A stretch of DNA of 64,000 nt from a virus (Duplodnaviria; Caudoviricetes), in the IMG/VR virus record IMGVR_UViG_3300046820_001270, positions 224,001-288,000 of that record, one strand, 5' to 3'. Positions 1-64,000 of this stretch are shown here, one piece after another. Under the pieces are notes generated by a model that had not been told where the DNA came from, searched no databases, and saw nothing but the letters and a program-made list of their open reading frames with translations. Within the stretch, counting starts at the first letter, position 1. Each line of letters starts with the position of its first letter. The translations under genes were made by a program, and so were the position numbers.

Positions 1-1038
1 ATTGAATTAGTTATGAAGGAATTAGGTATTCCTGAAGGGTCAGTTCAATATGATGCAAAAATTATTGGTATGGGGGAATTCAACCCTGAAGATTTTAATC
101 ACGACCAAGAAGGTGAAGAAGAAGGTGGTGAAGAAGAAGGTGGTGAAGAAGAAATGAATTTTGGTAACGAAATTGAAATCGTTAATGATTTAGAAAAACT
201 TGACTTAGAAAAGGCAAAAAGAAGATTTATAAATACAATTATACAAGGCGCTTCTAAAAGAGGTCATTACATGTATCATTATGCGGAAGAGAGAATTAGT
301 CAAATTGTTGGTAACGACAGACTCATTGGACTTTATGGTATTATGATGTCTGTGAATGATGCATTATATTGGCAATTACCTAACGACACTATGAAAGCTA
401 TGGGTCAGGCCGGTAATATTGCAGGTAGAGAAGATGTTGATAGACAAACAGATCCACCAACAGTTAAAGCGAGAGCGGTAAACTTCCCAGTTTTAATTCA
501 TGAATTAATTAAAGGAACTTTAGAGTTAGTTGCAATTCAAGGAAGACCAAGAGATGAAGAAGGTAATGAAGAAGATTTTAGCGCCGTTGAAGATAGTGAA
601 GACACATTAGAAAAAGAAATGTGGGATTTACGTTTAGGACCTGCAATTTGGGACAGAATTAGATCTAAATTCCCTGAAGATGTATTAACAGATGAAGATA
701 AAGGAATTATCCAATTAATGGTATTTCAACATATATTTAAAAAACCAGCAAAGGAATTCTTAGTATTCATGAAAGAAATAGTTTCTAATACTGAAAATGG
801 AAATCGTTTAATGGAAACATTGGTTCGTGCAATTGAAGAGGATATCAACAATTACGATTACGAACAAACAATGGCGGAATTTGACGAGGACTTAACAGGT
901 ATTAGTGATGAAACAGATAACGATGAATTAAAAGATTTTATATTAGGTATTCCTGGCGTTTCATTGTCTAATGATGATGAAGAAGACGATGATGATAGTC
1001 TATTTGACGAGTTAGGGTTAGACAGACCTACGAAATAA
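1..1038 (+). CDS. Acidic hypothetical protein upstream of terminase, probably 5'-truncated by the window
   Basis: Frame is open from base 1 (ATG at 13 is in frame); Glu-rich stretch encoded by short GAAGGTGGTGAAGAA repeats; followed by a terminator. Confidence 0.6.
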   Translation: MELVMKELGIPEGSVQYDAKIIGMGEFNPEDFNHDQEGEEEGGEEEGGEEEMNFGNEIEIVNDLEKLDLEKAKRRFINTIIQGASKRGHYMYHYAEERISQIVGNDRLIGLYGIMMSVNDALYWQLPNDTMKAMGQAGNIAGREDVDRQTDPPTVKARAVNFPVLIHELIKGTLELVAIQGRPRDEEGNEEDFSAVEDSEDTLEKEMWDLRLGPAIWDRIRSKFPEDVLTDEDKGIIQLMVFQHIFKKPAKEFLVFMKEIVSNTENGNRLMETLVRAIEEDINNYDYEQTMAEFDEDLTGISDETDNDELKDFILGIPGVSLSNDDEEDDDDSLFDELGLDRPTK

Positions 1039-1041
1039 TAT

Positions 1042-1071
1042 AAAGGTGGTTTACAATAACCACCTTTTTTT
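1042..1071 (+). terminator. Intrinsic terminator
   Basis: AAAGGTGGTT-TACAAT-AACCACCTTT perfect 10-bp stem followed by a T tract. Confidence 0.85.
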
Positions 1072-1072
1072 G

Positions 1073-1080
1073 TATTTATA
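1073..1080 (+). promoter_or_regulatory. Putative late promoter TATTTAT(A/T), representative of the plus-strand copies
   Basis: Same 8-mer in sense orientation upstream of starts at 1073, 2910, 6236, 6998, 27817, 31471, 33303, 33690, 39787, 41799, 45036, 46558, 48481, 59537; nearly all precede virion or packaging genes. Confidence 0.7.
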
Positions 1081-1085
1081 CATAT

Positions 1086-2867
1086 ATGAATACTAGGACA
1101 CAACAGTTAATGGAATATGCGAAGATCATAAAAGATACTCCGTATGCACTTAGAACGTATTTACAAACATTCGATAATACACAGAAGAAGTATGTTCCAA
1201 TGGACTTGTTTGAAGATCAAATTCAACTAATTCAGGACTACGAAGACTACAACGAAAATATTACAAGAAAGTATAGACAAGCCGGTGTTACAACAGTAAC
1301 GGCAGCATGGTTATCAAAAAAATTACAATTAGCAAAACCCGATAATCCTGAGAGAGTCTTACTTATTGCAAACAAACGTGATACTGCGGTGGAGATGGCT
1401 AATAAGGTTAGACATTTCTTGGAACAATGGCCTGAATGGTTAAATGTTGGGTTCTCACCTGATAAAAACTCAGAAAGTAGATTTAGATTAAATAACGGTT
1501 GTGAGGTTAAGGCGGTCGCGACATCAGCGGATGCCCTTCGTGGTTATACACCTACGATACTTGTATTTGATGAGGCTGCATATATTGAAGCGGGAGATGA
1601 TTTTTGGGCGGCGTCTATGGCATCACTATCTACGGGTGGTAAGATTATTCTTATCTCCACTCCAAATGGTTATGACCCTATCTACTACGGTGTTTATGAC
1701 CAAGCATTACGAGGAATCAATGATTTCCATATCACAGATTTAAGATGGTTTAAAGACCCTCGTTATACTAAAGATTTACGTTGGATTAAATGTAAAGATA
1801 TCTGTCACTATATGTTAAATAGAGAACAGTATAATGATGATGAAGTCGTTTTATATGACTTTGACATGAAAGAATATCTTAAACTTATTGAAGATGGTTA
1901 TAAACCATTTTCATCTTGGTTTGAGTCTATGTCTAAGAAATTTAAATATGATAGACGTAAAATTGCTCAGGAGTTGGAATGTGATTTCTTAGGATCAGGA
2001 GATGGAGTTATTCCAAGTGATGTACAAGAAAACATAGCTAAAAACATGGTTAGAGAACCCATTGAAAAATATATGCAAGGTACATTTTGGCAATGGAAGG
2101 AACCAATTATAGGTCATCGTTATATTATGGGTGTGGACGTGAGTAGAGGTGATAGTGAAGATTTTTCTGCAATTTCAATTATTGATTTTGATGATAGAGA
2201 ACAAGTTGCCGAATATATAGGTAAAATACCTCCCGATGATTTAGCTGCTGTTGCATATAAATGGGCTATTCTATATGGTAATGCGTTTATAGTGACGGAT
2301 ATCACTGGAGGAATGGGGGTTGCAACGTCGAGAAAATTAACTGAGTTAAATTATAAGAACGTTTATGTTGAAGGGGTTAATACTCAAAACATTTGGGACT
2401 ATAATGCTAAGGCGATGGAGAAAATACCGGGACTTAACTTCAATAATAAAAGAACACAAATTGTTGCCGCATTTGAAGAACAACTTAGAAAAGGATTTAT
2501 TGTTAGATCCGCAAGATTATTAAATGAACTTAATACGTTTGTTTATTTAAACGGAAGACCTGATCACATGAAAGGTACTCATGATGATGCCATTATGGGA
2601 TTATCTATGGCATTATATTCCGCGGATATATCATTTAATCTTTTACAGAAAAATGAAAATGCTAACAAAGCAATGTTAGATTCTTGGACTATGACAGAAA
2701 GATCATATGAAACGAGTAAATCGTTTTATTCATATGGTACTGCATTTGATCAAATTGGTTCGATGGGTACGGATAATAATAACTTATATTATCAAGATAA
2801 TTCAATGAATGTTAGTAAACAAACATATCAAGAGAACTCGTGGTTATTTGGGGGTAGACGTAGATAA
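1086..2867 (+). CDS. terL: Terminase large subunit (T4 gp17-like)
   Basis: KYRQAGVTT Walker A, ILVFDEAAY Walker B, LISTPNG motif III, RuvC-like MGVDVSRGDSEDFS and HDDAIM; directly upstream of portal. Confidence 0.95.
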   Translation: MNTRTQQLMEYAKIIKDTPYALRTYLQTFDNTQKKYVPMDLFEDQIQLIQDYEDYNENITRKYRQAGVTTVTAAWLSKKLQLAKPDNPERVLLIANKRDTAVEMANKVRHFLEQWPEWLNVGFSPDKNSESRFRLNNGCEVKAVATSADALRGYTPTILVFDEAAYIEAGDDFWAASMASLSTGGKIILISTPNGYDPIYYGVYDQALRGINDFHITDLRWFKDPRYTKDLRWIKCKDICHYMLNREQYNDDEVVLYDFDMKEYLKLIEDGYKPFSSWFESMSKKFKYDRRKIAQELECDFLGSGDGVIPSDVQENIAKNMVREPIEKYMQGTFWQWKEPIIGHRYIMGVDVSRGDSEDFSAISIIDFDDREQVAEYIGKIPPDDLAAVAYKWAILYGNAFIVTDITGGMGVATSRKLTELNYKNVYVEGVNTQNIWDYNAKAMEKIPGLNFNNKRTQIVAAFEEQLRKGFIVRSARLLNELNTFVYLNGRPDHMKGTHDDAIMGLSMALYSADISFNLLQKNENANKAMLDSWTMTERSYETSKSFYSYGTAFDQIGSMGTDNNNLYYQDNSMNVSKQTYQENSWLFGGRRR

Positions 2868-2921
2868 CGTTTAGTTTATCATTATTTTAGTTTATATTAT
2901 AAAGAAAAGTATTTATATAGA

Positions 2922-4760
2922 ATGGCAAATCAAAATTTAACTGTATTTCAGAAATTAACAAAGATGTTTGGTTATCCAGGGAAACCTCAAGTAACACAGG
3001 CACCTACCTTTAATTTCAGTAAAGATGAATTACTAAAAACAGACAGTAGAGAAGAATATGAAAAAGCAATGTTACAGGCTCAACAGAGTCAATACATTGC
3101 CGATAAATGGACTAAATTAGATCAGTCTCTTTATAACCAATCGGTTTATTATGAACCAAATAGATTGGCCGCTTATTACGATTACGAAGCTATGGAGTTT
3201 ACTCCTGAGATATCAGCAGCATTAGACATATATGCGGAAGAGTCTACTACAATGTCAGAAAAAGGTCAAATTTTAACGATCTATTCTGAGTCAGATAGAA
3301 TTAAAGAAATATTAGAGGATCTCTTTAACAATAGATTAGACGTAAATACTAACTTACAAATGTGGACAAGAGGTGTTTGTAAGTATGGTGATAATTTTGT
3401 TTATTTAAAGTTAGATCCTGAGAAAGGTATTGTTGGATGTCAACAATTACCAAATATTGAAATTGAAAGATTGGAAGGTGCCGCGGGTAAAACTACAACA
3501 CAGAATAAAGATTTAAAAGTTCCGTCAAGAGAATTACGTTTCCAATGGAAGAACAAAGATTTGGAATTCCAAGCATGGGAGATTGCTCATTTTAGATTAT
3601 TAGGTGACGATAGAAAATTACCATACGGTACTTCAATGTTAGATAAGATTAGAAGAATTTGGAAACAACTTTTACTTGCGGAAGATGCCATGTTGATTTA
3701 TAGAACATCGAGAGCACCCGAAAGGCGTGTATTCAAAGTGTTTGTTGGTAATATGGATGATAAAGATATTGAATCTTATGTACAACGTGTTGCAAACAAA
3801 TTTAAAAGAGATCAAATTTCTGATCCACGAAACGGTCAAGTTGATATGAGATATAATCAAATGGCAGTTGATCAGGATTATTTTATTCCTGTTCGTGATC
3901 CATCACAAACAAACCCAATTGAAACTTTACCAGGTGCGCAAAATTTAGGTGAGATTGCCGATATTGAATATATCCAAAAGAAAATGTTAGCCGCATTACG
4001 TATCCCTAAAGCATTCTTAGGATTTGAAGAAGTTGTTGGTGAAGGTAAGAGTTTAGCATTAATGGATATTCGTTTCGCAAGAACAATCAACAGAATTCAA
4101 AAATCTGTTATTCAAGAGTTAAATAAAATTGCATTAATCCAATTATACCTTTTGGGTATGGAGGATGAATTAAATAATTTCTCATTGTCATTAACTAACC
4201 CATCAGCACAATCTGATTTGTTACGTATTGAACAATGGAAAGAGAAAGTTACACTTTACAAAGATGCAACATCGGATCAATCACAAGTGGGTATCTTACC
4301 TGTGTCTCATACATGGGCTAAGAAGAATATCCTTGGATTTAGTGATAGTGAAGTTATGTTGGATTTACAACAACAACGTTTAGAACGTGCATTAGGATTT
4401 GAATTAACAAATACTCAGAATGTTATTAAACGTTCAGGTGTGTTTGATGAAGTAGATGCTAAGTATGGTATTCCTGAAGAAGATAGAGAAAAGGCAATGG
4501 AAGCCGCGGGTGGAGCTGAAGGAGGAGGAATGGATATGGGTGGAGGAGGAATGGATATGGGTGGAGCACCACCGCCACCATCAGGTGGAGGAGAGGCACC
4601 ATTGAGTGAATCAACATTACAAAGAAAATCTAAAAAATCTAAGATTTTAAGTATGTTGGGAGAAGAAAAAGAAGATTTTAATATTCTATTTGATATGGAA
4701 AAGGCTCAACAGAATATTTATGAAATAGAGACGAAAATAAATGATATGTTAAACGATTAA
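2922..4760 (+). CDS. gp20: Portal protein (T4 gp20-like)
   Basis: YRTSRAPERRVFKVFVGN, EDAMLIYR and DYFIPVR-IETLPG motifs typical of gp20; Gly/Met/Pro-rich C-terminal tail. Confidence 0.92.
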   Translation: MANQNLTVFQKLTKMFGYPGKPQVTQAPTFNFSKDELLKTDSREEYEKAMLQAQQSQYIADKWTKLDQSLYNQSVYYEPNRLAAYYDYEAMEFTPEISAALDIYAEESTTMSEKGQILTIYSESDRIKEILEDLFNNRLDVNTNLQMWTRGVCKYGDNFVYLKLDPEKGIVGCQQLPNIEIERLEGAAGKTTTQNKDLKVPSRELRFQWKNKDLEFQAWEIAHFRLLGDDRKLPYGTSMLDKIRRIWKQLLLAEDAMLIYRTSRAPERRVFKVFVGNMDDKDIESYVQRVANKFKRDQISDPRNGQVDMRYNQMAVDQDYFIPVRDPSQTNPIETLPGAQNLGEIADIEYIQKKMLAALRIPKAFLGFEEVVGEGKSLALMDIRFARTINRIQKSVIQELNKIALIQLYLLGMEDELNNFSLSLTNPSAQSDLLRIEQWKEKVTLYKDATSDQSQVGILPVSHTWAKKNILGFSDSEVMLDLQQQRLERALGFELTNTQNVIKRSGVFDEVDAKYGIPEEDREKAMEAAGGAEGGGMDMGGGGMDMGGAPPPPSGGGEAPLSESTLQRKSKKSKILSMLGEEKEDFNILFDMEKAQQNIYEIETKINDMLND

Positions 4761-4762
4761 AA

Positions 4763-5509
4763 ATGAACAAATTCGGGGTTATTAAAACCAAATTATTAAA
4801 TAAGTTAACTGAATCTTACGCTAAAGAAAATAAAGCTGAGATAAAAAATATTTTAACAACAATTAAAGAAAACAAAGATTTCAAAGAAATGTATTTGTTT
4901 TACGAAGAAATTGAAGGTAAAACTATTTCAGATAAAGAAACTGCAAAATTATACGTTGAAGGTTTAAGTACATATTTTGGTCAACCGATAGGAAATTGGA
5001 GTAATTTAAATGTATTTTGTGAATCTTTAAACAAAAGATTAGGTGATGAAGAAGTAACAACAAATGAATTATATGAGTCTTTAGATATATTATCTGAAAA
5101 AGATTCATTATCAAATATTGAAAAGAAAGTTATTGCTAAAAAGAAATTAGTTGAACATTTAACAACTAAAAAAGAAATTACAGAATCAAAAGAAACTACA
5201 TTAGTTCCTAATGAAACTTTATTAAATGCTGTGTTAGCAAACAATTTCAATGTTTTATATTCTAACACATTATCCGAATCACAAAAAGAAGAGTTAAAAA
5301 ATATTTTATCAATTTCTTATGACGATTTAATTACTAAAAGTAATGAATTGGCCGAATCAGTTATTAAACAAGTATCTACACTTTTAAGTGAATCAAATGA
5401 TACAGATTTATCCAATAAATTAAAGGCGGTAAAAGATGAGGTAACTCAGATGTCTCCGTCGAGATATAACTATTACAGATTAAACGAATTAAAAAATGGA
5501 CTTAGTTAA
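4763..5509 (+). CDS. Probable prohead core or head assembly protein
   Basis: Lies between portal and protease; helical and Glu/Lys-rich with several (L/I)xES sites resembling prohead-protease cleavage sites. Confidence 0.45.
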   Translation: MNKFGVIKTKLLNKLTESYAKENKAEIKNILTTIKENKDFKEMYLFYEEIEGKTISDKETAKLYVEGLSTYFGQPIGNWSNLNVFCESLNKRLGDEEVTTNELYESLDILSEKDSLSNIEKKVIAKKKLVEHLTTKKEITESKETTLVPNETLLNAVLANNFNVLYSNTLSESQKEELKNILSISYDDLITKSNELAESVIKQVSTLLSESNDTDLSNKLKAVKDEVTQMSPSRYNYYRLNELKNGLS

Positions 5510-5524
5510 GTCCATTTCTTTTTT
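5491..5524. terminator. Bidirectional terminator embedded in two convergent gene ends
   Basis: AAATGGACTT-AGTT-AAGTCCATTT perfect 10-bp stem, A tract on the left and T tract on the right. Confidence 0.7.
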
Positions 5525-5693
5525 GTTGTATATAAACTGCTTTTAACTTTTCAGTTCTTTTCTTAACTGAAGGTTTAGTAAAGACTTGTCTTTCCCTCAA
5601 TTCTTGAACTTGTTTAACTTTTTGAACTTTATGTTTGTAAGTTCTAAGTGCAGTTTCTATACTTTTTTCTTTTGATAAATCTACTATAATCAT
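5502..5693 (-). CDS. rpsU: Phage-encoded 30S ribosomal protein bS21
   Basis: 63 aa, basic; IETALRTYK...LRERQVFTKPSVKKR...KAVY matches bS21 (F.KPS..R); position between portal and protease as in described bS21 phages. Confidence 0.92.
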   Translation of the reverse strand: MIIVDLSKEKSIETALRTYKHKVQKVKQVQELRERQVFTKPSVKKRTEKLKAVYIQQKRNGLN

Positions 5694-5697
5694 ATAT

Positions 5698-5742
5698 TAT
5701 AAATATACTACAAATATATGAAATTATTTTTGGTTATTCCAA
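5698..5742 (-). promoter_or_regulatory. Dual promoter region of the bS21 gene
   Basis: Minus strand reads TTGG-N20-TATATTTG (5742-5711, Bacteroidota sigma70 type) then TATTTATA (5705-5698), 4 nt before the ATG. Confidence 0.65.
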
Positions 5743-5795
5743 GTATTTTCTTTATTTTTTATAAACACCATAAGAAATAATAATATGAATAATTA

Positions 5796-6221
5796 ATGAA
5801 AACAGGTAAGTATATCCCTTTAGGGACTTACAATGATGTAAAGATCGGTTATGGTACCGTAGATTTTAAAAATCTTAAAACCATTTACTTAAAGTTAAAT
5901 TCGTGGGTACAACCCGAAAATGAAACTGATGATTTTGATCACATGATTCATAAATCAAGAAGAAAAGTTAAAGAAATAATCTATAATCTTAAAACCCCTT
6001 ATTTTAAACAACAATCTATTGTTGACTTAGATATTAGAACAAAGGGAATTAAATTAGAAAAGAGATCTTTTATGAACTTGGAAATCACATTATATGTTGA
6101 TAATCAGTTCGACGTTAAATCAAAAGAAATTAAAAATAACATAAAGGATATTCTAATTTATGTTATAGAAGATGGTCTTTCTGATAAAAAACTATTCAAT
6201 TTTTACAAATCCAAAAAATAA
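5796..6221 (+). CDS. Hypothetical protein in head module
   Basis: 141-aa ORF with phage-like codon use, divergent from rpsU. Confidence 0.7.
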   Translation: MKTGKYIPLGTYNDVKIGYGTVDFKNLKTIYLKLNSWVQPENETDDFDHMIHKSRRKVKEIIYNLKTPYFKQQSIVDLDIRTKGIKLEKRSFMNLEITLYVDNQFDVKSKEIKNNIKDILIYVIEDGLSDKKLFNFYKSKK

Positions 6222-6259
6222 TAGGGATATCGATGTATTTATAGTAATAAAATCTATAA

Positions 6260-6943
6260 ATGAAGATATTAGGACCCAAAGAACTTGGAACAGGAATTTT
6301 AATAGAATACGACGCAGGACACGTATCTCCAGACGAGAACAAAAAAATTATACAGGAAATGAAGGGTGTGGACTTCTCAGAAGACCTAATCCTTTATGCT
6401 GTCTTACAAAAATTCGATACTCCAAATAAGAACGGAAGGATATATCCTGAAATGTTACTTAAAAGAGAGAACGAAAAATATCAATCACTTATTAAGAAGG
6501 GAGGAGCATTAAACGAATTAAATCACCCTTCATCTTCACTAATCGATTTAGATAGAGTATCACACTCAATTTTAGAAACTTGGTGGGACGGTAGAATCCT
6601 TATGGGTAAAATCAAGTTATTCACTTCTCCTGGATGGAAGAAGATGGGTATCGTTTCAACCAAAGGAGACCAAGCTGCAATGTTATTAATGAACGGAGCA
6701 ACTCTTGGTATCTCTTCACGTGGTGTAGGATCACTTAAACAAGTTAAAGGAGAAAACATCGTACAAGATGATTTCGAATTAGTTTGTTTTGATTTAGTAT
6801 CATCACCATCAACTCCCGGAGCTTATATTTTTAAGGACCCATCAGAAAGAGACCAATATCAAGAAGCTGAAATCAAGAAACCAACACTTGACAGTAGAAT
6901 GTCAAAACTTATGGGCAATTTAGATACATTTTTATCTAAATAA
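6260..6943 (+). CDS. gp21: Prohead core protease (T4 gp21-like)
   Basis: NKNGRIYP, ELNHP (His), GISSRG (Ser), FDLVSSPS motifs. Confidence 0.93.
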   Translation: MKILGPKELGTGILIEYDAGHVSPDENKKIIQEMKGVDFSEDLILYAVLQKFDTPNKNGRIYPEMLLKRENEKYQSLIKKGGALNELNHPSSSLIDLDRVSHSILETWWDGRILMGKIKLFTSPGWKKMGIVSTKGDQAAMLLMNGATLGISSRGVGSLKQVKGENIVQDDFELVCFDLVSSPSTPGAYIFKDPSERDQYQEAEIKKPTLDSRMSKLMGNLDTFLSK

Positions 6944-7032
6944 TAAACTTTATAGGGGCAGTAATATTAAAAAACACGATTTTTTACTAAATCGTAGTAT
7001 TTATAAGATAATAAAAACAATTAATTTTCACA

Positions 7033-8313
7033 ATGAGCGAAAAATCAATTTTAGAACAAGCGTTACTTCAAGTGCAAAATCTTGAAGAAGCAGTTAAGCA
7101 AAATGCAAAAGGTATACTTGCTTCAACAATGAAGGAAGAACTTAAAGATTTGCTAAAAGAATCATTGGAAGAAGAGGAAGATGTTGACGTTATGGAACAA
7201 CCAGAAACTGAAACTGATCCTGAAGGAGAGGAAGAACAAGATGTGGCAGCTGACGACGAAGAAACAGACGATGAGTCTGAAGAAGACGTTGATACAGATG
7301 TTGATACAGATACAGACCTCGATAACTTAGACTCAACAGATGACGTTGATTCAGATGTTGACGCTGACGTTGACATGGATGATATGAGTACCGATATGGA
7401 TACTGATATGGAATCTATGGATGACGAAGGTTCAATGGATGATGAAGACGTTATGGATATGACAAGTGCTTCAGACGATGAAGTTCTTAAAGTATTCAAA
7501 GCTATGAAACCAGAAGATGGTATCGTAGTTAAGAAAGACGGTAACAATGTTGAATTCGGTGACGGTGAAGATGAATACATTATCAAATTAGATGGTGAAG
7601 ATTCTGATGTCGATGCTGGAATGGACATGGGTGCTGACTTTAGTTCAGATGTTGATTCTGACGTTGATTCCGACGTTGAAATGGATGAAATGGATATGGA
7701 TGTGGATGCTGATATGGACACTGATACAGATGTTGATGGTGAAATGGAAGCTGACGAAGAAACTATCTATGAAATCGAATTAGACGAGGAAGATGAGGTT
7801 GAAGAACCTAAAAAAGTTGAAGCTACTGAAGCTGCACGTACAAAATCAAACCCTCACGGAAACAAGAATGGTATGAAAAGAGCTGGTTTACCATCTAAAA
7901 AAATGTACAAGGCAGGATCTGGTATCAACGAACAAGTTGAAACATTGAAAAAACAAAATGCTGAATATAAAAAGGCATTAGTATTATTCAAGGATAAACT
8001 AAATGAAGTTGCAGTATTCAATGCAAACTTAGCTTACGCTACACGTTTGTTTACTGAACATTCAACTACAAAACAAGAGAAATTGAACATATTAAAGAGA
8101 TTTGATACAGTTTCTACTATGAATGAATCTAAAGGTTTATTCAACACAATCAAAACTGAATTAGGTTCAAAAACTACGGTTACCGAATCAGTTGCGACAA
8201 AAATCTCTAACACTCCATCAACATCTTCTTCTACAGAGGTATTATCTGAGTCAAAAGCTTACGAAAATCCTCAATTCAGTAGAATTAAAGAAATGATGAG
8301 AAAAATAAAATAA
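7033..8313 (+). CDS. Prohead scaffolding/core protein (gp22-like)
   Basis: Very acidic DxD-rich centre, C-terminal coiled coil, many LxES/EA sites; sits between protease and capsid. Confidence 0.8.
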   Translation: MSEKSILEQALLQVQNLEEAVKQNAKGILASTMKEELKDLLKESLEEEEDVDVMEQPETETDPEGEEEQDVAADDEETDDESEEDVDTDVDTDTDLDNLDSTDDVDSDVDADVDMDDMSTDMDTDMESMDDEGSMDDEDVMDMTSASDDEVLKVFKAMKPEDGIVVKKDGNNVEFGDGEDEYIIKLDGEDSDVDAGMDMGADFSSDVDSDVDSDVEMDEMDMDVDADMDTDTDVDGEMEADEETIYEIELDEEDEVEEPKKVEATEAARTKSNPHGNKNGMKRAGLPSKKMYKAGSGINEQVETLKKQNAEYKKALVLFKDKLNEVAVFNANLAYATRLFTEHSTTKQEKLNILKRFDTVSTMNESKGLFNTIKTELGSKTTVTESVATKISNTPSTSSSTEVLSESKAYENPQFSRIKEMMRKIK

Positions 8314-8338
8314 ATTAAAAACAAAATACAATTTTAAA

Positions 8339-10105
8339 ATGGGAGCATTATTAGAATCAGGTATGGTAGGTAACATCGGTCTTAAGCACCTTAGAGTTAT
8401 CAAAGAAGATACCATCAAAAAATGGGACGAATTAGGCTTTTTAGAAGGTCTTGACGGTCACCAAAAAGATAACATCGCACAATTATATGAAAACCAAGCG
8501 TCTTACTTAATCAACGAAGCAGCAGTAGCTGATGCGTCTGGTTCTTTCGAGACTGTAGTTTTCCCTATCATTCGTCGTGTATTCTCTAAATTATTAGCTA
8601 ACGACATCGTGTCTGTACAAGCTATGAACTTACCAATCGGTAAATTATTCTATTTCATTCCTAAAATTCAGGAAAGAGATGGTAATGGTCACTACTCACC
8701 TTATGGTGGTGCGAACAACGATTTAGGTTTACCACAGAACGCACAATCAGGTTATCCTGCTGGAAAGAGAAGTTTATATGATCGTTTCTACGAAGCTAGT
8801 GACGATTTAGAACAAGGTCTTTTTGATTACTCAAAAGGAGCTTTCTCTGTTCAATCATTAACTGTAAATGGTTTCACAACTTTCTCTAATGGTGTGGTTG
8901 ATGTTAGTACAAGTGCAATTGCAACAGGTACAACAAAATCAAATGTTATTTTAGCATTATCTGGTTTCACATCAGCAGGTGCAGGTAAATTAAAAGGACC
9001 AGACGGTAATGAAATGGATTCTGAAGAATTCTTAGCTTCATTACAAGTGTTCACTTCAGATGCTAACTTATTAGCTTTCTTAGGTGCGACTACAGGTACT
9101 TCTTTACCAATCAATATCGTTACTCAAAAGTACGGTAAAGGTATCGTAGAATACGGTGCTAAAACAACTAACTCAACACAAAACTACTATGATATTTGTG
9201 ATGCTGATGGTGTTATCTATGTTCAAGTAGATTTACAAAAATACAGTGCAACTGCAGGTTTCGTTGATTACGTTGTAACTGGTTCAACATTAGCTAGAAC
9301 AGAATTCAACGCATCTTATCGTAAGTATGCAACTTTGGAATTTGAAGAGCAAATTGGTGAAGTATCTTTTGATTTAGAATCAGTAACAGTTTCTGTAACT
9401 GAAAGAAAATTAAGAGCTAGCTGGTCTCCAGAATTAGCACAAGATGTTAGTGCATTCCACAACATCGATGCTGAAGCTGAATTGACAGCTTTATTATCAG
9501 AGCAAATCGCTGCCGAAGTTGACCGTGAAATCTTACGTGATTTACGTAAAGGTGCAGCATGGAAAGCTAAATGGGATTACAATGAGTGGAAATACGGTGG
9601 TGCAAACGGTGCAACTTTACAAGGTTACACACAGAAAGATTGGAACCAAACTTTGGTTACAAAAATCAACCAAATTTCAGCTCAAATCCACAAAACTACG
9701 TTAAGAGGTGGTGCTAACTGGATCGTTATTTCTTCAGAGATTTCTGCAGTATTTGATGATTTAGAGTATTTCCACGTTTCTAACGCAGAACCAGAGCAAG
9801 ATCAATATAACATGGGTATCGAGAAAATCGGTTCAGTAGGTGGACGTTACCAAGTGTATCGTGATCCTTACTTCCCAGCGAACAAGATCTTGATTGGTCA
9901 TAAAGGTAAGTCTTTGTTAGATGCAGGTTATGTATACGCACCATATGTGCCATTACAGTTAACCCCTACAATGTACAATCCGTTCAACATGACTCCGATC
10001 AAAGGTATCATGACTCGTTACGCAAAGAAAATGGTAAACAACCGTTACTTTGGTATCATCGATGTTCAAGGTATTCAATCTTTCGGATTAGATACATTAA
10101 GATAA
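8339..10105 (+). CDS. gp23: Major capsid protein (T4 gp23-like)
   Basis: DIVSVQAMNLPIG, RKLRASWSPELAQD, AEVDREIL and YAPYVPLQ motifs; highly biased codon use; strong terminator downstream. Confidence 0.95.
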   Translation: MGALLESGMVGNIGLKHLRVIKEDTIKKWDELGFLEGLDGHQKDNIAQLYENQASYLINEAAVADASGSFETVVFPIIRRVFSKLLANDIVSVQAMNLPIGKLFYFIPKIQERDGNGHYSPYGGANNDLGLPQNAQSGYPAGKRSLYDRFYEASDDLEQGLFDYSKGAFSVQSLTVNGFTTFSNGVVDVSTSAIATGTTKSNVILALSGFTSAGAGKLKGPDGNEMDSEEFLASLQVFTSDANLLAFLGATTGTSLPINIVTQKYGKGIVEYGAKTTNSTQNYYDICDADGVIYVQVDLQKYSATAGFVDYVVTGSTLARTEFNASYRKYATLEFEEQIGEVSFDLESVTVSVTERKLRASWSPELAQDVSAFHNIDAEAELTALLSEQIAAEVDREILRDLRKGAAWKAKWDYNEWKYGGANGATLQGYTQKDWNQTLVTKINQISAQIHKTTLRGGANWIVISSEISAVFDDLEYFHVSNAEPEQDQYNMGIEKIGSVGGRYQVYRDPYFPANKILIGHKGKSLLDAGYVYAPYVPLQLTPTMYNPFNMTPIKGIMTRYAKKMVNNRYFGIIDVQGIQSFGLDTLR

Positions 10106-10123
10106 TCTTAATATTATCAATAG

Positions 10124-10152
10124 AAAAACCCTCGAGAAATCGGGGGTTTTTT
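10124..10152 (+). terminator. Intrinsic terminator after capsid gene
   Basis: AAAAACCCTCGA-GAAA-TCGGGGGTTTTTT stem with GAAA loop and T tract. Confidence 0.88.
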
Positions 10153-10155
10153 ATT

Positions 10156-10187
10156 TTTGGTATATTCTAAATAAAGTTGTATATTTG
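10156..10187 (+). promoter_or_regulatory. Bacteroidota-type sigma70 promoter
   Basis: TTTG-N20-TATATTTG matches the -33/-7 consensus TTTG/TAnnTTTG; ATG follows 4 nt later. Confidence 0.75.
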
Positions 10188-10191
10188 TAAT

Positions 10192-10488
10192 ATGGAATAC
10201 GAAAACCTACGTTTAGACATACTAACCAAACTCATAGATGAGAGGGGAATTGTATGTAAAAACAAGAAAGATGTAATGATTGAACACCTCAAAATGGACG
10301 ATGAGGGGAAATATGTTCGTGAAACTACCTACGAAAAGTGGGAAGGTCGGTTTTTGGTGGGTATAGACCTTAAAAACGGACCTCATTTAATACAAATGGG
10401 TAAGTTAGTGGAAAAGAAAGAGGCGTCTCCTAAGGGTCTTTATGCATCAGATAGAGTATATTTTCTTTCTGGTCAAAAATTAATTTAA
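10192..10488 (+). CDS. Hypothetical protein, possible N-terminal SAP/HeH-like helical motif
   Basis: ATG 10192 chosen over the TTG at 10177, which overlaps the promoter; LTKLIDERGI...KKDVMIEHL pattern. Confidence 0.6.
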   Translation: MEYENLRLDILTKLIDERGIVCKNKKDVMIEHLKMDDEGKYVRETTYEKWEGRFLVGIDLKNGPHLIQMGKLVEKKEASPKGLYASDRVYFLSGQKLI

Positions 10489-10489
10489 A

Positions 10490-11239
10490 TTACCAAGTTC
10501 TACAAGCCCAATATCTTGGTTTCCAACGTGGACCTGGATTTGAACAATTGTGTCTCGCTCTAAATGATTTACGTCTTTTTGGGTTATTTTTTTTAATAAC
10601 CATTCTTTTACCTTTTGCAGATTTACCACCAAATCCAAAGTTTACTTTAACGACTTTACCTTTGTCGTTTTTAACATAAACTTTAAATTTCTTAACGTCT
10701 CCTTGCATAATTTTACCTAACTGAACTTTACGTCCTTGGTATTCCGCTTCATTTAACATATTGTTATATTCGAAATTAGTATTTTGTACTGAACCGTCTT
10801 CATCTTCGTAAATTAATACGGGAGTTTGTTCGTTATATTCAAATAGTCTTTCGAATTGATCTTCTGATATTTGTATTATTGTTCTTTTTTCCATATTTTC
10901 ATCGAATTTAGTCATAGTTGGTTTATTACCCTTTCCCACTTTAGGATCTTTTTTTTCAGCTCTTCTTTTTTGTGAAGTCATTGCTTTCTTTTCTTTTTTA
11001 CTGTAAGACGAAGCAACTTTAGGAGTTTCTTTAGAAACTTTTTTTGAAGGTCTACATTTTGGATATGATTTACCGTCAGCATCTTTTCTACCACACGGTG
11101 GATGTTTACCGTTTACCTTTTTACTAACATCAACCCATTTTTCTTTAAACCATCTTCTAAGGTCTTCTTTTAAAACCTCACCAGATTTAATGGATTCTTC
11201 TATATATTCTTTATCTTCTTTTGAAACGATAATTCTCAT
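10490..11239 (-). CDS. Basic modular protein, putative internal virion protein
   Basis: Start reassigned to ATG 11239, right after the upstream stop; modules LRRWFKEKWVD...PCGR...KCRP and RRKSFRARHNC...RYWAC.TW separated by xxE sites. Confidence 0.6.
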   Translation of the reverse strand: MRIIVSKEDKEYIEESIKSGEVLKEDLRRWFKEKWVDVSKKVNGKHPPCGRKDADGKSYPKCRPSKKVSKETPKVASSYSKKEKKAMTSQKRRAEKKDPKVGKGNKPTMTKFDENMEKRTIIQISEDQFERLFEYNEQTPVLIYEDEDGSVQNTNFEYNNMLNEAEYQGRKVQLGKIMQGDVKKFKVYVKNDKGKVVKVNFGFGGKSAKGKRMVIKKNNPKRRKSFRARHNCSNPGPRWKPRYWACRTW

Positions 11240-11240
11240 A

Positions 11241-11897
11241 TTATTTACATTTTCTCCAACCACCACCTTTAGATTTGTAATTTTTTGCCGCCCATCCGTT
11301 TGCATATGCTGAAGGATAAACATCAAATTTTCTTTTAGCCGCCGCTTTAGATGCTGCCCATTTTGCAGGGTCTGTAGGACAATTCTTACTCTCGTCTATT
11401 TCTTTTTCGGTAGATTCATTCTTAGGTGATTTACCTTGCTTCTTCATATTAATTGCAATTGCCGCTTGTTGAGCTGGACTACTTGCTTCGTTTGTTGGAA
11501 CACAGTTTGGTACCATTTTTCCGTTTTTCTTCTTACCACCAACTTGTTTATATCCATCCCAACATTTTTCATCAAGTTGATCTTCTTCATTCATACTAAA
11601 TTGATCCATATCAGCGGTTACATCTTCTTTATCATTACTTTTAGTTTCATTCATAAAGAAATCAAAAACTTGATCCATGTTGTTCTTTGCCTCAGATACG
11701 TGATCATCAGCCCAATCGTGACCATTCTTAATGATTTGATCTAACTCTTGTGGATCCATTTTCATCAACATCTCACATTGTCTGTGAATTTGTTGTAAAT
11801 TACTGAAAAACATGTAGTTTTCAGTTGATTGATTTTCCTTTATAATCTTAGTGATATATTTTCTAAGATCGTTTTCTTTTAGTTTAATTACTTTCAT
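11241..11897 (-). CDS. Modular protein, putative internal virion protein
   Basis: Late motif 4 nt upstream; modules HDWADDH, KCWDGY...VPNCVP, SPAQQAAIAI and FDVYPSAYANGW, several preceded by xxE. Confidence 0.6.
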   Translation of the reverse strand: MKVIKLKENDLRKYITKIIKENQSTENYMFFSNLQQIHRQCEMLMKMDPQELDQIIKNGHDWADDHVSEAKNNMDQVFDFFMNETKSNDKEDVTADMDQFSMNEEDQLDEKCWDGYKQVGGKKKNGKMVPNCVPTNEASSPAQQAAIAINMKKQGKSPKNESTEKEIDESKNCPTDPAKWAASKAAAKRKFDVYPSAYANGWAAKNYKSKGGGWRKCK

Positions 11898-11901
11898 AAT
11901 A

Positions 11902-11909
11902 TATAAATA
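11902..11909 (-). promoter_or_regulatory. Putative late promoter TATTTAT(A/T), representative of the minus-strand copies
   Basis: Reverse-complement copies at 5698, 11902, 13306, 17449, 22061, 25058, 27792, 37787, each 3-15 nt upstream of a minus-strand ATG. Confidence 0.7.
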
Positions 11910-11912
11910 GTT

Positions 11913-13295
11913 TTATTTTTCAGACAATATTTCAAACTTAATTGATTCGTTATAATAAATCTCCTCAGTATGTGTTTTTGCTTTAATTTCTAAATGGTAC
12001 TCTCTCGGAATATAGTTATTTGTATCAAAATAGAATGAGTTTTCATTAGTCTTATCTAACAATGTCCAATCATGTACATTGACATCAACTGTTCCTTCCT
12101 TAATATATAATCTATAATAAACCTCATCAAATAACACTGATTTTGGTACATCTAAAGATTTAATTGTTACAATTACTTTTCTAACATCACCTTGTTTAAT
12201 TTTCTCACCTTGTTTAATGCCAAAGTATTGAATTTTATAACGTTGTAATTCTGTTTGATTTTCCCCGATTGTATATTGTGATGTAAATGGTTTCGGTACA
12301 AATTTTTGTCTAATGTCCTCAATTTCAATACCGTCAATTGATAAATCAGTCCAACGATCGTAGAAAAAACGTTTACCATCACATAAATTACCATCAATAC
12401 CTAAGGTTACTCTATAAACACCCTTTTTAACATGAGATACTGATTGTAGATTGTTTAAACCACTTATAACCGTTCCCGTTGAGTCTAAAATATCAACTCT
12501 TGGAACTGTATCTAAATTATAAAAATTAGTTCCTTTAGTTACGTATAAATAAAGATGGTTATCCACACCTGCCGCGAAATTCAACCTATTATCGTCTATT
12601 CTATCATTTACATATGTCTCAACATATGGTTCAAAGAACGTTTGTGTATATTTTGTAAAAAATGAAACTGATTGTTCAAACATAGGTGTTAAATCTTGGA
12701 AAGGAACCGAAAACGCCAATCCAAGTCCTTTTAAATTTCCTAATGTGTTCCATTGTAACATATCATTAATATATGAGGTGATATCAACATTAATATCTTC
12801 ATTACCGTTATCAAAATGGATAGTTTCAATAATTGTTGGGTTTTCGGCATATATACCTGATGTAGACCAACTATTTAATGTAGTCCTATCGTACCAAGTT
12901 GATGGTCTTTGATCAAATACTTTTTCACCGTTTAATGTATCGGCGTTAGTATTAACATAATCAAATCCAACTCCTTCATCCCAATATTCACCAATTTCAA
13001 ATAAAATTAAATCAAATGATGTTGCTCTATCTCTACCGGTCGATCTTAATTGACCTTTAAATGCCTCATCCCCAAAAATACAGTTGGTTAAATGTAAAGT
13101 ATGTGTGATATTAGTAAGATTAGAAAATTCACCAGTATTAAATTTATTAATTAAATCTGTAAAATCTACTTTAAATATGAATTTAGAAAACCCACCACCA
13201 TAATAGATCTCAGTTGTAGGGTTTTTAGCCGTATTAACCTGAGAATTCTTTATAATTGTGTTGTTCTTCTCAAAATAGGAACGTATATATGACAT
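11913..13295 (-). CDS. Putative virion structural protein, beta-rich
   Basis: 460 aa, late motif upstream, aromatic/beta-strand rich (WDEGVGFDY), adjacent to the baseplate spike gene. Confidence 0.45.
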   Translation of the reverse strand: MSYIRSYFEKNNTIIKNSQVNTAKNPTTEIYYGGGFSKFIFKVDFTDLINKFNTGEFSNLTNITHTLHLTNCIFGDEAFKGQLRSTGRDRATSFDLILFEIGEYWDEGVGFDYVNTNADTLNGEKVFDQRPSTWYDRTTLNSWSTSGIYAENPTIIETIHFDNGNEDINVDITSYINDMLQWNTLGNLKGLGLAFSVPFQDLTPMFEQSVSFFTKYTQTFFEPYVETYVNDRIDDNRLNFAAGVDNHLYLYVTKGTNFYNLDTVPRVDILDSTGTVISGLNNLQSVSHVKKGVYRVTLGIDGNLCDGKRFFYDRWTDLSIDGIEIEDIRQKFVPKPFTSQYTIGENQTELQRYKIQYFGIKQGEKIKQGDVRKVIVTIKSLDVPKSVLFDEVYYRLYIKEGTVDVNVHDWTLLDKTNENSFYFDTNNYIPREYHLEIKAKTHTEEIYYNESIKFEILSEK

Positions 13296-13318
13296 CTTTT
13301 TTATTAATAAATATCAAA

Positions 13319-14866
13319 TTAGTTGATTCTAATCGATTTATTTAATATATCATTTTCAATCGTTTTTAAAAGTTCTTTTAATTGATTACCCTCATTATAA
13401 TCATATTGACCTGAAATTGACATTAATGGATTATGTCTATGTGTAAAAATTACTTCAATCATCTTATTAAGTAAGTTTAATAAGTTTTCCCCTCTTACCG
13501 TGGAGAATGTGGCTGGTTCAATCTTTTTAATATAATCTTGTTGTGTTAACTCATACCCATTTAAATCAAAAAACGGTACTGGATTATTAGATTCATTTGT
13601 ACCTAAATCGGTAGACAATAAATAAAACTTATCGGCCATTATTGCTCCAAACGTTTGTTCAGGACTATTAGGGTCAATTTTAACTCTTTCTTCAATTGAC
13701 TCAACCTCTTTAATTTCATTTTTTGCTTTAGTTTCTGACCATATCAAACCGCTAGATGGTCCAACCCTTAAAACATTTACATTATTTAATATTGTTTGTC
13801 TATTATCTCTTTCTTCTTGAGTGCTTAAAGAATCTGTTTTAAATTTTTTGGTAGGTCTAAAATAAAAAGGATGCATGTCATCCATGTATTGTGATAAATT
13901 ATAATTTTCATCTAAACCAAATAACCCTTTTTCGTGTAATATAAAAATATTATCTCTTATATCTTTATAAATGTCATTTATGGAATTTACTGTGGTTGTT
14001 AATGTTGGTGTTGTTTGTGTATCGTCTAAATTAATTAATTTTATTAATGAAGATGTTGCATATGAATGCTCAGTAAAATAATTACTTTTAAACTCGTCCC
14101 CAAAAGGAGTGATAACTTTATAGACAAATAGTCTTATTGTTGCAGGAGATTCATCAGACACATTTTTTAATCCACCTTCTTTATATACCTCATACTCGAC
14201 AATATATTTAATATCTTTATTTTCACTTACATTATTTTTAACAACGACCTCCTCTATTGTCATCTTTTTAGGGAATTTTTTAAGATATAACCTAGATGAT
14301 TTTTTAGCCATTATTGGATAATCTATTAAAACCGCTTTGTTCGACGCACTTGCGGCACCTTTAGATAATAACTTACCACTTCTTAATTGTAACCCATTTT
14401 CGGTAAATAATATATCTGAATTATTTTTACCATATATTGCAAAATCTTTTTCTTTTGCAAATGTATTTTCAGATTTTTTATTAATGTACTTACCCCCAAT
14501 ATTATTTCTTATGTTTGGTTTATGTAAAACACTAACACCATAAGTTGTATTTGCCACTTGTTGTGAAAATGTTTGACCGTTATAATCATACATTGTTGTA
14601 AATGGACCCGCAATATATTCAACATTTACAGTATCTTTATCCGTATTATATTGAATGATTTTTACCGATTGATTTATTTCAGGAATAAAATTAATGTTAT
14701 TTGGTAAAAATGGATTTGCAATAAATAAATCCCTGTCACTCCAAGGTTCATAATCTATAGCCTTTTCTCTTTGACCTGGCATTTCGTTATAACGAATAAC
14801 TCGTATTCTACCAATTCCTAACGGATCAACATTATCTACACATTTACCAATATCTATTATTTTCAT
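13319..14866 (-). CDS. Baseplate central spike (gp5/VgrG-like OB-fold)
   Basis: N-terminal DNVDPLGIGRIRV...FIPEINQSVKII OB-fold pattern and C-terminal THRH tip motif; no lysozyme domain recognised. Confidence 0.65.
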   Translation of the reverse strand: MKIIDIGKCVDNVDPLGIGRIRVIRYNEMPGQREKAIDYEPWSDRDLFIANPFLPNNINFIPEINQSVKIIQYNTDKDTVNVEYIAGPFTTMYDYNGQTFSQQVANTTYGVSVLHKPNIRNNIGGKYINKKSENTFAKEKDFAIYGKNNSDILFTENGLQLRSGKLLSKGAASASNKAVLIDYPIMAKKSSRLYLKKFPKKMTIEEVVVKNNVSENKDIKYIVEYEVYKEGGLKNVSDESPATIRLFVYKVITPFGDEFKSNYFTEHSYATSSLIKLINLDDTQTTPTLTTTVNSINDIYKDIRDNIFILHEKGLFGLDENYNLSQYMDDMHPFYFRPTKKFKTDSLSTQEERDNRQTILNNVNVLRVGPSSGLIWSETKAKNEIKEVESIEERVKIDPNSPEQTFGAIMADKFYLLSTDLGTNESNNPVPFFDLNGYELTQQDYIKKIEPATFSTVRGENLLNLLNKMIEVIFTHRHNPLMSISGQYDYNEGNQLKELLKTIENDILNKSIRIN

Positions 14867-15066
14867 TTCCCCGTATATCTTTTTTCAATTTCTTTATTAA
14901 CCTTATTATATAAACTCTCAACACCATCTAAATGACGTGTTAAATCAATAATTAATTCTTTTGTTTTTTCAAATTCCTCTAATAATTCATCTGCAACAAT
15001 GAGTAAATCTTTATTAGATTTATTTTGTACATCGTTTGCTATTTCAATTAATTTTTTACTTTCCAT
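14863..15066 (-). CDS. Small coiled-coil hypothetical protein
   Basis: 67-aa ORF tightly packed in the operon. Confidence 0.6.
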   Translation of the reverse strand: MESKKLIEIANDVQNKSNKDLLIVADELLEEFEKTKELIIDLTRHLDGVESLYNKVNKEIEKRYTGK

Positions 15067-15070
15067 ATTA

Positions 15071-17068
15071 TTAGTTTTTCATCAATGCACCTGACATAAC
15101 TTGACCAGGTAAAATAATATCTCCTTTTAAAGAAATCATTTTTTTATTTGTTGATAAAAATGGTGTAACTGCCAAATTATCCGCCATTCCTTCTACATGT
15201 GCTGCGGTTGATAATACGTGATAATTCGCTTCTCCATTAACATCACCTGTTGGTATTCCCATATTTTGCATCTTTTCAGTTATGTCCATACTTGTTTTAA
15301 CCGCACTAAATCCAGGTAATTTATCCGCCAACAATAATAAACTTGCAGGTATGTTACCACCACCCGAAGCATTTAATGCACCACTAATTGCAGCACCAAT
15401 CGCAGCAATTAACGCGGCACAACTATCTAAACCATTTTCTAATATTTGTTTTAATAAAGCAATTAATGCAGATATAACCAAATAGTATCTTTTTAACTTA
15501 TCTCTTAATATTTTTCGTATGATTTTAATTAAAAAGTTTTTAAGGTCGGCTTTAACTCTCTTCCAAAATTCTCTAATAAATTTCCAAAACAACTCTTGTA
15601 TTGTACATAAAAATATATTCTTAAGTTTTTTTAATAATTCTTTTGCATCCATAACGAGATTTTTAGCTAAAGCATTAAATTGTTTATAAATTATTACAAT
15701 AGGTAAAAACATTTTAGGTGATATAATACTCATTACTAACGCCTTAGGAATATTAATAATAAATGATAAATTTAAAGATATTTTAAAACTTGGTAAATCA
15801 ATTGAAAAATCAGATTGTTCATATGCATCGGATGCCGATTTGTCTAATACACCGTCTATCCACGTTCTTCTGTCTTTTTTAGATTCTAAATAAATAAAAT
15901 CTTCCATATGTACCGTATTGTACGGAACTTCATAATTATTACAATCAACAAATCTTAAAACCTTCCTTCTTCTTGCATCCTCTTCCTCTAAATCAATACC
16001 CTCAACATCATCAAAATCAAAATAAAAATCATCATCAGATTCTTCATCATGAAATAAATTTGTTGGGGTTGATCCTGTAACCGGACCGTTATTACAGAAT
16101 GCAAATATTTTACTTAACATTCTTTCCAAATTGTTTATTGCCTCATCTAAAGATGGTGCAAAATCTAATGGGTTTTCCATACCACTAAAAGAACCTCCAG
16201 CACTAATACCTGTTTTATCCGCCGTAACACTACAAGCCTTTAAAGTCATTAACATGGCCTTTTTAATAATTTCATTCAAGTCAGGCATTTCTATACTTGA
16301 GTAGTAGTCGTTAAAAAAATCACCGACATTTACGTTACCATAAGTAATATTTCCCCCATTAATTGTGGGTTGAGTTAAACCTGTAATATAGAATCTTTGT
16401 TGATCAACTTGCCAAGTAGAATTAAATAATGTTTTATTACTCGGTGTATCAAATTGAAACTGATTACCTATTGATGTTGTTGTACCCCCACTAATAAAAG
16501 TTTGATACATTTGATAGTTGGGTTGTACATAAAGTCCGTTTCTTTTTTTCGGATTTTCATACATTATTTTACCGTAATCACTATCAGGAGGAACTTTAAA
16601 CATTCCTAAAAAATCAATTTCTTTTGGATATATGTAAACCTCATCTCTTTCTTTAGTTCCACCCATAAATTGGTCGGTTCCACAAATACCATCGTTAGCA
16701 AAAAAGGCATTTTTAACACAATCCATTAATATTTGTTTTGCAGAGTTTTTAGTAATCTCCACCGAATCTAATACGTGTTGTCTAAGTCTTTGAGTTGATT
16801 GAAACCTATCAGGATCATTCACTGTTCGTCCAGACTCTAAAAATTTATTAACAACACCTATTACCTCCTCAAATATATTTTTATTATTTAATTTTTTCTT
16901 TTTTTTGTTAGCCAACTTTGATTTAAGTTGTTCTAATTTTGCATTTAAATTTGGGAGTTTCTTTTCAAATTTTTTAAGTGTATCTTCAGGATCCAAACCA
17001 AAATTTAGGTTTGCGTTATCTACCGTTTTTTGAATAATGTCAATTTGGGTCTTTATTTTCTCAAACAT
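15071..17068 (-). CDS. Large hypothetical protein, possibly baseplate-associated
   Basis: 665-aa ORF in late operon upstream of spike; hydrophobic/amphipathic helices in the C-terminal third. Confidence 0.55.
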   Translation of the reverse strand: MFEKIKTQIDIIQKTVDNANLNFGLDPEDTLKKFEKKLPNLNAKLEQLKSKLANKKKKKLNNKNIFEEVIGVVNKFLESGRTVNDPDRFQSTQRLRQHVLDSVEITKNSAKQILMDCVKNAFFANDGICGTDQFMGGTKERDEVYIYPKEIDFLGMFKVPPDSDYGKIMYENPKKRNGLYVQPNYQMYQTFISGGTTTSIGNQFQFDTPSNKTLFNSTWQVDQQRFYITGLTQPTINGGNITYGNVNVGDFFNDYYSSIEMPDLNEIIKKAMLMTLKACSVTADKTGISAGGSFSGMENPLDFAPSLDEAINNLERMLSKIFAFCNNGPVTGSTPTNLFHDEESDDDFYFDFDDVEGIDLEEEDARRRKVLRFVDCNNYEVPYNTVHMEDFIYLESKKDRRTWIDGVLDKSASDAYEQSDFSIDLPSFKISLNLSFIINIPKALVMSIISPKMFLPIVIIYKQFNALAKNLVMDAKELLKKLKNIFLCTIQELFWKFIREFWKRVKADLKNFLIKIIRKILRDKLKRYYLVISALIALLKQILENGLDSCAALIAAIGAAISGALNASGGGNIPASLLLLADKLPGFSAVKTSMDITEKMQNMGIPTGDVNGEANYHVLSTAAHVEGMADNLAVTPFLSTNKKMISLKGDIILPGQVMSGALMKN

Positions 17069-17445
17069 TATAATGAATAGTTAGTTGATTTATTGTCGTT
17101 TCCGTCATTAACCAATCTATCCAAAATCTCACGATCTTCGTCAGATAAAGTCAATTTACCCATAGAACCTCCACCACCAGGTCCGCCAGTGGTTTGTTTA
17201 AGTAAAACACTTTGTAATTTAACTAATGAAATCTTCTTCTCGGTACAATCGTTAAGGATCTTCTGTTGTTCTTTAATAACAGGACCAATTGTACTCATGT
17301 CTTCTGCGTCCTTCATAAAACTCATCATTTTTCTCAAAATGGTTGAGGCAGTGTTTCTATTCTCAACGACATCGTTGTAGATCTCCTGCATTAAGGCTAA
17401 CGCCGAATCAACATCTAATGTAATATTGTTTCTTTGTGTTCTCAT
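17068..17445 (-). CDS. Helical hypothetical protein, candidate terminase small subunit
   Basis: Late motif 3 nt upstream; two-helix core IGPVIKEQQKILNDCTEKKISLVK loosely like gp16 oligomerisation helices. Confidence 0.3.
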   Translation of the reverse strand: MRTQRNNITLDVDSALALMQEIYNDVVENRNTASTILRKMMSFMKDAEDMSTIGPVIKEQQKILNDCTEKKISLVKLQSVLLKQTTGGPGGGGSMGKLTLSDEDREILDRLVNDGNDNKSTNYSL

Positions 17446-17459
17446 ATCAATAAATAGAT

Positions 17460-18161
17460 TTATTCTAAAAACCCACCCAAAATACCGTCATATAGTTTTT
17501 TATAACGTTTAAGGGAGACTCTAATCTCTTTTGTTGATAAGGAGGTCATTTCTCGTAAAGAGAGTAAAATGAGATTCTTATTGAATTTATTCCCGTCACC
17601 TACTTGAAAAATCTTATCGAAGTTTCCAAAGATTTCCAATAACGCATAACCTAATTTTCTTTCGTTATCAGATAAGTTTTTCTCTTTTTCTACAAAATTT
17701 TCTAAATCTACGGTAAGTTTTACAATTACAGATGCATAATCAACAATGTGCTCATCGATAACAAATGACAATTTTGGATCATCTTCAAAATCTGAAGAAA
17801 TATCGTCATATGATACTTGTCTATTTTGTTCTTTAGTATCTTTCTGTATTGCTCCCATAAGGTAGTTTTTACAGATCGTACCAAAGTAAGAATAAGCTTT
17901 AGTATTTTTTGTGTGATCAAACTTGTTGATCTTGGTTATAAGAAAAGACATAGTGTCTGTATGAATCTCTTCAAATTCCATGTCTTTTCTATAAAGTTTA
18001 TAACGTCGAATAATTGATTCGACCATTATAATTAGGGGTTCTCGTAAATATTCGTTGAATATCTTGTTTTTTTCTGCTTCATCAGTACTTTCTAAGTAAT
18101 TGACTACCGCCTTCTCTTGATCCTCCCCAAAATATATTTTTTGGGTTCTTGGTCTTGGCAT
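17460..18161 (-). CDS. Phage sigma factor, gp55-like late sigma
   Basis: Sigma region-2-like KINKFDHTKNTKAYSYFGTICKNY resembles the gp55-family KFD...AFAYFT pattern; no obvious region 4. Confidence 0.65.
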   Translation of the reverse strand: MPRPRTQKIYFGEDQEKAVVNYLESTDEAEKNKIFNEYLREPLIIMVESIIRRYKLYRKDMEFEEIHTDTMSFLITKINKFDHTKNTKAYSYFGTICKNYLMGAIQKDTKEQNRQVSYDDISSDFEDDPKLSFVIDEHIVDYASVIVKLTVDLENFVEKEKNLSDNERKLGYALLEIFGNFDKIFQVGDGNKFNKNLILLSLREMTSLSTKEIRVSLKRYKKLYDGILGGFLE

Positions 18162-18940
18162 TAAGCTATTTCATAATTTACGTCTCGTTTATTTTTAAAG
18201 AAAAATTCTTTCTTCGCGGTCTCCAACCAAAACTTAGCTTCGTCTTCAGTAAGTTTATTAGTATCGTCATTTTTATATAACCAAAATAATGAATCTTCTC
18301 TGAAATTTAAGTGTTGGTATCCTACTTGAGGAACTGTCATAATTTTAACATTATTATGTGTTAATCTTAAAAGAAACTCATATCCAAATGTTAATTTAAT
18401 ATTTTCTTTTAATGAACCGTTATCTTTAATAACTTGTGTTTTATATAAACCTCCACTAATTTGATAGTTTTGAAAATCTAATAAAACTTCATTATCCAAA
18501 AATCCTTGTTTTTCTGTGAACCCGTAAGCCCATGTTGATTCATTTGTAAAACTTACAAATTTACCTTCATTGTTAATATCTTTTACTACAGGTAAAAAAA
18601 CATCAACATCGTTATATTTCTTTTTATATTGATCGATAGATTTTAACCAAATAGGTTTATACTCATCATCAACCTCCAAAATACTAAACCATTCAGTATC
18701 ACATTTTTCAATACCCAAATTGATTTGTGAACAAAAATCTGTTTTACCATTATTTGCCACAATATTAATTTCTAATAATTCAGATAAATTAGATAATTCA
18801 TTTTTAATTGACGGAGGACAAACAACTATCAATTTAACATCTTCGTAAAATTGTTCTACGGATTTAATTGAGTTATCCAACATTACACGATAACTGTCTT
18901 CAATTCTATGTACAGGTAAAATTACTGTTATATTTTTCAT
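18161..18940 (-). CDS. Glycosyltransferase, GT-A/GT2 family
   Basis: ITVILPVH...SIKSV, QINLGI, ILEVDDEY (DxD-like) and ISGGLY patterns. Confidence 0.8.
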   Translation of the reverse strand: MKNITVILPVHRIEDSYRVMLDNSIKSVEQFYEDVKLIVVCPPSIKNELSNLSELLEINIVANNGKTDFCSQINLGIEKCDTEWFSILEVDDEYKPIWLKSIDQYKKKYNDVDVFLPVVKDINNEGKFVSFTNESTWAYGFTEKQGFLDNEVLLDFQNYQISGGLYKTQVIKDNGSLKENIKLTFGYEFLLRLTHNNVKIMTVPQVGYQHLNFREDSLFWLYKNDDTNKLTEDEAKFWLETAKKEFFFKNKRDVNYEIA

Positions 18941-18941
18941 A

Positions 18942-19997
18942 TTATTCTTGTTCTTTTTTTAGATTTTCTAATGCCTTTGTAAATGTTTCAACTCTTTTAT
19001 TTGTAAATGAATTGAAAATTGATAAGATATTATTTTTAGTTATTTCAGTTTCGTATGGTAATAAAGTATCTTTCATTTTTTGTTTAACCTCATCAGTTAA
19101 TTCAACACCATCTAACCACGCTAAAACATATGTTCCTAAAATGTCAACTAATTTATTTTCGTCATATGTCCACATTCCATTTTCAGTTAACCAGTCAGGT
19201 TCTGTACTTGGTATTTTACCTATCACAGGAACATTAGATTTCATAGATTCTAATGGAAACGTACCAAACGTTGACTCATCATCTATCCACAATGAAACCA
19301 TACATTCTTTTAAACCTTCAGAAAATTCTTCGTATGACATTTGAACCATATCTCTAAAAGTAATCCAACGTAAATGTGGATACTTTATATAGAACTCAGA
19401 AATTATTTTTCTATGTTTAACTCTATCTCTACAACTAATTGCAATGTAAGGTTTTACAATATCTTCAATCTGTTTAAAATTATCACCAATAATTGGAGGT
19501 ACAATGTGAACTAAAATTTCAGGGAATAATTCTTGAATGTATTTTTTAGATGCTTCCGTTGTGGTAATAACTCTATCAATTCCATAATCACTCCAACGAC
19601 TACCAACAGGTAATGTTTCAAAAATATATTCTTTTTGTTGTACTAACATAACTTTAGTACATCTTACATTAGCCAATTGTTGTAAGACATTTGAATAATA
19701 TTCAGGAACAACAATAACGTCATCAATTAAAATATTAATTTTATCTTCTTTAATTGAAACAAGTTCTAAAACATCATATTTTTCACCTAACCATTCAGGT
19801 TTAGTGTATGACTTATCTTCTGTTAAAATTTTTGGATTTGATCCATTTTCTTTTAATGTTAAAGCCATATCGTAGATATGTTTTATTGCTGCTCTAGCAT
19901 TGTTTTTAGTGTCGTACGTTAAAAAATATATAACGTTCTCTTTTGTTTCTAACCTTCCTAAGGCTGATTCAAGTTTTTCTATGTTTTCTTTACTCAT
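18942..19997 (-). CDS. Glycosyltransferase, GT-B fold
   Basis: IVVPEYY and ESTFGTFPLESMKSNVPVIG (E-x-FG-x-P-LE-x-M motif). Confidence 0.75.
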   Translation of the reverse strand: MSKENIEKLESALGRLETKENVIYFLTYDTKNNARAAIKHIYDMALTLKENGSNPKILTEDKSYTKPEWLGEKYDVLELVSIKEDKINILIDDVIVVPEYYSNVLQQLANVRCTKVMLVQQKEYIFETLPVGSRWSDYGIDRVITTTEASKKYIQELFPEILVHIVPPIIGDNFKQIEDIVKPYIAISCRDRVKHRKIISEFYIKYPHLRWITFRDMVQMSYEEFSEGLKECMVSLWIDDESTFGTFPLESMKSNVPVIGKIPSTEPDWLTENGMWTYDENKLVDILGTYVLAWLDGVELTDEVKQKMKDTLLPYETEITKNNILSIFNSFTNKRVETFTKALENLKKEQE

Positions 19998-20274
19998 CTT
20001 CGTCTTCTATTAAAATTTGATTTTTTATTAATGTGTTAAATGCAATTCTGAAAGATACTGATGTTCCTTCTTGTGCAAATTTCCCGAGTTCTTCATCTAC
20101 GTCGTCAATTTCACCTAAAACTCTATCCAAACACATTTTTATAATTTCGTATTTGAATATGTTTACCTCAGTTACTTCTGTTCCGTCTTCGTCTGGGATT
20201 GTTCCTCCTGTTCTACATTTTTCTGTGATTCCATCAAGGTCAATGTAGTAGTTTTTTCCAAAGATTTCAACCAT
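19990..20274 (-). CDS. Hypothetical protein
   Basis: 94-aa acidic ORF in operon. Confidence 0.6.
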   Translation of the reverse strand: MVEIFGKNYYIDLDGITEKCRTGGTIPDEDGTEVTEVNIFKYEIIKMCLDRVLGEIDDVDEELGKFAQEGTSVSFRIAFNTLIKNQILIEDEDE

Positions 20275-20858
20275 GGTTCGTTTATTTCTGTTAATTTAGA
20301 TATTTCTTTAGGATTAGTAAAGAATTGATTATAAGTGGTATTGAATTTAATTCCAGTTTTGTTCTCAGGAATTAAGTCAATAATCTTTTTATTGTCGGTG
20401 ATCCATACATCACATTTACTCCAAGAATCTTCAATATCCTTAGTTCTAATAAATTTAATATTATTACCAAGAAAACCATTCTTAGATAAAAAGAATAATG
20501 TTGCGGGTTTTGATTTACCTAATTCATCTAAACCAATTAATGTAAAATTGTGTTCAGGGTTATCAAATAAAATTTTATGTAAATCTGTGAAGGTAGTTGA
20601 ATAACTCAAACCAGCATGACCAAAAACTTCAATAGGATATTCAATAAACAAAAAGTTTTCAAATTCTTCTTGTGATTGAAATTTATAAGAATTTAATAAA
20701 TTATCATTTTGAATTGGTTCAGTAACACCATATTCAAAAGTGTTTTCTTCTTCCTCTTCTATAATAATATCACTATTAAAATAGGACTCATTATAATGAT
20801 AATCAAATTTTTGGATTGTGTTTCTTAAAACCCCATCAATACTAATGTATATTTCCAT
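20172..20858 (-). CDS. HAD-superfamily 5'(3')-nucleotidase-like protein
   Basis: ISIDGVLRN motif I variant, KSKPATLFFL, WITDN and FNTTYN resemble the NT5C family; start set at ATG 20858 after the promoter; 3' end overlaps next gene by 103 nt. Confidence 0.55.
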   Translation of the reverse strand: MEIYISIDGVLRNTIQKFDYHYNESYFNSDIIIEEEEENTFEYGVTEPIQNDNLLNSYKFQSQEEFENFLFIEYPIEVFGHAGLSYSTTFTDLHKILFDNPEHNFTLIGLDELGKSKPATLFFLSKNGFLGNNIKFIRTKDIEDSWSKCDVWITDNKKIIDLIPENKTGIKFNTTYNQFFTNPKEISKLTEINEPWLKSLEKTTTLTLMESQKNVEQEEQSQTKTEQK

Positions 20859-20862
20859 TGTA

Positions 20863-20893
20863 AAAATATACAATGAATTGAGTTATAAGTAAA
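20863..20893 (-). promoter_or_regulatory. Near-consensus Bacteroidota-type promoter
   Basis: TTTA-N19-TATATTTT, 4 nt before ATG 20858; drives the HAD-GT-sigma run. Confidence 0.45.
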
Positions 20894-20895
20894 TA

Positions 20896-21624
20896 CTAAT
20901 CGTATCTATTCAATATTTCTCCGATGATTGGATTTCTTACAATGTCTTCCATACCAAATTCAAAAATACCAATTCCTTTAACATCTTGTAATCTTTTCTT
21001 CGCATCAAATAAACCAGATTTTGTTTTGTCTCTGAATTTATCCGATTGTTCAAGATCACCCGAAATAAAGAACTTAGAGTTAAAACCAATACGAGTTAAT
21101 AATAACTTAATCTGTGATGGTGTTGCGTTTTGAGCTTCTTCAAAAACAAGGATCGTATTATCTACGTTCCAACCTCTCATGTAAGCAAGTGCTGCGACCT
21201 CAATATAACCTTGGTCTTTTAACTCCTCACGAGCTTCTTTACCTATAATCTTATTTAATAGATAATATGATGGATAAATGTATGGATCTAATTTCTCTTC
21301 TAAACCACCAGGAAGTGATCCTAATTTCTCTTCAGCTTCAACTGCGGGTCTAACTATGATAATCTTCTCATACTTGTTAGAATCGTCGTATAATAGGTCT
21401 ACGGCACGTTTCATGGCTATATAGGACTTACCTACACCTGCCGGACCGAAACATAATGTAATTTGATTTTCTCCAAGAATATTCCAATAGGTTTCTTGGT
21501 TTTTGGTTAAGAACTTTTCTTTAGGACGTTTGATAATTTGTCTTATCCTATCTTTATGTGATATTTTCTTCTCTTCTACTAATACGGGTGGTTGGATTGT
21601 TTTGGTTCTAGTTTTATATGCCAA
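20896..21624 (-). CDS. phoH: PhoH-family ATPase
   Basis: GPAGVGKS, RPAVEA, YMRG, EEAQN, GDLEQSD, IVRN; TTG start. Confidence 0.93.
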   Translation of the reverse strand: MAYKTRTKTIQPPVLVEEKKISHKDRIRQIIKRPKEKFLTKNQETYWNILGENQITLCFGPAGVGKSYIAMKRAVDLLYDDSNKYEKIIIVRPAVEAEEKLGSLPGGLEEKLDPYIYPSYYLLNKIIGKEAREELKDQGYIEVAALAYMRGWNVDNTILVFEEAQNATPSQIKLLLTRIGFNSKFFISGDLEQSDKFRDKTKSGLFDAKKRLQDVKGIGIFEFGMEDIVRNPIIGEILNRYD

Positions 21625-21651
21625 AATTGTTAGTTTTAAAAGTTCTGTTTA

Positions 21652-22056
21652 TTATTTAATATGTTTAAAAATTCTTCTGATATTATCAGGTAAAGAATTA
21701 ATTGGTATTAATTTACATTTAATAGTATCTAATCCTCGTCTTATTGCTTTTTGAGCCCTATGATGTCCATCTATAATTGAAAGAATATTACCCTCGTCAT
21801 TAACAAATATCAATATGGGATATTGTAAATCTGCCATATCTATTTTTTGTACCTCACTATTATCGTGATCCCATGTTAATAACATATGTTTTAATCTTTC
21901 TACTGAAATTTGACTAACTGAAATATGGTCTGTGGCAATTAATAAATCCATAAGGGTTATTTTATCCCCTTCTTCGTTTTGCCAAGATGTATCATGAAGT
22001 CCCTCATTAAGACCCATTACCTTCTTTATACGTGATATGTTTTCTTGTAAATTCAT
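21652..22056 (-). CDS. ParB/Srx N-terminal-domain protein with N-terminal tag
   Basis: ADLQYPILI...IIDGHHRAQKA motif; no HTH; late motif 4 nt upstream. Confidence 0.75.
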   Translation of the reverse strand: MNLQENISRIKKVMGLNEGLHDTSWQNEEGDKITLMDLLIATDHISVSQISVERLKHMLLTWDHDNSEVQKIDMADLQYPILIFVNDEGNILSIIDGHHRAQKAIRRGLDTIKCKLIPINSLPDNIRRIFKHIK

Positions 22057-22071
22057 ATCATATAAATATCT

Positions 22072-22713
22072 CTATTTTCCCGTAGATCCAAATCCACCAG
22101 ACCCTCTTTCGGTATCAGATAATTCAGGAACTTCTGTCATATATATGGTAGGATAAGGTAATATGATAATCTGTGCACCTCTTTCACCAACTTTATATTT
22201 AATTGAATCTAACCCTTGAGTTTTCTTAAAAGTTGCTTGTAATTCACCTCTATAACCACTATCAATTACACCTACACAATTCGATAAAATTAATTCTTGG
22301 TTTCTAACTGATGAACGAGGGAAAACTAAACCTACGTATCCTTTTGGAATTTCCATAGCAATTCCAAAACCATAAGATACACTAAATGATGTATTTTCAA
22401 TTTCTTTTGTGATTGTTAAATCCATACCAGCATCACCAACTTTCGAATAAGATGGTATAACGGCATTTGGATCTAATTTTTTAACTTTAACTAATACCCC
22501 CTCACTTACAACTCCACTATTAATTGGTTGATTATTATTCATTGTTTGTTCATTAACTTCAGGTGTAATTAAATCAGATTGTAATTTGTTTAATAAATCA
22601 TTTAATTCCGAAACAAAATTCAAATCAATTTCTTCGTCTTCATTATCTGATCCGATTGTTTTTTCAAAATCTTCTAATTGTTTTAAATAATTTTCAACAT
22701 CTTCTTTTTCCAT
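22072..22713 (-). CDS. dut: dUTPase, trimeric type, with acidic N-terminal extension
   Basis: AGMDL, PRSS, GVIDSGYRGE, AQII and RGSGGFGSTG: all five motifs. Confidence 0.95.
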   Translation of the reverse strand: MEKEDVENYLKQLEDFEKTIGSDNEDEEIDLNFVSELNDLLNKLQSDLITPEVNEQTMNNNQPINSGVVSEGVLVKVKKLDPNAVIPSYSKVGDAGMDLTITKEIENTSFSVSYGFGIAMEIPKGYVGLVFPRSSVRNQELILSNCVGVIDSGYRGELQATFKKTQGLDSIKYKVGERGAQIIILPYPTIYMTEVPELSDTERGSGGFGSTGK

Positions 22714-22714
22714 G

Positions 22715-22930
22715 TTATTTAATTTTCTTTTCTTCTAACCATTTATCTAACGCCTTAATTCTTTGTTTAAGACTATCATCTTGTGGTCTTAGACAAACCT
22801 CTACAAATAATTCAGTTATCCGTATTAATTCTTCGACCGTAACAGTAACACCAACCGATGTGACATAGTCTAACGCCATTTTACTTTGTGATTGACGCAT
22901 GATTTGTATTTCACGACTATAGAATTCCAT
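22715..22930 (-). CDS. Hypothetical protein
   Basis: 71-aa ORF in operon. Confidence 0.6.
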   Translation of the reverse strand: MEFYSREIQIMRQSQSKMALDYVTSVGVTVTVEELIRITELFVEVCLRPQDDSLKQRIKALDKWLEEKKIK

Positions 22931-22950
22931 ATCAGTTGGTGTTTAAATTG

Positions 22951-23187
22951 TTATTTTGTTTTGTAATACTCAGGTGTGTTCTTAGAGTCGATAATACATT
23001 CAATTGCCATTTTTGCAACTGAAATACTCTCGCTTGAACGAACGTCTCCAGCTCTGTATTTTGATGCAACAATTGTTGCTTCTTCTACAGTCTCCGCTTC
23101 AATAATGTACTTTAATTTTTGAAGACGTGGGTTTCCTGCTCTGTCCATTTGTTCGGTTTCATAACCGATTGTTACTAAATAATGCAT
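22951..23187 (-). CDS. Small protein resembling the Bacteroidota DUF4494 family
   Basis: YLVTIGYE...KYIIEAETVEEA pattern recalled from that family; not searched. Confidence 0.4.
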   Translation of the reverse strand: MHYLVTIGYETEQMDRAGNPRLQKLKYIIEAETVEEATIVASKYRAGDVRSSESISVAKMAIECIIDSKNTPEYYKTK

Positions 23188-23193
23188 GTTGTT

Positions 23194-24417
23194 CTATTTT
23201 ATTATTGATTTAAAAAATTCTACTCTATCTTGACATACTTTCTTTAATGAGTATGTGTCTTTAACTGTTTCATATAAACGATTTCCTAAGTCCTCAATCA
23301 TATTTGGATTTTCAACTAAACGTTTCATATGTTTTGCCCAATCCTTATGATTCTTTTTTGATCCTACTAATAGTGCGTTTCCTTTATCGTTAAATTTACC
23401 TTCATCTACTGCCGAAATTAAATCTATTGTAAAAGGATCAACATCACTTGCGATGATTGCCTTTTTAAAGAATCCCGCTTCAATTACTTTTAATTGTGAT
23501 TTATTAGCATTGAACATTGAATCGACTAATGGTGCTAATGATACGTCAAAAGTATTATAGTTTGTCGCGTACGATGTAATATTTTTTGTCCATCTTCTTC
23601 TATACGGTTCGTTTTCATCGTTATAGGGAGTTTCTAAAAATGTTTCTAAATAACTTTTATATTCAGGACTTAATACTTTATAATTGTCGGTAAAAAATTG
23701 TTCGTATTTATACCAAACAGTTTCCAACGGTTGAATTGGTCTATTTCTTTGTTGTTTTGTTTCTGGATTAATTTCAGTAACAGTTCCCCTTGTATCAAAC
23801 CCACATAAAACAAATTGAACTTTATCTTTAAAATAATTATGTATAGATGAAATTCCGTTCTCCATTAATTCTAAATCATAAAGATGTGATGATCCACCTA
23901 ACCAACCAAATCTAACTTTATCAGATTTTGTTGTTTCGTTTTTAAATTGTGGTTCTTCTTCATTAACAGCATTTGGAAACACGGCAACACTATTGATCTT
24001 TAAACGATCTTTAATTGTTTTTGCAAAAATTGGAGTTGTCGTTGTTACGTAATCAACCTCTTTTAACATTTCAATTTTCATCTCACCAATCTTATTATTC
24101 TTAATTGCATAATACATTGGGTGTCTTTGGTCAACAAACCATAAATCATCGATATCCATTATAGTTAAAATACCTTTTGATTTTAACCATTTAATTCTTT
24201 GAATATTATTATCGTGATTAGTTTGATGAATAAATGTATGAAATACTACAATATCATAATTTGAAAATACCTCATCGTTATCCTCCACATTGTAAGAGAT
24301 ATCGACATGGATATCATCTGAGTGTTTATCTGAAATGAATACAAACGGATCCATTATTCTAAACTTACCTACACCAAACTTATCTGATGGGATTGCTAAA
24401 ATTCTAATTTTTGACAT
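23194..24417 (-). CDS. Glycosyltransferase, GT-B/GT4-like
   Basis: MDIDDLW, VTTTTP, FPNAVN, FGWLGGSSH, DVSLAPL...KSQLKVIEAG. Confidence 0.85.
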   Translation of the reverse strand: MSKIRILAIPSDKFGVGKFRIMDPFVFISDKHSDDIHVDISYNVEDNDEVFSNYDIVVFHTFIHQTNHDNNIQRIKWLKSKGILTIMDIDDLWFVDQRHPMYYAIKNNKIGEMKIEMLKEVDYVTTTTPIFAKTIKDRLKINSVAVFPNAVNEEEPQFKNETTKSDKVRFGWLGGSSHLYDLELMENGISSIHNYFKDKVQFVLCGFDTRGTVTEINPETKQQRNRPIQPLETVWYKYEQFFTDNYKVLSPEYKSYLETFLETPYNDENEPYRRRWTKNITSYATNYNTFDVSLAPLVDSMFNANKSQLKVIEAGFFKKAIIASDVDPFTIDLISAVDEGKFNDKGNALLVGSKKNHKDWAKHMKRLVENPNMIEDLGNRLYETVKDTYSLKKVCQDRVEFFKSIIK

Positions 24418-24437
24418 TTAAATTAACTTATATGTCT

Positions 24438-24468
24438 AAAATATAACTAAAAAAATTGGAAAAACAAA
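24438..24468 (-). promoter_or_regulatory. Bacteroidota-type sigma70 promoter
   Basis: TTTG-N19-TATATTTT upstream of the glycosyltransferase. Confidence 0.55.
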
Positions 24469-24469
24469 A

Positions 24470-25054
24470 TTACTTGGCTTTATTTACACCTGTAATTTTA
24501 CCCTTGAAAATTGAATCACCCACTTTTAATACTAAATTCTCATTAATAGACGATGTTGTAGATGCGGTAAGGATTTGGTTTAATTTTTCATCCATTACCT
24601 TACGAACTGTATTTTCAATAAGAACGGCAATTGCGTTCATATCTATATTTGAACTAACCGATTGTCTTTGTTGTGGTTGTGATTTTTTTGATGATGACAC
24701 ACCTTCTTGTTCCATTAAACGTTTTGCCCCTTTTACAAAATCCATATCTAATGTTTCATTTAAAGAAATGGACGGCATTTGTTCTATTGGGTGGTCGATC
24801 ATCGCTTGTTTAATTGCAGGAGATAATTTTGAGTTCATTATTTTATCAACATTCATATTACCACCGACAGGTCTTGTATTAGTTTGTTGTGGAAGTTGTG
24901 ATTCCATCAATTCAGATGGGTCAGATAATAACATTTCACTATTAACATGACCTCTTTCGAAGTTTCCTCCATCTACTTTATTCATTACTTTCTTAGCTTG
25001 AACTAATTTTTTCATTAAATCGTTTTGTGATATTGCTCCTTGACCTTGTGACAT
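24470..25054 (-). CDS. Hypothetical late protein
   Basis: 194 aa; late motif 3 nt upstream. Confidence 0.6.
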   Translation of the reverse strand: MSQGQGAISQNDLMKKLVQAKKVMNKVDGGNFERGHVNSEMLLSDPSELMESQLPQQTNTRPVGGNMNVDKIMNSKLSPAIKQAMIDHPIEQMPSISLNETLDMDFVKGAKRLMEQEGVSSSKKSQPQQRQSVSSNIDMNAIAVLIENTVRKVMDEKLNQILTASTTSSINENLVLKVGDSIFKGKITGVNKAK

Positions 25055-25087
25055 ACTAATAAATATTTTATACTATAATAAACTATT

Positions 25088-25843
25088 TTATGAAAACATT
25101 AAACGCTTAATGTTCTTAATGTTTTCCTGTAAATTTTTATTTTCTTCATCCTCCTCAGGATTTGCAACAGGTTTTTCTGTTGGTTTTGGTTCTGGTAATT
25201 TTTCCTGTGATTGATTAGTTGGTTCGACACTTTTTGGTTCTGAAGGTTTTGGTTCCTCTTTTGATGGTACCACTAATTTTTCAGGTTTACTTTGAGGTTT
25301 TGGTTTAGGTAATTCGGTTGTTTTTGGTTCTTGTGGTGTTGTAACTTCCGGTTCCGTTGGTGTCGGTTTGGTTGTTGGTGCCGTAGGTTTAGTTGTGGAG
25401 GGTTTAATAATCCTTGGTTTTTTAACTTCAGGTTTACTTGTCCAATCCGTTGTTACATATGTAACTGTCATCGAGTTATCATCACCTTCTTTATAATCAG
25501 GTCTTTTTTGATCAAACTTTTCATCACTTACTTTTAAATTACCCATACGACTAACCATAAAAGTTCTCCAACCTGTTTTATCAAATCCTTTTTTAGAAAC
25601 CGATGGTGGTTGAACATATGCTCGAACAACTAAATTACCTCGTTTACTTAATCCCAACGCCACCGCTTCAGCATCAATTCTATTACCTTGTTTAACACTA
25701 TCTTTTGCAGGTTTTTTAGGTCCTGAATAGAAAAAAGAAATCTTATTCCTATTTTTGATTGCATCAACGATAGGTTTAGTTTTCGATGTCCTTAAGATAT
25801 TTTGTTCTTCAAGTATTTTGAAGATTGTGTTTGTAAAACTCAT
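25088..25843 (-). CDS. Stand-alone WYL-domain protein with Pro/Lys/Glu-rich tail
   Basis: IVDAIKNRNKISFFY...GNR...ALG...VRAY...GWRTFMVSRM...F..KRPDY fits the WYL pattern; no HTH; C-terminal LQENIKNIKRLM. Confidence 0.7.
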   Translation of the reverse strand: MSFTNTIFKILEEQNILRTSKTKPIVDAIKNRNKISFFYSGPKKPAKDSVKQGNRIDAEAVALGLSKRGNLVVRAYVQPPSVSKKGFDKTGWRTFMVSRMGNLKVSDEKFDQKRPDYKEGDDNSMTVTYVTTDWTSKPEVKKPRIIKPSTTKPTAPTTKPTPTEPEVTTPQEPKTTELPKPKPQSKPEKLVVPSKEEPKPSEPKSVEPTNQSQEKLPEPKPTEKPVANPEEDEENKNLQENIKNIKRLMFS

Positions 25844-26535
25844 TATGTTGTTGGGTGTCTATTATATTCTTTTTTAGAGTTATAACTATTCTTACCAGTA
25901 TTTTCTGTTCTTTTTAAAATATCTGTTTTAGAACCTACAGTACCATTTTCATCTTTAGGACCTTTACCATTTTCATCACCATCAGAAATTGCGTCAGGGT
26001 TTGTACTATTATATTGATTCTTTTTATTAAATTTATTTTTAACCAAATTTTCGGTTCTTTTTAGAACGTCAGTTTTTGATCCGACTTCACCTGTTTCACC
26101 TTTTTGTCCTTTACCAAACTCATCTCCGTTAGAAATTGCGTCAGGATTATTAACACCATATTGATTATTTCTACCATAAGTGTTTTTACTCATTAATAAA
26201 TTTCTATTCGCAATATCAATCGATGTACCTATTGCAACATTATCATCTACTTGACCTCTACCTTTTTCATCTCCGTCCGCTAATGCATTAGGATTTGTTA
26301 AACCATATTGATTATTTTCATTATATGAATTTCTACCTAAACTTGAAATTCTATTTTGAATATCGATAGACGATCCAACTTTTCCACTATCACCTATTTG
26401 ACCTTTACCTTTTTCATCACCATTAGATAAAGCGTTAATATTTTGACTATTATATAAATTCTTTTCATTATAAGAATTTCTTGTAATAGATTCTTTTCTA
26501 AATTGTTCTGATATCTGATCTAATTTTGTTGCCAT
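25843..26535 (-). CDS. Protein made of four 49-aa repeats
   Basis: Repeats (R/K)NxY...NxY...N.A(L/I)x(N/D)GDExG(K/R)G...(V/I)G(S/T)..D(I/V)..R. Confidence 0.75.
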   Translation of the reverse strand: MATKLDQISEQFRKESITRNSYNEKNLYNSQNINALSNGDEKGKGQIGDSGKVGSSIDIQNRISSLGRNSYNENNQYGLTNPNALADGDEKGRGQVDDNVAIGTSIDIANRNLLMSKNTYGRNNQYGVNNPDAISNGDEFGKGQKGETGEVGSKTDVLKRTENLVKNKFNKKNQYNSTNPDAISDGDENGKGPKDENGTVGSKTDILKRTENTGKNSYNSKKEYNRHPTT

Positions 26536-26536
26536 A

Positions 26537-27028
26537 TTATAACATTAATTTTTTTATTCTATTAACCTGTTCAAATAAACCTGTTAATTTTATTGACGAC
26601 ACTGAATTTTTTTCTGAATTAGAATTAAATTTAAATGAAGGTAACCAACTTGATTTTTTTGTGTGTTTCTTTAAAAAACTATTTTTTCTTTCTCCTGTGG
26701 TACTTGAAATATCATCCGCTTGTTTTCTACCTTCTTTTCTATTTTGAATTAAATCTCTTTCTCCCTGAAGATGTTGTTTAGACCATGTGTCCATTAAATC
26801 ACCACCAGCCAAGTCATACCTAACTCTATCGGCAACTTTATCCATACCTTGTATGTCATGAATAATTCGTTTAAGTTGACCATACGTTACTTTTTTATCG
26901 GTTAAAAGTTTTTTTGCTCTCATCACTCCATGCACATTTTGACCATTAAGACCGTTAACCGTGTGGTTGATCTTATCTAAAATATTCTGTGGTAAATCAA
27001 AATCCCTATTTTTTAACTCTTTATTCAT
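26537..27028 (-). CDS. Basic hypothetical protein with C-terminal tag
   Basis: 163 aa, ends LFEQVNRIKKLML. Confidence 0.6.
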   Translation of the reverse strand: MNKELKNRDFDLPQNILDKINHTVNGLNGQNVHGVMRAKKLLTDKKVTYGQLKRIIHDIQGMDKVADRVRYDLAGGDLMDTWSKQHLQGERDLIQNRKEGRKQADDISSTTGERKNSFLKKHTKKSSWLPSFKFNSNSEKNSVSSIKLTGLFEQVNRIKKLML

Positions 27029-27776
27029 TATCGTCTTTAAGTCCTTTCAAAATATGGTCAGGTTTAAGACCATAAGTTTTCATACTATTTTTAAGTGATT
27101 TTATTTGTTTTGCAACTATTGGGTTTATTTCAACTTCCTCGACCTCTTCTTCTTTAGATAATACATCGTTATCTTTTCCCTTTTGTTTTAAAAGATTATC
27201 AATATATTCTTCCATGAATTTTTTAGGGTTTTCAACAATTCTTTGTTTTCCGTCAGGTAAACTTGGATCGAACCCTAATTGTTTTGCTCTTTTATCTTGT
27301 TCCTCGGGATCTTCAATACCTAATTCATCATAAGTATCTTTAGCCTCCTCATAATCAACATCGTCAGAATGTAATAACTTATCTGCACCTAAAACCTTAC
27401 TCATATCAGACTCACCCCAATATCTTCTATAACCCATACCTAATTTTGGTGATATCGATGATTGACCTGCGGCCGTTAATGCAACTTCATCACTTGTAGA
27501 ATCTGAAGTAATTCCCTTTGAATTAAAATTACTTGGTTTTTTACTTGTAGCAAAATTACCTGCGGCATCCACGATTTCATCCACTTCTTCTTCTTTTTCT
27601 ACTTTATCGGGGATTTTATCATAATCTGTTTTATCAGAGAACTCCTTAGCCCATTTGGACCATTTCTTCTTTTCTTTGTTAGGTTTACCCTTTTCATTCG
27701 CCTTAGCGTAGAAGAACCTTTGTTGTGCTTTTGAAGCAAATTTCTCCTCAATTACCTGTTTTATAAAATTATTCAT
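27021..27776 (-). CDS. Hypothetical late protein, putative internal protein
   Basis: MNNFIKQVIEE leader then KFASKAQQRFFYA module; late motif 15 nt upstream. Confidence 0.55.
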   Translation of the reverse strand: MNNFIKQVIEEKFASKAQQRFFYAKANEKGKPNKEKKKWSKWAKEFSDKTDYDKIPDKVEKEEEVDEIVDAAGNFATSKKPSNFNSKGITSDSTSDEVALTAAGQSSISPKLGMGYRRYWGESDMSKVLGADKLLHSDDVDYEEAKDTYDELGIEDPEEQDKRAKQLGFDPSLPDGKQRIVENPKKFMEEYIDNLLKQKGKDNDVLSKEEEVEEVEINPIVAKQIKSLKNSMKTYGLKPDHILKGLKDDNE

Positions 27777-27829
27777 CTAAATAGACTTTTATATAAATAT
27801 CAAATGTTATGAAAGATATTTATATTATA

Positions 27830-29593
27830 ATGAATAGACAGAATATTTTAAACTTTTATGGATCTAAATTGGATTTGAAGTTAGATTCATCGGAACTTTA
27901 TGACTATCAATTAACCACAAATGAGGTTGATTATGATACAGATGTGTTAGATTTATCTACCCCAATCACATATAGTGCACTTACAATTGACTCAAGTTGT
28001 TTAACTACAGACTTAAACGATCAGAAACCATGGGTTGTTCCGGTTAATAGTCGTTACACAGGTGATACTTGTGATTTTACGGTTAGAAGAAGAACAGAAA
28101 AGGGTTGGACGTTAGATTTTATCTTTAATAGAGAAGAGGTTAGTTGGTCTGATGGTAATGTTTTTTATTATTTAGGGACTGATGACAATTCGGATACATT
28201 AAACTATTTGGATAATAATCTATCATTTCAATTTACAAATGATGGTAAGGTTAAGTGGGTTGCTCATCGTTATTCAGGATATTGTGATACAAATTTAGAG
28301 TTTACCGAAACACACTACATGTCAAACGGAATGACACCTGTTTTATGTGTTACAGACGATACTAAAGATTTTAATTTAACAATTGTTTTTAATAGATATA
28401 AAGAATATGATGGATGTGACTTAGAAAATGAAGGAGGTTTTAACGATCTAATTCAAGGACCACATCCTGTTGAATTTATAAAACCGTTAACCGGTGTAAC
28501 TGCAATGACGTCAACTCAAATTGTTGAGGGGTACACAATTACAAATACAGTTAAAGATTGGTTAACAGGTGCAACTATTACAACCGAATATGTTGAGGAA
28601 TTAAATAAAAAATGGTCTGACGAAAGAACTAAAAGATTGGGAGATTTAAAATTCTATTTAAATGGAAATTTAATATACACCGAACATAATTGGGAGGAAG
28701 TAATTCCATCATATAGAAATGAACAAACAATAATTCAAACTTGGGGTGGTGGACAAGACTATTCGTGGTTTGGAACATACTCAACTTGTGGATTTAATAT
28801 TAAATCAATAAAATATTATGAAGAACCATTAGATTTTGTTCATGTTAAACATAACTTTAGAACAAGATTAAATGACTTTGATTTTGAAATATGTAATGCA
28901 CCTTGTGTGGATGATGTGAGAGCATACGTCCCTCCAACGGCAACACCGACAGGAACACCTACCCCAACACCAACTGTAACACCGACCAGAACACCTACCC
29001 CTACCGCCACACCAACCCCACAACCAACTAGTACATCTACACCAACACCGACTACAACACCTGTAAGTTTAGGATTTCAATGGATGACCATTAACTCAAT
29101 TACCGATTCAACCGCATCAGGTATAGGTCAAAACAATATTACTATTTCAATTACACAAAGTGGAGGTGGTATGGAAGAAGAGGATCCTCCAGGTATGTAT
29201 GAAGCCTCAACATTCCCTCAAGAATACAATGTTCCAGATAGTGGAACTCAAATACGAAATAAAAAAAATGGCGTGTTTACCGCAACATTTAGTCAACCAG
29301 TTCTGAACCCTTTAGTTGCTTTCGCTAGTGTTGGTAATCCAAATAGACCCGTTCCGGTTATTGTTTCTTCACCATTCACACCAATTTGGGGTCAAGATAC
29401 AACATACCAAAATCTAGTAAACGGAACTCAATATAGTCAATTTACAGGAACAGAAGGATTTAATATTATCCGTATAGATGGTACACTAAGTAGTGTGAGT
29501 TTTACCTATACCGTTCCAGAATTCTACTGTACCGTTTGCTTTGGATTCGTTGATCAGAATATTCAACCTACCCCAACCCCTACACCAATTTAG
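27830..29593 (+). CDS. Putative virion protein with beta-sandwich (LamG/lectin-like) domains and Pro/Thr linker
   Basis: Start moved to ATG 27830, 5 nt after the late motif at 27817; LKFYLNG...TWGGG pattern; (PT)n linker. Confidence 0.5.
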   Translation: MNRQNILNFYGSKLDLKLDSSELYDYQLTTNEVDYDTDVLDLSTPITYSALTIDSSCLTTDLNDQKPWVVPVNSRYTGDTCDFTVRRRTEKGWTLDFIFNREEVSWSDGNVFYYLGTDDNSDTLNYLDNNLSFQFTNDGKVKWVAHRYSGYCDTNLEFTETHYMSNGMTPVLCVTDDTKDFNLTIVFNRYKEYDGCDLENEGGFNDLIQGPHPVEFIKPLTGVTAMTSTQIVEGYTITNTVKDWLTGATITTEYVEELNKKWSDERTKRLGDLKFYLNGNLIYTEHNWEEVIPSYRNEQTIIQTWGGGQDYSWFGTYSTCGFNIKSIKYYEEPLDFVHVKHNFRTRLNDFDFEICNAPCVDDVRAYVPPTATPTGTPTPTPTVTPTRTPTPTATPTPQPTSTSTPTPTTTPVSLGFQWMTINSITDSTASGIGQNNITISITQSGGGMEEEDPPGMYEASTFPQEYNVPDSGTQIRNKKNGVFTATFSQPVLNPLVAFASVGNPNRPVPVIVSSPFTPIWGQDTTYQNLVNGTQYSQFTGTEGFNIIRIDGTLSSVSFTYTVPEFYCTVCFGFVDQNIQPTPTPTPI

Positions 29594-29645
29594 ATAAATT
29601 TAACAACATATAATGGACAATTCATATAAACAAAATATTTAAGGT

Positions 29646-29855
29646 ATGTCTTGGCAGATAAACGGTAAGTTCATTTTAGTCCCAAAAAACCAAACACCCT
29701 CACCAACAGGGACACCAACGGCGACGCCATCACCTACAAGTACACCCACACCCACACCCTCACCAACTCCAACTCCAACACCGTTATTTGACGGATTATT
29801 GATGGAGAATGGGGAATATTTATTACAAGAAGATAACAGTAAAATCATATTATAA
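29646..29855 (+). CDS. Small Pro/Thr-linker protein
   Basis: 69 aa; (TP)n then LLMENGEYLLQED; stop overlaps start of fibre gene. Confidence 0.55.
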   Translation: MSWQINGKFILVPKNQTPSPTGTPTATPSPTSTPTPTPSPTPTPTPLFDGLLMENGEYLLQEDNSKIIL

Positions 29856-31444
29856 TGGCAGATCAAAAAATATCCCAATTAACGGAGGTAACTAACCCAA
29901 ATCCAAATGATGTAATTCCTATCGTAAATGGTAGTGAAACTAAAAAAATAACGGTTGCCAATTTGGCGGTTGCCGGTTCATCAGGAACGTCAGGTTCTAA
30001 CGGTAGTTCAGGCACAAGTGGAAATAATGGAACAAGTGGTACGTCGGGATCGAACGGTTCAGATGGTACTAGTGGTTCTAACGGTAGTTCAGGTACAAGT
30101 GGTATAAATGGAACCAGTGGAACTTCAGGTGTAAACGGCACATCAGGATCAAGTGGTACATCAGGTTCTAATGGTAGTAGTGGAACATCCGGTTCTAATG
30201 GTTCATCAGGAACTAGTGGAAGTAACGGTTCATCAGGTACCAGTGGAGTGAATGGAACAAGTGGTACTTCGGGTTACGTAGACAATGATTGGTTATATTT
30301 TACACCATCAACTGTAACCATACCATCAACGGGAAATAATTTTATATTATCGGGTACCACAACATCAAATGGTTCGGTATCTTATAATCAATCTACGGGT
30401 ATTATAACCTTAGCGGCAAATAAGACATATAAACTTAATGCTAGTTTTGCATTGGCAAATAATATAAACAATGCTGAAACACAATATCAATGGATAAATG
30501 TAACCACAAGTAATACTTTAATAGGAAACCTAGCAGGTGTAATAGTTGTTAATAGTAACGCCACAGCAGCTTGGCAACCATTAGCGGAGGCGATTATTGT
30601 CACAACAGGAACAACACAAGTAGCCCTAAGAAGTACTTTTAGTAATTCAACTGGTGGGTTTAGCACAAGTCAGTGTTTTATGATGGTAACCCAAATAAAT
30701 GGTTGGTCAGGTACAAGTGGTACATCAGGTTCTAATGGTAGTAGTGGAACATCCGGTTCTAATGGTTCATCAGGAACTAGTGGAGTTGTTAGTTATACGG
30801 GTTTAATTACAACAGGTTCAATTTCAACAACTCAAAATATTACAGGTTCGGTAATAATAAGTGGTTCAATGAATATAATAACAACTACATTACAAGTTGG
30901 AACTGGAAGTGGTGATGAAGGTGGAGAAATTTTATTAGCAAAATCACAAACAAACAACTCACTTACAGGTAGTGGAATTACAATTGATTCTTATCAAAAT
31001 AGATTAAGAATTTTTGAACAAGGTGGAGGTGCAAGAGGTGTATATCTTGATTTAAGTAAGGCACCCGCCGGCGTTAGTGGTGAATTGACGTGTAAATCAA
31101 GTGGAATAGTAAATGCCGGAACATTTGTAACATTAGATAATATTAAAGCAACTCTAACATCAAGCGGTAATAGGGGGTTGAGTGTTGCAACAGTATCTGG
31201 TACAGTTACAGGATTTATTTCGGCTCATTATCAAGGTATTGGGGGTTCATCAGGTTCTAATGCTAGTAGTACTAGTTTATCAACAAGTGCAACCACTTCA
31301 ATGTTTAGTTGGAACTTTACTGGACAAGGTGATACATCTACCTACATTTTAAGAGATGATACAAACGATAGAGTGTATAGAATTATTTTGATAATCGGTG
31401 GCACTTATCTTAATAACTTTATTTCAATAGAAAGATTACACTAA
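29855..31444 (+). CDS. Tail fibre-like protein with Gly-X-Y (GTS/GSN/GSS) repeats
   Basis: MADQKISQL...DVIPIV...TKKIT N-terminal fibre motif; two Gly-X-Y tracts flanking a globular domain. Confidence 0.7.
   Translation: MADQKISQLTEVTNPNPNDVIPIVNGSETKKITVANLAVAGSSGTSGSNGSSGTSGNNGTSGTSGSNGSDGTSGSNGSSGTSGINGTSGTSGVNGTSGSSGTSGSNGSSGTSGSNGSSGTSGSNGSSGTSGVNGTSGTSGYVDNDWLYFTPSTVTIPSTGNNFILSGTTTSNGSVSYNQSTGIITLAANKTYKLNASFALANNINNAETQYQWINVTTSNTLIGNLAGVIVVNSNATAAWQPLAEAIIVTTGTTQVALRSTFSNSTGGFSTSQCFMMVTQINGWSGTSGTSGSNGSSGTSGSNGSSGTSGVVSYTGLITTGSISTTQNITGSVIISGSMNIITTTLQVGTGSGDEGGEILLAKSQTNNSLTGSGITIDSYQNRLRIFEQGGGARGVYLDLSKAPAGVSGELTCKSSGIVNAGTFVTLDNIKATLTSSGNRGLSVATVSGTVTGFISAHYQGIGGSSGSNASSTSLSTSATTSMFSWNFTGQGDTSTYILRDDTNDRVYRIILIIGGTYLNNFISIERLH
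30150..30784 (+). repeat. Exact 71-bp direct repeat pair (30150-30220 and 30714-30784)
   Basis: Identical CAAGTGGTACATCAGG...GGAACTAGTGGA; offset 564 bp, in frame. Confidence 0.9.
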
Positions 31445-31485
31445 AAATTAAAATAGACAGAAAATAAAAGTATTTATATAACATA

Positions 31486-33300
31486 ATGGCAACAACAAGA
31501 CCCTTCGCATACAACACAGGATCCACCATAGATGGAACAACACAATTAGGAAACCTTGCAATAGGTGTTTCAGATCAAGATTATTCATTGGACCCTGGTG
31601 GGGTTAAATGGTGGATGGGACCTGATGAAGAATTAGGCTATATTATTGCTCACGAATCTTCATTATGTGACCAACCAACACCTGTTGAGGTGGATGCGTG
31701 TCTTGGATTTTGGAGATCAGATGTTTTAACTGAACAGTCATTTGTTGATTTGTTTAATATTATTCCTCCAAGAGTTGGTCAAACAAAATTTACAAGTGGT
31801 AATAGTGCTAAAACATGGTTAAACGATAATGGATATTGGACGTCTTATGGTGAGAATTTACCAACACCAACTCCGACATCAACATCGGGATTACCAACAG
31901 CCACACCAACACCAACACCAACACCAACGGCAACTAATATATCCGCAACGCCAACACCAACATCAACTGACATACCGGCGACTTCCACACCTACACCAAC
32001 CGCTACAAGTGTATCACCAACGGCAACCCCAGTTCCACCAACTAATACACCAACACCTACAGCAACAAATCCGGCTTGTGACATAACATATAATATTGTA
32101 GATATTACACCAACACCGACGGCAACAAATCCGGCTTGTGATGTAACATATAACATTGTTGATACAACACCAACACCTACACCAACACCAATTCCACCAA
32201 CAGGAACTCCTACACCAACACCGACATCAACTAATACACCAACGGCAACTGCGGTACCTTCACCGACTAATACACCAACCCCAACACCAACAAGTACTTC
32301 TGTTCCGGCAACACCTACACCAACACCAACATCGGTACCGGACCCAACTGCGACACCTGTTCCACCGACACCTACACCAACAGATGTAAACACATGTAGT
32401 GGTATACCATATACATTAACAAATACATGGGGAGCACCAACATCAGGTATTACGTTATGGGTATCAACTAGTGGAAGTACAGCATCAAATCAAGTTAATA
32501 GATTGGCAATTTCACAACCATTATTTATAAATAAAATAGACAATAATGGTGTGGATAGAACATCGTACTTTGGTGCGATAACGGGAAATACATTTACTAT
32601 GACAATATGTCAAAATGGAAATTCCGCAATTTATTCAGGTATAACCGGATCTCTTGCATATAATGGAACAAGTTATTTTCAGTTTGATGCGACTAAACTT
32701 TCATTGGTACAAAGTTCTCCAGTTTCGGCGTTTACGTTTAATGAATTAGTTTATTTCGATATAACAGTGGGAGGTTCACCGGCACCAACATCTACGCCAA
32801 CGGCAACAAGTGTACCACCAACTAATACACCAACTCCGACACCTACGGCAACTGAAGTACCCTCACCAACTAATACTCCAACCCCAACTGCTACCGACAT
32901 ACCATCTACTCCAACACCGACACCAAGTTTATTATTTCAAGTAGTAAACAATACAACAAGTAGAACTATTACGGACATAAAAATTAGTGGTATTACACAA
33001 ACATTAACAAGTGGTTCATATCCAATTACCACAGGTCAACAAGCTGGTTCATTAACACATCCATCATTTGATGGTGTACCACCAAATATAATGATAGTAT
33101 ATGTTGGTGGGTCGGGTAATTTCGTATATAATATCAAACAAAACGGTTCAGTTGCGTGGAATTATGTTGGTGCTATGAGTGGAAACTTCATTGTACCTCC
33201 AATCACATTTGATAGTACTGATGAAATAATTCTTACAATAGAAAATTATGTTTCATCAACACCAACTCCAACACCAACTAATACGCCAACACCAAGTTAA
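31486..33300 (+). CDS. Mucin-like Pro/Thr-rich modular virion protein
   Basis: Three globular modules joined by long PTPT linkers; 60-bp tandem repeat at 32059-32178; late motif 7 nt upstream. Confidence 0.65.
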
Positions 33301-33314
33301 ACTATTTATAACAT

Positions 33315-33671
33315 ATGGAATTCTTTATAAGACAAGGGGCATCTGACCCAATATTAAAGATGAGAATGATTGACGACGGTAAAAACGATAAGTCATCATT
33401 CAATGAAATGTTAGCAAGTGGTACTACAATCACCTTTGAAATGTCTGATGTGACAACGGGAGAACCTATGGTATTAGGATCTGAATGTCTTTTAACCAAT
33501 AGAACAAAGAAATATAACTATACAACTGACGAATATTATATCACACATAGATTTACAACCGAACATACATCACAAGTAGGAAGATATGAGGGTAAAGTAA
33601 CAATTACGTTTGATAATGGTAATATCCTTATCCTACCCGTTAAAGAAAAACTTTACATCAATATTTTTTAA
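33315..33671 (+). CDS. BppU-like Ig-fold baseplate or receptor-adaptor protein
   Basis: FFIRQGAS.P.LKM...YY...F...HT..VGRYEG...F..G.ILILP pattern. Confidence 0.5.
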   Translation: MEFFIRQGASDPILKMRMIDDGKNDKSSFNEMLASGTTITFEMSDVTTGEPMVLGSECLLTNRTKKYNYTTDEYYITHRFTTEHTSQVGRYEGKVTITFDNGNILILPVKEKLYINIF

Positions 33672-33689
33672 TACCCCATTTTTTAATTA

Positions 33690-33761
33690 TATTTATTAAT
33701 GTAAACAAGGCAAACTGTGGTTTTCCACAAGCTAATACGTCACATTAAAAAAATATAAAAC
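33690..33761 (+). promoter_or_regulatory. Structured 5' leader of the DNA polymerase gene
   Basis: TATTTATT motif then 64-nt leader containing a TGTGG-TTTT-CCACA hairpin (33716-33729). Confidence 0.4.
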
Positions 33762-36659
33762 ATGAAAGAGGTTATCTCTCAGGAAGTTATTGAAGGCTTC
33801 CTCAATGGTGGCGACGATGAAATGTATATCGTTGGTGTCGAATACGACTATCCCACAAACACAATCTTTAAAATTATTCAAGACCCTGAACAAGGGAAAA
33901 TCGTTAAACCTGACACATTTACACCGTTCTTATGGGTAGGTGATTTGACGGGTATGAATTTCTACGGAGATTCAAAGTCAATGCAGAAAAAACGTATGGG
34001 TGAGTTTGGTATTCTAATTGAAAAGTTAGATACTCACGGCAATGAACGTTTAGAAAATGGTATGACCCATATTGTTAGAAGTATTAAATCTTATACGGAT
34101 TTAGTATCATTCTTTAGAATGGGTGGATTAAATCCTTGGGATGAAAAGTGTAGACATTTATTTACTATCTTAAACCCCGTAGAACAATATCTCATACAGA
34201 AGAAAAAAAGATTATTTAAAGGTATTGATGATTACGGTGGAGTAAACAGATTTGTATTCGATATTGAAACCACAGGTCTTGATCCTGAGACTTGTATTAT
34301 TATATTGATTGGAGTTAAGGACAATCGTGGTTTAAATGAAACAATTCCTGCATTTGGTGAAGACGGTGAAAAGAAATGTATTGAGAGATTTTTCCAATAT
34401 ATTAAAGACTTAAAACCAACCATTGTTGCGGGTTATAACTCAGCCTTCTTTGACTGGCCGTTTATATTAAAACGTGCTGAAATACTTGGTGTCGATGTTA
34501 ATGGTTTAACACAAATCTTTACAACGCAAGGAATGAAAGAGAAAGAAGGTATGTTAAAACTTGCTAATGAAATTGAACCATATAAACAACACGTTATATG
34601 GGGTTTTAATATTATTGATATTGCACATTCTGTAAGACGTGCTCAGGCAATCAATAGTGAAATTAAAAGTTGGGGATTAAAATATATTACAACGTATTTG
34701 GAAAAAGAAAAACCTAATCGTGTGTATGTAGATGGTGCAAAGATCTCTAAAATATATTTAGATAACGAAAGTTATTATGTAAATCCAAAGACAGGTGGTT
34801 ATAAACAAATTGGAGAACCCGGTACAGAAAATTTAACACAAAAATACCCCGGCAAGTTTGAGATATGGACAGGAAGAAAAATTGTGGAACAATATCTAGA
34901 TGATGACTTGTATGAAACTATGGTCGTAGATGATAGTTTCTCTCAATCAACATTTTTACTTTCTAAATTGGTTCCTACCACGTATGAAAGAATTGCAACA
35001 ATGGGGACTGCAACACTGTGGAAAATTATCATGTTAGCATGGTCATACGAACATAACTTAGCAATACCGGCAAAAGATGAGAAACGTGCATTCACAGGTG
35101 GATTATCTCGTTTATTAAATGTGGGTTACGCAAAGAACATTGTTAAGTTTGACTATTCATCACTCTATCCATCTATTCAATTAGTGTATGATGTGTTTCC
35201 TGATTGTGATGTTATGGGAGTACAGAAATCAATGTTAAAATACTTCCGTAATATTCGTATTAAATATAAAAACTTAGCCGGTGAATTAAAGAATAGTGAT
35301 CCTGTTATGTCTGAGGTATATGATCGTAAACAATTACCAATTAAGATTTTTATCAACGCATACTTTGGTTCATTATCAGCACCACATGTATTCCCTTGGG
35401 GAGAAATGAATTCAGGTGAAACTATTACCTGTATTGGTCGTCAGTGTTTACGTATGATGATTATGTTCTACATGAAGAAGGGTTATAAACCTCTTGTAAT
35501 GGATACGGATGGTGTGAACTTTGAAACACCTGAGAGTGCAAAAGATGCTGTGTATGTTGGTAAAGGATTAAATGAATTAGTAACCGAAGGAAAAGAATAT
35601 ACGGGTATTGAAGCACATACTGCGGAGTTCAACGATATATTCATGAGAGGTGAGATGGGTTTGGATATTGACTATGTTGCACCGGCTTGTATTAATGTTT
35701 CTCGTAAAAACTACATCATCAAAATGATGAAGAAAGGTAAAGAGAAAATTAAATTAACGGGTAATACAATTAAATCAAAAAAATTACAAACATATATTGT
35801 TGAGTTTTTAGATGAAGGATTAAAGTATTTGTTAAATGGTGATGGACATTCTTTTGTAGAATTATATTATGATTACGTAACAAAGATTTATGATAAAGAA
35901 ATTCCATTATCAAAGATTGCAAACAAAGCACGTGTTAAACAAAGTATTAATGAATACAAAAAGTATGTAACTAAAACTACTAAAGCTGGTTCATTAATGT
36001 CACGTCAAGCACATATGGAATTAATTATGAGAAGTGATTATCCCGCAGGTTTAGGAGATACAATTTACTATGTTAACAATGGTTCTAAAAAATCATCAGG
36101 TGATGTACAGAAAATTACTAAACCAACAAAGAAACAACAAGAAGAATTCACCGCAAAGAATGGTTATCCAATGCCAAATGATTTTATTGAAGTGAATTGT
36201 TACATGATTGACGAAAAAGAAATATTAAATAATCCCGATTTAAAAGGTGATTATAATGTTCCTCGTTATCTTAATAACTTTAACAAACGTGTTGAACCTT
36301 TATTAGTTGTTTTTAATCCGGCAATTAGAGAAGATATATTAATTGAAGATCCAAAAGATAGACAATACTTTACAAAAGCACAATGTGATCTTGTGAATGG
36401 TTTTCCATTAAAAGAAGAAGGTCAAGATAAGTTAGATGAGGTTATGACTTTATCTGATAGTGAAGTAATATTTTGGAATAGAGTTGGTCGTGATCCTTAC
36501 TTTATGTATATTGAAAATAGTTTAGAACTTGCTGACCAATATTGGGTGGAACATAATAGAAAAGTTGTTACACTCCAAGCTGATAGTATTAAATCTAATG
36601 AAGAAGAAATAATCGAGAATAATAATCACGATTATGCGTTTCATGCAATCGAAAGTTAG
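33762..36659 (+). CDS. Family B DNA polymerase with 3'-5' exonuclease
   Basis: FDIETT, YNSAFFD, FDYSSLYPSI, KIFINAYFG and MDTDG motifs. Confidence 0.93.
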   Translation: MKEVISQEVIEGFLNGGDDEMYIVGVEYDYPTNTIFKIIQDPEQGKIVKPDTFTPFLWVGDLTGMNFYGDSKSMQKKRMGEFGILIEKLDTHGNERLENGMTHIVRSIKSYTDLVSFFRMGGLNPWDEKCRHLFTILNPVEQYLIQKKKRLFKGIDDYGGVNRFVFDIETTGLDPETCIIILIGVKDNRGLNETIPAFGEDGEKKCIERFFQYIKDLKPTIVAGYNSAFFDWPFILKRAEILGVDVNGLTQIFTTQGMKEKEGMLKLANEIEPYKQHVIWGFNIIDIAHSVRRAQAINSEIKSWGLKYITTYLEKEKPNRVYVDGAKISKIYLDNESYYVNPKTGGYKQIGEPGTENLTQKYPGKFEIWTGRKIVEQYLDDDLYETMVVDDSFSQSTFLLSKLVPTTYERIATMGTATLWKIIMLAWSYEHNLAIPAKDEKRAFTGGLSRLLNVGYAKNIVKFDYSSLYPSIQLVYDVFPDCDVMGVQKSMLKYFRNIRIKYKNLAGELKNSDPVMSEVYDRKQLPIKIFINAYFGSLSAPHVFPWGEMNSGETITCIGRQCLRMMIMFYMKKGYKPLVMDTDGVNFETPESAKDAVYVGKGLNELVTEGKEYTGIEAHTAEFNDIFMRGEMGLDIDYVAPACINVSRKNYIIKMMKKGKEKIKLTGNTIKSKKLQTYIVEFLDEGLKYLLNGDGHSFVELYYDYVTKIYDKEIPLSKIANKARVKQSINEYKKYVTKTTKAGSLMSRQAHMELIMRSDYPAGLGDTIYYVNNGSKKSSGDVQKITKPTKKQQEEFTAKNGYPMPNDFIEVNCYMIDEKEILNNPDLKGDYNVPRYLNNFNKRVEPLLVVFNPAIREDILIEDPKDRQYFTKAQCDLVNGFPLKEEGQDKLDEVMTLSDSEVIFWNRVGRDPYFMYIENSLELADQYWVEHNRKVVTLQADSIKSNEEEIIENNNHDYAFHAIES

Positions 36660-37771
36660 ATTACAATAATGGATGAAGGCATTGCTCTATACTTAAGTGC
36701 CTTATTAAGATTCTCCGCTTCGTTACCTTTCCTCTCAAGGATTTTATCGGGGCGGAGTCTTTCTAATCTAGCCATAAGTTCTTCCACTAATTTAGACTTC
36801 TCATCCTTACCTTCCGTAATTAAAGATTGGTAATCTAGTTTAACCTGACTATCGGGAACTTGTAAATCACCTGAGAATTTACCCCAAATACGACCTAATC
36901 CTTCCTTAGCATACGCAATCAAATATTTTCTAACCCAATTTTGTGCGGGTTTATTTAACGATTCCCACATCAATTGTTCAGTTTCAACATCTGAAGGTAA
37001 TTTAATAACATCTTTGTTGTTTTTTAAACAAGTATCTCTATCCATAGTATCGTAGTACCAATACCAAACGTTATAATTCTTTTGAGCTATTGCACCAAAA
37101 TCAAATTTACCACCGGGTACATTATACAAATGAATTAATTTTTTTCCTTCAGGTCCAGCTGTAATTCTATATGTTAAATCACCACCAATTAATCTATTTT
37201 TCATAGATCTATCTTGCATCCTTAATAATAAATCAAATGCTGGCATCATAAAATAAGAACCCGCATTACCCATTTGAGCGAAGCCACCCATACCACCAAT
37301 ACCCATACCACCAAGTCCACCAAATCCTGCCATAAACGGATCAACAAATGAATCGTTTAATTCTGCACGAGTAAACCATAATAATTCATTTATTTCACGA
37401 CCGGCGGGAATTTCATAAACTTGAGTTCCACCTGTAAGTGTAAAATAATCTTTTTTCAATTCCCAATCTCCCCCTGCTTGTAAACCTACAATTTTGGAAT
37501 ATGAGTGAGTATATTGTGTTTCGTAATCTAAACTTCTTGTTGTGAATGCTCTCGATAATGATTGTGTATCTATATCTAATCCAGCAAGTGCTGACCACTG
37601 AGATTCAATCAACCAATCACTAACGTATTGTTCGTATTCAGATAAAGCCAATTCCATGAAAGTATCCATTTGTTCTTCGGTAAGTTCAATACCACGAACT
37701 GGCATACCTAAAAGGTGAAATACTTGTGTATATAATTTATCCTTTTCTGCTGGTGAAATAATTTGAGACAT
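36656..37771 (-). CDS. Neck/head-tail adaptor (gp13-like)
   Basis: LLGMPVRGIELTEEQ, WVRKYLIAYAKE.LG...GKFSG..VP motifs; late motif upstream. Confidence 0.75.
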   Translation of the reverse strand: MSQIISPAEKDKLYTQVFHLLGMPVRGIELTEEQMDTFMELALSEYEQYVSDWLIESQWSALAGLDIDTQSLSRAFTTRSLDYETQYTHSYSKIVGLQAGGDWELKKDYFTLTGGTQVYEIPAGREINELLWFTRAELNDSFVDPFMAGFGGLGGMGIGGMGGFAQMGNAGSYFMMPAFDLLLRMQDRSMKNRLIGGDLTYRITAGPEGKKLIHLYNVPGGKFDFGAIAQKNYNVWYWYYDTMDRDTCLKNNKDVIKLPSDVETEQLMWESLNKPAQNWVRKYLIAYAKEGLGRIWGKFSGDLQVPDSQVKLDYQSLITEGKDEKSKLVEELMARLERLRPDKILERKGNEAENLNKALKYRAMPSSIIVI

Positions 37772-37773
37772 AA

Positions 37774-37805
37774 TTTGATTTATTAATATAAATATCCTAT
37801 ATTTC
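37774..37805 (+). promoter_or_regulatory. Bacteroidota-type promoter overlapping an antiparallel late motif
   Basis: TTTG-N20-TATATTTC, 4 nt before ATG 37810; its spacer contains the minus-strand late motif 37787-37794. Confidence 0.55.
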
Positions 37806-37809
37806 TATT

Positions 37810-38013
37810 ATGAACGAGAAACTAAACGAATTATTCAGTATCTGTGGGATTAACGACTTCATATTCCACTTACAAAAAGAGGGAGAAACTAACTTTATAA
37901 ACTATACTTTAGACCCTAAAACTATTGTAGTGAATATTCCCGATATTGAAGATAAGGAGTTGGATCGGTTATTAACTGATAAAATTAAGGAATTAAAGGA
38001 GACTTTTAAGTAG
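37810..38013 (+). CDS. Hypothetical protein
   Basis: 67-aa ORF with own promoter, overlapping the helicase stop. Confidence 0.55.
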   Translation: MNEKLNELFSICGINDFIFHLQKEGETNFINYTLDPKTIVVNIPDIEDKELDRLLTDKIKELKETFK

Positions 38014-39744
38014 GTCTTTACTGAAAGATTCCGAATATTCTCCGTCACCCATTACTTGGTCAATGACGTTCTTTTTCTTTTGTAAAATATTGTAAATTAC
38101 TTTTTCAATCGTATTCTCAAAAACGGGGTAATAAACCAATACACTATTCTTTTGTCCATAACGATATGCTCTATCTTCACCTTGTGAATGATCTGCCGGT
38201 ACAAATGATAAGTCATTCATAATAACAACTTCAGCGGCGGTTAAAGTAATACCAACACCGGCCGCCTTAATGTTACCGATGAATACTTTTATTTTATCTT
38301 CGTTTTGAAATCTATCAACCGCATCTTGTCTTTTATCTTTAGACATACGACCATCAAGTGTTACAGAATTCTTTTTATATTTGTCATGTAACATATCAAG
38401 TGTCATAGTGAAGTTAGTTAACACAATAACTTTCTTTCCTTGTTCTAAACATTTATCTATTAATTCACAAGTGTATGGAATTTTTTCATAAGAAATAAGT
38501 TGTCTAATTTTCATTAAACGATTTAATGTAACACTAATTGTTTCGTCATTTTTCTTATCATTCGTAATTCGTGTAAACTCTTCTAACTCTTCATCGTACA
38601 TTCTACTTGTAAGTTCTACAAATACGGGAGTGACAATCTTTTCTGGTAAGTCAAGAATATCAGTTTTCATTCTACGAAGAACATATGATTTAGTTCGTTC
38701 ACGAAGTTCATCTAAATTACTTGCACCGCTTGTATTCCATACCTTTCTATTACCGACTGTGAATTGATAACCTTTACAATATCTACGAACATATGATTGC
38801 CAATTTAATGTTAAAGGTGAATCGACAATTTTTAATAAGTTAAAATAGTTGATTGGTCTTGATGTCATTGGTGTTCCCGTTAATAACCACACTTTAGGGA
38901 TTTGTTCTAATACATCATTTAATAAACGTGTTCTATTTGCTGTAGTATTTGAAATATAATGTGCTTCATCTACAATTGCCAAATCAAACTTTTCATTTAC
39001 TAATAATTTATAATCATCACTATCTTCACTCTTATCCGTTGTATGATAGTTCTTAATAATATCATAATTGATAATATAAAAATCAAATGTAGATCCCCAC
39101 TTACGTCCTTCAACAATTAACACACGTCTATCTGAATAGTTTGCTATTTCTCTTTGCCAATTAATTTTTAATGAAGCAGGACAAACAATTAAAACTTTAT
39201 GAGCACCACTTTCTAATGCTCCAATAACCGCTGACGTAGTTTTACCCAAACCCATATCGTCAGCAAGAATAAACTTATCATTTGCCAATAATTTTTCAAT
39301 CGCCACTTTCTGATGTTCCATAGGTGGACGAACGTCATATGGACTATAATCAATAACTCTATTTAATTTCTTTTCCTCTTGAACGATTGCCGCCTTAGGT
39401 AACCACATTGCATGATTTTGTTGACGTTCAAATACTTTACCCCAAATATGATACGCCTTATCAGACTCACATAATAATTTCTCACACCATACTTTATCGG
39501 GTGGTGTTGGTAATAACATATCTTCCATTAATTTCTCACCAAACGTAGAGACGATATTGATATGTTTACGTGCGACTTTAGGTGTTGTATCTTTATACTT
39601 GATGACATACTCCGACTGTGGACGAGTTAACTTAAAGTTTTTAACTTCCACAAATTTGCGTTTGTATTCTAATAAAACATTATTAGATCCCTCATATTCA
39701 TTTAATATATCCCTTGCCTCAACCTCGGGTATTTTTCTTTCCAT
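37993..39744 (-). CDS. SNF2-family helicase/translocase
   Basis: ADDMGLGKT, DEAH, LTGTP, LRRMK and QGEDRAYRYGQ motifs. Confidence 0.92.
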   Translation of the reverse strand: MERKIPEVEARDILNEYEGSNNVLLEYKRKFVEVKNFKLTRPQSEYVIKYKDTTPKVARKHINIVSTFGEKLMEDMLLPTPPDKVWCEKLLCESDKAYHIWGKVFERQQNHAMWLPKAAIVQEEKKLNRVIDYSPYDVRPPMEHQKVAIEKLLANDKFILADDMGLGKTTSAVIGALESGAHKVLIVCPASLKINWQREIANYSDRRVLIVEGRKWGSTFDFYIINYDIIKNYHTTDKSEDSDDYKLLVNEKFDLAIVDEAHYISNTTANRTRLLNDVLEQIPKVWLLTGTPMTSRPINYFNLLKIVDSPLTLNWQSYVRRYCKGYQFTVGNRKVWNTSGASNLDELRERTKSYVLRRMKTDILDLPEKIVTPVFVELTSRMYDEELEEFTRITNDKKNDETISVTLNRLMKIRQLISYEKIPYTCELIDKCLEQGKKVIVLTNFTMTLDMLHDKYKKNSVTLDGRMSKDKRQDAVDRFQNEDKIKVFIGNIKAAGVGITLTAAEVVIMNDLSFVPADHSQGEDRAYRYGQKNSVLVYYPVFENTIEKVIYNILQKKKNVIDQVMGDGEYSESFSKDLLKSLL

Positions 39745-39799
39745 CGTATTATATATAATATAACTAAATAGAATGTATTATTAAACTATTTATTAGGAT

Positions 39800-40312
39800 A
39801 TGAACAATAAACTACCAATTACTCGTTTAGGTAAATTCTTCTCTCAGGACGACTTTGATATCAATATCCAGATGGGTCAGGAGTATCTACACGGGGATTT
39901 GAATATGAAATTGGTCTTATATCGTGTTGATAGACAAAAGACCGATAATGACGACGTATACGCTGAGGCGGGTATGGACGAAATTAAGTTTTTTCCACCG
40001 GTTGAGTTTAATGCGTTGGTTAAGATTGAAGAACCTAAAAATTCTACTTACACCAAAGGTCTTATGAGATATAACGAACCAGGTAATTTAACATTATCAG
40101 TTTATATCACACATTTACAAGAATTAGGAGTTGATATTAGATACGGTGATTATATTGGTTATGCAGATTCGGAAGAAAAATTAAGATATTACACGGTAAC
40201 AAATGATGGTAGAGTAACGTCAGATAATAAACATAAAATGTTTGGGTACAAACCACACTACAGAACTGTAGTTTGTGCTCCAACACAGGAAGGAGAATTT
40301 AGAGGAGTTTAA
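39800..40312 (+). CDS. Head closure/neck protein (gp14-like)
   Basis: Position before tail terminator and sheath; L.ELGVDIRYGDYI pattern; late motif 5 nt upstream. Confidence 0.6.
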   Translation: MNNKLPITRLGKFFSQDDFDINIQMGQEYLHGDLNMKLVLYRVDRQKTDNDDVYAEAGMDEIKFFPPVEFNALVKIEEPKNSTYTKGLMRYNEPGNLTLSVYITHLQELGVDIRYGDYIGYADSEEKLRYYTVTNDGRVTSDNKHKMFGYKPHYRTVVCAPTQEGEFRGV

Positions 40313-40313
40313 T

Positions 40314-41573
40314 ATGGGAATACCTAAAAGAAAAAACATGATTGATGTTTACGGTAGTAAGAATACTTACGAGGGTGAACATATAGGAAAAAGAAGACAA
40401 GAGTTATTGGATAGAATAACTAAGTCAGATTCTTTTTTACCTGATTCCATTTTACATGATGATTTGGACAGAGGTATGTTAGATTATGTTAAAAACACTT
40501 TTAAAGTTGTTTCTGACGGAACACAAATACCTGTTATTGATAAAATATTAACAATCCAAAGATGGGGTGAGTTTACCGCAAATTGGGAATTTTCAGATGG
40601 AGATGGAAATGTTAAATTACCTTTCATTGCAATTATTAGAAAACCCGACGCTCAATTTGGAACTAATCCATCAATTCAGAGAACTATTCCTGACAGACAT
40701 CAATTCCATTATGCGACAGTTCCAACTTGGGACGGTACATCTGTAGGTGCGGACATTTACAAAATACCACAACCAATACCGTGTGATATAACATATGATA
40801 TTACAATTGTTTGTAATAAGTTTAGAGATTTAAATAAGTTTAATAAGATTGTTTTACAGAATTTCTCATCTAGACAAGACTACACACAAGTTAAAGGACA
40901 TTATATACCAATCGTTTTAGACACAATTGAAGACAACACACCAATGGAAACTTTGGACGGTCGTAGATTTTATATTCAAAATTATAAATGTACGATGTTG
41001 GGATTTTTAATCGATAGTGATGAATTTGAGGTGAAACCAGCTATTAGTCGTTCTTTCATTGTTAATGAATCTTTAGGTGGAGCTACATTCAAGAAAAAGT
41101 ATATTAGTAAATCTATTGATATAGTTATATCGACAATTATTGCAGGGGATAATCAAACAACCTTTACGGTCGGTGAAAGTATTACAGTTTTATTTAATGT
41201 TGCGATAAACGGTATTGTACAAGAAAAAAATGTTCATTATAGACATTTAGGCGGAACATCTAATATAATATTTGATTTAGCTGGAACACCTGAACAAGGA
41301 GATATAATAACAGTTAGTTATTATAAAGGTAAGAATAATAAAATGTATGATCAATTCGGTCATGAATTAACGGTAGGTAGAGAAAGTTTTACCTTTAATG
41401 GTGTTAGTTTATCATTTGACCTTGACGAAAAGATAAGTTCAATTATTAGTATCACAACTAACGGATTGGTGGAGTACAATGACGAAGGGTACCAACTAAC
41501 AGGTAATAATCAAATTACTTTAACAAGTGCACCCGTAAACGGATCTAAAATAGATTTTGTTTATCTATATTAA
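40314..41573 (+). CDS. Tail terminator/sheath stabiliser (gp15-like) with two C-terminal beta repeats
   Basis: LPFIAIIR, DITYDITI and Q.YT.VKGHYIP patterns; start set at ATG 40314 after the previous stop. Confidence 0.6.
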   Translation: MGIPKRKNMIDVYGSKNTYEGEHIGKRRQELLDRITKSDSFLPDSILHDDLDRGMLDYVKNTFKVVSDGTQIPVIDKILTIQRWGEFTANWEFSDGDGNVKLPFIAIIRKPDAQFGTNPSIQRTIPDRHQFHYATVPTWDGTSVGADIYKIPQPIPCDITYDITIVCNKFRDLNKFNKIVLQNFSSRQDYTQVKGHYIPIVLDTIEDNTPMETLDGRRFYIQNYKCTMLGFLIDSDEFEVKPAISRSFIVNESLGGATFKKKYISKSIDIVISTIIAGDNQTTFTVGESITVLFNVAINGIVQEKNVHYRHLGGTSNIIFDLAGTPEQGDIITVSYYKGKNNKMYDQFGHELTVGRESFTFNGVSLSFDLDEKISSIISITTNGLVEYNDEGYQLTGNNQITLTSAPVNGSKIDFVYLY

Positions 41574-41728
41574 TCGTCCCCGTATATGTCCTTCTTTTTA
41601 GGTTTACAAAGTTCTTCTATATGTTTTTCTAAAACTTTATAGATTTTTAAACCATTCTTATCACAATAATTTTTTAACATTTCGTGATGTTTCTCACTTA
41701 TTTTAACATTTTTTTGAGTGTTTTCCAT
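41570..41728 (-). CDS. Ribbon-helix-helix DNA-binding protein, 52 aa, absent from the ORF track
   Basis: MENTQKNVKISEKHHEMLKNYCDKNGLKIYKVLEKHIEEL...: beta strand then two helices with the conserved turn Gly. Confidence 0.75.
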   Translation of the reverse strand: MENTQKNVKISEKHHEMLKNYCDKNGLKIYKVLEKHIEELCKPKKKDIYGDD

Positions 41729-41843
41729 ATAAAAGATATTAAAAGATAAATAACTATCTTTTTAATAAAAGTTGGGAAATCTTTGATAAAAACAAAGATA
41801 TTTATAAGATAAGTAATAAAATTAATTAACCAAACAAAAATCA

Positions 41844-44753
41844 ATGGCAAGTAATAACAGAGTTTTCGTGTCTCCAGGTGTCTACACATCTGAACTCGAT
41901 TTAACATTTGTAGCACAGAGTGTAGGTGTTACAACATTAGGTTTAGCGGGTGAGACTTTAAAAGGTCCAGCTTTCGAACCTATTTTAATTTCTAATTTTG
42001 ACGACTTTAAATTGTATTTTGGTTCAACATCTCCTGAAAAATTTGGTGATGGTAATCCAAAATATGAATTAGGTTACGTAGCAAAATCGTATTTACAAGA
42101 ATCAAATCAATTGTTCGTAACAAGAGTATTAGGTCTTACAGGATATAAACCATATAAAACATTCGGTATAAAAACTATCGGTGGTGTTATTTTACAAGAA
42201 TATGTTAGTGGTTTTACCTTTGAGGTTAATACAGTGTCAAGTACTACTTTTGACAATACACCTCAAGTTTATGAAAAATTATTTGATAAACCGGCGTATG
42301 ATGGTAAAACAATTACCGAATATATTATTTCAAATTTTAGTGGTTTTACAAGTGCTGATGCCGGTAAATGGTTTGTTTTAGGTAAAATACCTGATGGAGA
42401 ATCATTACCAAGTGCCTCAAAAGAATTAGTTTCTCCATTAACTGGAAAATATAATTCTGAAAATTATAACACTAAAGAATGGTATAATACATTGTTTAAT
42501 TTATCAACACCAGGAGATACAACAACAGTAGATTCCGTTTATTCTTTTATATTTGAATTTATAAGTGAAAGTGGTTCTACTAGATTTGACGTTACAAGAT
42601 ATGAATATGATGCACAATTAGCCGAAGACTATCATAATGTGGTGGTTGCAGCTATTAGACCAAGAGGTGTTTATAGTGGTCAAACGTTAATTCATGAAGT
42701 TACTGGTAATACAAGTTTCACATTAACTGAAGTTTCAGGTAGTAATTTAAATTTCAATCCATTAGGTGAATTTACAATTAATGTAACAGGTTTCACAGAC
42801 GGAGCAAAAGAATTTACATGTACATTTGATACAACATCTTCAAAATATATTTCTAAAGTATTAGGAACAGAACCATTTGATAAAGATCGTGGTAATTATC
42901 CTGTTTATGTTCACGAAACATACCCTAATTACTTAATGGCAGCATATCAAAGAGGTTTAATTAGAGGTATCTCTATGGAAGCTTCTTATGAATTAGAAGG
43001 TAATAACTTCTTAGATTCTTGGGATACCACAATTTCACCAATGGTTGTATCTGAGGTTCGTGGTGGTAACGTTGCGGATTTATTCCAAGTTATCACAATA
43101 TCTGATGGAGAAGCTGCAAACTTCCAAGTTAAAGTTAATATTCAAAATATTAATTTAGAAACAATGGAATTTGATTTAGTAGTTCGTGATTTTAACGATA
43201 CTGATGATAATCAAGTTGCTTTAGAGAAATATTCAAGATGTTCAATGAATCCTGATATGCCAGGTTATGTGGCTAAGAAGATTGGTACATCTGATGGTGA
43301 ATATGCGTTAGTATCTAAGAGAATTATGTTAATGATGGCGGACGGTGCACCTGTAGATGCTGTACCTGCAGGATTTAAAGGTTTTGCGAATAACGAAGCT
43401 TTTGGATCTGATAACGATACTTTTGGTAATATTATCTACAAAACAAGATATAACGACGCGGGTGACGTTGAAACATATGACGTATCAGGTGCTCCGAATA
43501 TTGAATCAGGAGATAAAGTAAGAAAAGTAATGTTAGGTTTATCAAGTACATCTGGATTTGACCAAGATTTATTGAAATTTAAAGGTGCAAGTGGTACAAC
43601 TGAAACATTTGGTTTTCACTTGTCAACAAATGCTTCAACAATCCTTGATACAAACGGAAAACAAATTTTCCAAACTACATCATACGATTTAGAAGGTCAA
43701 ACAGAAGAAGACACAAACAAATTAACAAATATTAACTATCGTAAGTTCTCATTCGCAGTTTACGGTGGTAGAGACGGTTGGGATATCTATAGAACAACAA
43801 GAACAAATACAGACGCTTATATCTTTGGTAAAACAATCTATAAGTCAGGTCATACAGTAAACGGTGGTGTGTTTAGTTCAAATGTAGGTAATTCTGATTA
43901 TTATGCTTACTTACAGGCTATCAAAACATATGAAAACCCTGAGGCAATTGATATTAACGTATTTGCGACCCCTGGTATTAACTTCCAAGAACATAGTTCA
44001 TTAGTTAACCAAGCAATTGACATGATCGAATCTGATAGAGCGGATTCATTATATATTATGAACTCACCTAATATCACAGGTGCTACCGCAACTGATGAAA
44101 TAGTGTCTTCTTTAGATAATGCTTCAATAGATTCTAACTACTCAGCAACATATTGGCCTTGGATCCAAGTAAGAGATACAGATAACGCAACTCAATTATA
44201 TATCCCACCAACAGGTGAGGTAGTTAAGAACATTGCCTTAACTGACAATGTGTCTTATCCTTGGTTCGCAGTTGCGGGTTATAGTAGAGGTTTAGTAAAT
44301 GCGATTAAAGCGACTAAGAAATTGACTTTAGACGATAGAGATGTATTATATAAGAACAGAATTAACCCAATTGCAACATTCTCTGATACAGGTACCATTA
44401 TTTGGGGTAATAAAACATTACAAGTTAGAGAATCGGCTTTAGATAGAATCAACGTAAGAAGATTGTTATTAAGAGCAAGAAAGTTAATTTCGGCAGTTTC
44501 TGTGAGATTATTGTTTGAACAAAACGACGAACAAGTAAGAAACGAATTCTTAAGATTGGTAAATCCTATCTTGGATGCAATTAAGAAAGAAAGAGGTTTA
44601 TACGATTTCCGTGTAACAGTATCTAACGATCCTGAGGATATTGACGCAAACACAATGAGAGGTAAGATCTACATCAAACCAACTCGTTCTCTTGAATTCA
44701 TTGACGTAGAGTTCGTGATTACTCCAACAGGAGCTTCATTTGAAAATATCTAA
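41844..44753 (+). CDS. gp18: Tail sheath protein (gp18-like)
   Basis: FVSPGVY.SELDL, YWPW, PWFAVAG..RG, LYKNRINPI, WGNKTLQ...LDRINVRRLL and IYIKPTRSLEFI. Confidence 0.95.
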   Translation: MASNNRVFVSPGVYTSELDLTFVAQSVGVTTLGLAGETLKGPAFEPILISNFDDFKLYFGSTSPEKFGDGNPKYELGYVAKSYLQESNQLFVTRVLGLTGYKPYKTFGIKTIGGVILQEYVSGFTFEVNTVSSTTFDNTPQVYEKLFDKPAYDGKTITEYIISNFSGFTSADAGKWFVLGKIPDGESLPSASKELVSPLTGKYNSENYNTKEWYNTLFNLSTPGDTTTVDSVYSFIFEFISESGSTRFDVTRYEYDAQLAEDYHNVVVAAIRPRGVYSGQTLIHEVTGNTSFTLTEVSGSNLNFNPLGEFTINVTGFTDGAKEFTCTFDTTSSKYISKVLGTEPFDKDRGNYPVYVHETYPNYLMAAYQRGLIRGISMEASYELEGNNFLDSWDTTISPMVVSEVRGGNVADLFQVITISDGEAANFQVKVNIQNINLETMEFDLVVRDFNDTDDNQVALEKYSRCSMNPDMPGYVAKKIGTSDGEYALVSKRIMLMMADGAPVDAVPAGFKGFANNEAFGSDNDTFGNIIYKTRYNDAGDVETYDVSGAPNIESGDKVRKVMLGLSSTSGFDQDLLKFKGASGTTETFGFHLSTNASTILDTNGKQIFQTTSYDLEGQTEEDTNKLTNINYRKFSFAVYGGRDGWDIYRTTRTNTDAYIFGKTIYKSGHTVNGGVFSSNVGNSDYYAYLQAIKTYENPEAIDINVFATPGINFQEHSSLVNQAIDMIESDRADSLYIMNSPNITGATATDEIVSSLDNASIDSNYSATYWPWIQVRDTDNATQLYIPPTGEVVKNIALTDNVSYPWFAVAGYSRGLVNAIKATKKLTLDDRDVLYKNRINPIATFSDTGTIIWGNKTLQVRESALDRINVRRLLLRARKLISAVSVRLLFEQNDEQVRNEFLRLVNPILDAIKKERGLYDFRVTVSNDPEDIDANTMRGKIYIKPTRSLEFIDVEFVITPTGASFENI

Positions 44754-44777
44754 TCTAAAAGGAGATATAAAAAGAAG

Positions 44778-44806
44778 AAGGGTATCAGAAATGGTACCCT
44801 TTTTTT
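44778..44806 (+). terminator. Intrinsic terminator after sheath
   Basis: AAGGGTATCA-GAAA-TGGTACCCTT plus T tract. Confidence 0.85.
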
Positions 44807-44814
44807 ATGTGGAA

Positions 44815-44830
44815 TGCTCCACGTGGAACG
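44815..44830. promoter_or_regulatory. parS-like palindrome
   Basis: TGCTCCACGTGGAACG matches TGTTCCACGTGGAACA at 14 of 16 positions. Confidence 0.45.
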
Positions 44831-44861
44831 TTTTATATAAAGAAAAAATAATTATACTTTA

Positions 44862-44949
44862 CCCAGAATACTAGAACTAGATATTCTAGTATTTATTAAG
44901 TATATATTATTTATTAAAGTAGAGTATTAAACTGGAACTATATACTGGG
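44862..44949. repeat. Nested inverted and direct repeats in an AT-rich intergenic region
   Basis: AATACTAGAA-N7-TTCTAGTATT (44867-44893); TATTTATTAA twice (44890, 44908); CCCAGAATA/TATACTGGG outer arms match 8 of 9. Confidence 0.7.
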
Positions 44950-45082
44950 GCCTGTAAAAAACTACGAAAAATAATTGACATAAACAACCTTTTTGAGATA
45001 ATTAATTCAAAATAAAATTATTTTCCTTTTGGATATATTTATTAGAAAGTAAATAACTAACAAAATTTAACAAACACACAAT

Positions 45083-45571
45083 ATGGCCGATTTATTAATG
45101 AAAATGCCGACACCTTACGAACCAAAAAGGGTCAACCGATTTATCGTAAGATTTAACTCATCTTTGGGTATAAACGAATGGTACATATCTGCAGCTTCTA
45201 GACCAAGTGCTAAAATCAACTCAGTTGCAATTCCTTTCTTGAACACTTCAACATATGTTGCAGGTAGATTTGAATGGAACGAAATTAAAGTGACTTTTAG
45301 AGATCCAATTGGTCCTTCAGCATCACAAGCACTTATGGAATGGTTCCGTTTACATGCTGAATCAGTTACAGGTCGTATGGGATATGCTGCAGGTTATAAG
45401 AAAGATGTAGAATTGGAGATGTTAGATCCGACAGGAGTTGTGGTTGAAAAATGGTTATTAGAAAACTGTTTCTTAACTGACTTAAACTTTGGTGAATTAG
45501 ATTACAACAGAGATGAATTAGCTAATATCACATGTTCTTTGAGAATGGATAGATGTATTTTGATATACTAA
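45083..45571 (+). CDS. gp19: Tail tube protein (gp19-like)
   Basis: EPKRVNRF, RPS, YVAGRFEW...TFRD, YKKD..L..LDP.G.VVEKW; follows sheath. Confidence 0.9.
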   Translation: MADLLMKMPTPYEPKRVNRFIVRFNSSLGINEWYISAASRPSAKINSVAIPFLNTSTYVAGRFEWNEIKVTFRDPIGPSASQALMEWFRLHAESVTGRMGYAAGYKKDVELEMLDPTGVVVEKWLLENCFLTDLNFGELDYNRDELANITCSLRMDRCILIY

Positions 45572-45592
45572 TATTACAATTTTTCATATACG

Positions 45593-45630
45593 AAAACTGA
45601 TAGTTCAAAAGATTATCGGTTTTTCTTTTT
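45593..45630 (+). terminator. Intrinsic terminator after tube
   Basis: AAAACTGATAGT-N7-ATTATCGGTTTT with G-U pairs plus T tract. Confidence 0.7.
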
Positions 45631-45674
45631 TAAAAACTTTACTTTAGACTAGTTATTAAGTAAATTATAGTATT

Positions 45675-46424
45675 ATGGAAGAAATGAGAATAGACCCAAC
45701 AATTGCGTATGATGTGGTAGAATTACCTAGTAGAGGTATTCATTATACAAACAAAAAAAAATCAGTAAGAGTGGCTTATTTAACAGCTTCAGATGAGAAT
45801 ATACTTTCATCTCCTAGTTTTTTAAATACAAATACTGTAATTCCTGAACTTTTAAGAAGAAAAATATTGGATAAAGATTTTTCTATTGAGGAACTTGTTG
45901 AAGAAGACAAACAGGCAATTTTAATATTTTTAAGAAACACATCTTTTGGATCTGAATATATGGTAACAACATATGATCCAAAAACAGATAAAGAATTTGA
46001 AGTAAAAGTTAATTTAGAAAGTTTAAAACTAAAAGATTTTAATTTAAATGAAGATTCTAATGGTGAGTATTCATATTATTTAGATAAAAGTAAAGTTGAT
46101 GTTACATTTAAATTTTTAACCAAAAAACAAGAAGATGAAATTGAAAAAATAAAAGAAAGTTGGAATGGTAATGGTGTGGCTCCTGTTATAACAAAACAAC
46201 TTGAAATGATGATAAAATCATTTGGTGGTGTAAGAGACGCTTTAAAAATTAGAAGTTTTATTGAATTAATGCCAATTAAAGATTCCCAAGATTTTAGAAA
46301 ATTTATACAAGATAATAAACCAGGGTTAGATTTAACCCAACAAGTAACAACCCCATCAGGAGATACAATCCAAGTTAATATTGGGTTTGGGGTAGAATTT
46401 TTTCGTCCTTTCTACGGATTATAA
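45675..46424 (+). CDS. Tail assembly chaperone or baseplate hub assembly protein
   Basis: VELPSRG..Y...V.YLTA.DE.IL pattern; between tube and tape measure; ends ...GVEFFRP. Confidence 0.75.
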   Translation: MEEMRIDPTIAYDVVELPSRGIHYTNKKKSVRVAYLTASDENILSSPSFLNTNTVIPELLRRKILDKDFSIEELVEEDKQAILIFLRNTSFGSEYMVTTYDPKTDKEFEVKVNLESLKLKDFNLNEDSNGEYSYYLDKSKVDVTFKFLTKKQEDEIEKIKESWNGNGVAPVITKQLEMMIKSFGGVRDALKIRSFIELMPIKDSQDFRKFIQDNKPGLDLTQQVTTPSGDTIQVNIGFGVEFFRPFYGL

Positions 46425-46554
46425 AAAAATACAATTAGATGAAATACTCTTTTTAGTTAAAAGAGGGTTTAGTTATGGTGATATCCTTACTATGCCAGTT
46501 TATTTACGAAGATATTATGTAGGGTATCTAATTGAATTAGAAAATGGTACATAG
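46396..46554 (+). CDS. Unannotated +1-frame extension of the chaperone, reached by probable frameshift
   Basis: Frame open from after TAG 46393-46395 to TAG 46552-46554: NFFVLSTDYKKIQLDEILFLVKRGFSYGDILTMPVYLRRYYVGYLIELENGT; only ATG is 20 codons from the end. Confidence 0.7.
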   Translation, partial: NFFVLSTDYKKIQLDEILFLVKRGFSYGDILTMPVYLRRYYVGYLIELENGT

Positions 46555-46568
46555 TTGTATTTATAGGT

Positions 46569-48452
46569 ATGCCTAATTATTCAAAAATTTTAAAAGAATC
46601 AAGAAACGCTCAAGAAGCCATTGATAAATGGAAAAGTCAAAACAATAGAGTAATTGACGGAGCAACTGAAGCGTCTTTTAGAAATGAACCGGCATCATCA
46701 TTTAAAGGAGGTAGTACTATGAGTAGTGGTGATGAAGAAGTATCGGGTACAATATCTAGTCCGTATGATGTTTTAAAAGCAGGTAGAGGTAGATCGACCA
46801 TATCTGAAATGAGTGGTCAATATAAAGTAAAAACAGATGACTTAGGTGGATTTAATGTTGAAATAGAAATATTAAAACAACTTAAAAGAGAATCTGATTT
46901 ACATACTGAGATTAATGAAAAAATGGGTATTACTGGAGAATTGTCCAGAGTATTCAGAGATACCTTATTAGATACGGTACCCAAGGCTGCATCACTTAAC
47001 TATGATATGGGGAATATCGCAGAAATGGTAACCCAATTATCGGCAAATACAGGTAAATTTAATTTAATCGCGGAAAGAACATTAGAACGTTCATTTGAAA
47101 CTGCTAGAGCATTCGGTTTAACATTACCTCAACTTGCGGATGCGATGAGTGAATTTGAAAAAGTTGGTTATGGTGCCTCAGATACACTTAAAAAAATTAA
47201 TAAAGCGGGAATTGATACACTTAGTCTTGGTTTAAATTCAAAAAAACTTACACAAGAATTAAAAGATAATATTGGTAAATTAAATGAATATGGATTCGCA
47301 AATGGAGTTGCTGGTTTAAATAGAATGGTACAAAAGGCAACAGAATTTAGAATGAATATAGCCGAATCATTCAAATTGGCGGATAAAGTAATGAATCCCG
47401 AAAGTGCAATTGAATTGACTGCAAATATGCAAATGTTAGGTGGTGCAATTGGTGACCTTAATGATCCACTTAAATTAATGTATATGGCAACTAATAATGT
47501 TGAAGGTTTACAAGACGCATTACATGGGGCGGCCGCTGGTTTAGCAACATACAATAAAGAACAAGGAAAATTTGAAATAGTAGGTGCTAATCTAAGAAGA
47601 GCAAAAGAAATGGCATCTCAATTAGGTATATCATACCAAGAATTTGCGAAAGGTGCGGTCGCGGCAAACGAAAGAATTGCTGCAGGTGAAGCGTTAGCCT
47701 CCAAAGGATTTAATATTAAAGATGACGAAAAAGAATTCTTAACCAACTTAGCACAAATGAAAGATGGTGAAATGCAAATCGTTATCCCAAAATCATTAGA
47801 AGATAGTTTAGGAAAAGAATTAGGAGGAGAAAAAGAAATTAAACTAAGTCAATTAACTAAAGATCAAATAGATAAGTTAGTACAATATCAAGAACAGTTA
47901 GAGAACAAAACCGCAGAAGAATTGGCTAGAGATATGTTCAATTCATCAAAGAACATAGAATTATATACACAACAAACGACATTAGCATTAACAAAATATG
48001 GTAAAGATATAACTTTAGGTAAAAATGAAAGACCTGACGGTCCTTTAGAGAGTTTATCTAGATTACAAGCTAAAGGAGGTAAACTTAAGGCGGATTTAAT
48101 ATCGAATAATCCTGAATTTTTAAAAAATCTTTTTGAAGAAACTTTTGGACAGGCTTTTCAAGGGACAAATGGTTTAATAAATGCGGTTAAAATGGGATTT
48201 AGTGGACTTACAATTGCGGGAGAATCTCTAGTTCAAAAATTAGAACAGTATATAAAAAATACTCCTAACGAGAAATATGATAAAAAGGTGAAAGAAGAAG
48301 AGAAATGGAATGAAAGTTCTAAAGTTAAAGATCGAAGAGTTACATTTAATAATAATCTTAAAATCACACATGTAGGATTAGGAGACGGTACGATAAGTGA
48401 TATCACCAAAACAGAAAAAGGGTATTTAACCGGTTATGATGATTGGGGATAA
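46569..48452 (+). CDS. Tape measure protein
   Basis: Helical, Ala/Gly/Met-rich, follows tube and chaperone; 627 aa. Confidence 0.7.
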   Translation: MPNYSKILKESRNAQEAIDKWKSQNNRVIDGATEASFRNEPASSFKGGSTMSSGDEEVSGTISSPYDVLKAGRGRSTISEMSGQYKVKTDDLGGFNVEIEILKQLKRESDLHTEINEKMGITGELSRVFRDTLLDTVPKAASLNYDMGNIAEMVTQLSANTGKFNLIAERTLERSFETARAFGLTLPQLADAMSEFEKVGYGASDTLKKINKAGIDTLSLGLNSKKLTQELKDNIGKLNEYGFANGVAGLNRMVQKATEFRMNIAESFKLADKVMNPESAIELTANMQMLGGAIGDLNDPLKLMYMATNNVEGLQDALHGAAAGLATYNKEQGKFEIVGANLRRAKEMASQLGISYQEFAKGAVAANERIAAGEALASKGFNIKDDEKEFLTNLAQMKDGEMQIVIPKSLEDSLGKELGGEKEIKLSQLTKDQIDKLVQYQEQLENKTAEELARDMFNSSKNIELYTQQTTLALTKYGKDITLGKNERPDGPLESLSRLQAKGGKLKADLISNNPEFLKNLFEETFGQAFQGTNGLINAVKMGFSGLTIAGESLVQKLEQYIKNTPNEKYDKKVKEEEKWNESSKVKDRRVTFNNNLKITHVGLGDGTISDITKTEKGYLTGYDDWG

Positions 48453-48502
48453 TATTACAATAAAAAAACCATATATTACCTATTTATAGTTAAAAGAATA
48501 TA

Positions 48503-51500
48503 ATGCCAAAATACCTAGATTTTGATGCTACTAAGGATTTTAGGGATAAAATGTTAAATAGGACATTAAATCCTGTTTATGGAAAAAGTCCGTCCCCTAA
48601 AACTTTTACAAGTTCTAACTATAGTATCCAAACTTTAGGAGATAGTCCAAATTTATTATTACCTCAAGTTGATGGTAATAGGTCAAATGATCTATTAATA
48701 CCACAAAAATCAAATGTTTTTAAACCAAATGAATATTTTGTTAAAGACAGTATTAATGATATACCTAGAAGAGCAAATTTAAATTTATATCCATATTTTA
48801 TCCAAAGTGACGATAATTTAATCGGTATAATGTTAACTAAAAACTACGATACCGAGTCTGAATTATTTAAATTTGCTGCAAATAATATAAGAACCAACCC
48901 ACAAGGTCCGGTTTTAGCGAGAATCAGTAAAAATCTTAATACCGCAATTAATGCAAAAAATAAAATAGGTGAGGCTTTAGGTGGTAATACAACTACATTG
49001 ATTAATATTATTAGAGGTAAACAACCTTTAATTGAGGGAAATGAAAGTATCACGGTATCAAGTAGTTTATTAGGTAAAGGATTTGATTTTTTACAGACAG
49101 TTGCAGGAACTCAATTACCTTTTAGTACAATACCAGGTGATTATTTAACAAATCCCCGTAATCCGATTAATATAAGACCGACTAATGTTTCTACAGGAAC
49201 AAAGGTTTGGCAAGATTTAACAGGGGTTTTAGGGTCAATAGTGGGTATTCAAAGAAGACCACTACCATCAAGAAAACCATCTGATATTTTGATTGAACAC
49301 ATGGGTGAATCATCAAAAAATAGATTATTTGATTTATTGAGTTTTTCTAAATACGCACCAAATTACACAACCACTGCGAGATCACAAATGTCCACCAATG
49401 TTGGTAGAATCCCAAGTCAATTTGCACAAGGAATTAAGAACGCATTAGGAATGGAGGCACCAAATAGTGGTGCATATATAGGTGATGATAGAGAAAATGA
49501 TGTAAAAAATGCCACCACAGATTTGTTTAGTGGAAGACCTGTAAGAAGTAGTTATTATCTTACATTAATGTTTGATAAAGTTGCTGCAGAATTATTTCAT
49601 AAAAATAGAGGTATTACTGAAAACGGACCAATTGGTGGTAATTTAACTTGGTTAAGTAAAAATGGAACAACAAAAGACATTAGTTTTCAATATATTAATG
49701 AAGACATATCGACAAAATATAATTTTAGAGAGGATTCTATTTTAAATATTACACAACAAATATTAGACTCAAAACCACAAAATGGTGGAGATGCTTTATC
49801 ACATATAGGTCACGTATTAGATCAAACAAGTAGATATTTTAAAGATGGTGATACATTAATTTCCAGAGGTTCAGGTGTACGTTATATGGATAACTCAGGT
49901 AAAGATATTGGTGTTGAATATGCTAGAGTATGGACAAAAGATAGACCTTATTTTACATATGGTGATACAATGCCATTATGGAAAGAAAGTGTAAAAAAAC
50001 CATATTATAATGGTGCAACAGGAGGTACAGGAGATACTACTAATAGTAAAAGTAATTTTTATAGAAGAACAGGTATTAGAAGATTTGATGGTAGTGTAAT
50101 GACAAATCCGTGGAATTTAAATATTGCACCAATGTCAGACGGAACTACAAATCCAGAATTTCCTGGATCATCTAATATAATTAAAAACCCAAAAGGGAAT
50201 GGATTTTACGCTAAAAAATATATGTTATCTATTGAAAATTTAGCATGGGCGGCGTCAACACTTCCGGGTTATACTGTAAATGATTTACCATTTTCAGAAA
50301 GAGGACCAAATGGAGGCCGTGTTATGTGGTTTCCACCATATGATTTGAAAGTGTCTGAACAAAATAGTGCAAAATGGGAACCAAATACATTTTTAGGTAG
50401 ACCAGAACCAATATATACATATCAAAATACAGAAAGAAATGGTAGCTTATCATTCAAAGTAATTGTCGATCACCCAAGTATATTAAATTTACTAATAAGA
50501 GAACATTTTAAATCTGTTAATGATGAAGATGTTGATAAATTTTTAAACGCATTTTTTGCAGGAGCAAAGGATATTGATTTTTATAGTTTAATCAGACAAT
50601 ATTCACATTTAGATTCGGACGATATAAAAATGATTCAAAATTATCTAAATGACGGTGGAAGTCCTTCAGATATAAAAAGACGTAAAACAGCAACATCATC
50701 ACCTACACAAGATAATCCAGGTGGAAGTGATAGTTTTGATGCAAATAAAGATAAGGTAAATGAAACATTAAATTTTTATTTTCTAAACGCCTTTCCTGAA
50801 GCCGGAGACGACTTATTTAAATCAAATATGTCATTTGATTTAGTAAGTAATGGTACAATTTTAGATACCAAAATTCAAGAAAAAAATAAACAATTATTAA
50901 GAGAGTCATTAAATAAAATTATAAACAGTACCGACACAAAAGATATTGAGGATAGAGAAAGTATTTTTAAAAGAAAAGATATTCCAAGTGATCAAACAGG
51001 TACCACAATAAATAAAAAAATAACAGAACTTGAAAATATTTTTACCGAATCAACCACATCAAATAGTAAACTAATAGATATATTAACAAAATTAAAGAAA
51101 GATTTAAAAGATGAAAATATTGAAGGAGATGTTGTTGTAAATGTTAGCTCATATACATCAAAGGCGGGAGAGGAAAATTTAAATTTTAACCTTTCATTTA
51201 GAAGATCACATTCTTTATTTTTATATCTTTTTAATAATATCAAAAAAGACGGTACTAATATAGATTTAAAAAAATGGACGTTTTCAAAATTAGAGTCTGA
51301 CGTACCGGCAAAAGGAAAAGAAAGATTTGTTATTGAAAAAGAATTTTCAATAAAAGAATTAGGTTATAATGGAGAAGGAAGTGTAATTTTCAGATCAAAC
51401 AATTTTGGTGCAGATAATAATTTACAATCAGGATATTGTAATACTACAAATTATAATGACATTTCTTTAACATATTATGCTCCGAGTTCATATGGGTGTA

Positions 51501-53296
51501 GATCTACAGAATTTATTATTGAGTATGCTAAATCTAAAAAAGAAGACAAAGCATCAAACGCCTCAGTAAAAAATTCATTAGGACCTACAGGTAATATACC
51601 AAGTAGTAATACAAAACCTCCAATAGATGTGATGAAAAGAATCATCATGAAGACTTTATCTGAACAGTATTACTTTAAAAAGTTGGAAGAGACTTCACCA
51701 ATGATTTACACATCATTAAAAGAAAAATTAAAATATTTTCATCCGGGTTTCCATTCAATGACACCTGAAGGATTAAACTCACGTTTAACATTTTTACAAC
51801 AATGTTTACGACCTGGTAATACAATACCGGTGAAAGGTTTATCAGACAATTCAGATATTAACGCAAGAAATACAACATTTGGACCACCACCTATTTGTGT
51901 TTTAAGAGTTGGAGATTTTTACAATTCAAAAGTTATTATAAAAGATCTTAATATACAATTTGAACAAAATGTATGGGATATGAACCCAGAAGGTATTGGT
52001 ATCCAACCAATGATTGCGGACGTAACAATGCAATTAAGTTTCTTAGGAGGACACGGTTTAGAAAAACCTGTAGAAAGATTACAGAATGCTTTGTCATCTA
52101 ATTTCTTTGCAAATACTGAAATGTATGATGAAAGATCTGAATCAACCAATACTAAAATGGGAGGTAAAGATAGTGAAGACTTTACAAGGGAATTTTTACA
52201 AAGTTTAAATGACACACTATTACCAATAACTGGTTTAAAAGATAGTAATGGAAAAGGATATACTGAAGGTCAATATATTGGTACAATTTCTCCTTCCGAT
52301 AAAACGATAGATTATACTACATTAATAAATGATGTATATAAAAGTGTGGAACCATATTTTACCACATACGAAAAAATGTACAATAGTTTAACAAAACAAT
52401 ATGGACATAAAATTGTGAATTTGATGGTTAATAAAACTGAAAGAACAAATAACAAATATGACATATATAGTTCTTCGGGAAATACAACACCAAATCAAGT
52501 TTTGTTATTTGGTAATTTTAAAGACACCTCACCTTTTTCAAAAACTATTGAGACATTAATTGTAAGATTTGAAGTATATCTAACACTCCAAAAAGAAAAC
52601 GAAAAGTACTCAGTTTTAAAATTATTAAAAATTGACGATGATATAACAGATGATCTTAAAGATTTTTATGAAGAAGGTCTTTATGATCATTTTAAGACAT
52701 TCTTTAAAGAAAAAGTTGGAGATTTTGCTTCATCTAAAATTGCAAAAGATTATGAAGATATAAGAAATAAATTAATTGTAAGTTTAGATAAATTAAATAC
52801 CGTTATTAAATATAATGCGGATTTTAAGATAGATAAAAATAAAATTTATAAATTAACAATTACAGGAGATACATCTGAAATGTATAGTGAATATAGTTCA
52901 TGTATGGATTTCATAAAAAGTAATGAACCTAAAATGTATAAAAAATTAGATACATCATTATCTAGTTCATTGGACGACGAAAAAATGAGGGATATTATCT
53001 ATACCGTTTTTTATAATGATTATACGAATGCGTTGGATAATATTGAAAATCAATTTGATACGGAAGATGAAGAAAGTTCTAAAATTGTAGATAAGATTAG
53101 AAGAAAATTAGGTAGAGATTTTTATGAAACTAAAGATATTAATATGGGATTTGGTAAGGTACCAACATTAAAAAATTCTAAAAAAGTGTCATTTGATTAC
53201 ACAGATGAAATATTAGATGAAAATGACGATATTAAAAAACTGTATTCTACACAATATAAACCATCGGACGATAAATTAAATTATTATAAAAAATGA
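48503..53296 (+). CDS. Large baseplate protein with tube-initiator-like and OmpA-like domains
   Basis: FLGRPEPIYTYQNTER and PPICVLRVGDFY tube-like motifs; N..LS.RR and RSTEFII OmpA-like pattern at about 50760-51530. Confidence 0.6.
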   Translation: MPKYLDFDATKDFRDKMLNRTLNPVYGKSPSPKTFTSSNYSIQTLGDSPNLLLPQVDGNRSNDLLIPQKSNVFKPNEYFVKDSINDIPRRANLNLYPYFIQSDDNLIGIMLTKNYDTESELFKFAANNIRTNPQGPVLARISKNLNTAINAKNKIGEALGGNTTTLINIIRGKQPLIEGNESITVSSSLLGKGFDFLQTVAGTQLPFSTIPGDYLTNPRNPINIRPTNVSTGTKVWQDLTGVLGSIVGIQRRPLPSRKPSDILIEHMGESSKNRLFDLLSFSKYAPNYTTTARSQMSTNVGRIPSQFAQGIKNALGMEAPNSGAYIGDDRENDVKNATTDLFSGRPVRSSYYLTLMFDKVAAELFHKNRGITENGPIGGNLTWLSKNGTTKDISFQYINEDISTKYNFREDSILNITQQILDSKPQNGGDALSHIGHVLDQTSRYFKDGDTLISRGSGVRYMDNSGKDIGVEYARVWTKDRPYFTYGDTMPLWKESVKKPYYNGATGGTGDTTNSKSNFYRRTGIRRFDGSVMTNPWNLNIAPMSDGTTNPEFPGSSNIIKNPKGNGFYAKKYMLSIENLAWAASTLPGYTVNDLPFSERGPNGGRVMWFPPYDLKVSEQNSAKWEPNTFLGRPEPIYTYQNTERNGSLSFKVIVDHPSILNLLIREHFKSVNDEDVDKFLNAFFAGAKDIDFYSLIRQYSHLDSDDIKMIQNYLNDGGSPSDIKRRKTATSSPTQDNPGGSDSFDANKDKVNETLNFYFLNAFPEAGDDLFKSNMSFDLVSNGTILDTKIQEKNKQLLRESLNKIINSTDTKDIEDRESIFKRKDIPSDQTGTTINKKITELENIFTESTTSNSKLIDILTKLKKDLKDENIEGDVVVNVSSYTSKAGEENLNFNLSFRRSHSLFLYLFNNIKKDGTNIDLKKWTFSKLESDVPAKGKERFVIEKEFSIKELGYNGEGSVIFRSNNFGADNNLQSGYCNTTNYNDISLTYYAPSSYGCRSTEFIIEYAKSKKEDKASNASVKNSLGPTGNIPSSNTKPPIDVMKRIIMKTLSEQYYFKKLEETSPMIYTSLKEKLKYFHPGFHSMTPEGLNSRLTFLQQCLRPGNTIPVKGLSDNSDINARNTTFGPPPICVLRVGDFYNSKVIIKDLNIQFEQNVWDMNPEGIGIQPMIADVTMQLSFLGGHGLEKPVERLQNALSSNFFANTEMYDERSESTNTKMGGKDSEDFTREFLQSLNDTLLPITGLKDSNGKGYTEGQYIGTISPSDKTIDYTTLINDVYKSVEPYFTTYEKMYNSLTKQYGHKIVNLMVNKTERTNNKYDIYSSSGNTTPNQVLLFGNFKDTSPFSKTIETLIVRFEVYLTLQKENEKYSVLKLLKIDDDITDDLKDFYEEGLYDHFKTFFKEKVGDFASSKIAKDYEDIRNKLIVSLDKLNTVIKYNADFKIDKNKIYKLTITGDTSEMYSEYSSCMDFIKSNEPKMYKKLDTSLSSSLDDEKMRDIIYTVFYNDYTNALDNIENQFDTEDEESSKIVDKIRRKLGRDFYETKDINMGFGKVPTLKNSKKVSFDYTDEILDENDDIKKLYSTQYKPSDDKLNYYKK

Positions 53297-53619
53297 GTAG
53301 GGATTATTTCGACAGATATCAATTTTTCATAAATGATGGTAAATTTAGAATTGTACCGGGTATTGAAATGCCTATAAAAGGAACAGACAAATATATACAA
53401 TATAAAAAAGGTAGAGATAGATTGGATAAAATATCACAAGAATATTACGGTTCACCCACCTTTGGTTGGATTATTATGATGGCGAACCCGACTGCCGGTC
53501 TTTTGGAGTTTGACATTCCCGATAATTTCTTTTTAAGGATACCATATCCATTAATTAGCTCTTTACAAGATTATAAAAGAGGTGTAGAATTGTATAATCT
53601 ATATTATGGAGAACAATAA
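53293..53619 (+). CDS. LysM-like baseplate wedge protein (gp53/tail X-like)
   Basis: DRLDKISQEYYGSP..GWII..ANP...L.IP. Confidence 0.75.
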   Translation: MSRDYFDRYQFFINDGKFRIVPGIEMPIKGTDKYIQYKKGRDRLDKISQEYYGSPTFGWIIMMANPTAGLLEFDIPDNFFLRIPYPLISSLQDYKRGVELYNLYYGEQ

Positions 53620-56600
53620 AATTACAAATACGGAAGATATACATGTTAAGGTCGATCAGAATAATTTAATTTATATTGACCCAAACTCAACTATTGATAG
53701 TCAAGGAAATATATCACCTAGAAATATAAAGGCAGAGAATTTAGTAATGTATGTTAATTTAGAGGCGGACATTATACCCAGATCTATTTTAGCGGCGGAT
53801 AATACAACAAACACATTAACTAGTATTGCAAAAGGAACATTAAATTTTTTAAAAAATAATGATGGAGGTGATTATGATACTTCTTGGACTAACTCTTTTT
53901 TAAACTCAGAAGAGAAAAAAAATGGTTCAGGAACACTCACAGGTGAATTTTTTCAATCAGATAAATCGGGACAAACATTTGGTATTGACAATATTACAAT
54001 TAATATAAAAGGATTTAATTCAATTCCTACAATTAATATTACATTTTTAGATGTGAGAGGTAAAACTTTATTTGAATCACCTGAAAATTCCCCATATAAG
54101 GCATTTTTTCACATCCCATGGCCAATATTTTATTTAACGGTTAAAGGATTTTATGGTAAAGCAATTAGATATAGATTACATATGGTTAAGTTTACAAGTA
54201 AATTTAATGAGTCAAATGGTAATTTTGAAGTTAATACATCTTTTGTTGGATCAACATATGCGTACTTATCTGACATTCCATTACAGGGAATTTTAAATGC
54301 ACCATATCTTTTTCCATATGAATCATCAAAAGTAACAGAAACAAATACAGGTACAAATAGAGAAAAGGAAACTGTAAAAAAATCAACTAAAGGATATGAA
54401 ATATTAAAAACAGTTTATAATGAATATAAACTTAAAGGACTTATAAAAGAAGATTTTCCGGTTAAAACATTAAAAGAGGTAATGACAATATCTAAAACAT
54501 TAGATACGTTATTAGAAAAACAAATTTTTGATCAAGTTGTAGATATGAGAATATTCGCGGGACTAAAACAATTCCAAGAAGATATTGATAAATTTGAGGA
54601 AGCAGTTATCGGATGGGGAAAATTAAATCTTGAATCTGAACCGGAACCATCTTTAACTCAATCAACAACAGACCCCAATAATCCAAAATTATTTTTTTTA
54701 GTTAAATCAAACCCAAGAACCGATAGGTCAAAAGGTATTGATGGGCCAGATGAAGATGGAACGTTTGAACATTTACTTAAATTTTATGGTGATAAAATTA
54801 GAGAAAGTCAATTATTAAGTGATGTTATTCAAAATCAAAAAATTAAACAAAACCCATTATTAAATAAAACCGGATCAAATTTTTCAACTAAATCTTTAGG
54901 TATCAGTAAAGTTGGTAATATGGAACTTTACATTGACGATAAAAATCACCCAAATAAATTTATTGGAATAGCAATTCAAAAACTATTAGATGATGTAAGA
55001 GAAATTCGTACAAAATTCGAACAACAAAGAGAAAAATTACAACGACAAGTTGAAATTAAAATGAATGAAATTGTTAGAGATAAAACTAAAGGTTTTGGTT
55101 TTGAACCTACAATTAGAAATATTTTTGCGGTTATTTTGGCAAATGCGGAGGTTTTAATACGTTTAATGAAAGATGTACATAAAAAGGCATTTGATCAAGC
55201 TGAAACTAGAAAAATGGTAGTTTCACGTTTTTCTAAAGAAAGTATGGGAGATTCAATTTACCCTTGGCCCGAATTAAAGGCCACAGTTAAAGGTAAAGAA
55301 AATACTATTATATATCCAGGAGATCCAGATTGGCAAGCATATTTAGGTTCTGAAAATGCACAAAGATGGCCTGAGGTTGCTTTTCTAGAAACATATATTG
55401 GTGTAACAACAAATAAAGTAGACCCTTTAGCGGAAAAAGAAGCATCCATTAATAAACTATCAAATACCATTCAAAATGATAGTGATATTAAAAAAATAAA
55501 AAAGATAAGTACCGCAAATGAAGTGGTTAATATATTACCATATGTTAATAAAAGTCCAGATTCTTTTATTTATGAATTATATGAAAGATCATTTCACTAT
55601 AGTGTAATTGAATCCTTTAATAAAACGGCAACATGGGAAAAATTAGCAGATTTAGAATTTGGTAATATACAAGAATCTGTTGAAGATGAAAACGGGTTAA
55701 GAAAATTACTAATACAAAATATAAAAGATAAAACAACATTAATATCTCAATTAGAAAAATTATCTCCTTTTGAAAAATATTCATACTATAAAGATAGTTT
55801 ACCTACTACGGATTATTTAAAATCTTTTTATGAACAATCATTTATTATTGAACAATACGTTTCATCTAATAGTGTTGACGATAAAAAGTTATACCAATTT
55901 TTAGATGAAGAATTACAAAATTTCACACCAGAAACTTATAGAAAAAACATTTATCCATATTCTTCAAATGTTTATTTAAATTATATTAGTACGGGTGTAA
56001 CATCTATAACCGATTCTTTATTGAATTGTAGAAATTTCTTAAGTGTTGACACAACACAAGGTTTAGTTTCTGGAGAAGTTAATCCATTATTTTGGTTAAA
56101 AAATGGAGTCACATCTAATTTGTTTTCTAAAAAATTTACATTAACTAATACTAAAGTTAATATTTTAAATACACCATTTTTTCATAGACAATTATTTTCG
56201 GATTTTAACACTATTGGAAGTTCAAGTGGAAAATACGCAGGTTCTGCTTATTTGTTATTAAATTCATTGGCCTTTACTGATTTAGATGAAATTAAAATTG
56301 GAACAACTAAAACAGATTCAAAACCATATACGTTTTTAACATCATCTTTATTTAAAGAAATAGGTTCTTCTCAGTATGTACCTTACCATTTAATTTTAAA
56401 ATGGGGGTCAATATACCACAGACACAAAAAATTCATTAAAGAAGGTGTAGATATTATTGGTGACGTATATGATGGTAATAGTTTAGTAAAAGAAGGTGCA
56501 GTTAAAACAGGTTCAACCGAAACATTAATTGGATTTCAAACAAATAAGTTAGACGGACGAACATTTTTTGATAATGGAAATGATTTAGTTTTTGAACCCG

Positions 56601-59521
56601 AAAATGGTACATACGTAAGTTACGAAGATCAAATTTTTGAACTTGACCCGATATTTGATCCTGGAATTACTTTTGTAGTTACGGGACATACCGACGTAGG
56701 AATACACCCTTATTATGATGATATATTTTATAATATCGTAAATGGAGAAAATTATTTTGATTTTGTAACTGGAAATACTACCGATTATTATAATAAAATA
56801 ACAGGAGGAACATTAAATTTAAAAAATGATGTTTTAGCATATAGTGGAGGTACATTATATTATTGGACACAATATGTTGATGATAGTAAAGTAAACAATA
56901 AAAAGAATACATTTACATTATTACCATCTACAGGAGATAATCTTTTTAAAGGTAAAAAACAATCATTAACAAATGTTAATGAAAATCCATTTTCAAACAA
57001 TTCGTTTGAAATAGAAGAACAAAATAATTTTAGAATAGTTTGGGACGATGAATTAATCAGTAGTAATTTTAGTGGGCAAACATTTGCATCACCTATAGAA
57101 CACACAACTACAATTTCGGGAAAATACGGAATTCAAAATATAACCGATAATTATAAAAAAGTTATGGATTTAATTGCTACATTTAATCCAACAATTTTAG
57201 ATGAATTTGAAAAATATTTTTTATTGTTTGCATCTGAAAAACTTAACTTAAGTGTTTCTGATAAACCTTTTAATGGAGTAGTATTAGATAAATTTCAAGA
57301 TTTATTAAAAGAAATAGTTACAGTACAAAAAGATGTAAAAAATTCTACATCTAACCAAATTTCTATTTTAAAAGAAAAACAAAAAACTAAATTAGAAGAT
57401 ATTAGTAAATTAATTTTATCAAATGATAATTTGATAAAAATTACAATAGGTAATCCTAAAGAATTTGATCCACATACGTTAATTGGTTTTATAGGTGTAG
57501 ATAAAAAAAATACATTTAAATACAACACATATAAAGGTGAATTTGATGGATCTCAGAGTGATGAAAATGTTGATTTAATAAATCTATATTTAGGACCTGA
57601 ACCCGAATACGGGGATTATCAGGATTTCTTTATAGATAATAACATAGAATTTAACGAGGAAAACGTACAAATTTTCAGACCATTAATTTATATATATGCC
57701 GGTTATAAAAATAGTAGTTTTTATAACACAACACCAAACTTTAAACAATATCTTAATGAGTCTATCTTTACCAAATCGGGAGGAGTTGATGAAAGATTAA
57801 ATACATTTTTACTTACATTAATACCTAAGTTTCAAAAAGAATTTAAAATTCAAGAAGACCCAACTAAAATTACATTTTTTGATGGATATAATAATAAACC
57901 ATTAAAAGTTGAATTGTATAATTTCTTTAAATCCATGAACGATAAATGGATTGCCGGTAATTCAATTGGTCAAAGATCGTTGTTAGAAGAATTTTTATTT
58001 TTAGATAGGGCCAATAAAGATATTGGAAATGATTATTATTTTGATTTAACAAGGTTAACCAATATGGGAGACCCTAAAAATTCAAAACAAAGTTTATATG
58101 GTGCTTTATCAATTTTACTACAAGGAACGGGATTTGATATGAGGGCATTACCGGCTTATATTAATTTTTATGGAAATACTTTTTCTAAAAATCCTAAATT
58201 AGTACCATCAAAAAGAATTGCACAAAATCTATTTGGAACATTTTTAGATGTCGATTATCAAGAGTCTCTACCAAAAATTGTAATTCAATATGTTGGTAAG
58301 AATTCGACAAGACCTGAGATGGAGAAAAAAGGTAAATTTAAATTTAGTGACGATAGTTTTAATGTTGGTAATGTTAATAATAATCCACTTATGGTTACTT
58401 TACCTAAAGTATTTAAAACAGGCGATTTAACAAAGTCTAACAAAGTAGTTGCATTTGAAGTAAGTTTTGGTGACCAAAACCAAAGTATTTTTAAAGGAAT
58501 ACAATTAGATCAAGCTTCAATTAAAAATACAAGTGAATCTTTTTATGTATTAGAAAACTTAGCAAGATCCGAATCGGGTTCGTCATCACATAATGTTGAT
58601 ATCGGTTTATATGATTATTATAGACAGGCCTCTTATACTTGTGATGTCACATGTATGGGAAATGTTATGATACAACCAACAATGTATTTTTACCTTAAAA
58701 ACGTACCAATGTTTAAGGGAACGTATTGGATTAGTGAGGTAGCACATTCAATTAAAAGTGGATCGATAACGACTACATTCAAAGGATCAAGAATACCGTA
58801 TACGGCTCTTCCTGATTTAAAAGATTCATTTATGTCAAGTTATCGTACATTATTTGATAAATTACAACAAAAGGCAGTTAATAGAGTTAATGGTGCGGAT
58901 AAGGTTACAGAAACAAGTAAGACCATAACAAATCAAAACGGTGAAAAATTCACATTTGATATGGGAGATTTAAAAAAATCACCTTCTGGTGAAAAACTTG
59001 TCGAGGGAGATGCTTCATTTACACCTCAAGCGGGTATTCCATTTAACGGATATGCAGATTTTAGATATATTACTAAAGTCAAATATCCTAATGAAAATAG
59101 TCTTTGGTTAAGAGCAATTGTGGCTAGAATGGGTGAGAAGAAATATCCAATAAAAGATGAAGTTGTCATGTCAGTAGTTTCATCAAATAGTAAAATCATA
59201 ACAAGTCCTAAATTTACGTGGAAACAAGCGTCTGAATTTACAAACGATTATTATTTTTATGCAACAAAATTCTTATTTGATAAAGTACCCGCATCAAAAG
59301 TTACAACGTTAACCTCAACGTTTTTTAATCCAGCAAATAATGTAACAATTATAGTTCCACCAAAATATGAATTAAATGATAAAACCACAACTCCTATTGA
59401 ATTCTCAGGTCCAATTGATATAATAAGAGATGAGGAACCATATGGTATGGTATTATCTTCTAAGTTAATGTTAGACTTAGGTTTACAAGATGGTGATATT
59501 GTTTACTTCAATGTTGGATAA
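53606..59521 (+). CDS. Very large baseplate hub protein (gp27/VgrG-like)
   Basis: FGIDNITI...FLDVRGKTLF...FYLTVKGFYG N-terminus and V.CMGNVMIQP.MYF.L...F.G.YWI.EV.H.I C-terminal hub motif. Confidence 0.65.
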   Translation: MENNKITNTEDIHVKVDQNNLIYIDPNSTIDSQGNISPRNIKAENLVMYVNLEADIIPRSILAADNTTNTLTSIAKGTLNFLKNNDGGDYDTSWTNSFLNSEEKKNGSGTLTGEFFQSDKSGQTFGIDNITINIKGFNSIPTINITFLDVRGKTLFESPENSPYKAFFHIPWPIFYLTVKGFYGKAIRYRLHMVKFTSKFNESNGNFEVNTSFVGSTYAYLSDIPLQGILNAPYLFPYESSKVTETNTGTNREKETVKKSTKGYEILKTVYNEYKLKGLIKEDFPVKTLKEVMTISKTLDTLLEKQIFDQVVDMRIFAGLKQFQEDIDKFEEAVIGWGKLNLESEPEPSLTQSTTDPNNPKLFFLVKSNPRTDRSKGIDGPDEDGTFEHLLKFYGDKIRESQLLSDVIQNQKIKQNPLLNKTGSNFSTKSLGISKVGNMELYIDDKNHPNKFIGIAIQKLLDDVREIRTKFEQQREKLQRQVEIKMNEIVRDKTKGFGFEPTIRNIFAVILANAEVLIRLMKDVHKKAFDQAETRKMVVSRFSKESMGDSIYPWPELKATVKGKENTIIYPGDPDWQAYLGSENAQRWPEVAFLETYIGVTTNKVDPLAEKEASINKLSNTIQNDSDIKKIKKISTANEVVNILPYVNKSPDSFIYELYERSFHYSVIESFNKTATWEKLADLEFGNIQESVEDENGLRKLLIQNIKDKTTLISQLEKLSPFEKYSYYKDSLPTTDYLKSFYEQSFIIEQYVSSNSVDDKKLYQFLDEELQNFTPETYRKNIYPYSSNVYLNYISTGVTSITDSLLNCRNFLSVDTTQGLVSGEVNPLFWLKNGVTSNLFSKKFTLTNTKVNILNTPFFHRQLFSDFNTIGSSSGKYAGSAYLLLNSLAFTDLDEIKIGTTKTDSKPYTFLTSSLFKEIGSSQYVPYHLILKWGSIYHRHKKFIKEGVDIIGDVYDGNSLVKEGAVKTGSTETLIGFQTNKLDGRTFFDNGNDLVFEPENGTYVSYEDQIFELDPIFDPGITFVVTGHTDVGIHPYYDDIFYNIVNGENYFDFVTGNTTDYYNKITGGTLNLKNDVLAYSGGTLYYWTQYVDDSKVNNKKNTFTLLPSTGDNLFKGKKQSLTNVNENPFSNNSFEIEEQNNFRIVWDDELISSNFSGQTFASPIEHTTTISGKYGIQNITDNYKKVMDLIATFNPTILDEFEKYFLLFASEKLNLSVSDKPFNGVVLDKFQDLLKEIVTVQKDVKNSTSNQISILKEKQKTKLEDISKLILSNDNLIKITIGNPKEFDPHTLIGFIGVDKKNTFKYNTYKGEFDGSQSDENVDLINLYLGPEPEYGDYQDFFIDNNIEFNEENVQIFRPLIYIYAGYKNSSFYNTTPNFKQYLNESIFTKSGGVDERLNTFLLTLIPKFQKEFKIQEDPTKITFFDGYNNKPLKVELYNFFKSMNDKWIAGNSIGQRSLLEEFLFLDRANKDIGNDYYFDLTRLTNMGDPKNSKQSLYGALSILLQGTGFDMRALPAYINFYGNTFSKNPKLVPSKRIAQNLFGTFLDVDYQESLPKIVIQYVGKNSTRPEMEKKGKFKFSDDSFNVGNVNNNPLMVTLPKVFKTGDLTKSNKVVAFEVSFGDQNQSIFKGIQLDQASIKNTSESFYVLENLARSESGSSSHNVDIGLYDYYRQASYTCDVTCMGNVMIQPTMYFYLKNVPMFKGTYWISEVAHSIKSGSITTTFKGSRIPYTALPDLKDSFMSSYRTLFDKLQQKAVNRVNGADKVTETSKTITNQNGEKFTFDMGDLKKSPSGEKLVEGDASFTPQAGIPFNGYADFRYITKVKYPNENSLWLRAIVARMGEKKYPIKDEVVMSVVSSNSKIITSPKFTWKQASEFTNDYYFYATKFLFDKVPASKVTTLTSTFFNPANNVTIIVPPKYELNDKTTTPIEFSGPIDIIRDEEPYGMVLSSKLMLDLGLQDGDIVYFNVG

Positions 59522-59561
59522 TAACTAAACTTGGGATATTTATATTAATAAAACAAATATT

Positions 59562-59765
59562 ATGGAAAATAATAGATTAAATAATACCATGGATCAGTTT
59601 TTAAACCCTAAAAAAGTTAAAAACGTATCTAATGATGGTATGGAAAGAGAAGAATGTGATTTGGTAACGGGAGAATGTTACACAATCAGAGAAAAAGACG
59701 GAATCGTTGAAAGAATAAATAAAAAATACGTTACAAACGACGGAAGACAATTATTACAAGATTAA
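59562..59765 (+). CDS. Small late hypothetical protein
   Basis: 67 aa with a CDLVTGEC motif; late motif 17 nt upstream. Confidence 0.6.
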   Translation: MENNRLNNTMDQFLNPKKVKNVSNDGMEREECDLVTGECYTIREKDGIVERINKKYVTNDGRQLLQD

Positions 59766-59769
59766 TACT

Positions 59770-60471
59770 ATGTTAGAGAAAAAATTATTAGAAGAAGTAA
59801 AACGTTTTAATTCCATCAATAAGTATGGTAAGAAAATGATTATGGAGCAAGACGCTCCTCCTGAAGCGCCAGCTGAAGATCCATTAGGAGACGTTCCTCC
59901 TCCACCTCCAGCAGGTGGTGACGCACCAACAGACGTTCCTCCTCCACCTCCAGCAGGTGGTGATGCACCAATGGGTGACGTTCCTCCCCCACCTTCAGCA
60001 GGTGGTGATATGGACACACCTCCAATGGGAGATGCAATGGGTGGTGATACTGAAGAAATTGATATTACAGATTTAGTTAATATGACTAAGAATATCAAAA
60101 ACGATCTTGAAAGTAATAAACAAGACAATTCTGCAGTTATAAATAAAATGGACGATGTATTCACTAAATTGAATGACTTAGAAGGTAAATTGGCTCAAAT
60201 GGACCAAGTTATGGCTAAGATCGATCAATTGGGTGCGACGGTTGAGGCTAATAGACCTAAAACTGAAGTTGAGAAATTAGAAATGAGATCTTTAGATTCA
60301 TATCCATTTAACGAAAAACCACAAGAGTTTTTTTCACACAAACAAAGTGAAATGAGAGCGAGTGGTAAGAATGAGTATGTCTTAACAAAGGACGATGTTG
60401 AAAATTATCCGGTTGACCAAATAAGATCATCATTTAACCAAGAAGACCAAAAAGATGAATATAGCTTCTAA
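59770..60471 (+). CDS. Acidic Pro-rich and coiled-coil late protein
   Basis: Three DVPPPP(P/S)AGGD repeats (42-45 bp period from 59890); N-terminal LLEEVKRF. Confidence 0.6.
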   Translation: MLEKKLLEEVKRFNSINKYGKKMIMEQDAPPEAPAEDPLGDVPPPPPAGGDAPTDVPPPPPAGGDAPMGDVPPPPSAGGDMDTPPMGDAMGGDTEEIDITDLVNMTKNIKNDLESNKQDNSAVINKMDDVFTKLNDLEGKLAQMDQVMAKIDQLGATVEANRPKTEVEKLEMRSLDSYPFNEKPQEFFSHKQSEMRASGKNEYVLTKDDVENYPVDQIRSSFNQEDQKDEYSF

Positions 60472-60826
60472 AATAAAGTTCCTTATGGAACTTCAGGCTC
60501 AAGTTAAGATTAACCATTGGCAAACCAAGGGTTATGCAAGACATAAAGCTTTCGATGAACTTTACGGAGGTTTAGTTGACTTAACTGATACATTTGCAGA
60601 GGCTGCGATGGGTAAGTACGGTAGATTTACATTGGAGAATGACGATAAAACATTAAACATTGTGAATTTAACCGAATTAGATTTAAAAGAGATGTTACAA
60701 ACATCTAAAGAGGCTTTAATTCAATGGTCAAGTGAGTTCGATTCGACAGATACGGATATAATGAATATACGTGATGAGATTTTGGGATTATTAAATAAAA
60801 TAACATATCTATTAACATTAGATTAA
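60455..60826 (+). CDS. Ferritin/Dps-like four-helix protein (DUF5856-like)
   Basis: HWQT..YARHKAFDELY..L..LTD.FAE...GKYGR...RDEI motif. Confidence 0.7.
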   Translation: MNIASKIKFLMELQAQVKINHWQTKGYARHKAFDELYGGLVDLTDTFAEAAMGKYGRFTLENDDKTLNIVNLTELDLKEMLQTSKEALIQWSSEFDSTDTDIMNIRDEILGLLNKITYLLTLD

Positions 60827-60842
60827 AATAAAAAAATAAGAA

Positions 60843-61076
60843 ATGGCAATAACAAACGCATCGACAAGACGTACAACTTCGGTTAATGCATTTACAGGAT
60901 TAACATATGTTGATACAATAATAGGTACTGCAGCAAGTAACGGACTTTTTTCTGTTGTAGTGGAAGGTAATTATATTGATGATACAATCACAGGATCAAT
61001 AGTAAGTGCTGGATATGTAGTAAAAAAGAAATTTGACGATATGGGAACTTACCCAAGATATACCATAAATTGGTAA
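60843..61076 (+). CDS. Small hypothetical protein
   Basis: 77-aa ORF ending the operon. Confidence 0.6.
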   Translation: MAITNASTRRTTSVNAFTGLTYVDTIIGTAASNGLFSVVVEGNYIDDTITGSIVSAGYVVKKKFDDMGTYPRYTINW

Positions 61077-61101
61077 TCTAAAAATACTTTAAAAATAATT
61101 G

Positions 61102-61130
61102 AACCCAGATTTTATAGTCTGGGTTTTTTT
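61102..61130 (+). terminator. Intrinsic terminator
   Basis: AACCCAGAT-TTTATA-GTCTGGGTT plus T tract. Confidence 0.8.
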
Positions 61131-61176
61131 ATGTATATTTTAGTATAAATGATTTTATAATTTAAATTTTAATTCT

Positions 61177-62019
61177 ATGAGTACATTTGATGCAGTACTT
61201 GCACAGTACGAGAAAAACAAAAACGCCACAGGTGGCAACAACAACAAGATATCCTCTGAGGATAGATTAAAACGTTATTTCACAACCGTATTACAAAAAG
61301 GTTCTAAGGGTGAAGAAAGACGTATCCGTATTTTACCTACAAAAGATGGTTCTTCACCATTCGTAGAGGTAAAGTTTCACGAAGTTCAAGTGGACGGAAA
61401 ATGGGTAAAATTATATGACCCAGCACAAGAAGGAAAACGTTCTCCATTAAATGAGGTTTACGAAGGATTGATGATGAGTGGTGTGGATTCTGACAAAGAA
61501 TTGGCACGTAACTATCGTTCTCGTAAGTTTTATATCGTTAAAGTGATCGATCGTGATCATGAAGCGGATGGAGTTAAATTTTGGAGATTTAAACATAATC
61601 ACAAAGGTGATGGTGTTATTGATAAAATCTTCCCAATCTTCCGTAACAAAGGAGATGTTACCAATCCTGAAAATGGTCGTGATTTAATCTTGTCTTTAGC
61701 CTTAACAAAGGCGGGTACAGGTAAAGAGTACACAGTTATCAATTCAGTATTAAACGATGATCCAAGTCCACTACATACTGACGCAGACGTCGCAAAAACG
61801 TGGTTAGATGATGAGTTAACTTGGTCTGATGTTTACTCTAAGAAAGGTGAAGATTATTTAGAAATGGTTGCAAGAGGTGAAGTTCCACGTTGGGACACAG
61901 CAAGTAGCAAATGGGTTTCTAATTTGACAACAGAAGAAACTATCGGAGCGGTGAAGACTTCTACTCCTGTTGTTGATCCACAAGACGATGCAGATGTAGA
62001 TGGTGATTTACCATTCTAA
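61177..62019 (+). CDS. Single-stranded DNA-binding protein (gp32-like)
   Basis: RIRILP...PF..V..H, Y...FYIVKVIDR, GRDLIL patterns and acidic DDADVDGDLPF tail. Confidence 0.85.
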   Translation: MSTFDAVLAQYEKNKNATGGNNNKISSEDRLKRYFTTVLQKGSKGEERRIRILPTKDGSSPFVEVKFHEVQVDGKWVKLYDPAQEGKRSPLNEVYEGLMMSGVDSDKELARNYRSRKFYIVKVIDRDHEADGVKFWRFKHNHKGDGVIDKIFPIFRNKGDVTNPENGRDLILSLALTKAGTGKEYTVINSVLNDDPSPLHTDADVAKTWLDDELTWSDVYSKKGEDYLEMVARGEVPRWDTASSKWVSNLTTEETIGAVKTSTPVVDPQDDADVDGDLPF

Positions 62020-62073
62020 TTATTAACGGAGGGGTGGAGATAACGTCAGAAACCCCATTTTTAAAAACAAATT

Positions 62074-63054
62074 ATGGCAGGTATTAAAAAAACAGACTTT
62101 TCGGCAATTAAGAAGAAATTCTCTAAAGAAGCCGAGTACAAACCAGATCGTTTCTTCGATTTGGGTAATGCCTTCTTGGATGCATGTGGTATTCCGGGTC
62201 CTGCAATGGGTCACATCAATATGTTATTAGGACATAGCGATACGGGTAAAACAACCGCACTTGTAAAGTCGGCGGTAGATGCTCAAAAGAAAGGTGTTGT
62301 TCCTGTGTTTATTATTACTGAACAAAAATGGAGTTGGGATCATGCTGAATTAATGGGTTTTGATAGAAACGGAGATTATCTTTTCAATAGTGATTTTGAA
62401 TATATCGAACAAATTACAGAATATATCAATGAACTATTAGACGCACAAGAGAAAGGAGATTTACCTCACGATTTATTAATCTTATGGGATTCAGTAGGTT
62501 CAGTTCCATGTAAAATGACTTACGATGGTAAAGGTGGTAAACAACACAATGCGTCGGTTTTAGCTGACAAAATTGGAATGGGTATCAACCAACGTATTTC
62601 AGGTTCAAGAAGAACAGATAAACCTTATACGAACTCTTTAATCATTGTTAACCAACCTTGGGTAGAATTACCTGACAATCCTTTCGGACAACCGAAAATT
62701 AAAGCAAAAGGTGGAGAAGCAATTTGGTTAAACTCAAGTATCGTATTCTTATTTGGTAATCAAAAAGGAGCGGGAACAACGAAAATCTCTATCACAAAAG
62801 ATAAGAGAAAAGTAAAAATTGCAACAAGAACAAAAATCTCTATCATGAAAAACCACATCAATGGTTTGGGATATGAAGACGGACGTATCTTGGTTACATC
62901 ACACGGATTTATGCCAGGTAGAGAAGATTCTGAAGAGAAGAAATCTATCGAGGATTATAAAAAAGAAAGTGGTGATTACATCAGTAAGATGTTAGGTGTT
63001 AATGTTACAGACATCACAGACGTAGAAGTTGTAACAGAAGAAAGTGATCTTTAA
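62074..63054 (+). CDS. recA: RecA/UvsX-like recombinase
   Basis: GHSDTGKT Walker A, WDSVG Walker B, IIVNQ and GGEA motifs. Confidence 0.9.
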   Translation: MAGIKKTDFSAIKKKFSKEAEYKPDRFFDLGNAFLDACGIPGPAMGHINMLLGHSDTGKTTALVKSAVDAQKKGVVPVFIITEQKWSWDHAELMGFDRNGDYLFNSDFEYIEQITEYINELLDAQEKGDLPHDLLILWDSVGSVPCKMTYDGKGGKQHNASVLADKIGMGINQRISGSRRTDKPYTNSLIIVNQPWVELPDNPFGQPKIKAKGGEAIWLNSSIVFLFGNQKGAGTTKISITKDKRKVKIATRTKISIMKNHINGLGYEDGRILVTSHGFMPGREDSEEKKSIEDYKKESGDYISKMLGVNVTDITDVEVVTEESDL

Positions 63055-63063
63055 ATTTAACAA

Positions 63064-64000
63064 ATGTCGGTTTTACTTGTTGATGGGGATAATCTATTAA
63101 CTATTGGTTATTACGGAGCGAAGAATGTGTTTTACAAGGGAACTCACATCGGTGGTATCTACCACTTTCTAAACACCCTAAGAAGATCTTTTGAGGAATA
63201 CCAATTAGACAAGATTGTTGTTTTTTGGGACGGACTTGAGGGTTCACAAACCAGAAGAAAGATATATTCTCACTACAAGGAAAATAGAAGACAAAGAGTT
63301 AGAACAGAAGAAGATTTACAATCTTACTTATATCAGAGAGATAGAATTAAACAATATCTTGAAGAACTATATGTAAGACAAGGGGAATTTGAGTATTGTG
63401 AGACTGATGACAACATCGCTTACTATACTCAAAACTCACCCGAAGAAAGAAAAATTATTTATTCATCAGACGGGGATTTAACTCAACTCGTTTCAGAAAA
63501 CACACAAGTTTACAATCCTTCACACAGGAAATTATATTCACAGAACGATATAATCATTTACGATCACGAAGAAATCCTCATAGAGAATGTTCGTTTGGTT
63601 AAAATGATATGTGGAGACTCATCAGATAACATTGCGGGAATAAGAGGAATGGGACTTAAAAGATTATTGTCTTTGATCCCTGAACTAAGAAATCAACCAA
63701 TTACAGTTGATCAGGTTAAAGATAGATGTAACATATTATTTGAACAAGACAAACACAATAAGTTAATTGCTAATTTATTGACAGGTGTTACAAAACACGG
63801 AGTACTTGGTGAGGAATTCTTCGACGTAAACCAAAGGATAGTAAGTTTGGACGAACCGTTTTTAACAACTGAAGCAAAAGAGACAATAGACCTACTGATT
63901 AGTGAACCATTAGACCAAGAGGGTAGATCATATAAAAACGCGATGAAGATGATGCAAGAAGACGGACTCTTCAACGTACTACCAAAATCGGAAGATGCTT
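63064..64000 (+). CDS. 5'-3' exonuclease/flap nuclease (T4 RNase H-like), runs off the window and is absent from the ORF track
   Basis: LLVDGDN, VFWDG, ETDD, SSDGDL and CGDSSDNIAGIRGMG motifs; no stop before 64000. Confidence 0.9.
   Translation, partial: MSVLLVDGDNLLTIGYYGAKNVFYKGTHIGGIYHFLNTLRRSFEEYQLDKIVVFWDGLEGSQTRRKIYSHYKENRRQRVRTEEDLQSYLYQRDRIKQYLEELYVRQGEFEYCETDDNIAYYTQNSPEERKIIYSSDGDLTQLVSENTQVYNPSHRKLYSQNDIIIYDHEEILIENVRLVKMICGDSSDNIAGIRGMGLKRLLSLIPELRNQPITVDQVKDRCNILFEQDKHNKLIANLLTGVTKHGVLGEEFFDVNQRIVSLDEPFLTTEAKETIDLLISEPLDQEGRSYKNAMKMMQEDGLFNVLPKSEDA

Follow-up and report, generated by a model that had tools for sequence, protein, structure and literature searches.

An eight-base box, very probably a promoter, marks the particle-building genes of a giant lake phage

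Introduction

What signal directs transcription of the particle-building genes of a giant lake phage, and where do the resulting messages begin? These questions are raised by an eight-base word, TATTTATW, that recurs ahead of genes in a 64,000-nucleotide stretch of a tailed-phage genome (positions 224,001 to 288,000 of IMG/VR record IMGVR_UViG_3300046820_001270; hereafter the window). The original prediction was that this word is a late promoter, that low-copy parts are made from leaderless or nearly leaderless mRNAs, and that abundant parts receive leaders. Our analysis indicates that TATTTATA is very probably a promoter, an 8-base box that marks the genes from which the phage particle is built.

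The window belongs to the same lineage as the bS21-encoding giant phages of Chen et al. 2022 (PMC9723584), with the bS21 gene on the reverse strand among the genes for terL, portal, protease and capsid. Those genomes reach ∼331-334 kb, with predicted Bacteroidota hosts. Chen et al. report possible co-transcription of the capsid gene with the gene ahead of it; nowhere does their text use the words promoter, motif, sigma or leaderless. The box map given here explains the authors' remark that this block is not one operon. Nothing relevant was returned by literature searches on the word or on late promoters in Flavobacterium phages.

Results

A sense-oriented box precedes virion and packaging genes

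Counted on both strands of the whole window, TATTTATW is present at chance level (37 copies, 37.45 expected). Non-coding sequence makes up only 2429 bases, or 3.8%, of the window and holds 23 of the 37 copies, every one of which is oriented in the sense of the downstream gene. The 50-nt stretches ahead of 56 genes contain 21 sense copies, compared with 2.9 ± 1.7 in 2000 dinucleotide-preserving shuffles, where the maximum reached was 11. Enrichment by position over a shuffled background had been proposed as the check on the predicted promoter, and the predicted count of 22 sense copies ahead of gene starts was reproduced exactly, together with its gap classes. We consider 21 of these sites credible.

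Eleven of the credible boxes end 3-5 nt before an ATG. Those on the forward strand are located at 1073..1080 (5 nt before the terL ATG at 1086), 2910..2917 (4 nt before the portal ATG at 2922), 27817..27824 (5 nt before an in-frame ATG at 27830), 33303..33310 (4 nt before gene 33315-33671, within a 14-nt intergenic gap), 39787..39794 (5 nt before gene 39800-40312) and 46558..46565 (3 nt before gene 46569-48452). Their reverse-strand counterparts are found at 5698..5705 (4 nt before the bS21 ATG at 5693), 11902..11909 (4 nt before gene 11241-11897, within a 15-nt intergenic gap), 17449..17456 (3 nt before gene 17068-17445, which lies immediately downstream of a sigma factor gene), 22061..22068 (4 nt before gene 21652-22056) and 25058..25065 (3 nt before gene 24470-25054). 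A terminator hairpin (1042-1067) and the T-tract that follows it directly abut the terL box. Site 27817 is counted provided that its gene starts at ATG 27830 rather than at 27809, the longest-ORF call; the former is likely the true start, and the sequence at this box is identical in a 217-kb relative.

Seven further boxes have gaps of 7-17 nt. These are 6236..6243 on the forward strand (16 nt before the prohead protease gene, 6260-6943), 13306..13313 on the reverse strand (10 nt before gene 11913-13295), 27792..27799 on the reverse strand (15 nt before gene 27021-27776, and one of a back-to-back pair), 31471..31478 on the forward strand (7 nt before gene 31486-33300), 37787..37794 on the reverse strand (15 nt before a head-tail adaptor-like gene, 36656-37771), and 48481..48488 and 59537..59544, both on the forward strand (14 nt before gene 48503-53296 and 17 nt before gene 59562-59765).

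The largest gaps, again on the forward strand, are 27 nt from box 6998..7005 to gene 7033-8313, 37 nt from 41799..41806 to the tail sheath gene (41844-44753), and 39 nt from 45036..45043 to the tail tube gene (45083-45571), the last two leaders being A/C-rich. Gene 7033-8313 had been called scaffold, a name that we retain for convenience; no family match was found for it. The gp23-type capsid gene that follows (8339-10105) has no box of its own and is served by the box at 6998..7005. One more forward-strand copy lies at 33690..33697, 64 nt before polB.

When information content was computed from −45 to +12 for 24 window sites and 37 sites of the relative, it was confined to the 8-mer and the single base before it. 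No other position from −45 to −2 of the box is conserved in either genome, including any that could represent a −35 element. The signal is best read as V-TATTTAT-W, a −10-type box of late promoters that lacks a −35 element.

Boxed genes include those for terL, portal, protease, the scaffold/capsid unit, sheath, tube, adaptor and fibre, while PhoH, dUTPase, SNF2 helicase, gp32 and RecA genes have no late box. As judged from these annotations, the box class appears tied to virion and packaging genes and not to replication genes, and would be late by gene class. Several gene names used in the original prediction (gp14-like, tape measure, BppU-like and ParB-like) find no support in PHROGs or Pfam.

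Two other patterns were seen. The sequence ACACCATAA is conserved before gene 5796 in relatives and is not a window-wide motif, and the arrangement TTTG-N19/20-TATATTT, which had been assigned to metabolic genes, showed a few intergenic instances on a spot check. Rfam and tRNA scans of the window were both empty.

Box and spacing are conserved among relatives

Conservation was assessed by using the 217-kb relative (80-91% DNA identity) and 80 related viral contigs. Both box and gap are kept at 19 of 20 orthologous sites in the 217-kb relative. Ahead of portal, TATTTAT is invariant in all 81 sequences (the 80 contigs plus the relative), each with a gap of 3-4 nt, while the letters of the spacer vary. 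At terL, the hairpin, the box and a gap of 3-6 nt are retained in 56 of 58 relatives, and the hairpin stem carries compensatory changes. The leadered units drift more than the 3-5 nt spacing does, with gaps of 13-20 nt at the protease gene (54/54 relatives) and 18-27 nt before gene 7033-8313 (48/48); the capsid gene lacks a box in 38 of 38.

Two predicted members of the class fared less well. The ribosomal protein gene rpsU does have a box in the window with a gap of 4 nt, adjoined by a host-type TATATTTG box at 5711-5718, but a late box at this spacing is present in only 11 of 58 relatives, most of which have the host-type box alone. The polB copy has no equivalent within 90 nt of the polB start in the 217-kb relative; because it is absent there, the copy at 33690 is probably a chance occurrence and not a promoter. 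A search of isolated phages for DNA near to that of the window gave no match.

A gp55-type sigma factor is the candidate reader of the box

The candidate reader is encoded within the window on the reverse strand (17460..18161) by a gene that lacks a late box. Its product, P0001, matches phrog_234 ('late sigma transcription factor') with an E value of 8e-5 and the T4 gp55 chain 7d7c_F with an E value of 7e-4. An AlphaFold2 model of the protein (pLDDT 91.8) aligns with gp55 over 117 residues (VIA structural alignment; Z 10.7, rmsd 5.0). Foldseek with the whole model yielded no match at E ≤ 0.001, owing to a different placement of the domains, such that a second-look aligner was needed. By sequence, where the match is weak, and by predicted fold, P0001 appears to be a distant gp55-type homologue.

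The gp55 residues Y97, R57 and F86 are kept in P0001. In contrast, H95, which lines the −9 pocket of gp55, is replaced by Y in P0001 and by F in the homologue from Flavobacterium phage immuto. P0001 also differs from gp55 in its C-terminal half, which may be a sigma-4-like domain, in a total of 233 aa. With the sigma family profile, SigA region 2 obtains a slightly higher score than gp55. The phage gene set is otherwise T4-like, with a gp23 capsid protein, a T4 baseplate protein, gp32 and a UvsX-like RecA; a search with PF02916 for a clamp had no match anywhere, with control sequences likewise unmatched.

Among isolated phages, a homologue of this sigma factor is detectable in two only, immuto and Microcystis phage Mel-JY01. 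Both carry the same box ahead of structural genes, with 10 boxed genes compared with ∼1.5 expected, at distances of 11-23 nt in immuto and 12-36 nt in Mel-JY01; their terL and portal leaders measure 16-33 nt. Because immuto and Mel-JY01 share both the sigma factor and the box, the box follows the phage sigma and not the host −7 element. We had also considered whether phage bS21 is linked to the leaderless layout, an idea that was dropped because Mel-JY01 has bS21 but long leaders bearing Shine-Dalgarno sites, and because immuto, with leaders of 11-23 nt, lacks bS21.

The box's position, strand, genes served and conservation, which are established along with its co-occurrence with this sigma family, and the presence of a gp55-type sigma gene in the window all agree with the late promoter class that had been predicted. 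That P0001, together with host RNA polymerase, is the protein that reads the box is the assignment that we favor, with reservations.

Relationship to known promoters

The T4 late box is TATAAATA, and gp55 recognizes it together with gp33 and the gp45 clamp (PMC2988020, PMC7892883). The sense-strand word of the window is not identical to it, matching at six of eight positions and carrying TT for AA at −10/−9. Shared features include an 8-bp AT-rich box of −10 type, the lack of a −35 element, occurrence in numerous copies on both strands, placement before virion genes, and A at −12 and −8, the bases held in the deep pockets of gp55. With TT in place of the central AA, the outer palindrome TAT..ATA has the opposite polarity. 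T4 late genes have leaders with Shine-Dalgarno sites, whereas half of the boxes here abut the ATG.

The original prediction also aligned the word with the host −7 element. Bacteroidota sigma-A promoters consist of TAnnTTTG at −12 to −5 with TTTG near −33, some 19-21 nt farther upstream (PMC7366714, PMC9723704), and they resemble the late box in being AT-rich, in beginning with TA and in their distance from the start site. However, the late sites have no TTTG core, show no partner near −33 and serve a different gene set. Moreover, the proposed link is not supported, as Mel-JY01, whose host is a cyanobacterium, has the same box along with the phage sigma. Host-type boxes do exist in the window, for example before the bS21 gene and a glycosyltransferase gene (23194-24417).

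The closest parallel for the layout comes from the Thermus phages YS40 and Lalka27a, where a special late −10 element is located about six bases before the start codon and mapped 5′ ends place the first base of most transcripts on the initiator A or G (bioRxiv 10.64898/2026.04.20.719267). Their box is TAGGGT with no phage sigma named, whereas the starts at TATTTATW are predicted. The host phylum of the Thermus phages commonly uses leaderless mRNA (PMC12340547), and the presumed host phylum here rarely does so, leaderless mRNAs amounting to 5.5% in F. psychrophilum, while in B. thetaiotaomicron 3.7% of 5′ UTRs are shorter than 10 nt.

Predicted transcript starts

Leaderless mRNAs call for a −10-type box at a constant distance of 5-8 nt from the start codon; here the gap after the 8-mer is 3-5 nt at 11 sites, a spacing that relatives keep. 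As the original prediction implied, a −10-type box in this position would put the transcript start on the A of the ATG. The T4 promoter literature places the late box at −13 to −6, and the predicted gap is therefore 5; for the Flavobacterium sigma-A box, located at −12 to −5, the predicted gap is 4. Close-set sites have gaps ranging from 3 to 5 with a mode of 4, and no gap of 0-2 nt occurs among the box sites of the window or the 217-kb relative. Among relatives, terL and portal most often have a gap of 3, which counts against the leaderless reading by setting the A of the ATG two bases nearer to the box than the T4 start site.

The bases that precede the start codon also distinguish the close-set class. 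Of 16 close-set genes, 13 have T immediately before the ATG (−1), versus 78 of 194 others (p 0.003), and the usual A at −3 is depleted, a pattern that would suit a role of these bases in choosing the start site rather than in translation. Terminators lie directly upstream of 5 of 37 boxed starts but only 2 of 173 others, and three of those five boxed starts belong to close-set genes. From the box-to-ATG geometry, we judge that the mRNAs of the 3-5 nt class are somewhat more apt to be leaderless than to carry a leader.

RNA data are consistent with this reading at a single place. Four metatranscriptome runs over positions 1-20000 consist of assembled contigs from relatives, mostly 90-95% alike, and such contigs cannot define starts, strand or expression level. 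A single weak hint comes from a 246-nt contig whose end falls 2 nt within the portal ATG, and there is no place across these contigs where many molecules begin or end.

Discussion

The likeliest alternative to the leaderless reading accepts the box as a late promoter but holds that close-set genes are mostly made from longer transcripts reading through from upstream boxes, such that ATG-start transcripts are minor or poorly translated and leaderless expression is not the working mode. Many close-set genes indeed follow another gene with no intervening terminator, so polycistronic RNA could serve them, and several of their boxes occupy same-strand gaps of just 14-15 nt. The rarity of leaderless mRNA in Bacteroidota and the 16-33 nt terL and portal leaders that accompany the same box in immuto and Mel-JY01 point in this direction too. 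Yet terL and two other close-set genes lie directly behind a conserved terminator in the relative, the 3-5 nt spacing is held far tighter than other leader lengths, and the enriched T at −1 and depleted A at −3 fit a role in start-site choice better than one in translation. We think this explanation unlikely.

Explanations that deny the box a role as a sense-strand promoter fare worse. T4 controls translation via sites at initiation regions, a precedent for the idea that an AU-rich word adjoining AUG at half of its sites acts in RNA, as a site cut by a phage or host endoribonuclease or as the binding site of a translational regulator near the start codons of late messages. This is very improbable given that the distance to the ATG varies from 3 to 39 nt here and from 11 to 36 nt in immuto and Mel-JY01, that the terminator directly upstream of the terL box would leave little RNA to hold such a site, that the capsid gene, despite its heavy use, lacks a box, and that the word co-occurs with one sigma family and is identical at six of eight positions to the T4 late box. 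The original prediction had noted that the word is the reverse complement of the T4 box, and WATAAATA does fit the T4 consensus, including a known A variant at −13; the true signal might then be a T4-type promoter on the opposite strand that fires away from the adjacent start. That relationship offers no mechanism, and only 4 of the 23 intergenic copies have an opposite-strand gene to serve, while the rest would send antisense RNA into the preceding gene. Transcripts started in this manner at terL would run into the terminator hairpin, and nothing would account for the tightly held distance to the sense ATG. An antisense signal is accordingly the least credible of the alternatives and extremely improbable; read on the sense strand, the word differs from the T4 box by TT in place of AA.

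Under the preferred reading, that of a sense-strand late promoter with a leaderless close-set class, host RNA polymerase carrying the gp55-type sigma P0001 would recognize V-TATTTAT-W as a −10-type box, with A(−12) and A(−8) kept and TT replacing AA at the two central positions. Each late transcription unit would have its own box, at times directly after a terminator. At the 11 of 21 sites with a gap of 3-5 nt, initiation would take place on the A of the ATG to yield a leaderless mRNA or a leader of 1-2 nt, and the remaining units would have A-rich leaders of 7-39 nt. The sigma factor that reads the box, the points at which transcripts start and the translation of leaderless messages are what we infer here, and the explanation as a whole seems to us the better-founded one by a modest degree.

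The predicted relationship between leader length and copy number held in part. The scaffold/capsid unit, the sheath and the tube do have the three longest leaders, which are kept in relatives, but the trend is only suggestive because it rests on three units chosen afterwards. More speculatively, and with greater doubt than belief on our part, about half of the late units in this widespread lineage of giant Bacteroidota phages could be leaderless and leader type could act as dosage control, with no leader for low-copy parts and an A/C-rich leader for capsid, sheath and tube, and phage ribosomal proteins might tune the ribosome.

These findings provide a promoter map for an abundant phage group that is common in lakes and estuaries and appears in many metatranscriptomes, and that had no prior transcription signals. 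They also assign a candidate box to a very large family of gp55-type sigma factors, unannotated so far, which comprises at least 1287 clusters at 50% identity. With the outer T4 bases kept and the center swapped, this box represents a natural experiment on how gp55-type proteins read the −10 region, and the same sigma-box pair is carried by the cultured phages immuto and Mel-JY01, which makes it testable in culture. The box can additionally correct start-codon calls, as with 27830 over 27809. Bacteroidota ribosomes disregard Shine-Dalgarno sites, and if the close-set class is leaderless, the question becomes how they initiate on these messages in infected cells. Should the more doubtful lineage-wide reading be true, about half of the late units would be leaderless in a phylum where only ∼4-6% of messages are.

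Distribution and conservation of the late box

The late box TATTTAT(A/T) stands out by its position and strand rather than by its total number. Both strands of the whole window together carry 37 copies, and 37.45 are expected by chance. Non-coding DNA makes up only 3.8% of the window (2429 bases) yet holds 23 copies, all of which are oriented toward the downstream gene. Within 50 nt upstream of 56 genes there are 21 sense boxes, compared to 2.9 ± 1.7 (maximum 11) in 2000 dinucleotide-preserving shuffles, which confirms the observation behind the original prediction. Its classes of gap between box and ATG were reproduced exactly: 3-5 nt for 11 genes (the close-set class), 7-17 nt for seven, and gaps of 27, 37, 39 and 64 nt. 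T hardly ever precedes the box at intergenic sites but usually does so at intragenic copies, and no other conserved positions were found between -45 and -2 of the box.

One close-set site, at 27817, is counted only if its gene starts at the in-frame ATG at 27830 and not at 27809. Choosing the longest ORF puts the start at 27809, probably wrongly; the ATG at 27830 lies 5 nt after the box (27817-27824, + strand), and the sequence from 27809 to 27830 is identical in a related 217-kb viral contig. This box and another at 27792 on the minus strand form two back-to-back late promoters.

Of 20 orthologous sites in the 217-kb relative, which is collinear with the window at 80-91% DNA identity, 19 retain the box and, to within 1 nt, its gap. 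Only the copy 64 nt upstream of polB, which had been proposed as a polymerase promoter, is not kept, and we therefore treat it as a chance occurrence. Across this entire contig, a sense box lies within 100 nt upstream of 41 genes, with gaps peaking at 3 nt (three genes), 4 nt (seven) and 5 nt (five), and never 0-2 nt. When 80 further viral contigs are included, with per-gene counts that differ, the gap is 3-4 nt for portal (81 of 81 relatives), 3-6 nt for terL (56 of 58), 13-20 nt for the protease (54 of 54) and 18-27 nt for the scaffold-like gene at 7033-8313 (48 of 48), while the capsid gene lacks a box in all 38 examined. Spacing is thus much more tightly constrained in the close-set class than in the leadered classes. 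Upstream of portal, TATTTAT is invariant and the spacer letters vary; the second codon wobbles among GCA, GCC and GCG, and therefore the portal ATG is really translated.

The phage and its gene content

The source of the window is an uncultured T4-like myophage with AT-rich DNA (~31% GC). Virion and packaging genes include terL (1086-2867), portal (2922-4760), prohead protease (6260-6943), a gp23-type capsid protein (8339-10105), tail sheath (41844-44753), tail tube (45083-45571) and a T4 baseplate protein; replication and metabolic genes in the window include gp32, a UvsX-like RecA, a family-B DNA polymerase, PhoH and dUTPase. A gene for ribosomal protein bS21 lies on the reverse strand amid the head genes. 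This layout matches that of the giant freshwater phages with a bS21 gene described by Chen et al. 2022, for which Bacteroidota hosts were predicted; the words promoter, motif, sigma and leaderless do not occur in the text of that paper (PMC9723584). No isolated phage gives a close DNA match, and terL is most similar (~30% identity) to its counterparts in Microcystis phage Mel-JY01 and the Flavobacterium immuto phages. The group is widespread and present in RNA libraries, since pieces of the capsid region (window 6900-10150), its own or from close relatives, occur in those of 17 or more studies of fresh water and estuaries.

A probable variant of T4 late transcription

The claim that the box is a late promoter is well supported by gene class, T4-like architecture, conservation and an encoded gp55-type sigma. 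The box precedes virion and packaging genes, and in the window it is absent before PhoH, dUTPase, SNF2 helicase, gp32 and RecA. T4 late promoters likewise consist of an 8-bp box, at -13 to -6, without a -35 element (PMC2988020), although the window's sense strand carries TT instead of AA at -10/-9. T4 gp55, the late sigma, flips adenines -12 and -8 into deep pockets and accommodates the -9 base in a shallow one (PMC7892883); both adenines are retained here, whereas the -9 base is altered. The original prediction had instead noted a reverse complement of the T4 box. Read in antisense, WATAAATA mimics the A variant of T4 at -13, but just 4 of 23 sites fit this reading and the terL copy would fire into a terminator, and this candidate was rejected.

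The sigma encoded at 17460-18161 (- strand) matches the PHROG family "late sigma transcription factor" (E 8e-5) and T4 gp55 in the PDB (E 7e-4). Its confident structure model (pLDDT 91.8) aligns with gp55 over 117 residues (Z 10.7, rmsd 5.0) and with region 2 of many other sigmas (Z ~9). Residues R57, F86 and Y97 of gp55 are conserved, and H95, which lines the -9 pocket, is replaced by tyrosine here and by phenylalanine, also aromatic, in immuto. The family is very large and unannotated: public data contain at least 1287 clusters of it at 50% identity (E <= 0.001), and it has no Pfam domain in precomputed tables. Some members bear the JGI label "SpoVK/Ycf46/Vps4 family AAA+-type ATPase", and the homologues in the immuto and Mel-JY01 records are "hypothetical protein". 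The scheme is a new variant of T4 late transcription, and no prior description of it was found in the searchable literature.

Close-set genes and probable leaderless messages

The placement of the box makes leaderless expression of the close-set genes probable. In the T4 register, +1 falls on the A of the ATG when the gap is 5 nt. The Flavobacterium sigma-A box spans -12 to -5 (PMC9723704), and in that register +1 does so when the gap is 4 nt. Close-set gaps range from 3 to 5 nt with a mode of 4. T immediately precedes the ATG in 13 of 16 close-set genes versus 78 of 194 others (p 0.003), or 8 of 9 versus 17 of 45 in the window only, which fits the rule that transcription starts favor a pyrimidine at -1 and a purine at +1. 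Conversely, A at -3, common upstream of other genes, is depleted in this class.

A terminator hairpin ahead of terL (window 1042-1072) runs into the late box, to which it is always fused, and its stem shows compensatory changes across relatives (GGTGG/CCACC, GGAGG/CCTCC, GGGAG/CTCCC, GACGG/CCGTC). Because the terminator abuts the box, any terL message not produced by read-through must start within ~13 nt of the ATG. Terminators lie directly upstream of 5 of 37 boxed starts in the 217-kb relative, compared to 2 of 173 others. The RNA data are assembled contigs of relatives, one of which terminates 2 nt into the portal ATG, only a hint of a leaderless start. Leaderless messages are rare in Bacteroidota (3.7-5.5%), which makes the inference more interesting and less safe; Thermus phages, whose late transcripts are leaderless by 5′ mapping, provide a precedent.

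It had also been proposed that leader length tracks copy number. The scaffold/capsid unit, sheath and tube do have the three longest leaders (27, 37 and 39 nt), which are A/C-rich and conserved, but the comparison rests on these three units, chosen post hoc, and copy numbers are known for few of the other products.

bS21 and other local elements

The listing of rpsU, the bS21 gene, as a late-box gene holds only for the window's sub-clade, where a late box 4 nt before the ATG occurs together with a host-type TATATTTG (5693-5720, - strand). Most relatives lack the late box and have the host-type TATATTTG ~19 nt before the ATG, suggesting that bS21 may be made from a host-type promoter, alongside or instead of the late one.

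Nearby, a possible locus-specific control element, ACACCATAA(A) at 5765-5773, lies ~25-30 nt upstream of the gene at 5796-6221; nearly all relatives keep it, and the rest of the window has no further copy. Downstream of the capsid gene is a 384-nt gene-poor stretch (10106-10489) with a strong terminator (10123-10152) followed by a host-type promoter-like TTTG-N20-TATATTTG (10156-10187). This stretch, which yielded no convincing ORF, tRNA or Rfam match, may encode a small RNA or small protein. The 329-nt sheath-tube spacer (44754-45082) combines a terminator with an inverted repeat (ctagaactagatattctag) and two additional copies of TATTTATT (44890, 44908), which have no ORF to serve.

The late box in isolated phages

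The only isolated phages in which a homologue of the window's sigma could be detected are the immuto phages and Mel-JY01. Both carry the same box upstream of terL, portal and other structural genes, each with 10 genes that have a sense box within 60 nt versus ~1.5 expected. Phage immuto infects Flavobacterium, has gaps mostly of 11-23 nt, and lacks both Shine-Dalgarno-like words and bS21. Mel-JY01 infects the cyanobacterium Microcystis, has gaps of 12-36 nt and Shine-Dalgarno-like words before 21 of 38 genes, and encodes bS21. The occurrence of the box in a cyanobacterial phage leaves its proposed link to the host -7 element unsupported. This comparison of sequences indicates that the close-set layout is peculiar to the lineage of the window and not predicted by bS21, that the late box travels with the phage sigma and not with the host -7 element, and that the layout of leaders fits the host's mode of translation start.

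Follow-up and report, generated by a model that had tools for sequence, protein, structure and literature searches.

Does the gene that lies between the tail tube gene and the candidate tape measure of this phage encode one protein or two? That tail chaperone genes are frameshifted is textbook knowledge for lambda-like, P2-like and Mu-like phages. To our knowledge, T4 and its relatives have been thought to lack it. The stretch of DNA analysed here, called the window below, comprises 64,000 nt of a giant phage of the Caudoviricetes (IMG/VR record IMGVR_UViG_3300046820_001270, positions 224,001 to 288,000). At this locus, the genes run in the order sheath, tube, chaperone gene (ORF0) and 627-aa ORF, and the first-pass annotation explained the gap after ORF0 by a programmed +1 frameshift. 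From comparison of the locus with its relatives, we think it quite likely that this one gene gives rise to both a 249-aa gp26-like short form and a 292-aa gp51-like long form, the latter through a +1 slip at UUU UUU CGU.

Frame layout and family of the gene

The features of the locus are as follows.

45083..45571, + strand: tail tube gene (gp19-like), the upstream neighbour; phrog_4542 E 1e-27, PF06841 27.9 bits, just under the cut-off
45675..46424, + strand: ORF0, 249-aa short form; matches to PF12322 (T4_baseplate) and phrog_150; T4 gp26-like hub/tail assembly chaperone
46350..46393, + strand: stem-loop ACCCCR ... RUCCAA-loop-UUGGRU-Y-GGGGU upstream of the shift site, from RNAalifold; candidate modulator
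46396..46424, + strand: putative dual-coding overlap of both frames, 29 nt, with CCT and TTC invariant
46398..46407, + strand: proposed shift site UUU UUU CGU C; P-site tRNA-Phe would move from UUU onto UUC (or, if on the first UUU, onto UUU)
46405..46554, + strand: +1-frame extension, 49 codons plus TAG; predicted gp51-like C-terminal tail of the 292-aa long form
46569..48452, + strand: 627-aa ORF, tape-measure candidate by position and size only

The frame-0 end of ORF0 reads GGG GTA GAA TTT TTT CGT CCT TTC TAC GGA TTA TAA, and the protein ends in ...GVEFFRPFYGL*, with its stop codon at 46422-46424, 6 codons past the second Phe codon. The +1 frame is closed by a TAG at 46393-46395, opens at 46396 and runs to its next TAG at 46552-46554, leaving 14 nt between the end of the extension and the 627-aa ORF. 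The first ATG, GTG or TTG of this frame is the ATG at 46492 (...LTMPVY...), 20 codons from the frame's end, and the first-pass description of an open +1 frame without a usable start is correct. If TTT (46401-3) is followed by GTC (46405-7), the product is 292 aa long and has the ending proposed earlier. A -1 shift was rejected: it is the +1 frame that carries the extension, and the -1 frame ends about 12 codons past the shift site in the window and is short in all distant lineages examined.

ORF0 had previously been called a chaperone with no family named. That call holds, but the gene is not anonymous: on profile evidence, it is a member of the T4 gp26/gp51 family of hub assembly chaperones (PF12322). 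ORF0 scores 29.1 bits against PF12322 (cut-off 24.5) and matches phrog_150 with an E-value of 1.2e-9 over profile positions 16-233 of 282. The 292-aa long form matches phrog_150 with an E-value of 1.9e-11 over positions 16-266. On the same profile, T4 gp26 covers positions 14-235 and T4 gp51 covers 13-280. The link to T4 comes from these Pfam and PHROG profiles; neither BLASTP of the long form against T4 gp26 nor hhalign of alignment A4 against the single T4 gp26 or gp51 sequence gave a significant result. Fold matches in BFVD are gp26 and baseplate-hub proteins, with E-values down to 5e-27. T4 gp26 ends in ...KEFFELL*, comparable to the end of ORF0, and the extension aligns with the T4 gp51 tail. 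As judged by homology, the short form corresponds to gp26 and the tail of the long form to the part of the profile that only gp51 covers. T4 has two PF12322 genes, and a complete 335,630-bp relative and Bacillus phage vB_BceM-HSE3 (HSE3) have one each. The AR9 genome gave no match to PF12322 or to phrog_150.

Conservation and coding constraint of the extension

More than 120 protein relatives are 79-95% identical to ORF0, and every one of them is 249 aa long. In all 79 viral contigs that were readable through the site (69-87% identical), ORF0 is exactly 249 codons long and is followed by the same +1 extension. The string TTY TTT CGY CCT TTC TAY occurs once per locus in all 80 related loci and in the window, a layout that, going by these counts, is far from chance. 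The first-pass annotation had suggested aligning the locus across relatives. In that alignment, the second Phe codon is an invariant TTT in 42 unique relatives, TTT CGY is kept at the site in 42/42 unique close relatives, and the +1 frame is under protein-level constraint. Within the overlap, codons CCT and TTC are invariant. CGY and TAY vary, and their changes are synonymous only in frame 0, giving V/A and T/M in frame +1. A blastn search of 45083-48452 against the phage collection found no match and no close cultured relative.

The split could come from an error in sequencing or assembly, or from a mutation that recently inactivated a gene which is normally one 292-codon frame. A 158-aa database fragment (P0128) does read through in one frame, with the junction ...TFFALSTDY.... 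The two frames are kept in hundreds of independent assemblies, and the split is conserved to ~25% identity, both of which speak against error or inactivation. In a search among proteins of 160-511 aa, no fused proteins with the extension were found. The error reading is in effect refuted by the 249-aa length of the relatives, the 79 contigs and this search, and we give it a negligible chance of being right.

The same layout was found in 16 further lineages that are 25-40% identical. These include the cultured phages Microcystis phage Mel-JY01, Flavobacterium phage immuto and HSE3, a 484-kb uncultured phage, and the loci L085, L086, L089-L091, L093-L096, L100 and L101. Distant lineages were gathered by exact-protein look-ups. 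Scanning viral contigs with the single proteins P0136 and P0176 gave no loci, and a scan with P0186 gave two loci only. MAFFT misplaced distant extension peptides against full-length proteins, and these peptides were left out of the folding alignment. In the 16 further lineages, the frame-0 stop lies 2-8 codons past a conserved [FVIL]F dipeptide. The extensions align in 18 frameshifted lineages, with a P and an R invariant and an M nearly so. In a wider set of 1705 cluster representatives, alignments end a little short of the C-terminus, at query residues 243-245, and nearly all full-length representatives end 2-8 residues past [FLIV]F. The hosts in this large phage group include Bacteroidota, Cyanobacteria, Firmicutes and unknown bacteria. 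One groundwater lineage has no shift; its short paralogue has immediately behind it a long one that is naturally fused (P0176). The presence of both paralogues in this unshifted lineage suggests that both forms are needed.

Substitution patterns were used to ask in which frame the extension is read. In the related loci, its pN/pS is 0.196 in the +1 frame vs 1.23 and 2.25 in the other frames, with 0.281 for ORF0 itself. The part of the extension before its sole ATG has a pN/pS of 0.177. An AF2 model of the extension contains three helices, with block-mean pLDDT of 78-94. Judged by its substitution pattern, the +1 extension is coding and would be translated.

A translated extension could also be a separate small protein, unfused to the chaperone, that begins at a non-canonical start or by re-initiation near the ORF0 stop. 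An ATG is present in the +1 frame within the overlap in 13/52 unique close relatives, arising where the relatives have TAT at 46413-5, and could serve as a start there, and gene callers annotate small ORFs at this place in Mel-JY01, immuto and HSE3. Those annotated starts differ from phage to phage and cut into conserved residues. Moreover, 29/52 unique relatives, like the window, have no ATG, GTG or TTG in the +1 frame before the late ATG, yet the codons before that ATG are constrained. In T4 gp51 and in the fused P0176, this tail and this domain are parts of one polypeptide. The position of the frame-0 stop varies by 3-8 codons, whereas the extension keeps its register with the FF dipeptide. 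We rejected an independent small gene on the startless relatives with constraint, the in-register extension and the fused homologues, and regard it as improbable.

The proposed shift site and slip

The shift site, if it is homologous in place, must lie within E-F-F-R/W-P, because the +1 frame opens at 46396 in the window and the 0-frame stop of Mel-JY01 and L091 is 3 codons past FF. At the homologous dipeptide, 14/17 lineages have UUU_Y in the 0 frame, one has CUU_U and one has GUU_U. UUU_CGY is restricted to the window's clade, HSE3 and L090, and most other lineages have UGG in the place of CGY. The variants seen elsewhere are UUU_UGG, UUU_CUU, UUU_CUA, CUU_U and GUU_U. The common element of the aligned sites is NUU_Y, mostly UUU_Y. 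Two lineages fit less well: in L094 (TTC TTC TAC), none of the codons would re-pair well after a +1 move, and in L093 re-pairing at -2 is better than at +1.

UUU followed by a pyrimidine is known to be prone to +1 shifting, and UUU-pyrimidine +1 sites are known in E. coli. At this locus, most ribosomes would stop at 46422-46424 and produce the 249-aa gp26-like short form. A fraction would shift +1 within UUU UUU CGU (46398-46406) and read on to 46554. In this step, the peptidyl-tRNA-Phe on UUU would re-pair one base downstream (on UUC or UUU) with the A site awaiting CGU. The shifted product would be 292 aa long, with a 49-residue helical tail as the counterpart of the T4 gp51 C-terminal tail. 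The two products would have a common body and different tails, like lambda gpG and gpGT. If the analogy holds, the body may hold the tape measure or the hub, and the tail may recruit another tail component. We infer ribosomal slippage as the route, and with it the exact codon, the ratio of the products and their binding partners. The +1 frameshift proposed at first pass gains support from the coding constraint, the startless relatives, the layout that persists to ~25% identity and the homology of the extension to the gp51 tail. We found no published report of this frameshift.

The same frame would be reached by a -2 shift, in which the Phe tRNA on the second UUU moves back two bases in U6, adding one extra Phe for a product of 293 aa. 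The phage Mu chaperones, which use a -2 shift, are a precedent. U6 permits perfect -2 re-pairing in the window, and a -2 slip of tRNA-Phe lands on UUU in L093 (GTT TTC) and L101 (CTT TTC). Where the site is TTC TTT (L020-L023 and HSE3), a -2 slip lands on UCU, whereas the +1 move from UUU to UUC stays perfect. In LR756508, immuto and L095, a -2 slip is likewise poor and the +1 slip perfect. A +1 shift accounts for more lineages than any single -2 rule, and we consider a -2 shift unlikely.

The six-T run at the site (46398-46403) also allows for transcriptional slippage, with RNA polymerase dropping a U so that some mRNAs encode the fusion directly. Six T is a short run for efficient slippage of this kind. 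Furthermore, the relatives with TTC TTT and the lineages with TTT CTT, TTT CTA or GTT TTC keep the layout with T runs of only 3-4. These short runs rule out transcriptional slippage as the general mechanism, and we hold it to be very improbable. A +1 slip of the P-site tRNA on UUU_Y appears to be the most likely mechanism.

The first-pass annotation had likened the site to the influenza A PA-X +1 site, which is UCC_UUU_CGU (Firth et al. 2012, cited in PMC5009743). In both, the P site holds UUU, the base after it is C and the A-site codon is CGU; neither has an obvious stimulatory structure, and both are presumably inefficient. The present system differs in that it is bacterial, CGU is not rare here and the E-site codon is UUU or GAR, not UCC. 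Most related lineages also carry UGG, CUU or CUA, not CGY. The likeness to PA-X holds for the UUU_CGU of the clade, HSE3 and L090, but it is not general, as other lineages differ at the same place. The +1 shifts of tail genes described in PMC5009743 include tsh of Listeria phages PSA, A118 and A500 (CCC_UGA) and a predicted chaperone shift in the archaeal myovirus HSTV-2. Like these, the window's site is predicted to give a second, longer tail-related product by +1 recoding. At PSA-type sites, a Pro codon precedes a stop or a pseudoknot, and the protein affected is the major tail protein, whereas the window's site has Phe codons several codons before the stop and would act on a chaperone. Unlike the prfB-type site CUU_UGA, there is no A-site stop at the shift; the stop is 6 codons past the second Phe in the window and 3-8 codons away elsewhere.

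Codon usage in the window was considered. CGT is used 7.1 times per 1000 codons (21% of Arg), and the case for a "hungry codon" element at the window's CGT is weak because the codon is not rare there. CGC, with 0.1 per 1000 codons in the window (2/645 Arg codons), is the form of the site in 25/42 relatives. Across the long ORFs of the window, TTT_CGN is found in frame a single time, at the site itself, vs ~5.6 expected. No tRNA genes lie within the window.

Folding of 41 sequences of the clade with RNAalifold showed the stem-loop upstream of the site to be paired in 99.8% of cells. One stem pair covaries A-U/G-C via two synonymous sites, none of 500 shuffles reached the observed score, and the rare codons ACC and GGG are invariant in this region. 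GGGG at 46389-46392, considered as a possible counterpart of the Shine-Dalgarno-like element that lies upstream of prfB-type sites, is invariant although GGG is rare; it lies 5 nt before the first UUU and is also the 3' arm of the hairpin. Its spacing is the same in immuto, and it is absent from most distant lineages. The stem-loop is clade-specific, as it was not found in distant lineages, and is a candidate modulator of the shift. Downstream folding of the window was no better than that of shuffled sequence, and no structure upstream or downstream of the site is shared by the 16 lineages.

Counterparts in lambda and T4

The window's gene order recurs in Mel-JY01, immuto and HSE3, with a tape measure annotated in immuto and HSE3. 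In L094, L101 and the P0229 contig, a tube-like gene is upstream and a long ORF downstream. The downstream gene had been taken to be the tape measure, and its position and size fit; the 627-aa ORF itself has no Pfam or PHROG match and no similarity to T4 gp29.

This arrangement resembles that of lambda gpG/gpGT, part of the conserved frameshift in tail assembly chaperone genes (Xu, Hendrix and Duda 2004, reviewed in PMC5009743). In both, the gene lies between the tube and the tape measure (here a candidate by position), and the arrangement is conserved despite sequence divergence. A shift near the 3' end and short and C-terminally extended products with a common N-terminal body, known for lambda, are predicted here. 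The proposed shift differs in being +1, not -1, and in that no X XXY YYZ heptamer is in use. The protein family differs as well: PF12322, with two domains and 249 aa here vs ~140 aa.

To look for structural counterparts, residues 118-243 were compared with 48,161 solved chains. The five best chains are small phage or prophage proteins, all below Z 8, the value from which the search's own notes advise trust. The matches to 3fgx (Z 5.5, 90 residues aligned), YqbN 3klu (Z 5.3, 83 aligned) and the HK97 tail assembly chaperone 2ob9 (Z 4.8, 82 aligned) are accordingly weak; unrelated chains begin at Z 3.0 in the same search. A "tail assembly chaperone" cluster in AFDB also matched residues 122-212 weakly (E 0.035). 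Foldseek against the PDB gave no match with the whole model or with residues 118-243, and a sequence-profile search of the PDB gave 0 matches.

PMC3004832 lists T4 gp26 and gp51 as chaperones of hub assembly. It is for T4 only that they are known to be needed for hub/tail assembly and to be missing from the finished virion (PMC3004832). ORF0 belongs to the same family, and its short form ends where gp26 ends, just past the FF motif. T4 differs in that the short form (gene 26) and the long form (gene 51) come from separate genes, which are transcribed divergently and have no frameshift; gene 26 has only 14 open codons in its +1 frame. According to its annotation, T4 also makes gp26' via an internal start. 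In T4, genes 26 and 51 adjoin genes 25, 27, 28 and 29, not the tube gene, whereas the window's gene follows the tube gene. The earlier statement that T4 lacks a G/GT-type shift agrees with what we see, with the correction that T4 has none because it encodes both forms as two genes, 26 and 51.

The data indicate that gp26 and gp51 go back to one ancestral gene, as its short and its long form, and that most relatives would still recode it, unusually by +1. We lean somewhat towards a broader reading. A very large group of phages with contractile tails and T4-type tail genes (1700 protein clusters or more) would make gp26 and gp51 from one frameshifted gene, shifting +1 on NUU_Y in every sampled lineage without a shared stimulator. 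The T4 pair would be a duplicated, frameshift-free derivative, and gp26/gp51 would be the T4-lineage counterpart of lambda G/GT.

T4 gp51 has long been called essential and of unknown or "catalytic" function, and its role in hub assembly has been unclear for decades. One gene here very probably does what T4 does with genes 26 and 51. If the broader reading is true, gp51 gains a concrete and testable role as a GT-like adaptor. It would also correct the annotation of thousands of phage genomes, in which the gene would appear as a truncated "baseplate hub subunit" followed by an orphan small ORF or an unannotated gap. The cultured phages immuto, Mel-JY01 and vB_BceM-HSE3 carry the layout, which makes experiments feasible. 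For the study of recoding, the lineages sampled would provide a natural series of +1 sites in bacterial systems, among them UUU_CGY, UUU_UGG and CUU_U, with no obvious stimulator.

The ORF0 gene and its second reading frame

ORF0, the gene for the 249-aa short form, was identified as a member of PF12322 (T4_baseplate), the family of the T4 gp26/gp51 hub assembly chaperones. It scored 29.1 bits against that Pfam family (cut-off 24.5) and also matched phrog_150, "baseplate hub". The window has a G+C content of 31.7%, and at the DNA level no cultured phage is closely related to it. The source is a jumbo phage, given related contigs of up to 335 kb, one of them rated complete. The features around ORF0 are as follows:

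41844-44753: sheath gene, 969 aa, upstream of the tube gene and ORF0
45083-45571: gp19-like tube gene, upstream neighbor of ORF0
45592-45631: hairpin past the tube gene stop
45675-46424 (+): ORF0, 249 aa
46350-46393: hairpin upstream of the shift site
46398-46406: proposed shift site, UUU UUU CGU
46569-48452: tape-measure candidate downstream of ORF0, 627 aa, by position only
48503-53296: 1597-aa ORF after the tape-measure candidate, without a Pfam or PHROG match

The 627-aa ORF matched no family and did not resemble T4 gp29; in cultured relatives, a tape measure is annotated at its position. The hairpin at 45592-45631 has a stem of about 10 bp (45593-45602 with 45614-45623), and a T run comes next, so that it resembles an intrinsic terminator between the sheath/tube genes and the chaperone/tape-measure genes. 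A consensus terminator scan did not call it, probably due to its 11-nt loop.

In the ORF0 frame, positions 46389-46424 read GGG GTA GAA TTT TTT CGT CCT TTC TAC GGA TTA TAA. The +1 frame has a TAG at 46393-46395, is open from 46396, and runs to the next TAG at 46552-46554, with no ATG, GTG, or TTG before the ATG at 46492, which lies 20 codons short of the frame's end. The -1 frame is shut about 12 codons beyond the shift site. Translated with one four-base step, at TTTC (46401-46404), the locus would encode a 292-aa long form (P0001), in which the +1-frame tail is referred to here as the extension. The first-pass annotation, which proposed a programmed +1 frameshift making a G/GT-type chaperone pair, described these frames accurately, as its open +1 frame, sole late ATG, and 292-aa product were all re-derived.

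Conservation of the two frames

A length of exactly 249 residues is shared by every one of the top 120 out of 2707 protein relatives (79-95% identical). Of 80 viral contigs retrieved (69-87% identical), 79 were readable through the shift site. In all 79, ORF0 has 249 codons, the +1 frame runs about 44 codons past its stop, and the +1 peptide is well conserved. The motif TTY TTT CGY CCT TTC TAY occurs exactly once per locus in the 80 loci and the window. To quantify constraint, pairwise Nei-Gojobori counts were made on 53 unique sequences.

Table. Constraint on ORF0 and the extension.
Extension, +1 frame: pS 0.594, pN 0.116, pN/pS 0.196
Extension's bases, second frame: pN/pS 1.23
Extension's bases, third frame: pN/pS 2.25
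ORF0, own frame: pN/pS 0.281

Protein-level constraint on the +1 frame, proposed earlier as a check, is thus present (0.196 vs. 1.23 and 2.25). It extends to the part between the ORF0 stop and the sole ATG (pN/pS 0.177). An independent start for the small ORF is absent from 29 of 52 unique relatives, which have no canonical start in the +1 frame before the late ATG, and 13 of the 52 have an ATG within the frame overlap. No single-frame protein of 160-511 aa containing the extension was found. These comparisons indicate that the two-frame layout at 45675-46554 is no error and that the second frame is coding.

When cultured phages were searched by tblastn, this arrangement turned up again at about 28% identity. 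The distant matches share the order sheath, tube, a PF12322-like ORF stopping a few codons past the two Phe codons of the shift site (FF), and an overlapping +1 ORF.

Table. Sites in distant lineages.
Microcystis phage Mel-JY01: TTT TTT TGG CCT AAG TAA
Flavobacterium phage vB_FspM_immuto: TTT CTT TGG CCT ...
LR756508, 484-kb uncultured phage: TTT CTA TTC CCT ...
Bacillus phage vB_BceM-HSE3: TTC TTT CGT CCC ...

Among 1.84 billion cluster representatives scanned, there were 1705 relatives. Nearly all of these alignments extend no further than query residues 243-245 and leave a few C-terminal residues of the subject unaligned, and in the tails of the 150 best, the C-terminus lies 2-8 residues past an [FLIV]F dipeptide in nearly all full-length members. 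The +1 extension was present in all 12 further lineages for which DNA was fetched, three of them N-terminally extended forms of 476-506 aa. In the aligned extensions, a Pro and an Arg are invariant and a Met nearly so (MP...R). The 0-frame stop shifts by 3-8 codons among lineages, while the extension keeps register with the FF dipeptide. In the window and the related loci L090 and L086, the +1 frame opens just ahead of FF. The shift would therefore fall within x-F-F-(R/W)-P, if it occurs at the homologous place. The spread of lineages indicates that the frame layout is ancient.

A large branch of the family (P0134-P0272; loci L093, L100, and L101) has 150-250 extra N-terminal residues, giving proteins of 400-585 aa that end in ...[VIL]F[LIF]N[IV]x in place of ...FF[WR]P.... 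The extension was found in 3/3 members with DNA read (the same three loci). In several distant relatives, endonuclease-type family genes (T5orf172/MUG113, MTES_1575, DUF559) lie between the tube and chaperone genes; genes inserted there are L094:1251-1571, L100:1033-1509, and L101:1301-1879.

The proposed slip site and nearby RNA elements

At the homologous dipeptide, 14 of 17 lineages carry UUU in the 0 frame with a pyrimidine as the next base. A -1 case was seen in none of the 17. UUU_Y permits perfect +1 re-pairing of tRNA-Phe, and judged from sequence, a +1 slip there would be the most likely route to the 292-aa form. L101 has CUU_U, like prfB, and L093 has GUU_U; L094 (TTC TTC TAC) has no good +1 site at the homologous dipeptide. 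The window's U6 run would allow a -2 slip in place of the +1 step, but such a slip fails where the run is broken, as in the close relatives L020-L023 (TTC TTT CGC) and in HSE3, and we consider it improbable. Transcriptional slippage at the T run is unlikely because of the same broken runs.

The site had been likened to that of influenza PA-X, UUU_CGU (PMC5009743), with conservation of TTT-CGN as a check. This stands for our clade (the window and its close relatives), L090, and HSE3, where the next codon is CGY, but is not general, as eight lineages have UGG and others CUU or CUA. With that correction, the +1 frameshift interpretation is supported.

CGT is the second commonest Arg codon in the window's long ORFs (7.1 per 1000), and CGC is very rare (2/645 Arg codons). 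Despite this rarity, CGC occupies the shift site in 25 of 42 unique relatives. In window ORFs of at least 150 aa, in-frame TTT_CGN occurs once, at the shift site, vs. about 5.6 expected from codon frequencies, a count that included some minus-strand ORFs that are possibly not genes. The scarcity may reflect avoidance of a shift-prone pair.

No structure stood out downstream of the shift site. Upstream, 46350-46393 forms a two-stem hairpin in our clade, with 99.8% of cells paired, G-U-compatible changes in two pairs, and one pair swapping A-U/G-C through two synonymous sites. Its score was reached by 0 of 500 shuffles. Two rare codons within it, ACC and GGG, do not vary, and 4 nt separate its 3' arm, YGGGGU, from the first UUU. 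It is a candidate modulator that may act as a hairpin, act as a Shine-Dalgarno-like element, or have no role, and is absent from the distant lineages. In several distant lineages (L091, L094, and L095), the codons for a conserved PSG motif about 45 nt upstream of the site read CCCC-N4-GGGG and can fold into a small G+C-rich hairpin; the window's CCCC pairs with GGGG at 46389-46392 instead.

Relation to T4 gp26 and gp51

AlphaFold2 (35-row alignment) predicted the long form with a mean pLDDT of 91.4 and a pTM of 0.79. In this prediction, two alpha/beta domains make up the body, and a less confident linker leads to the three helices of the extension (247-262, 267-271, and 275-289). Structure matches in BFVD and AFDB were gp26 and baseplate-hub proteins; no solved structure matched by Foldseek or sequence profile. 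When residues 118-243 were exhaustively aligned to 48,161 chains, the top five were all small phage or prophage proteins: 3fgx (Z 5.5), YqbN 3klu (5.3), the HK97 tail assembly chaperone 2ob9 (4.8), a PLE protein (4.4), and a YuA protein (3.4), with unrelated chains from Z 3.0. 3fgx also aligned to residues 3-100 (Z 6.8). These alignments hint at two chaperone-like domains, at Z scores below the tool's trust level.

In lambda G/GT, a chaperone gene ahead of the tape measure yields a short and a long product (PMC5009743). ORF0 likewise precedes the tape-measure position, with predicted short and long products sharing a body, but differs in the +1 direction, the site, and the protein family. Listeria phages PSA, A118, and A500 use a +1 shift for their major tail protein, and a +1 chaperone shift is predicted for the archaeal myovirus HSTV-2 (PMC5009743). 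The literature searched, whose coverage was incomplete, yielded no description of frameshifting in genes of the gp26/gp51 type. Layout and coding constraint support the chaperone-pair reading; the gene itself is not anonymous, but belongs to the gp26/gp51 family.

Both gp26 and gp51 of T4 appear in a published list as chaperones of hub assembly, with gp51 missing from the particle (PMC3004832). T4 gp26 (208 aa) ends in ...KEFFELL. That T4 has no described G/GT shift was borne out at its locus, where the +1 frame of gene 26 is open for just 14 codons and there are exactly two PF12322 genes instead. HSE3 and the complete 335,630-bp relative of the window's phage have one each. Phage AR9 gave no match to either PF12322 or phrog_150. 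T4 gp51 (249 aa) matches PF12322 over residues 1-201 (E 3.9e-52), with about 48 residues beyond, and the +1 extensions align with this tail.

Table. Coverage of the phrog_150 profile (282 positions).
T4 gp26: 14-235
T4 gp51: 13-280
Window short form: 16-233
Window long form: 16-266, score rising from 39.1 to 44.9 bits
Groundwater short paralogue (273 aa, first gene, ends ...LFWPNSDID): 10-230
Groundwater long paralogue (304 aa, directly after the short one, naturally fused, gp51-type tail in frame): 20-279

T4 gene 26' (L084:3803-4090) is an annotated internal in-frame start in gene 26, with a C-terminal product of 95 aa. This brings T4 to three PF12322-derived products (gp26, gp26', and gp51), made by means other than frameshifting.

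The groundwater lineage (L087:986-2734 and L088:924-2672) has its two PF12322 genes in tandem, without a frameshift. Frameshifting, tandem paralogues, and the divergent genes 26 and 51 of T4 would therefore be three genetic solutions to making the same protein pair.
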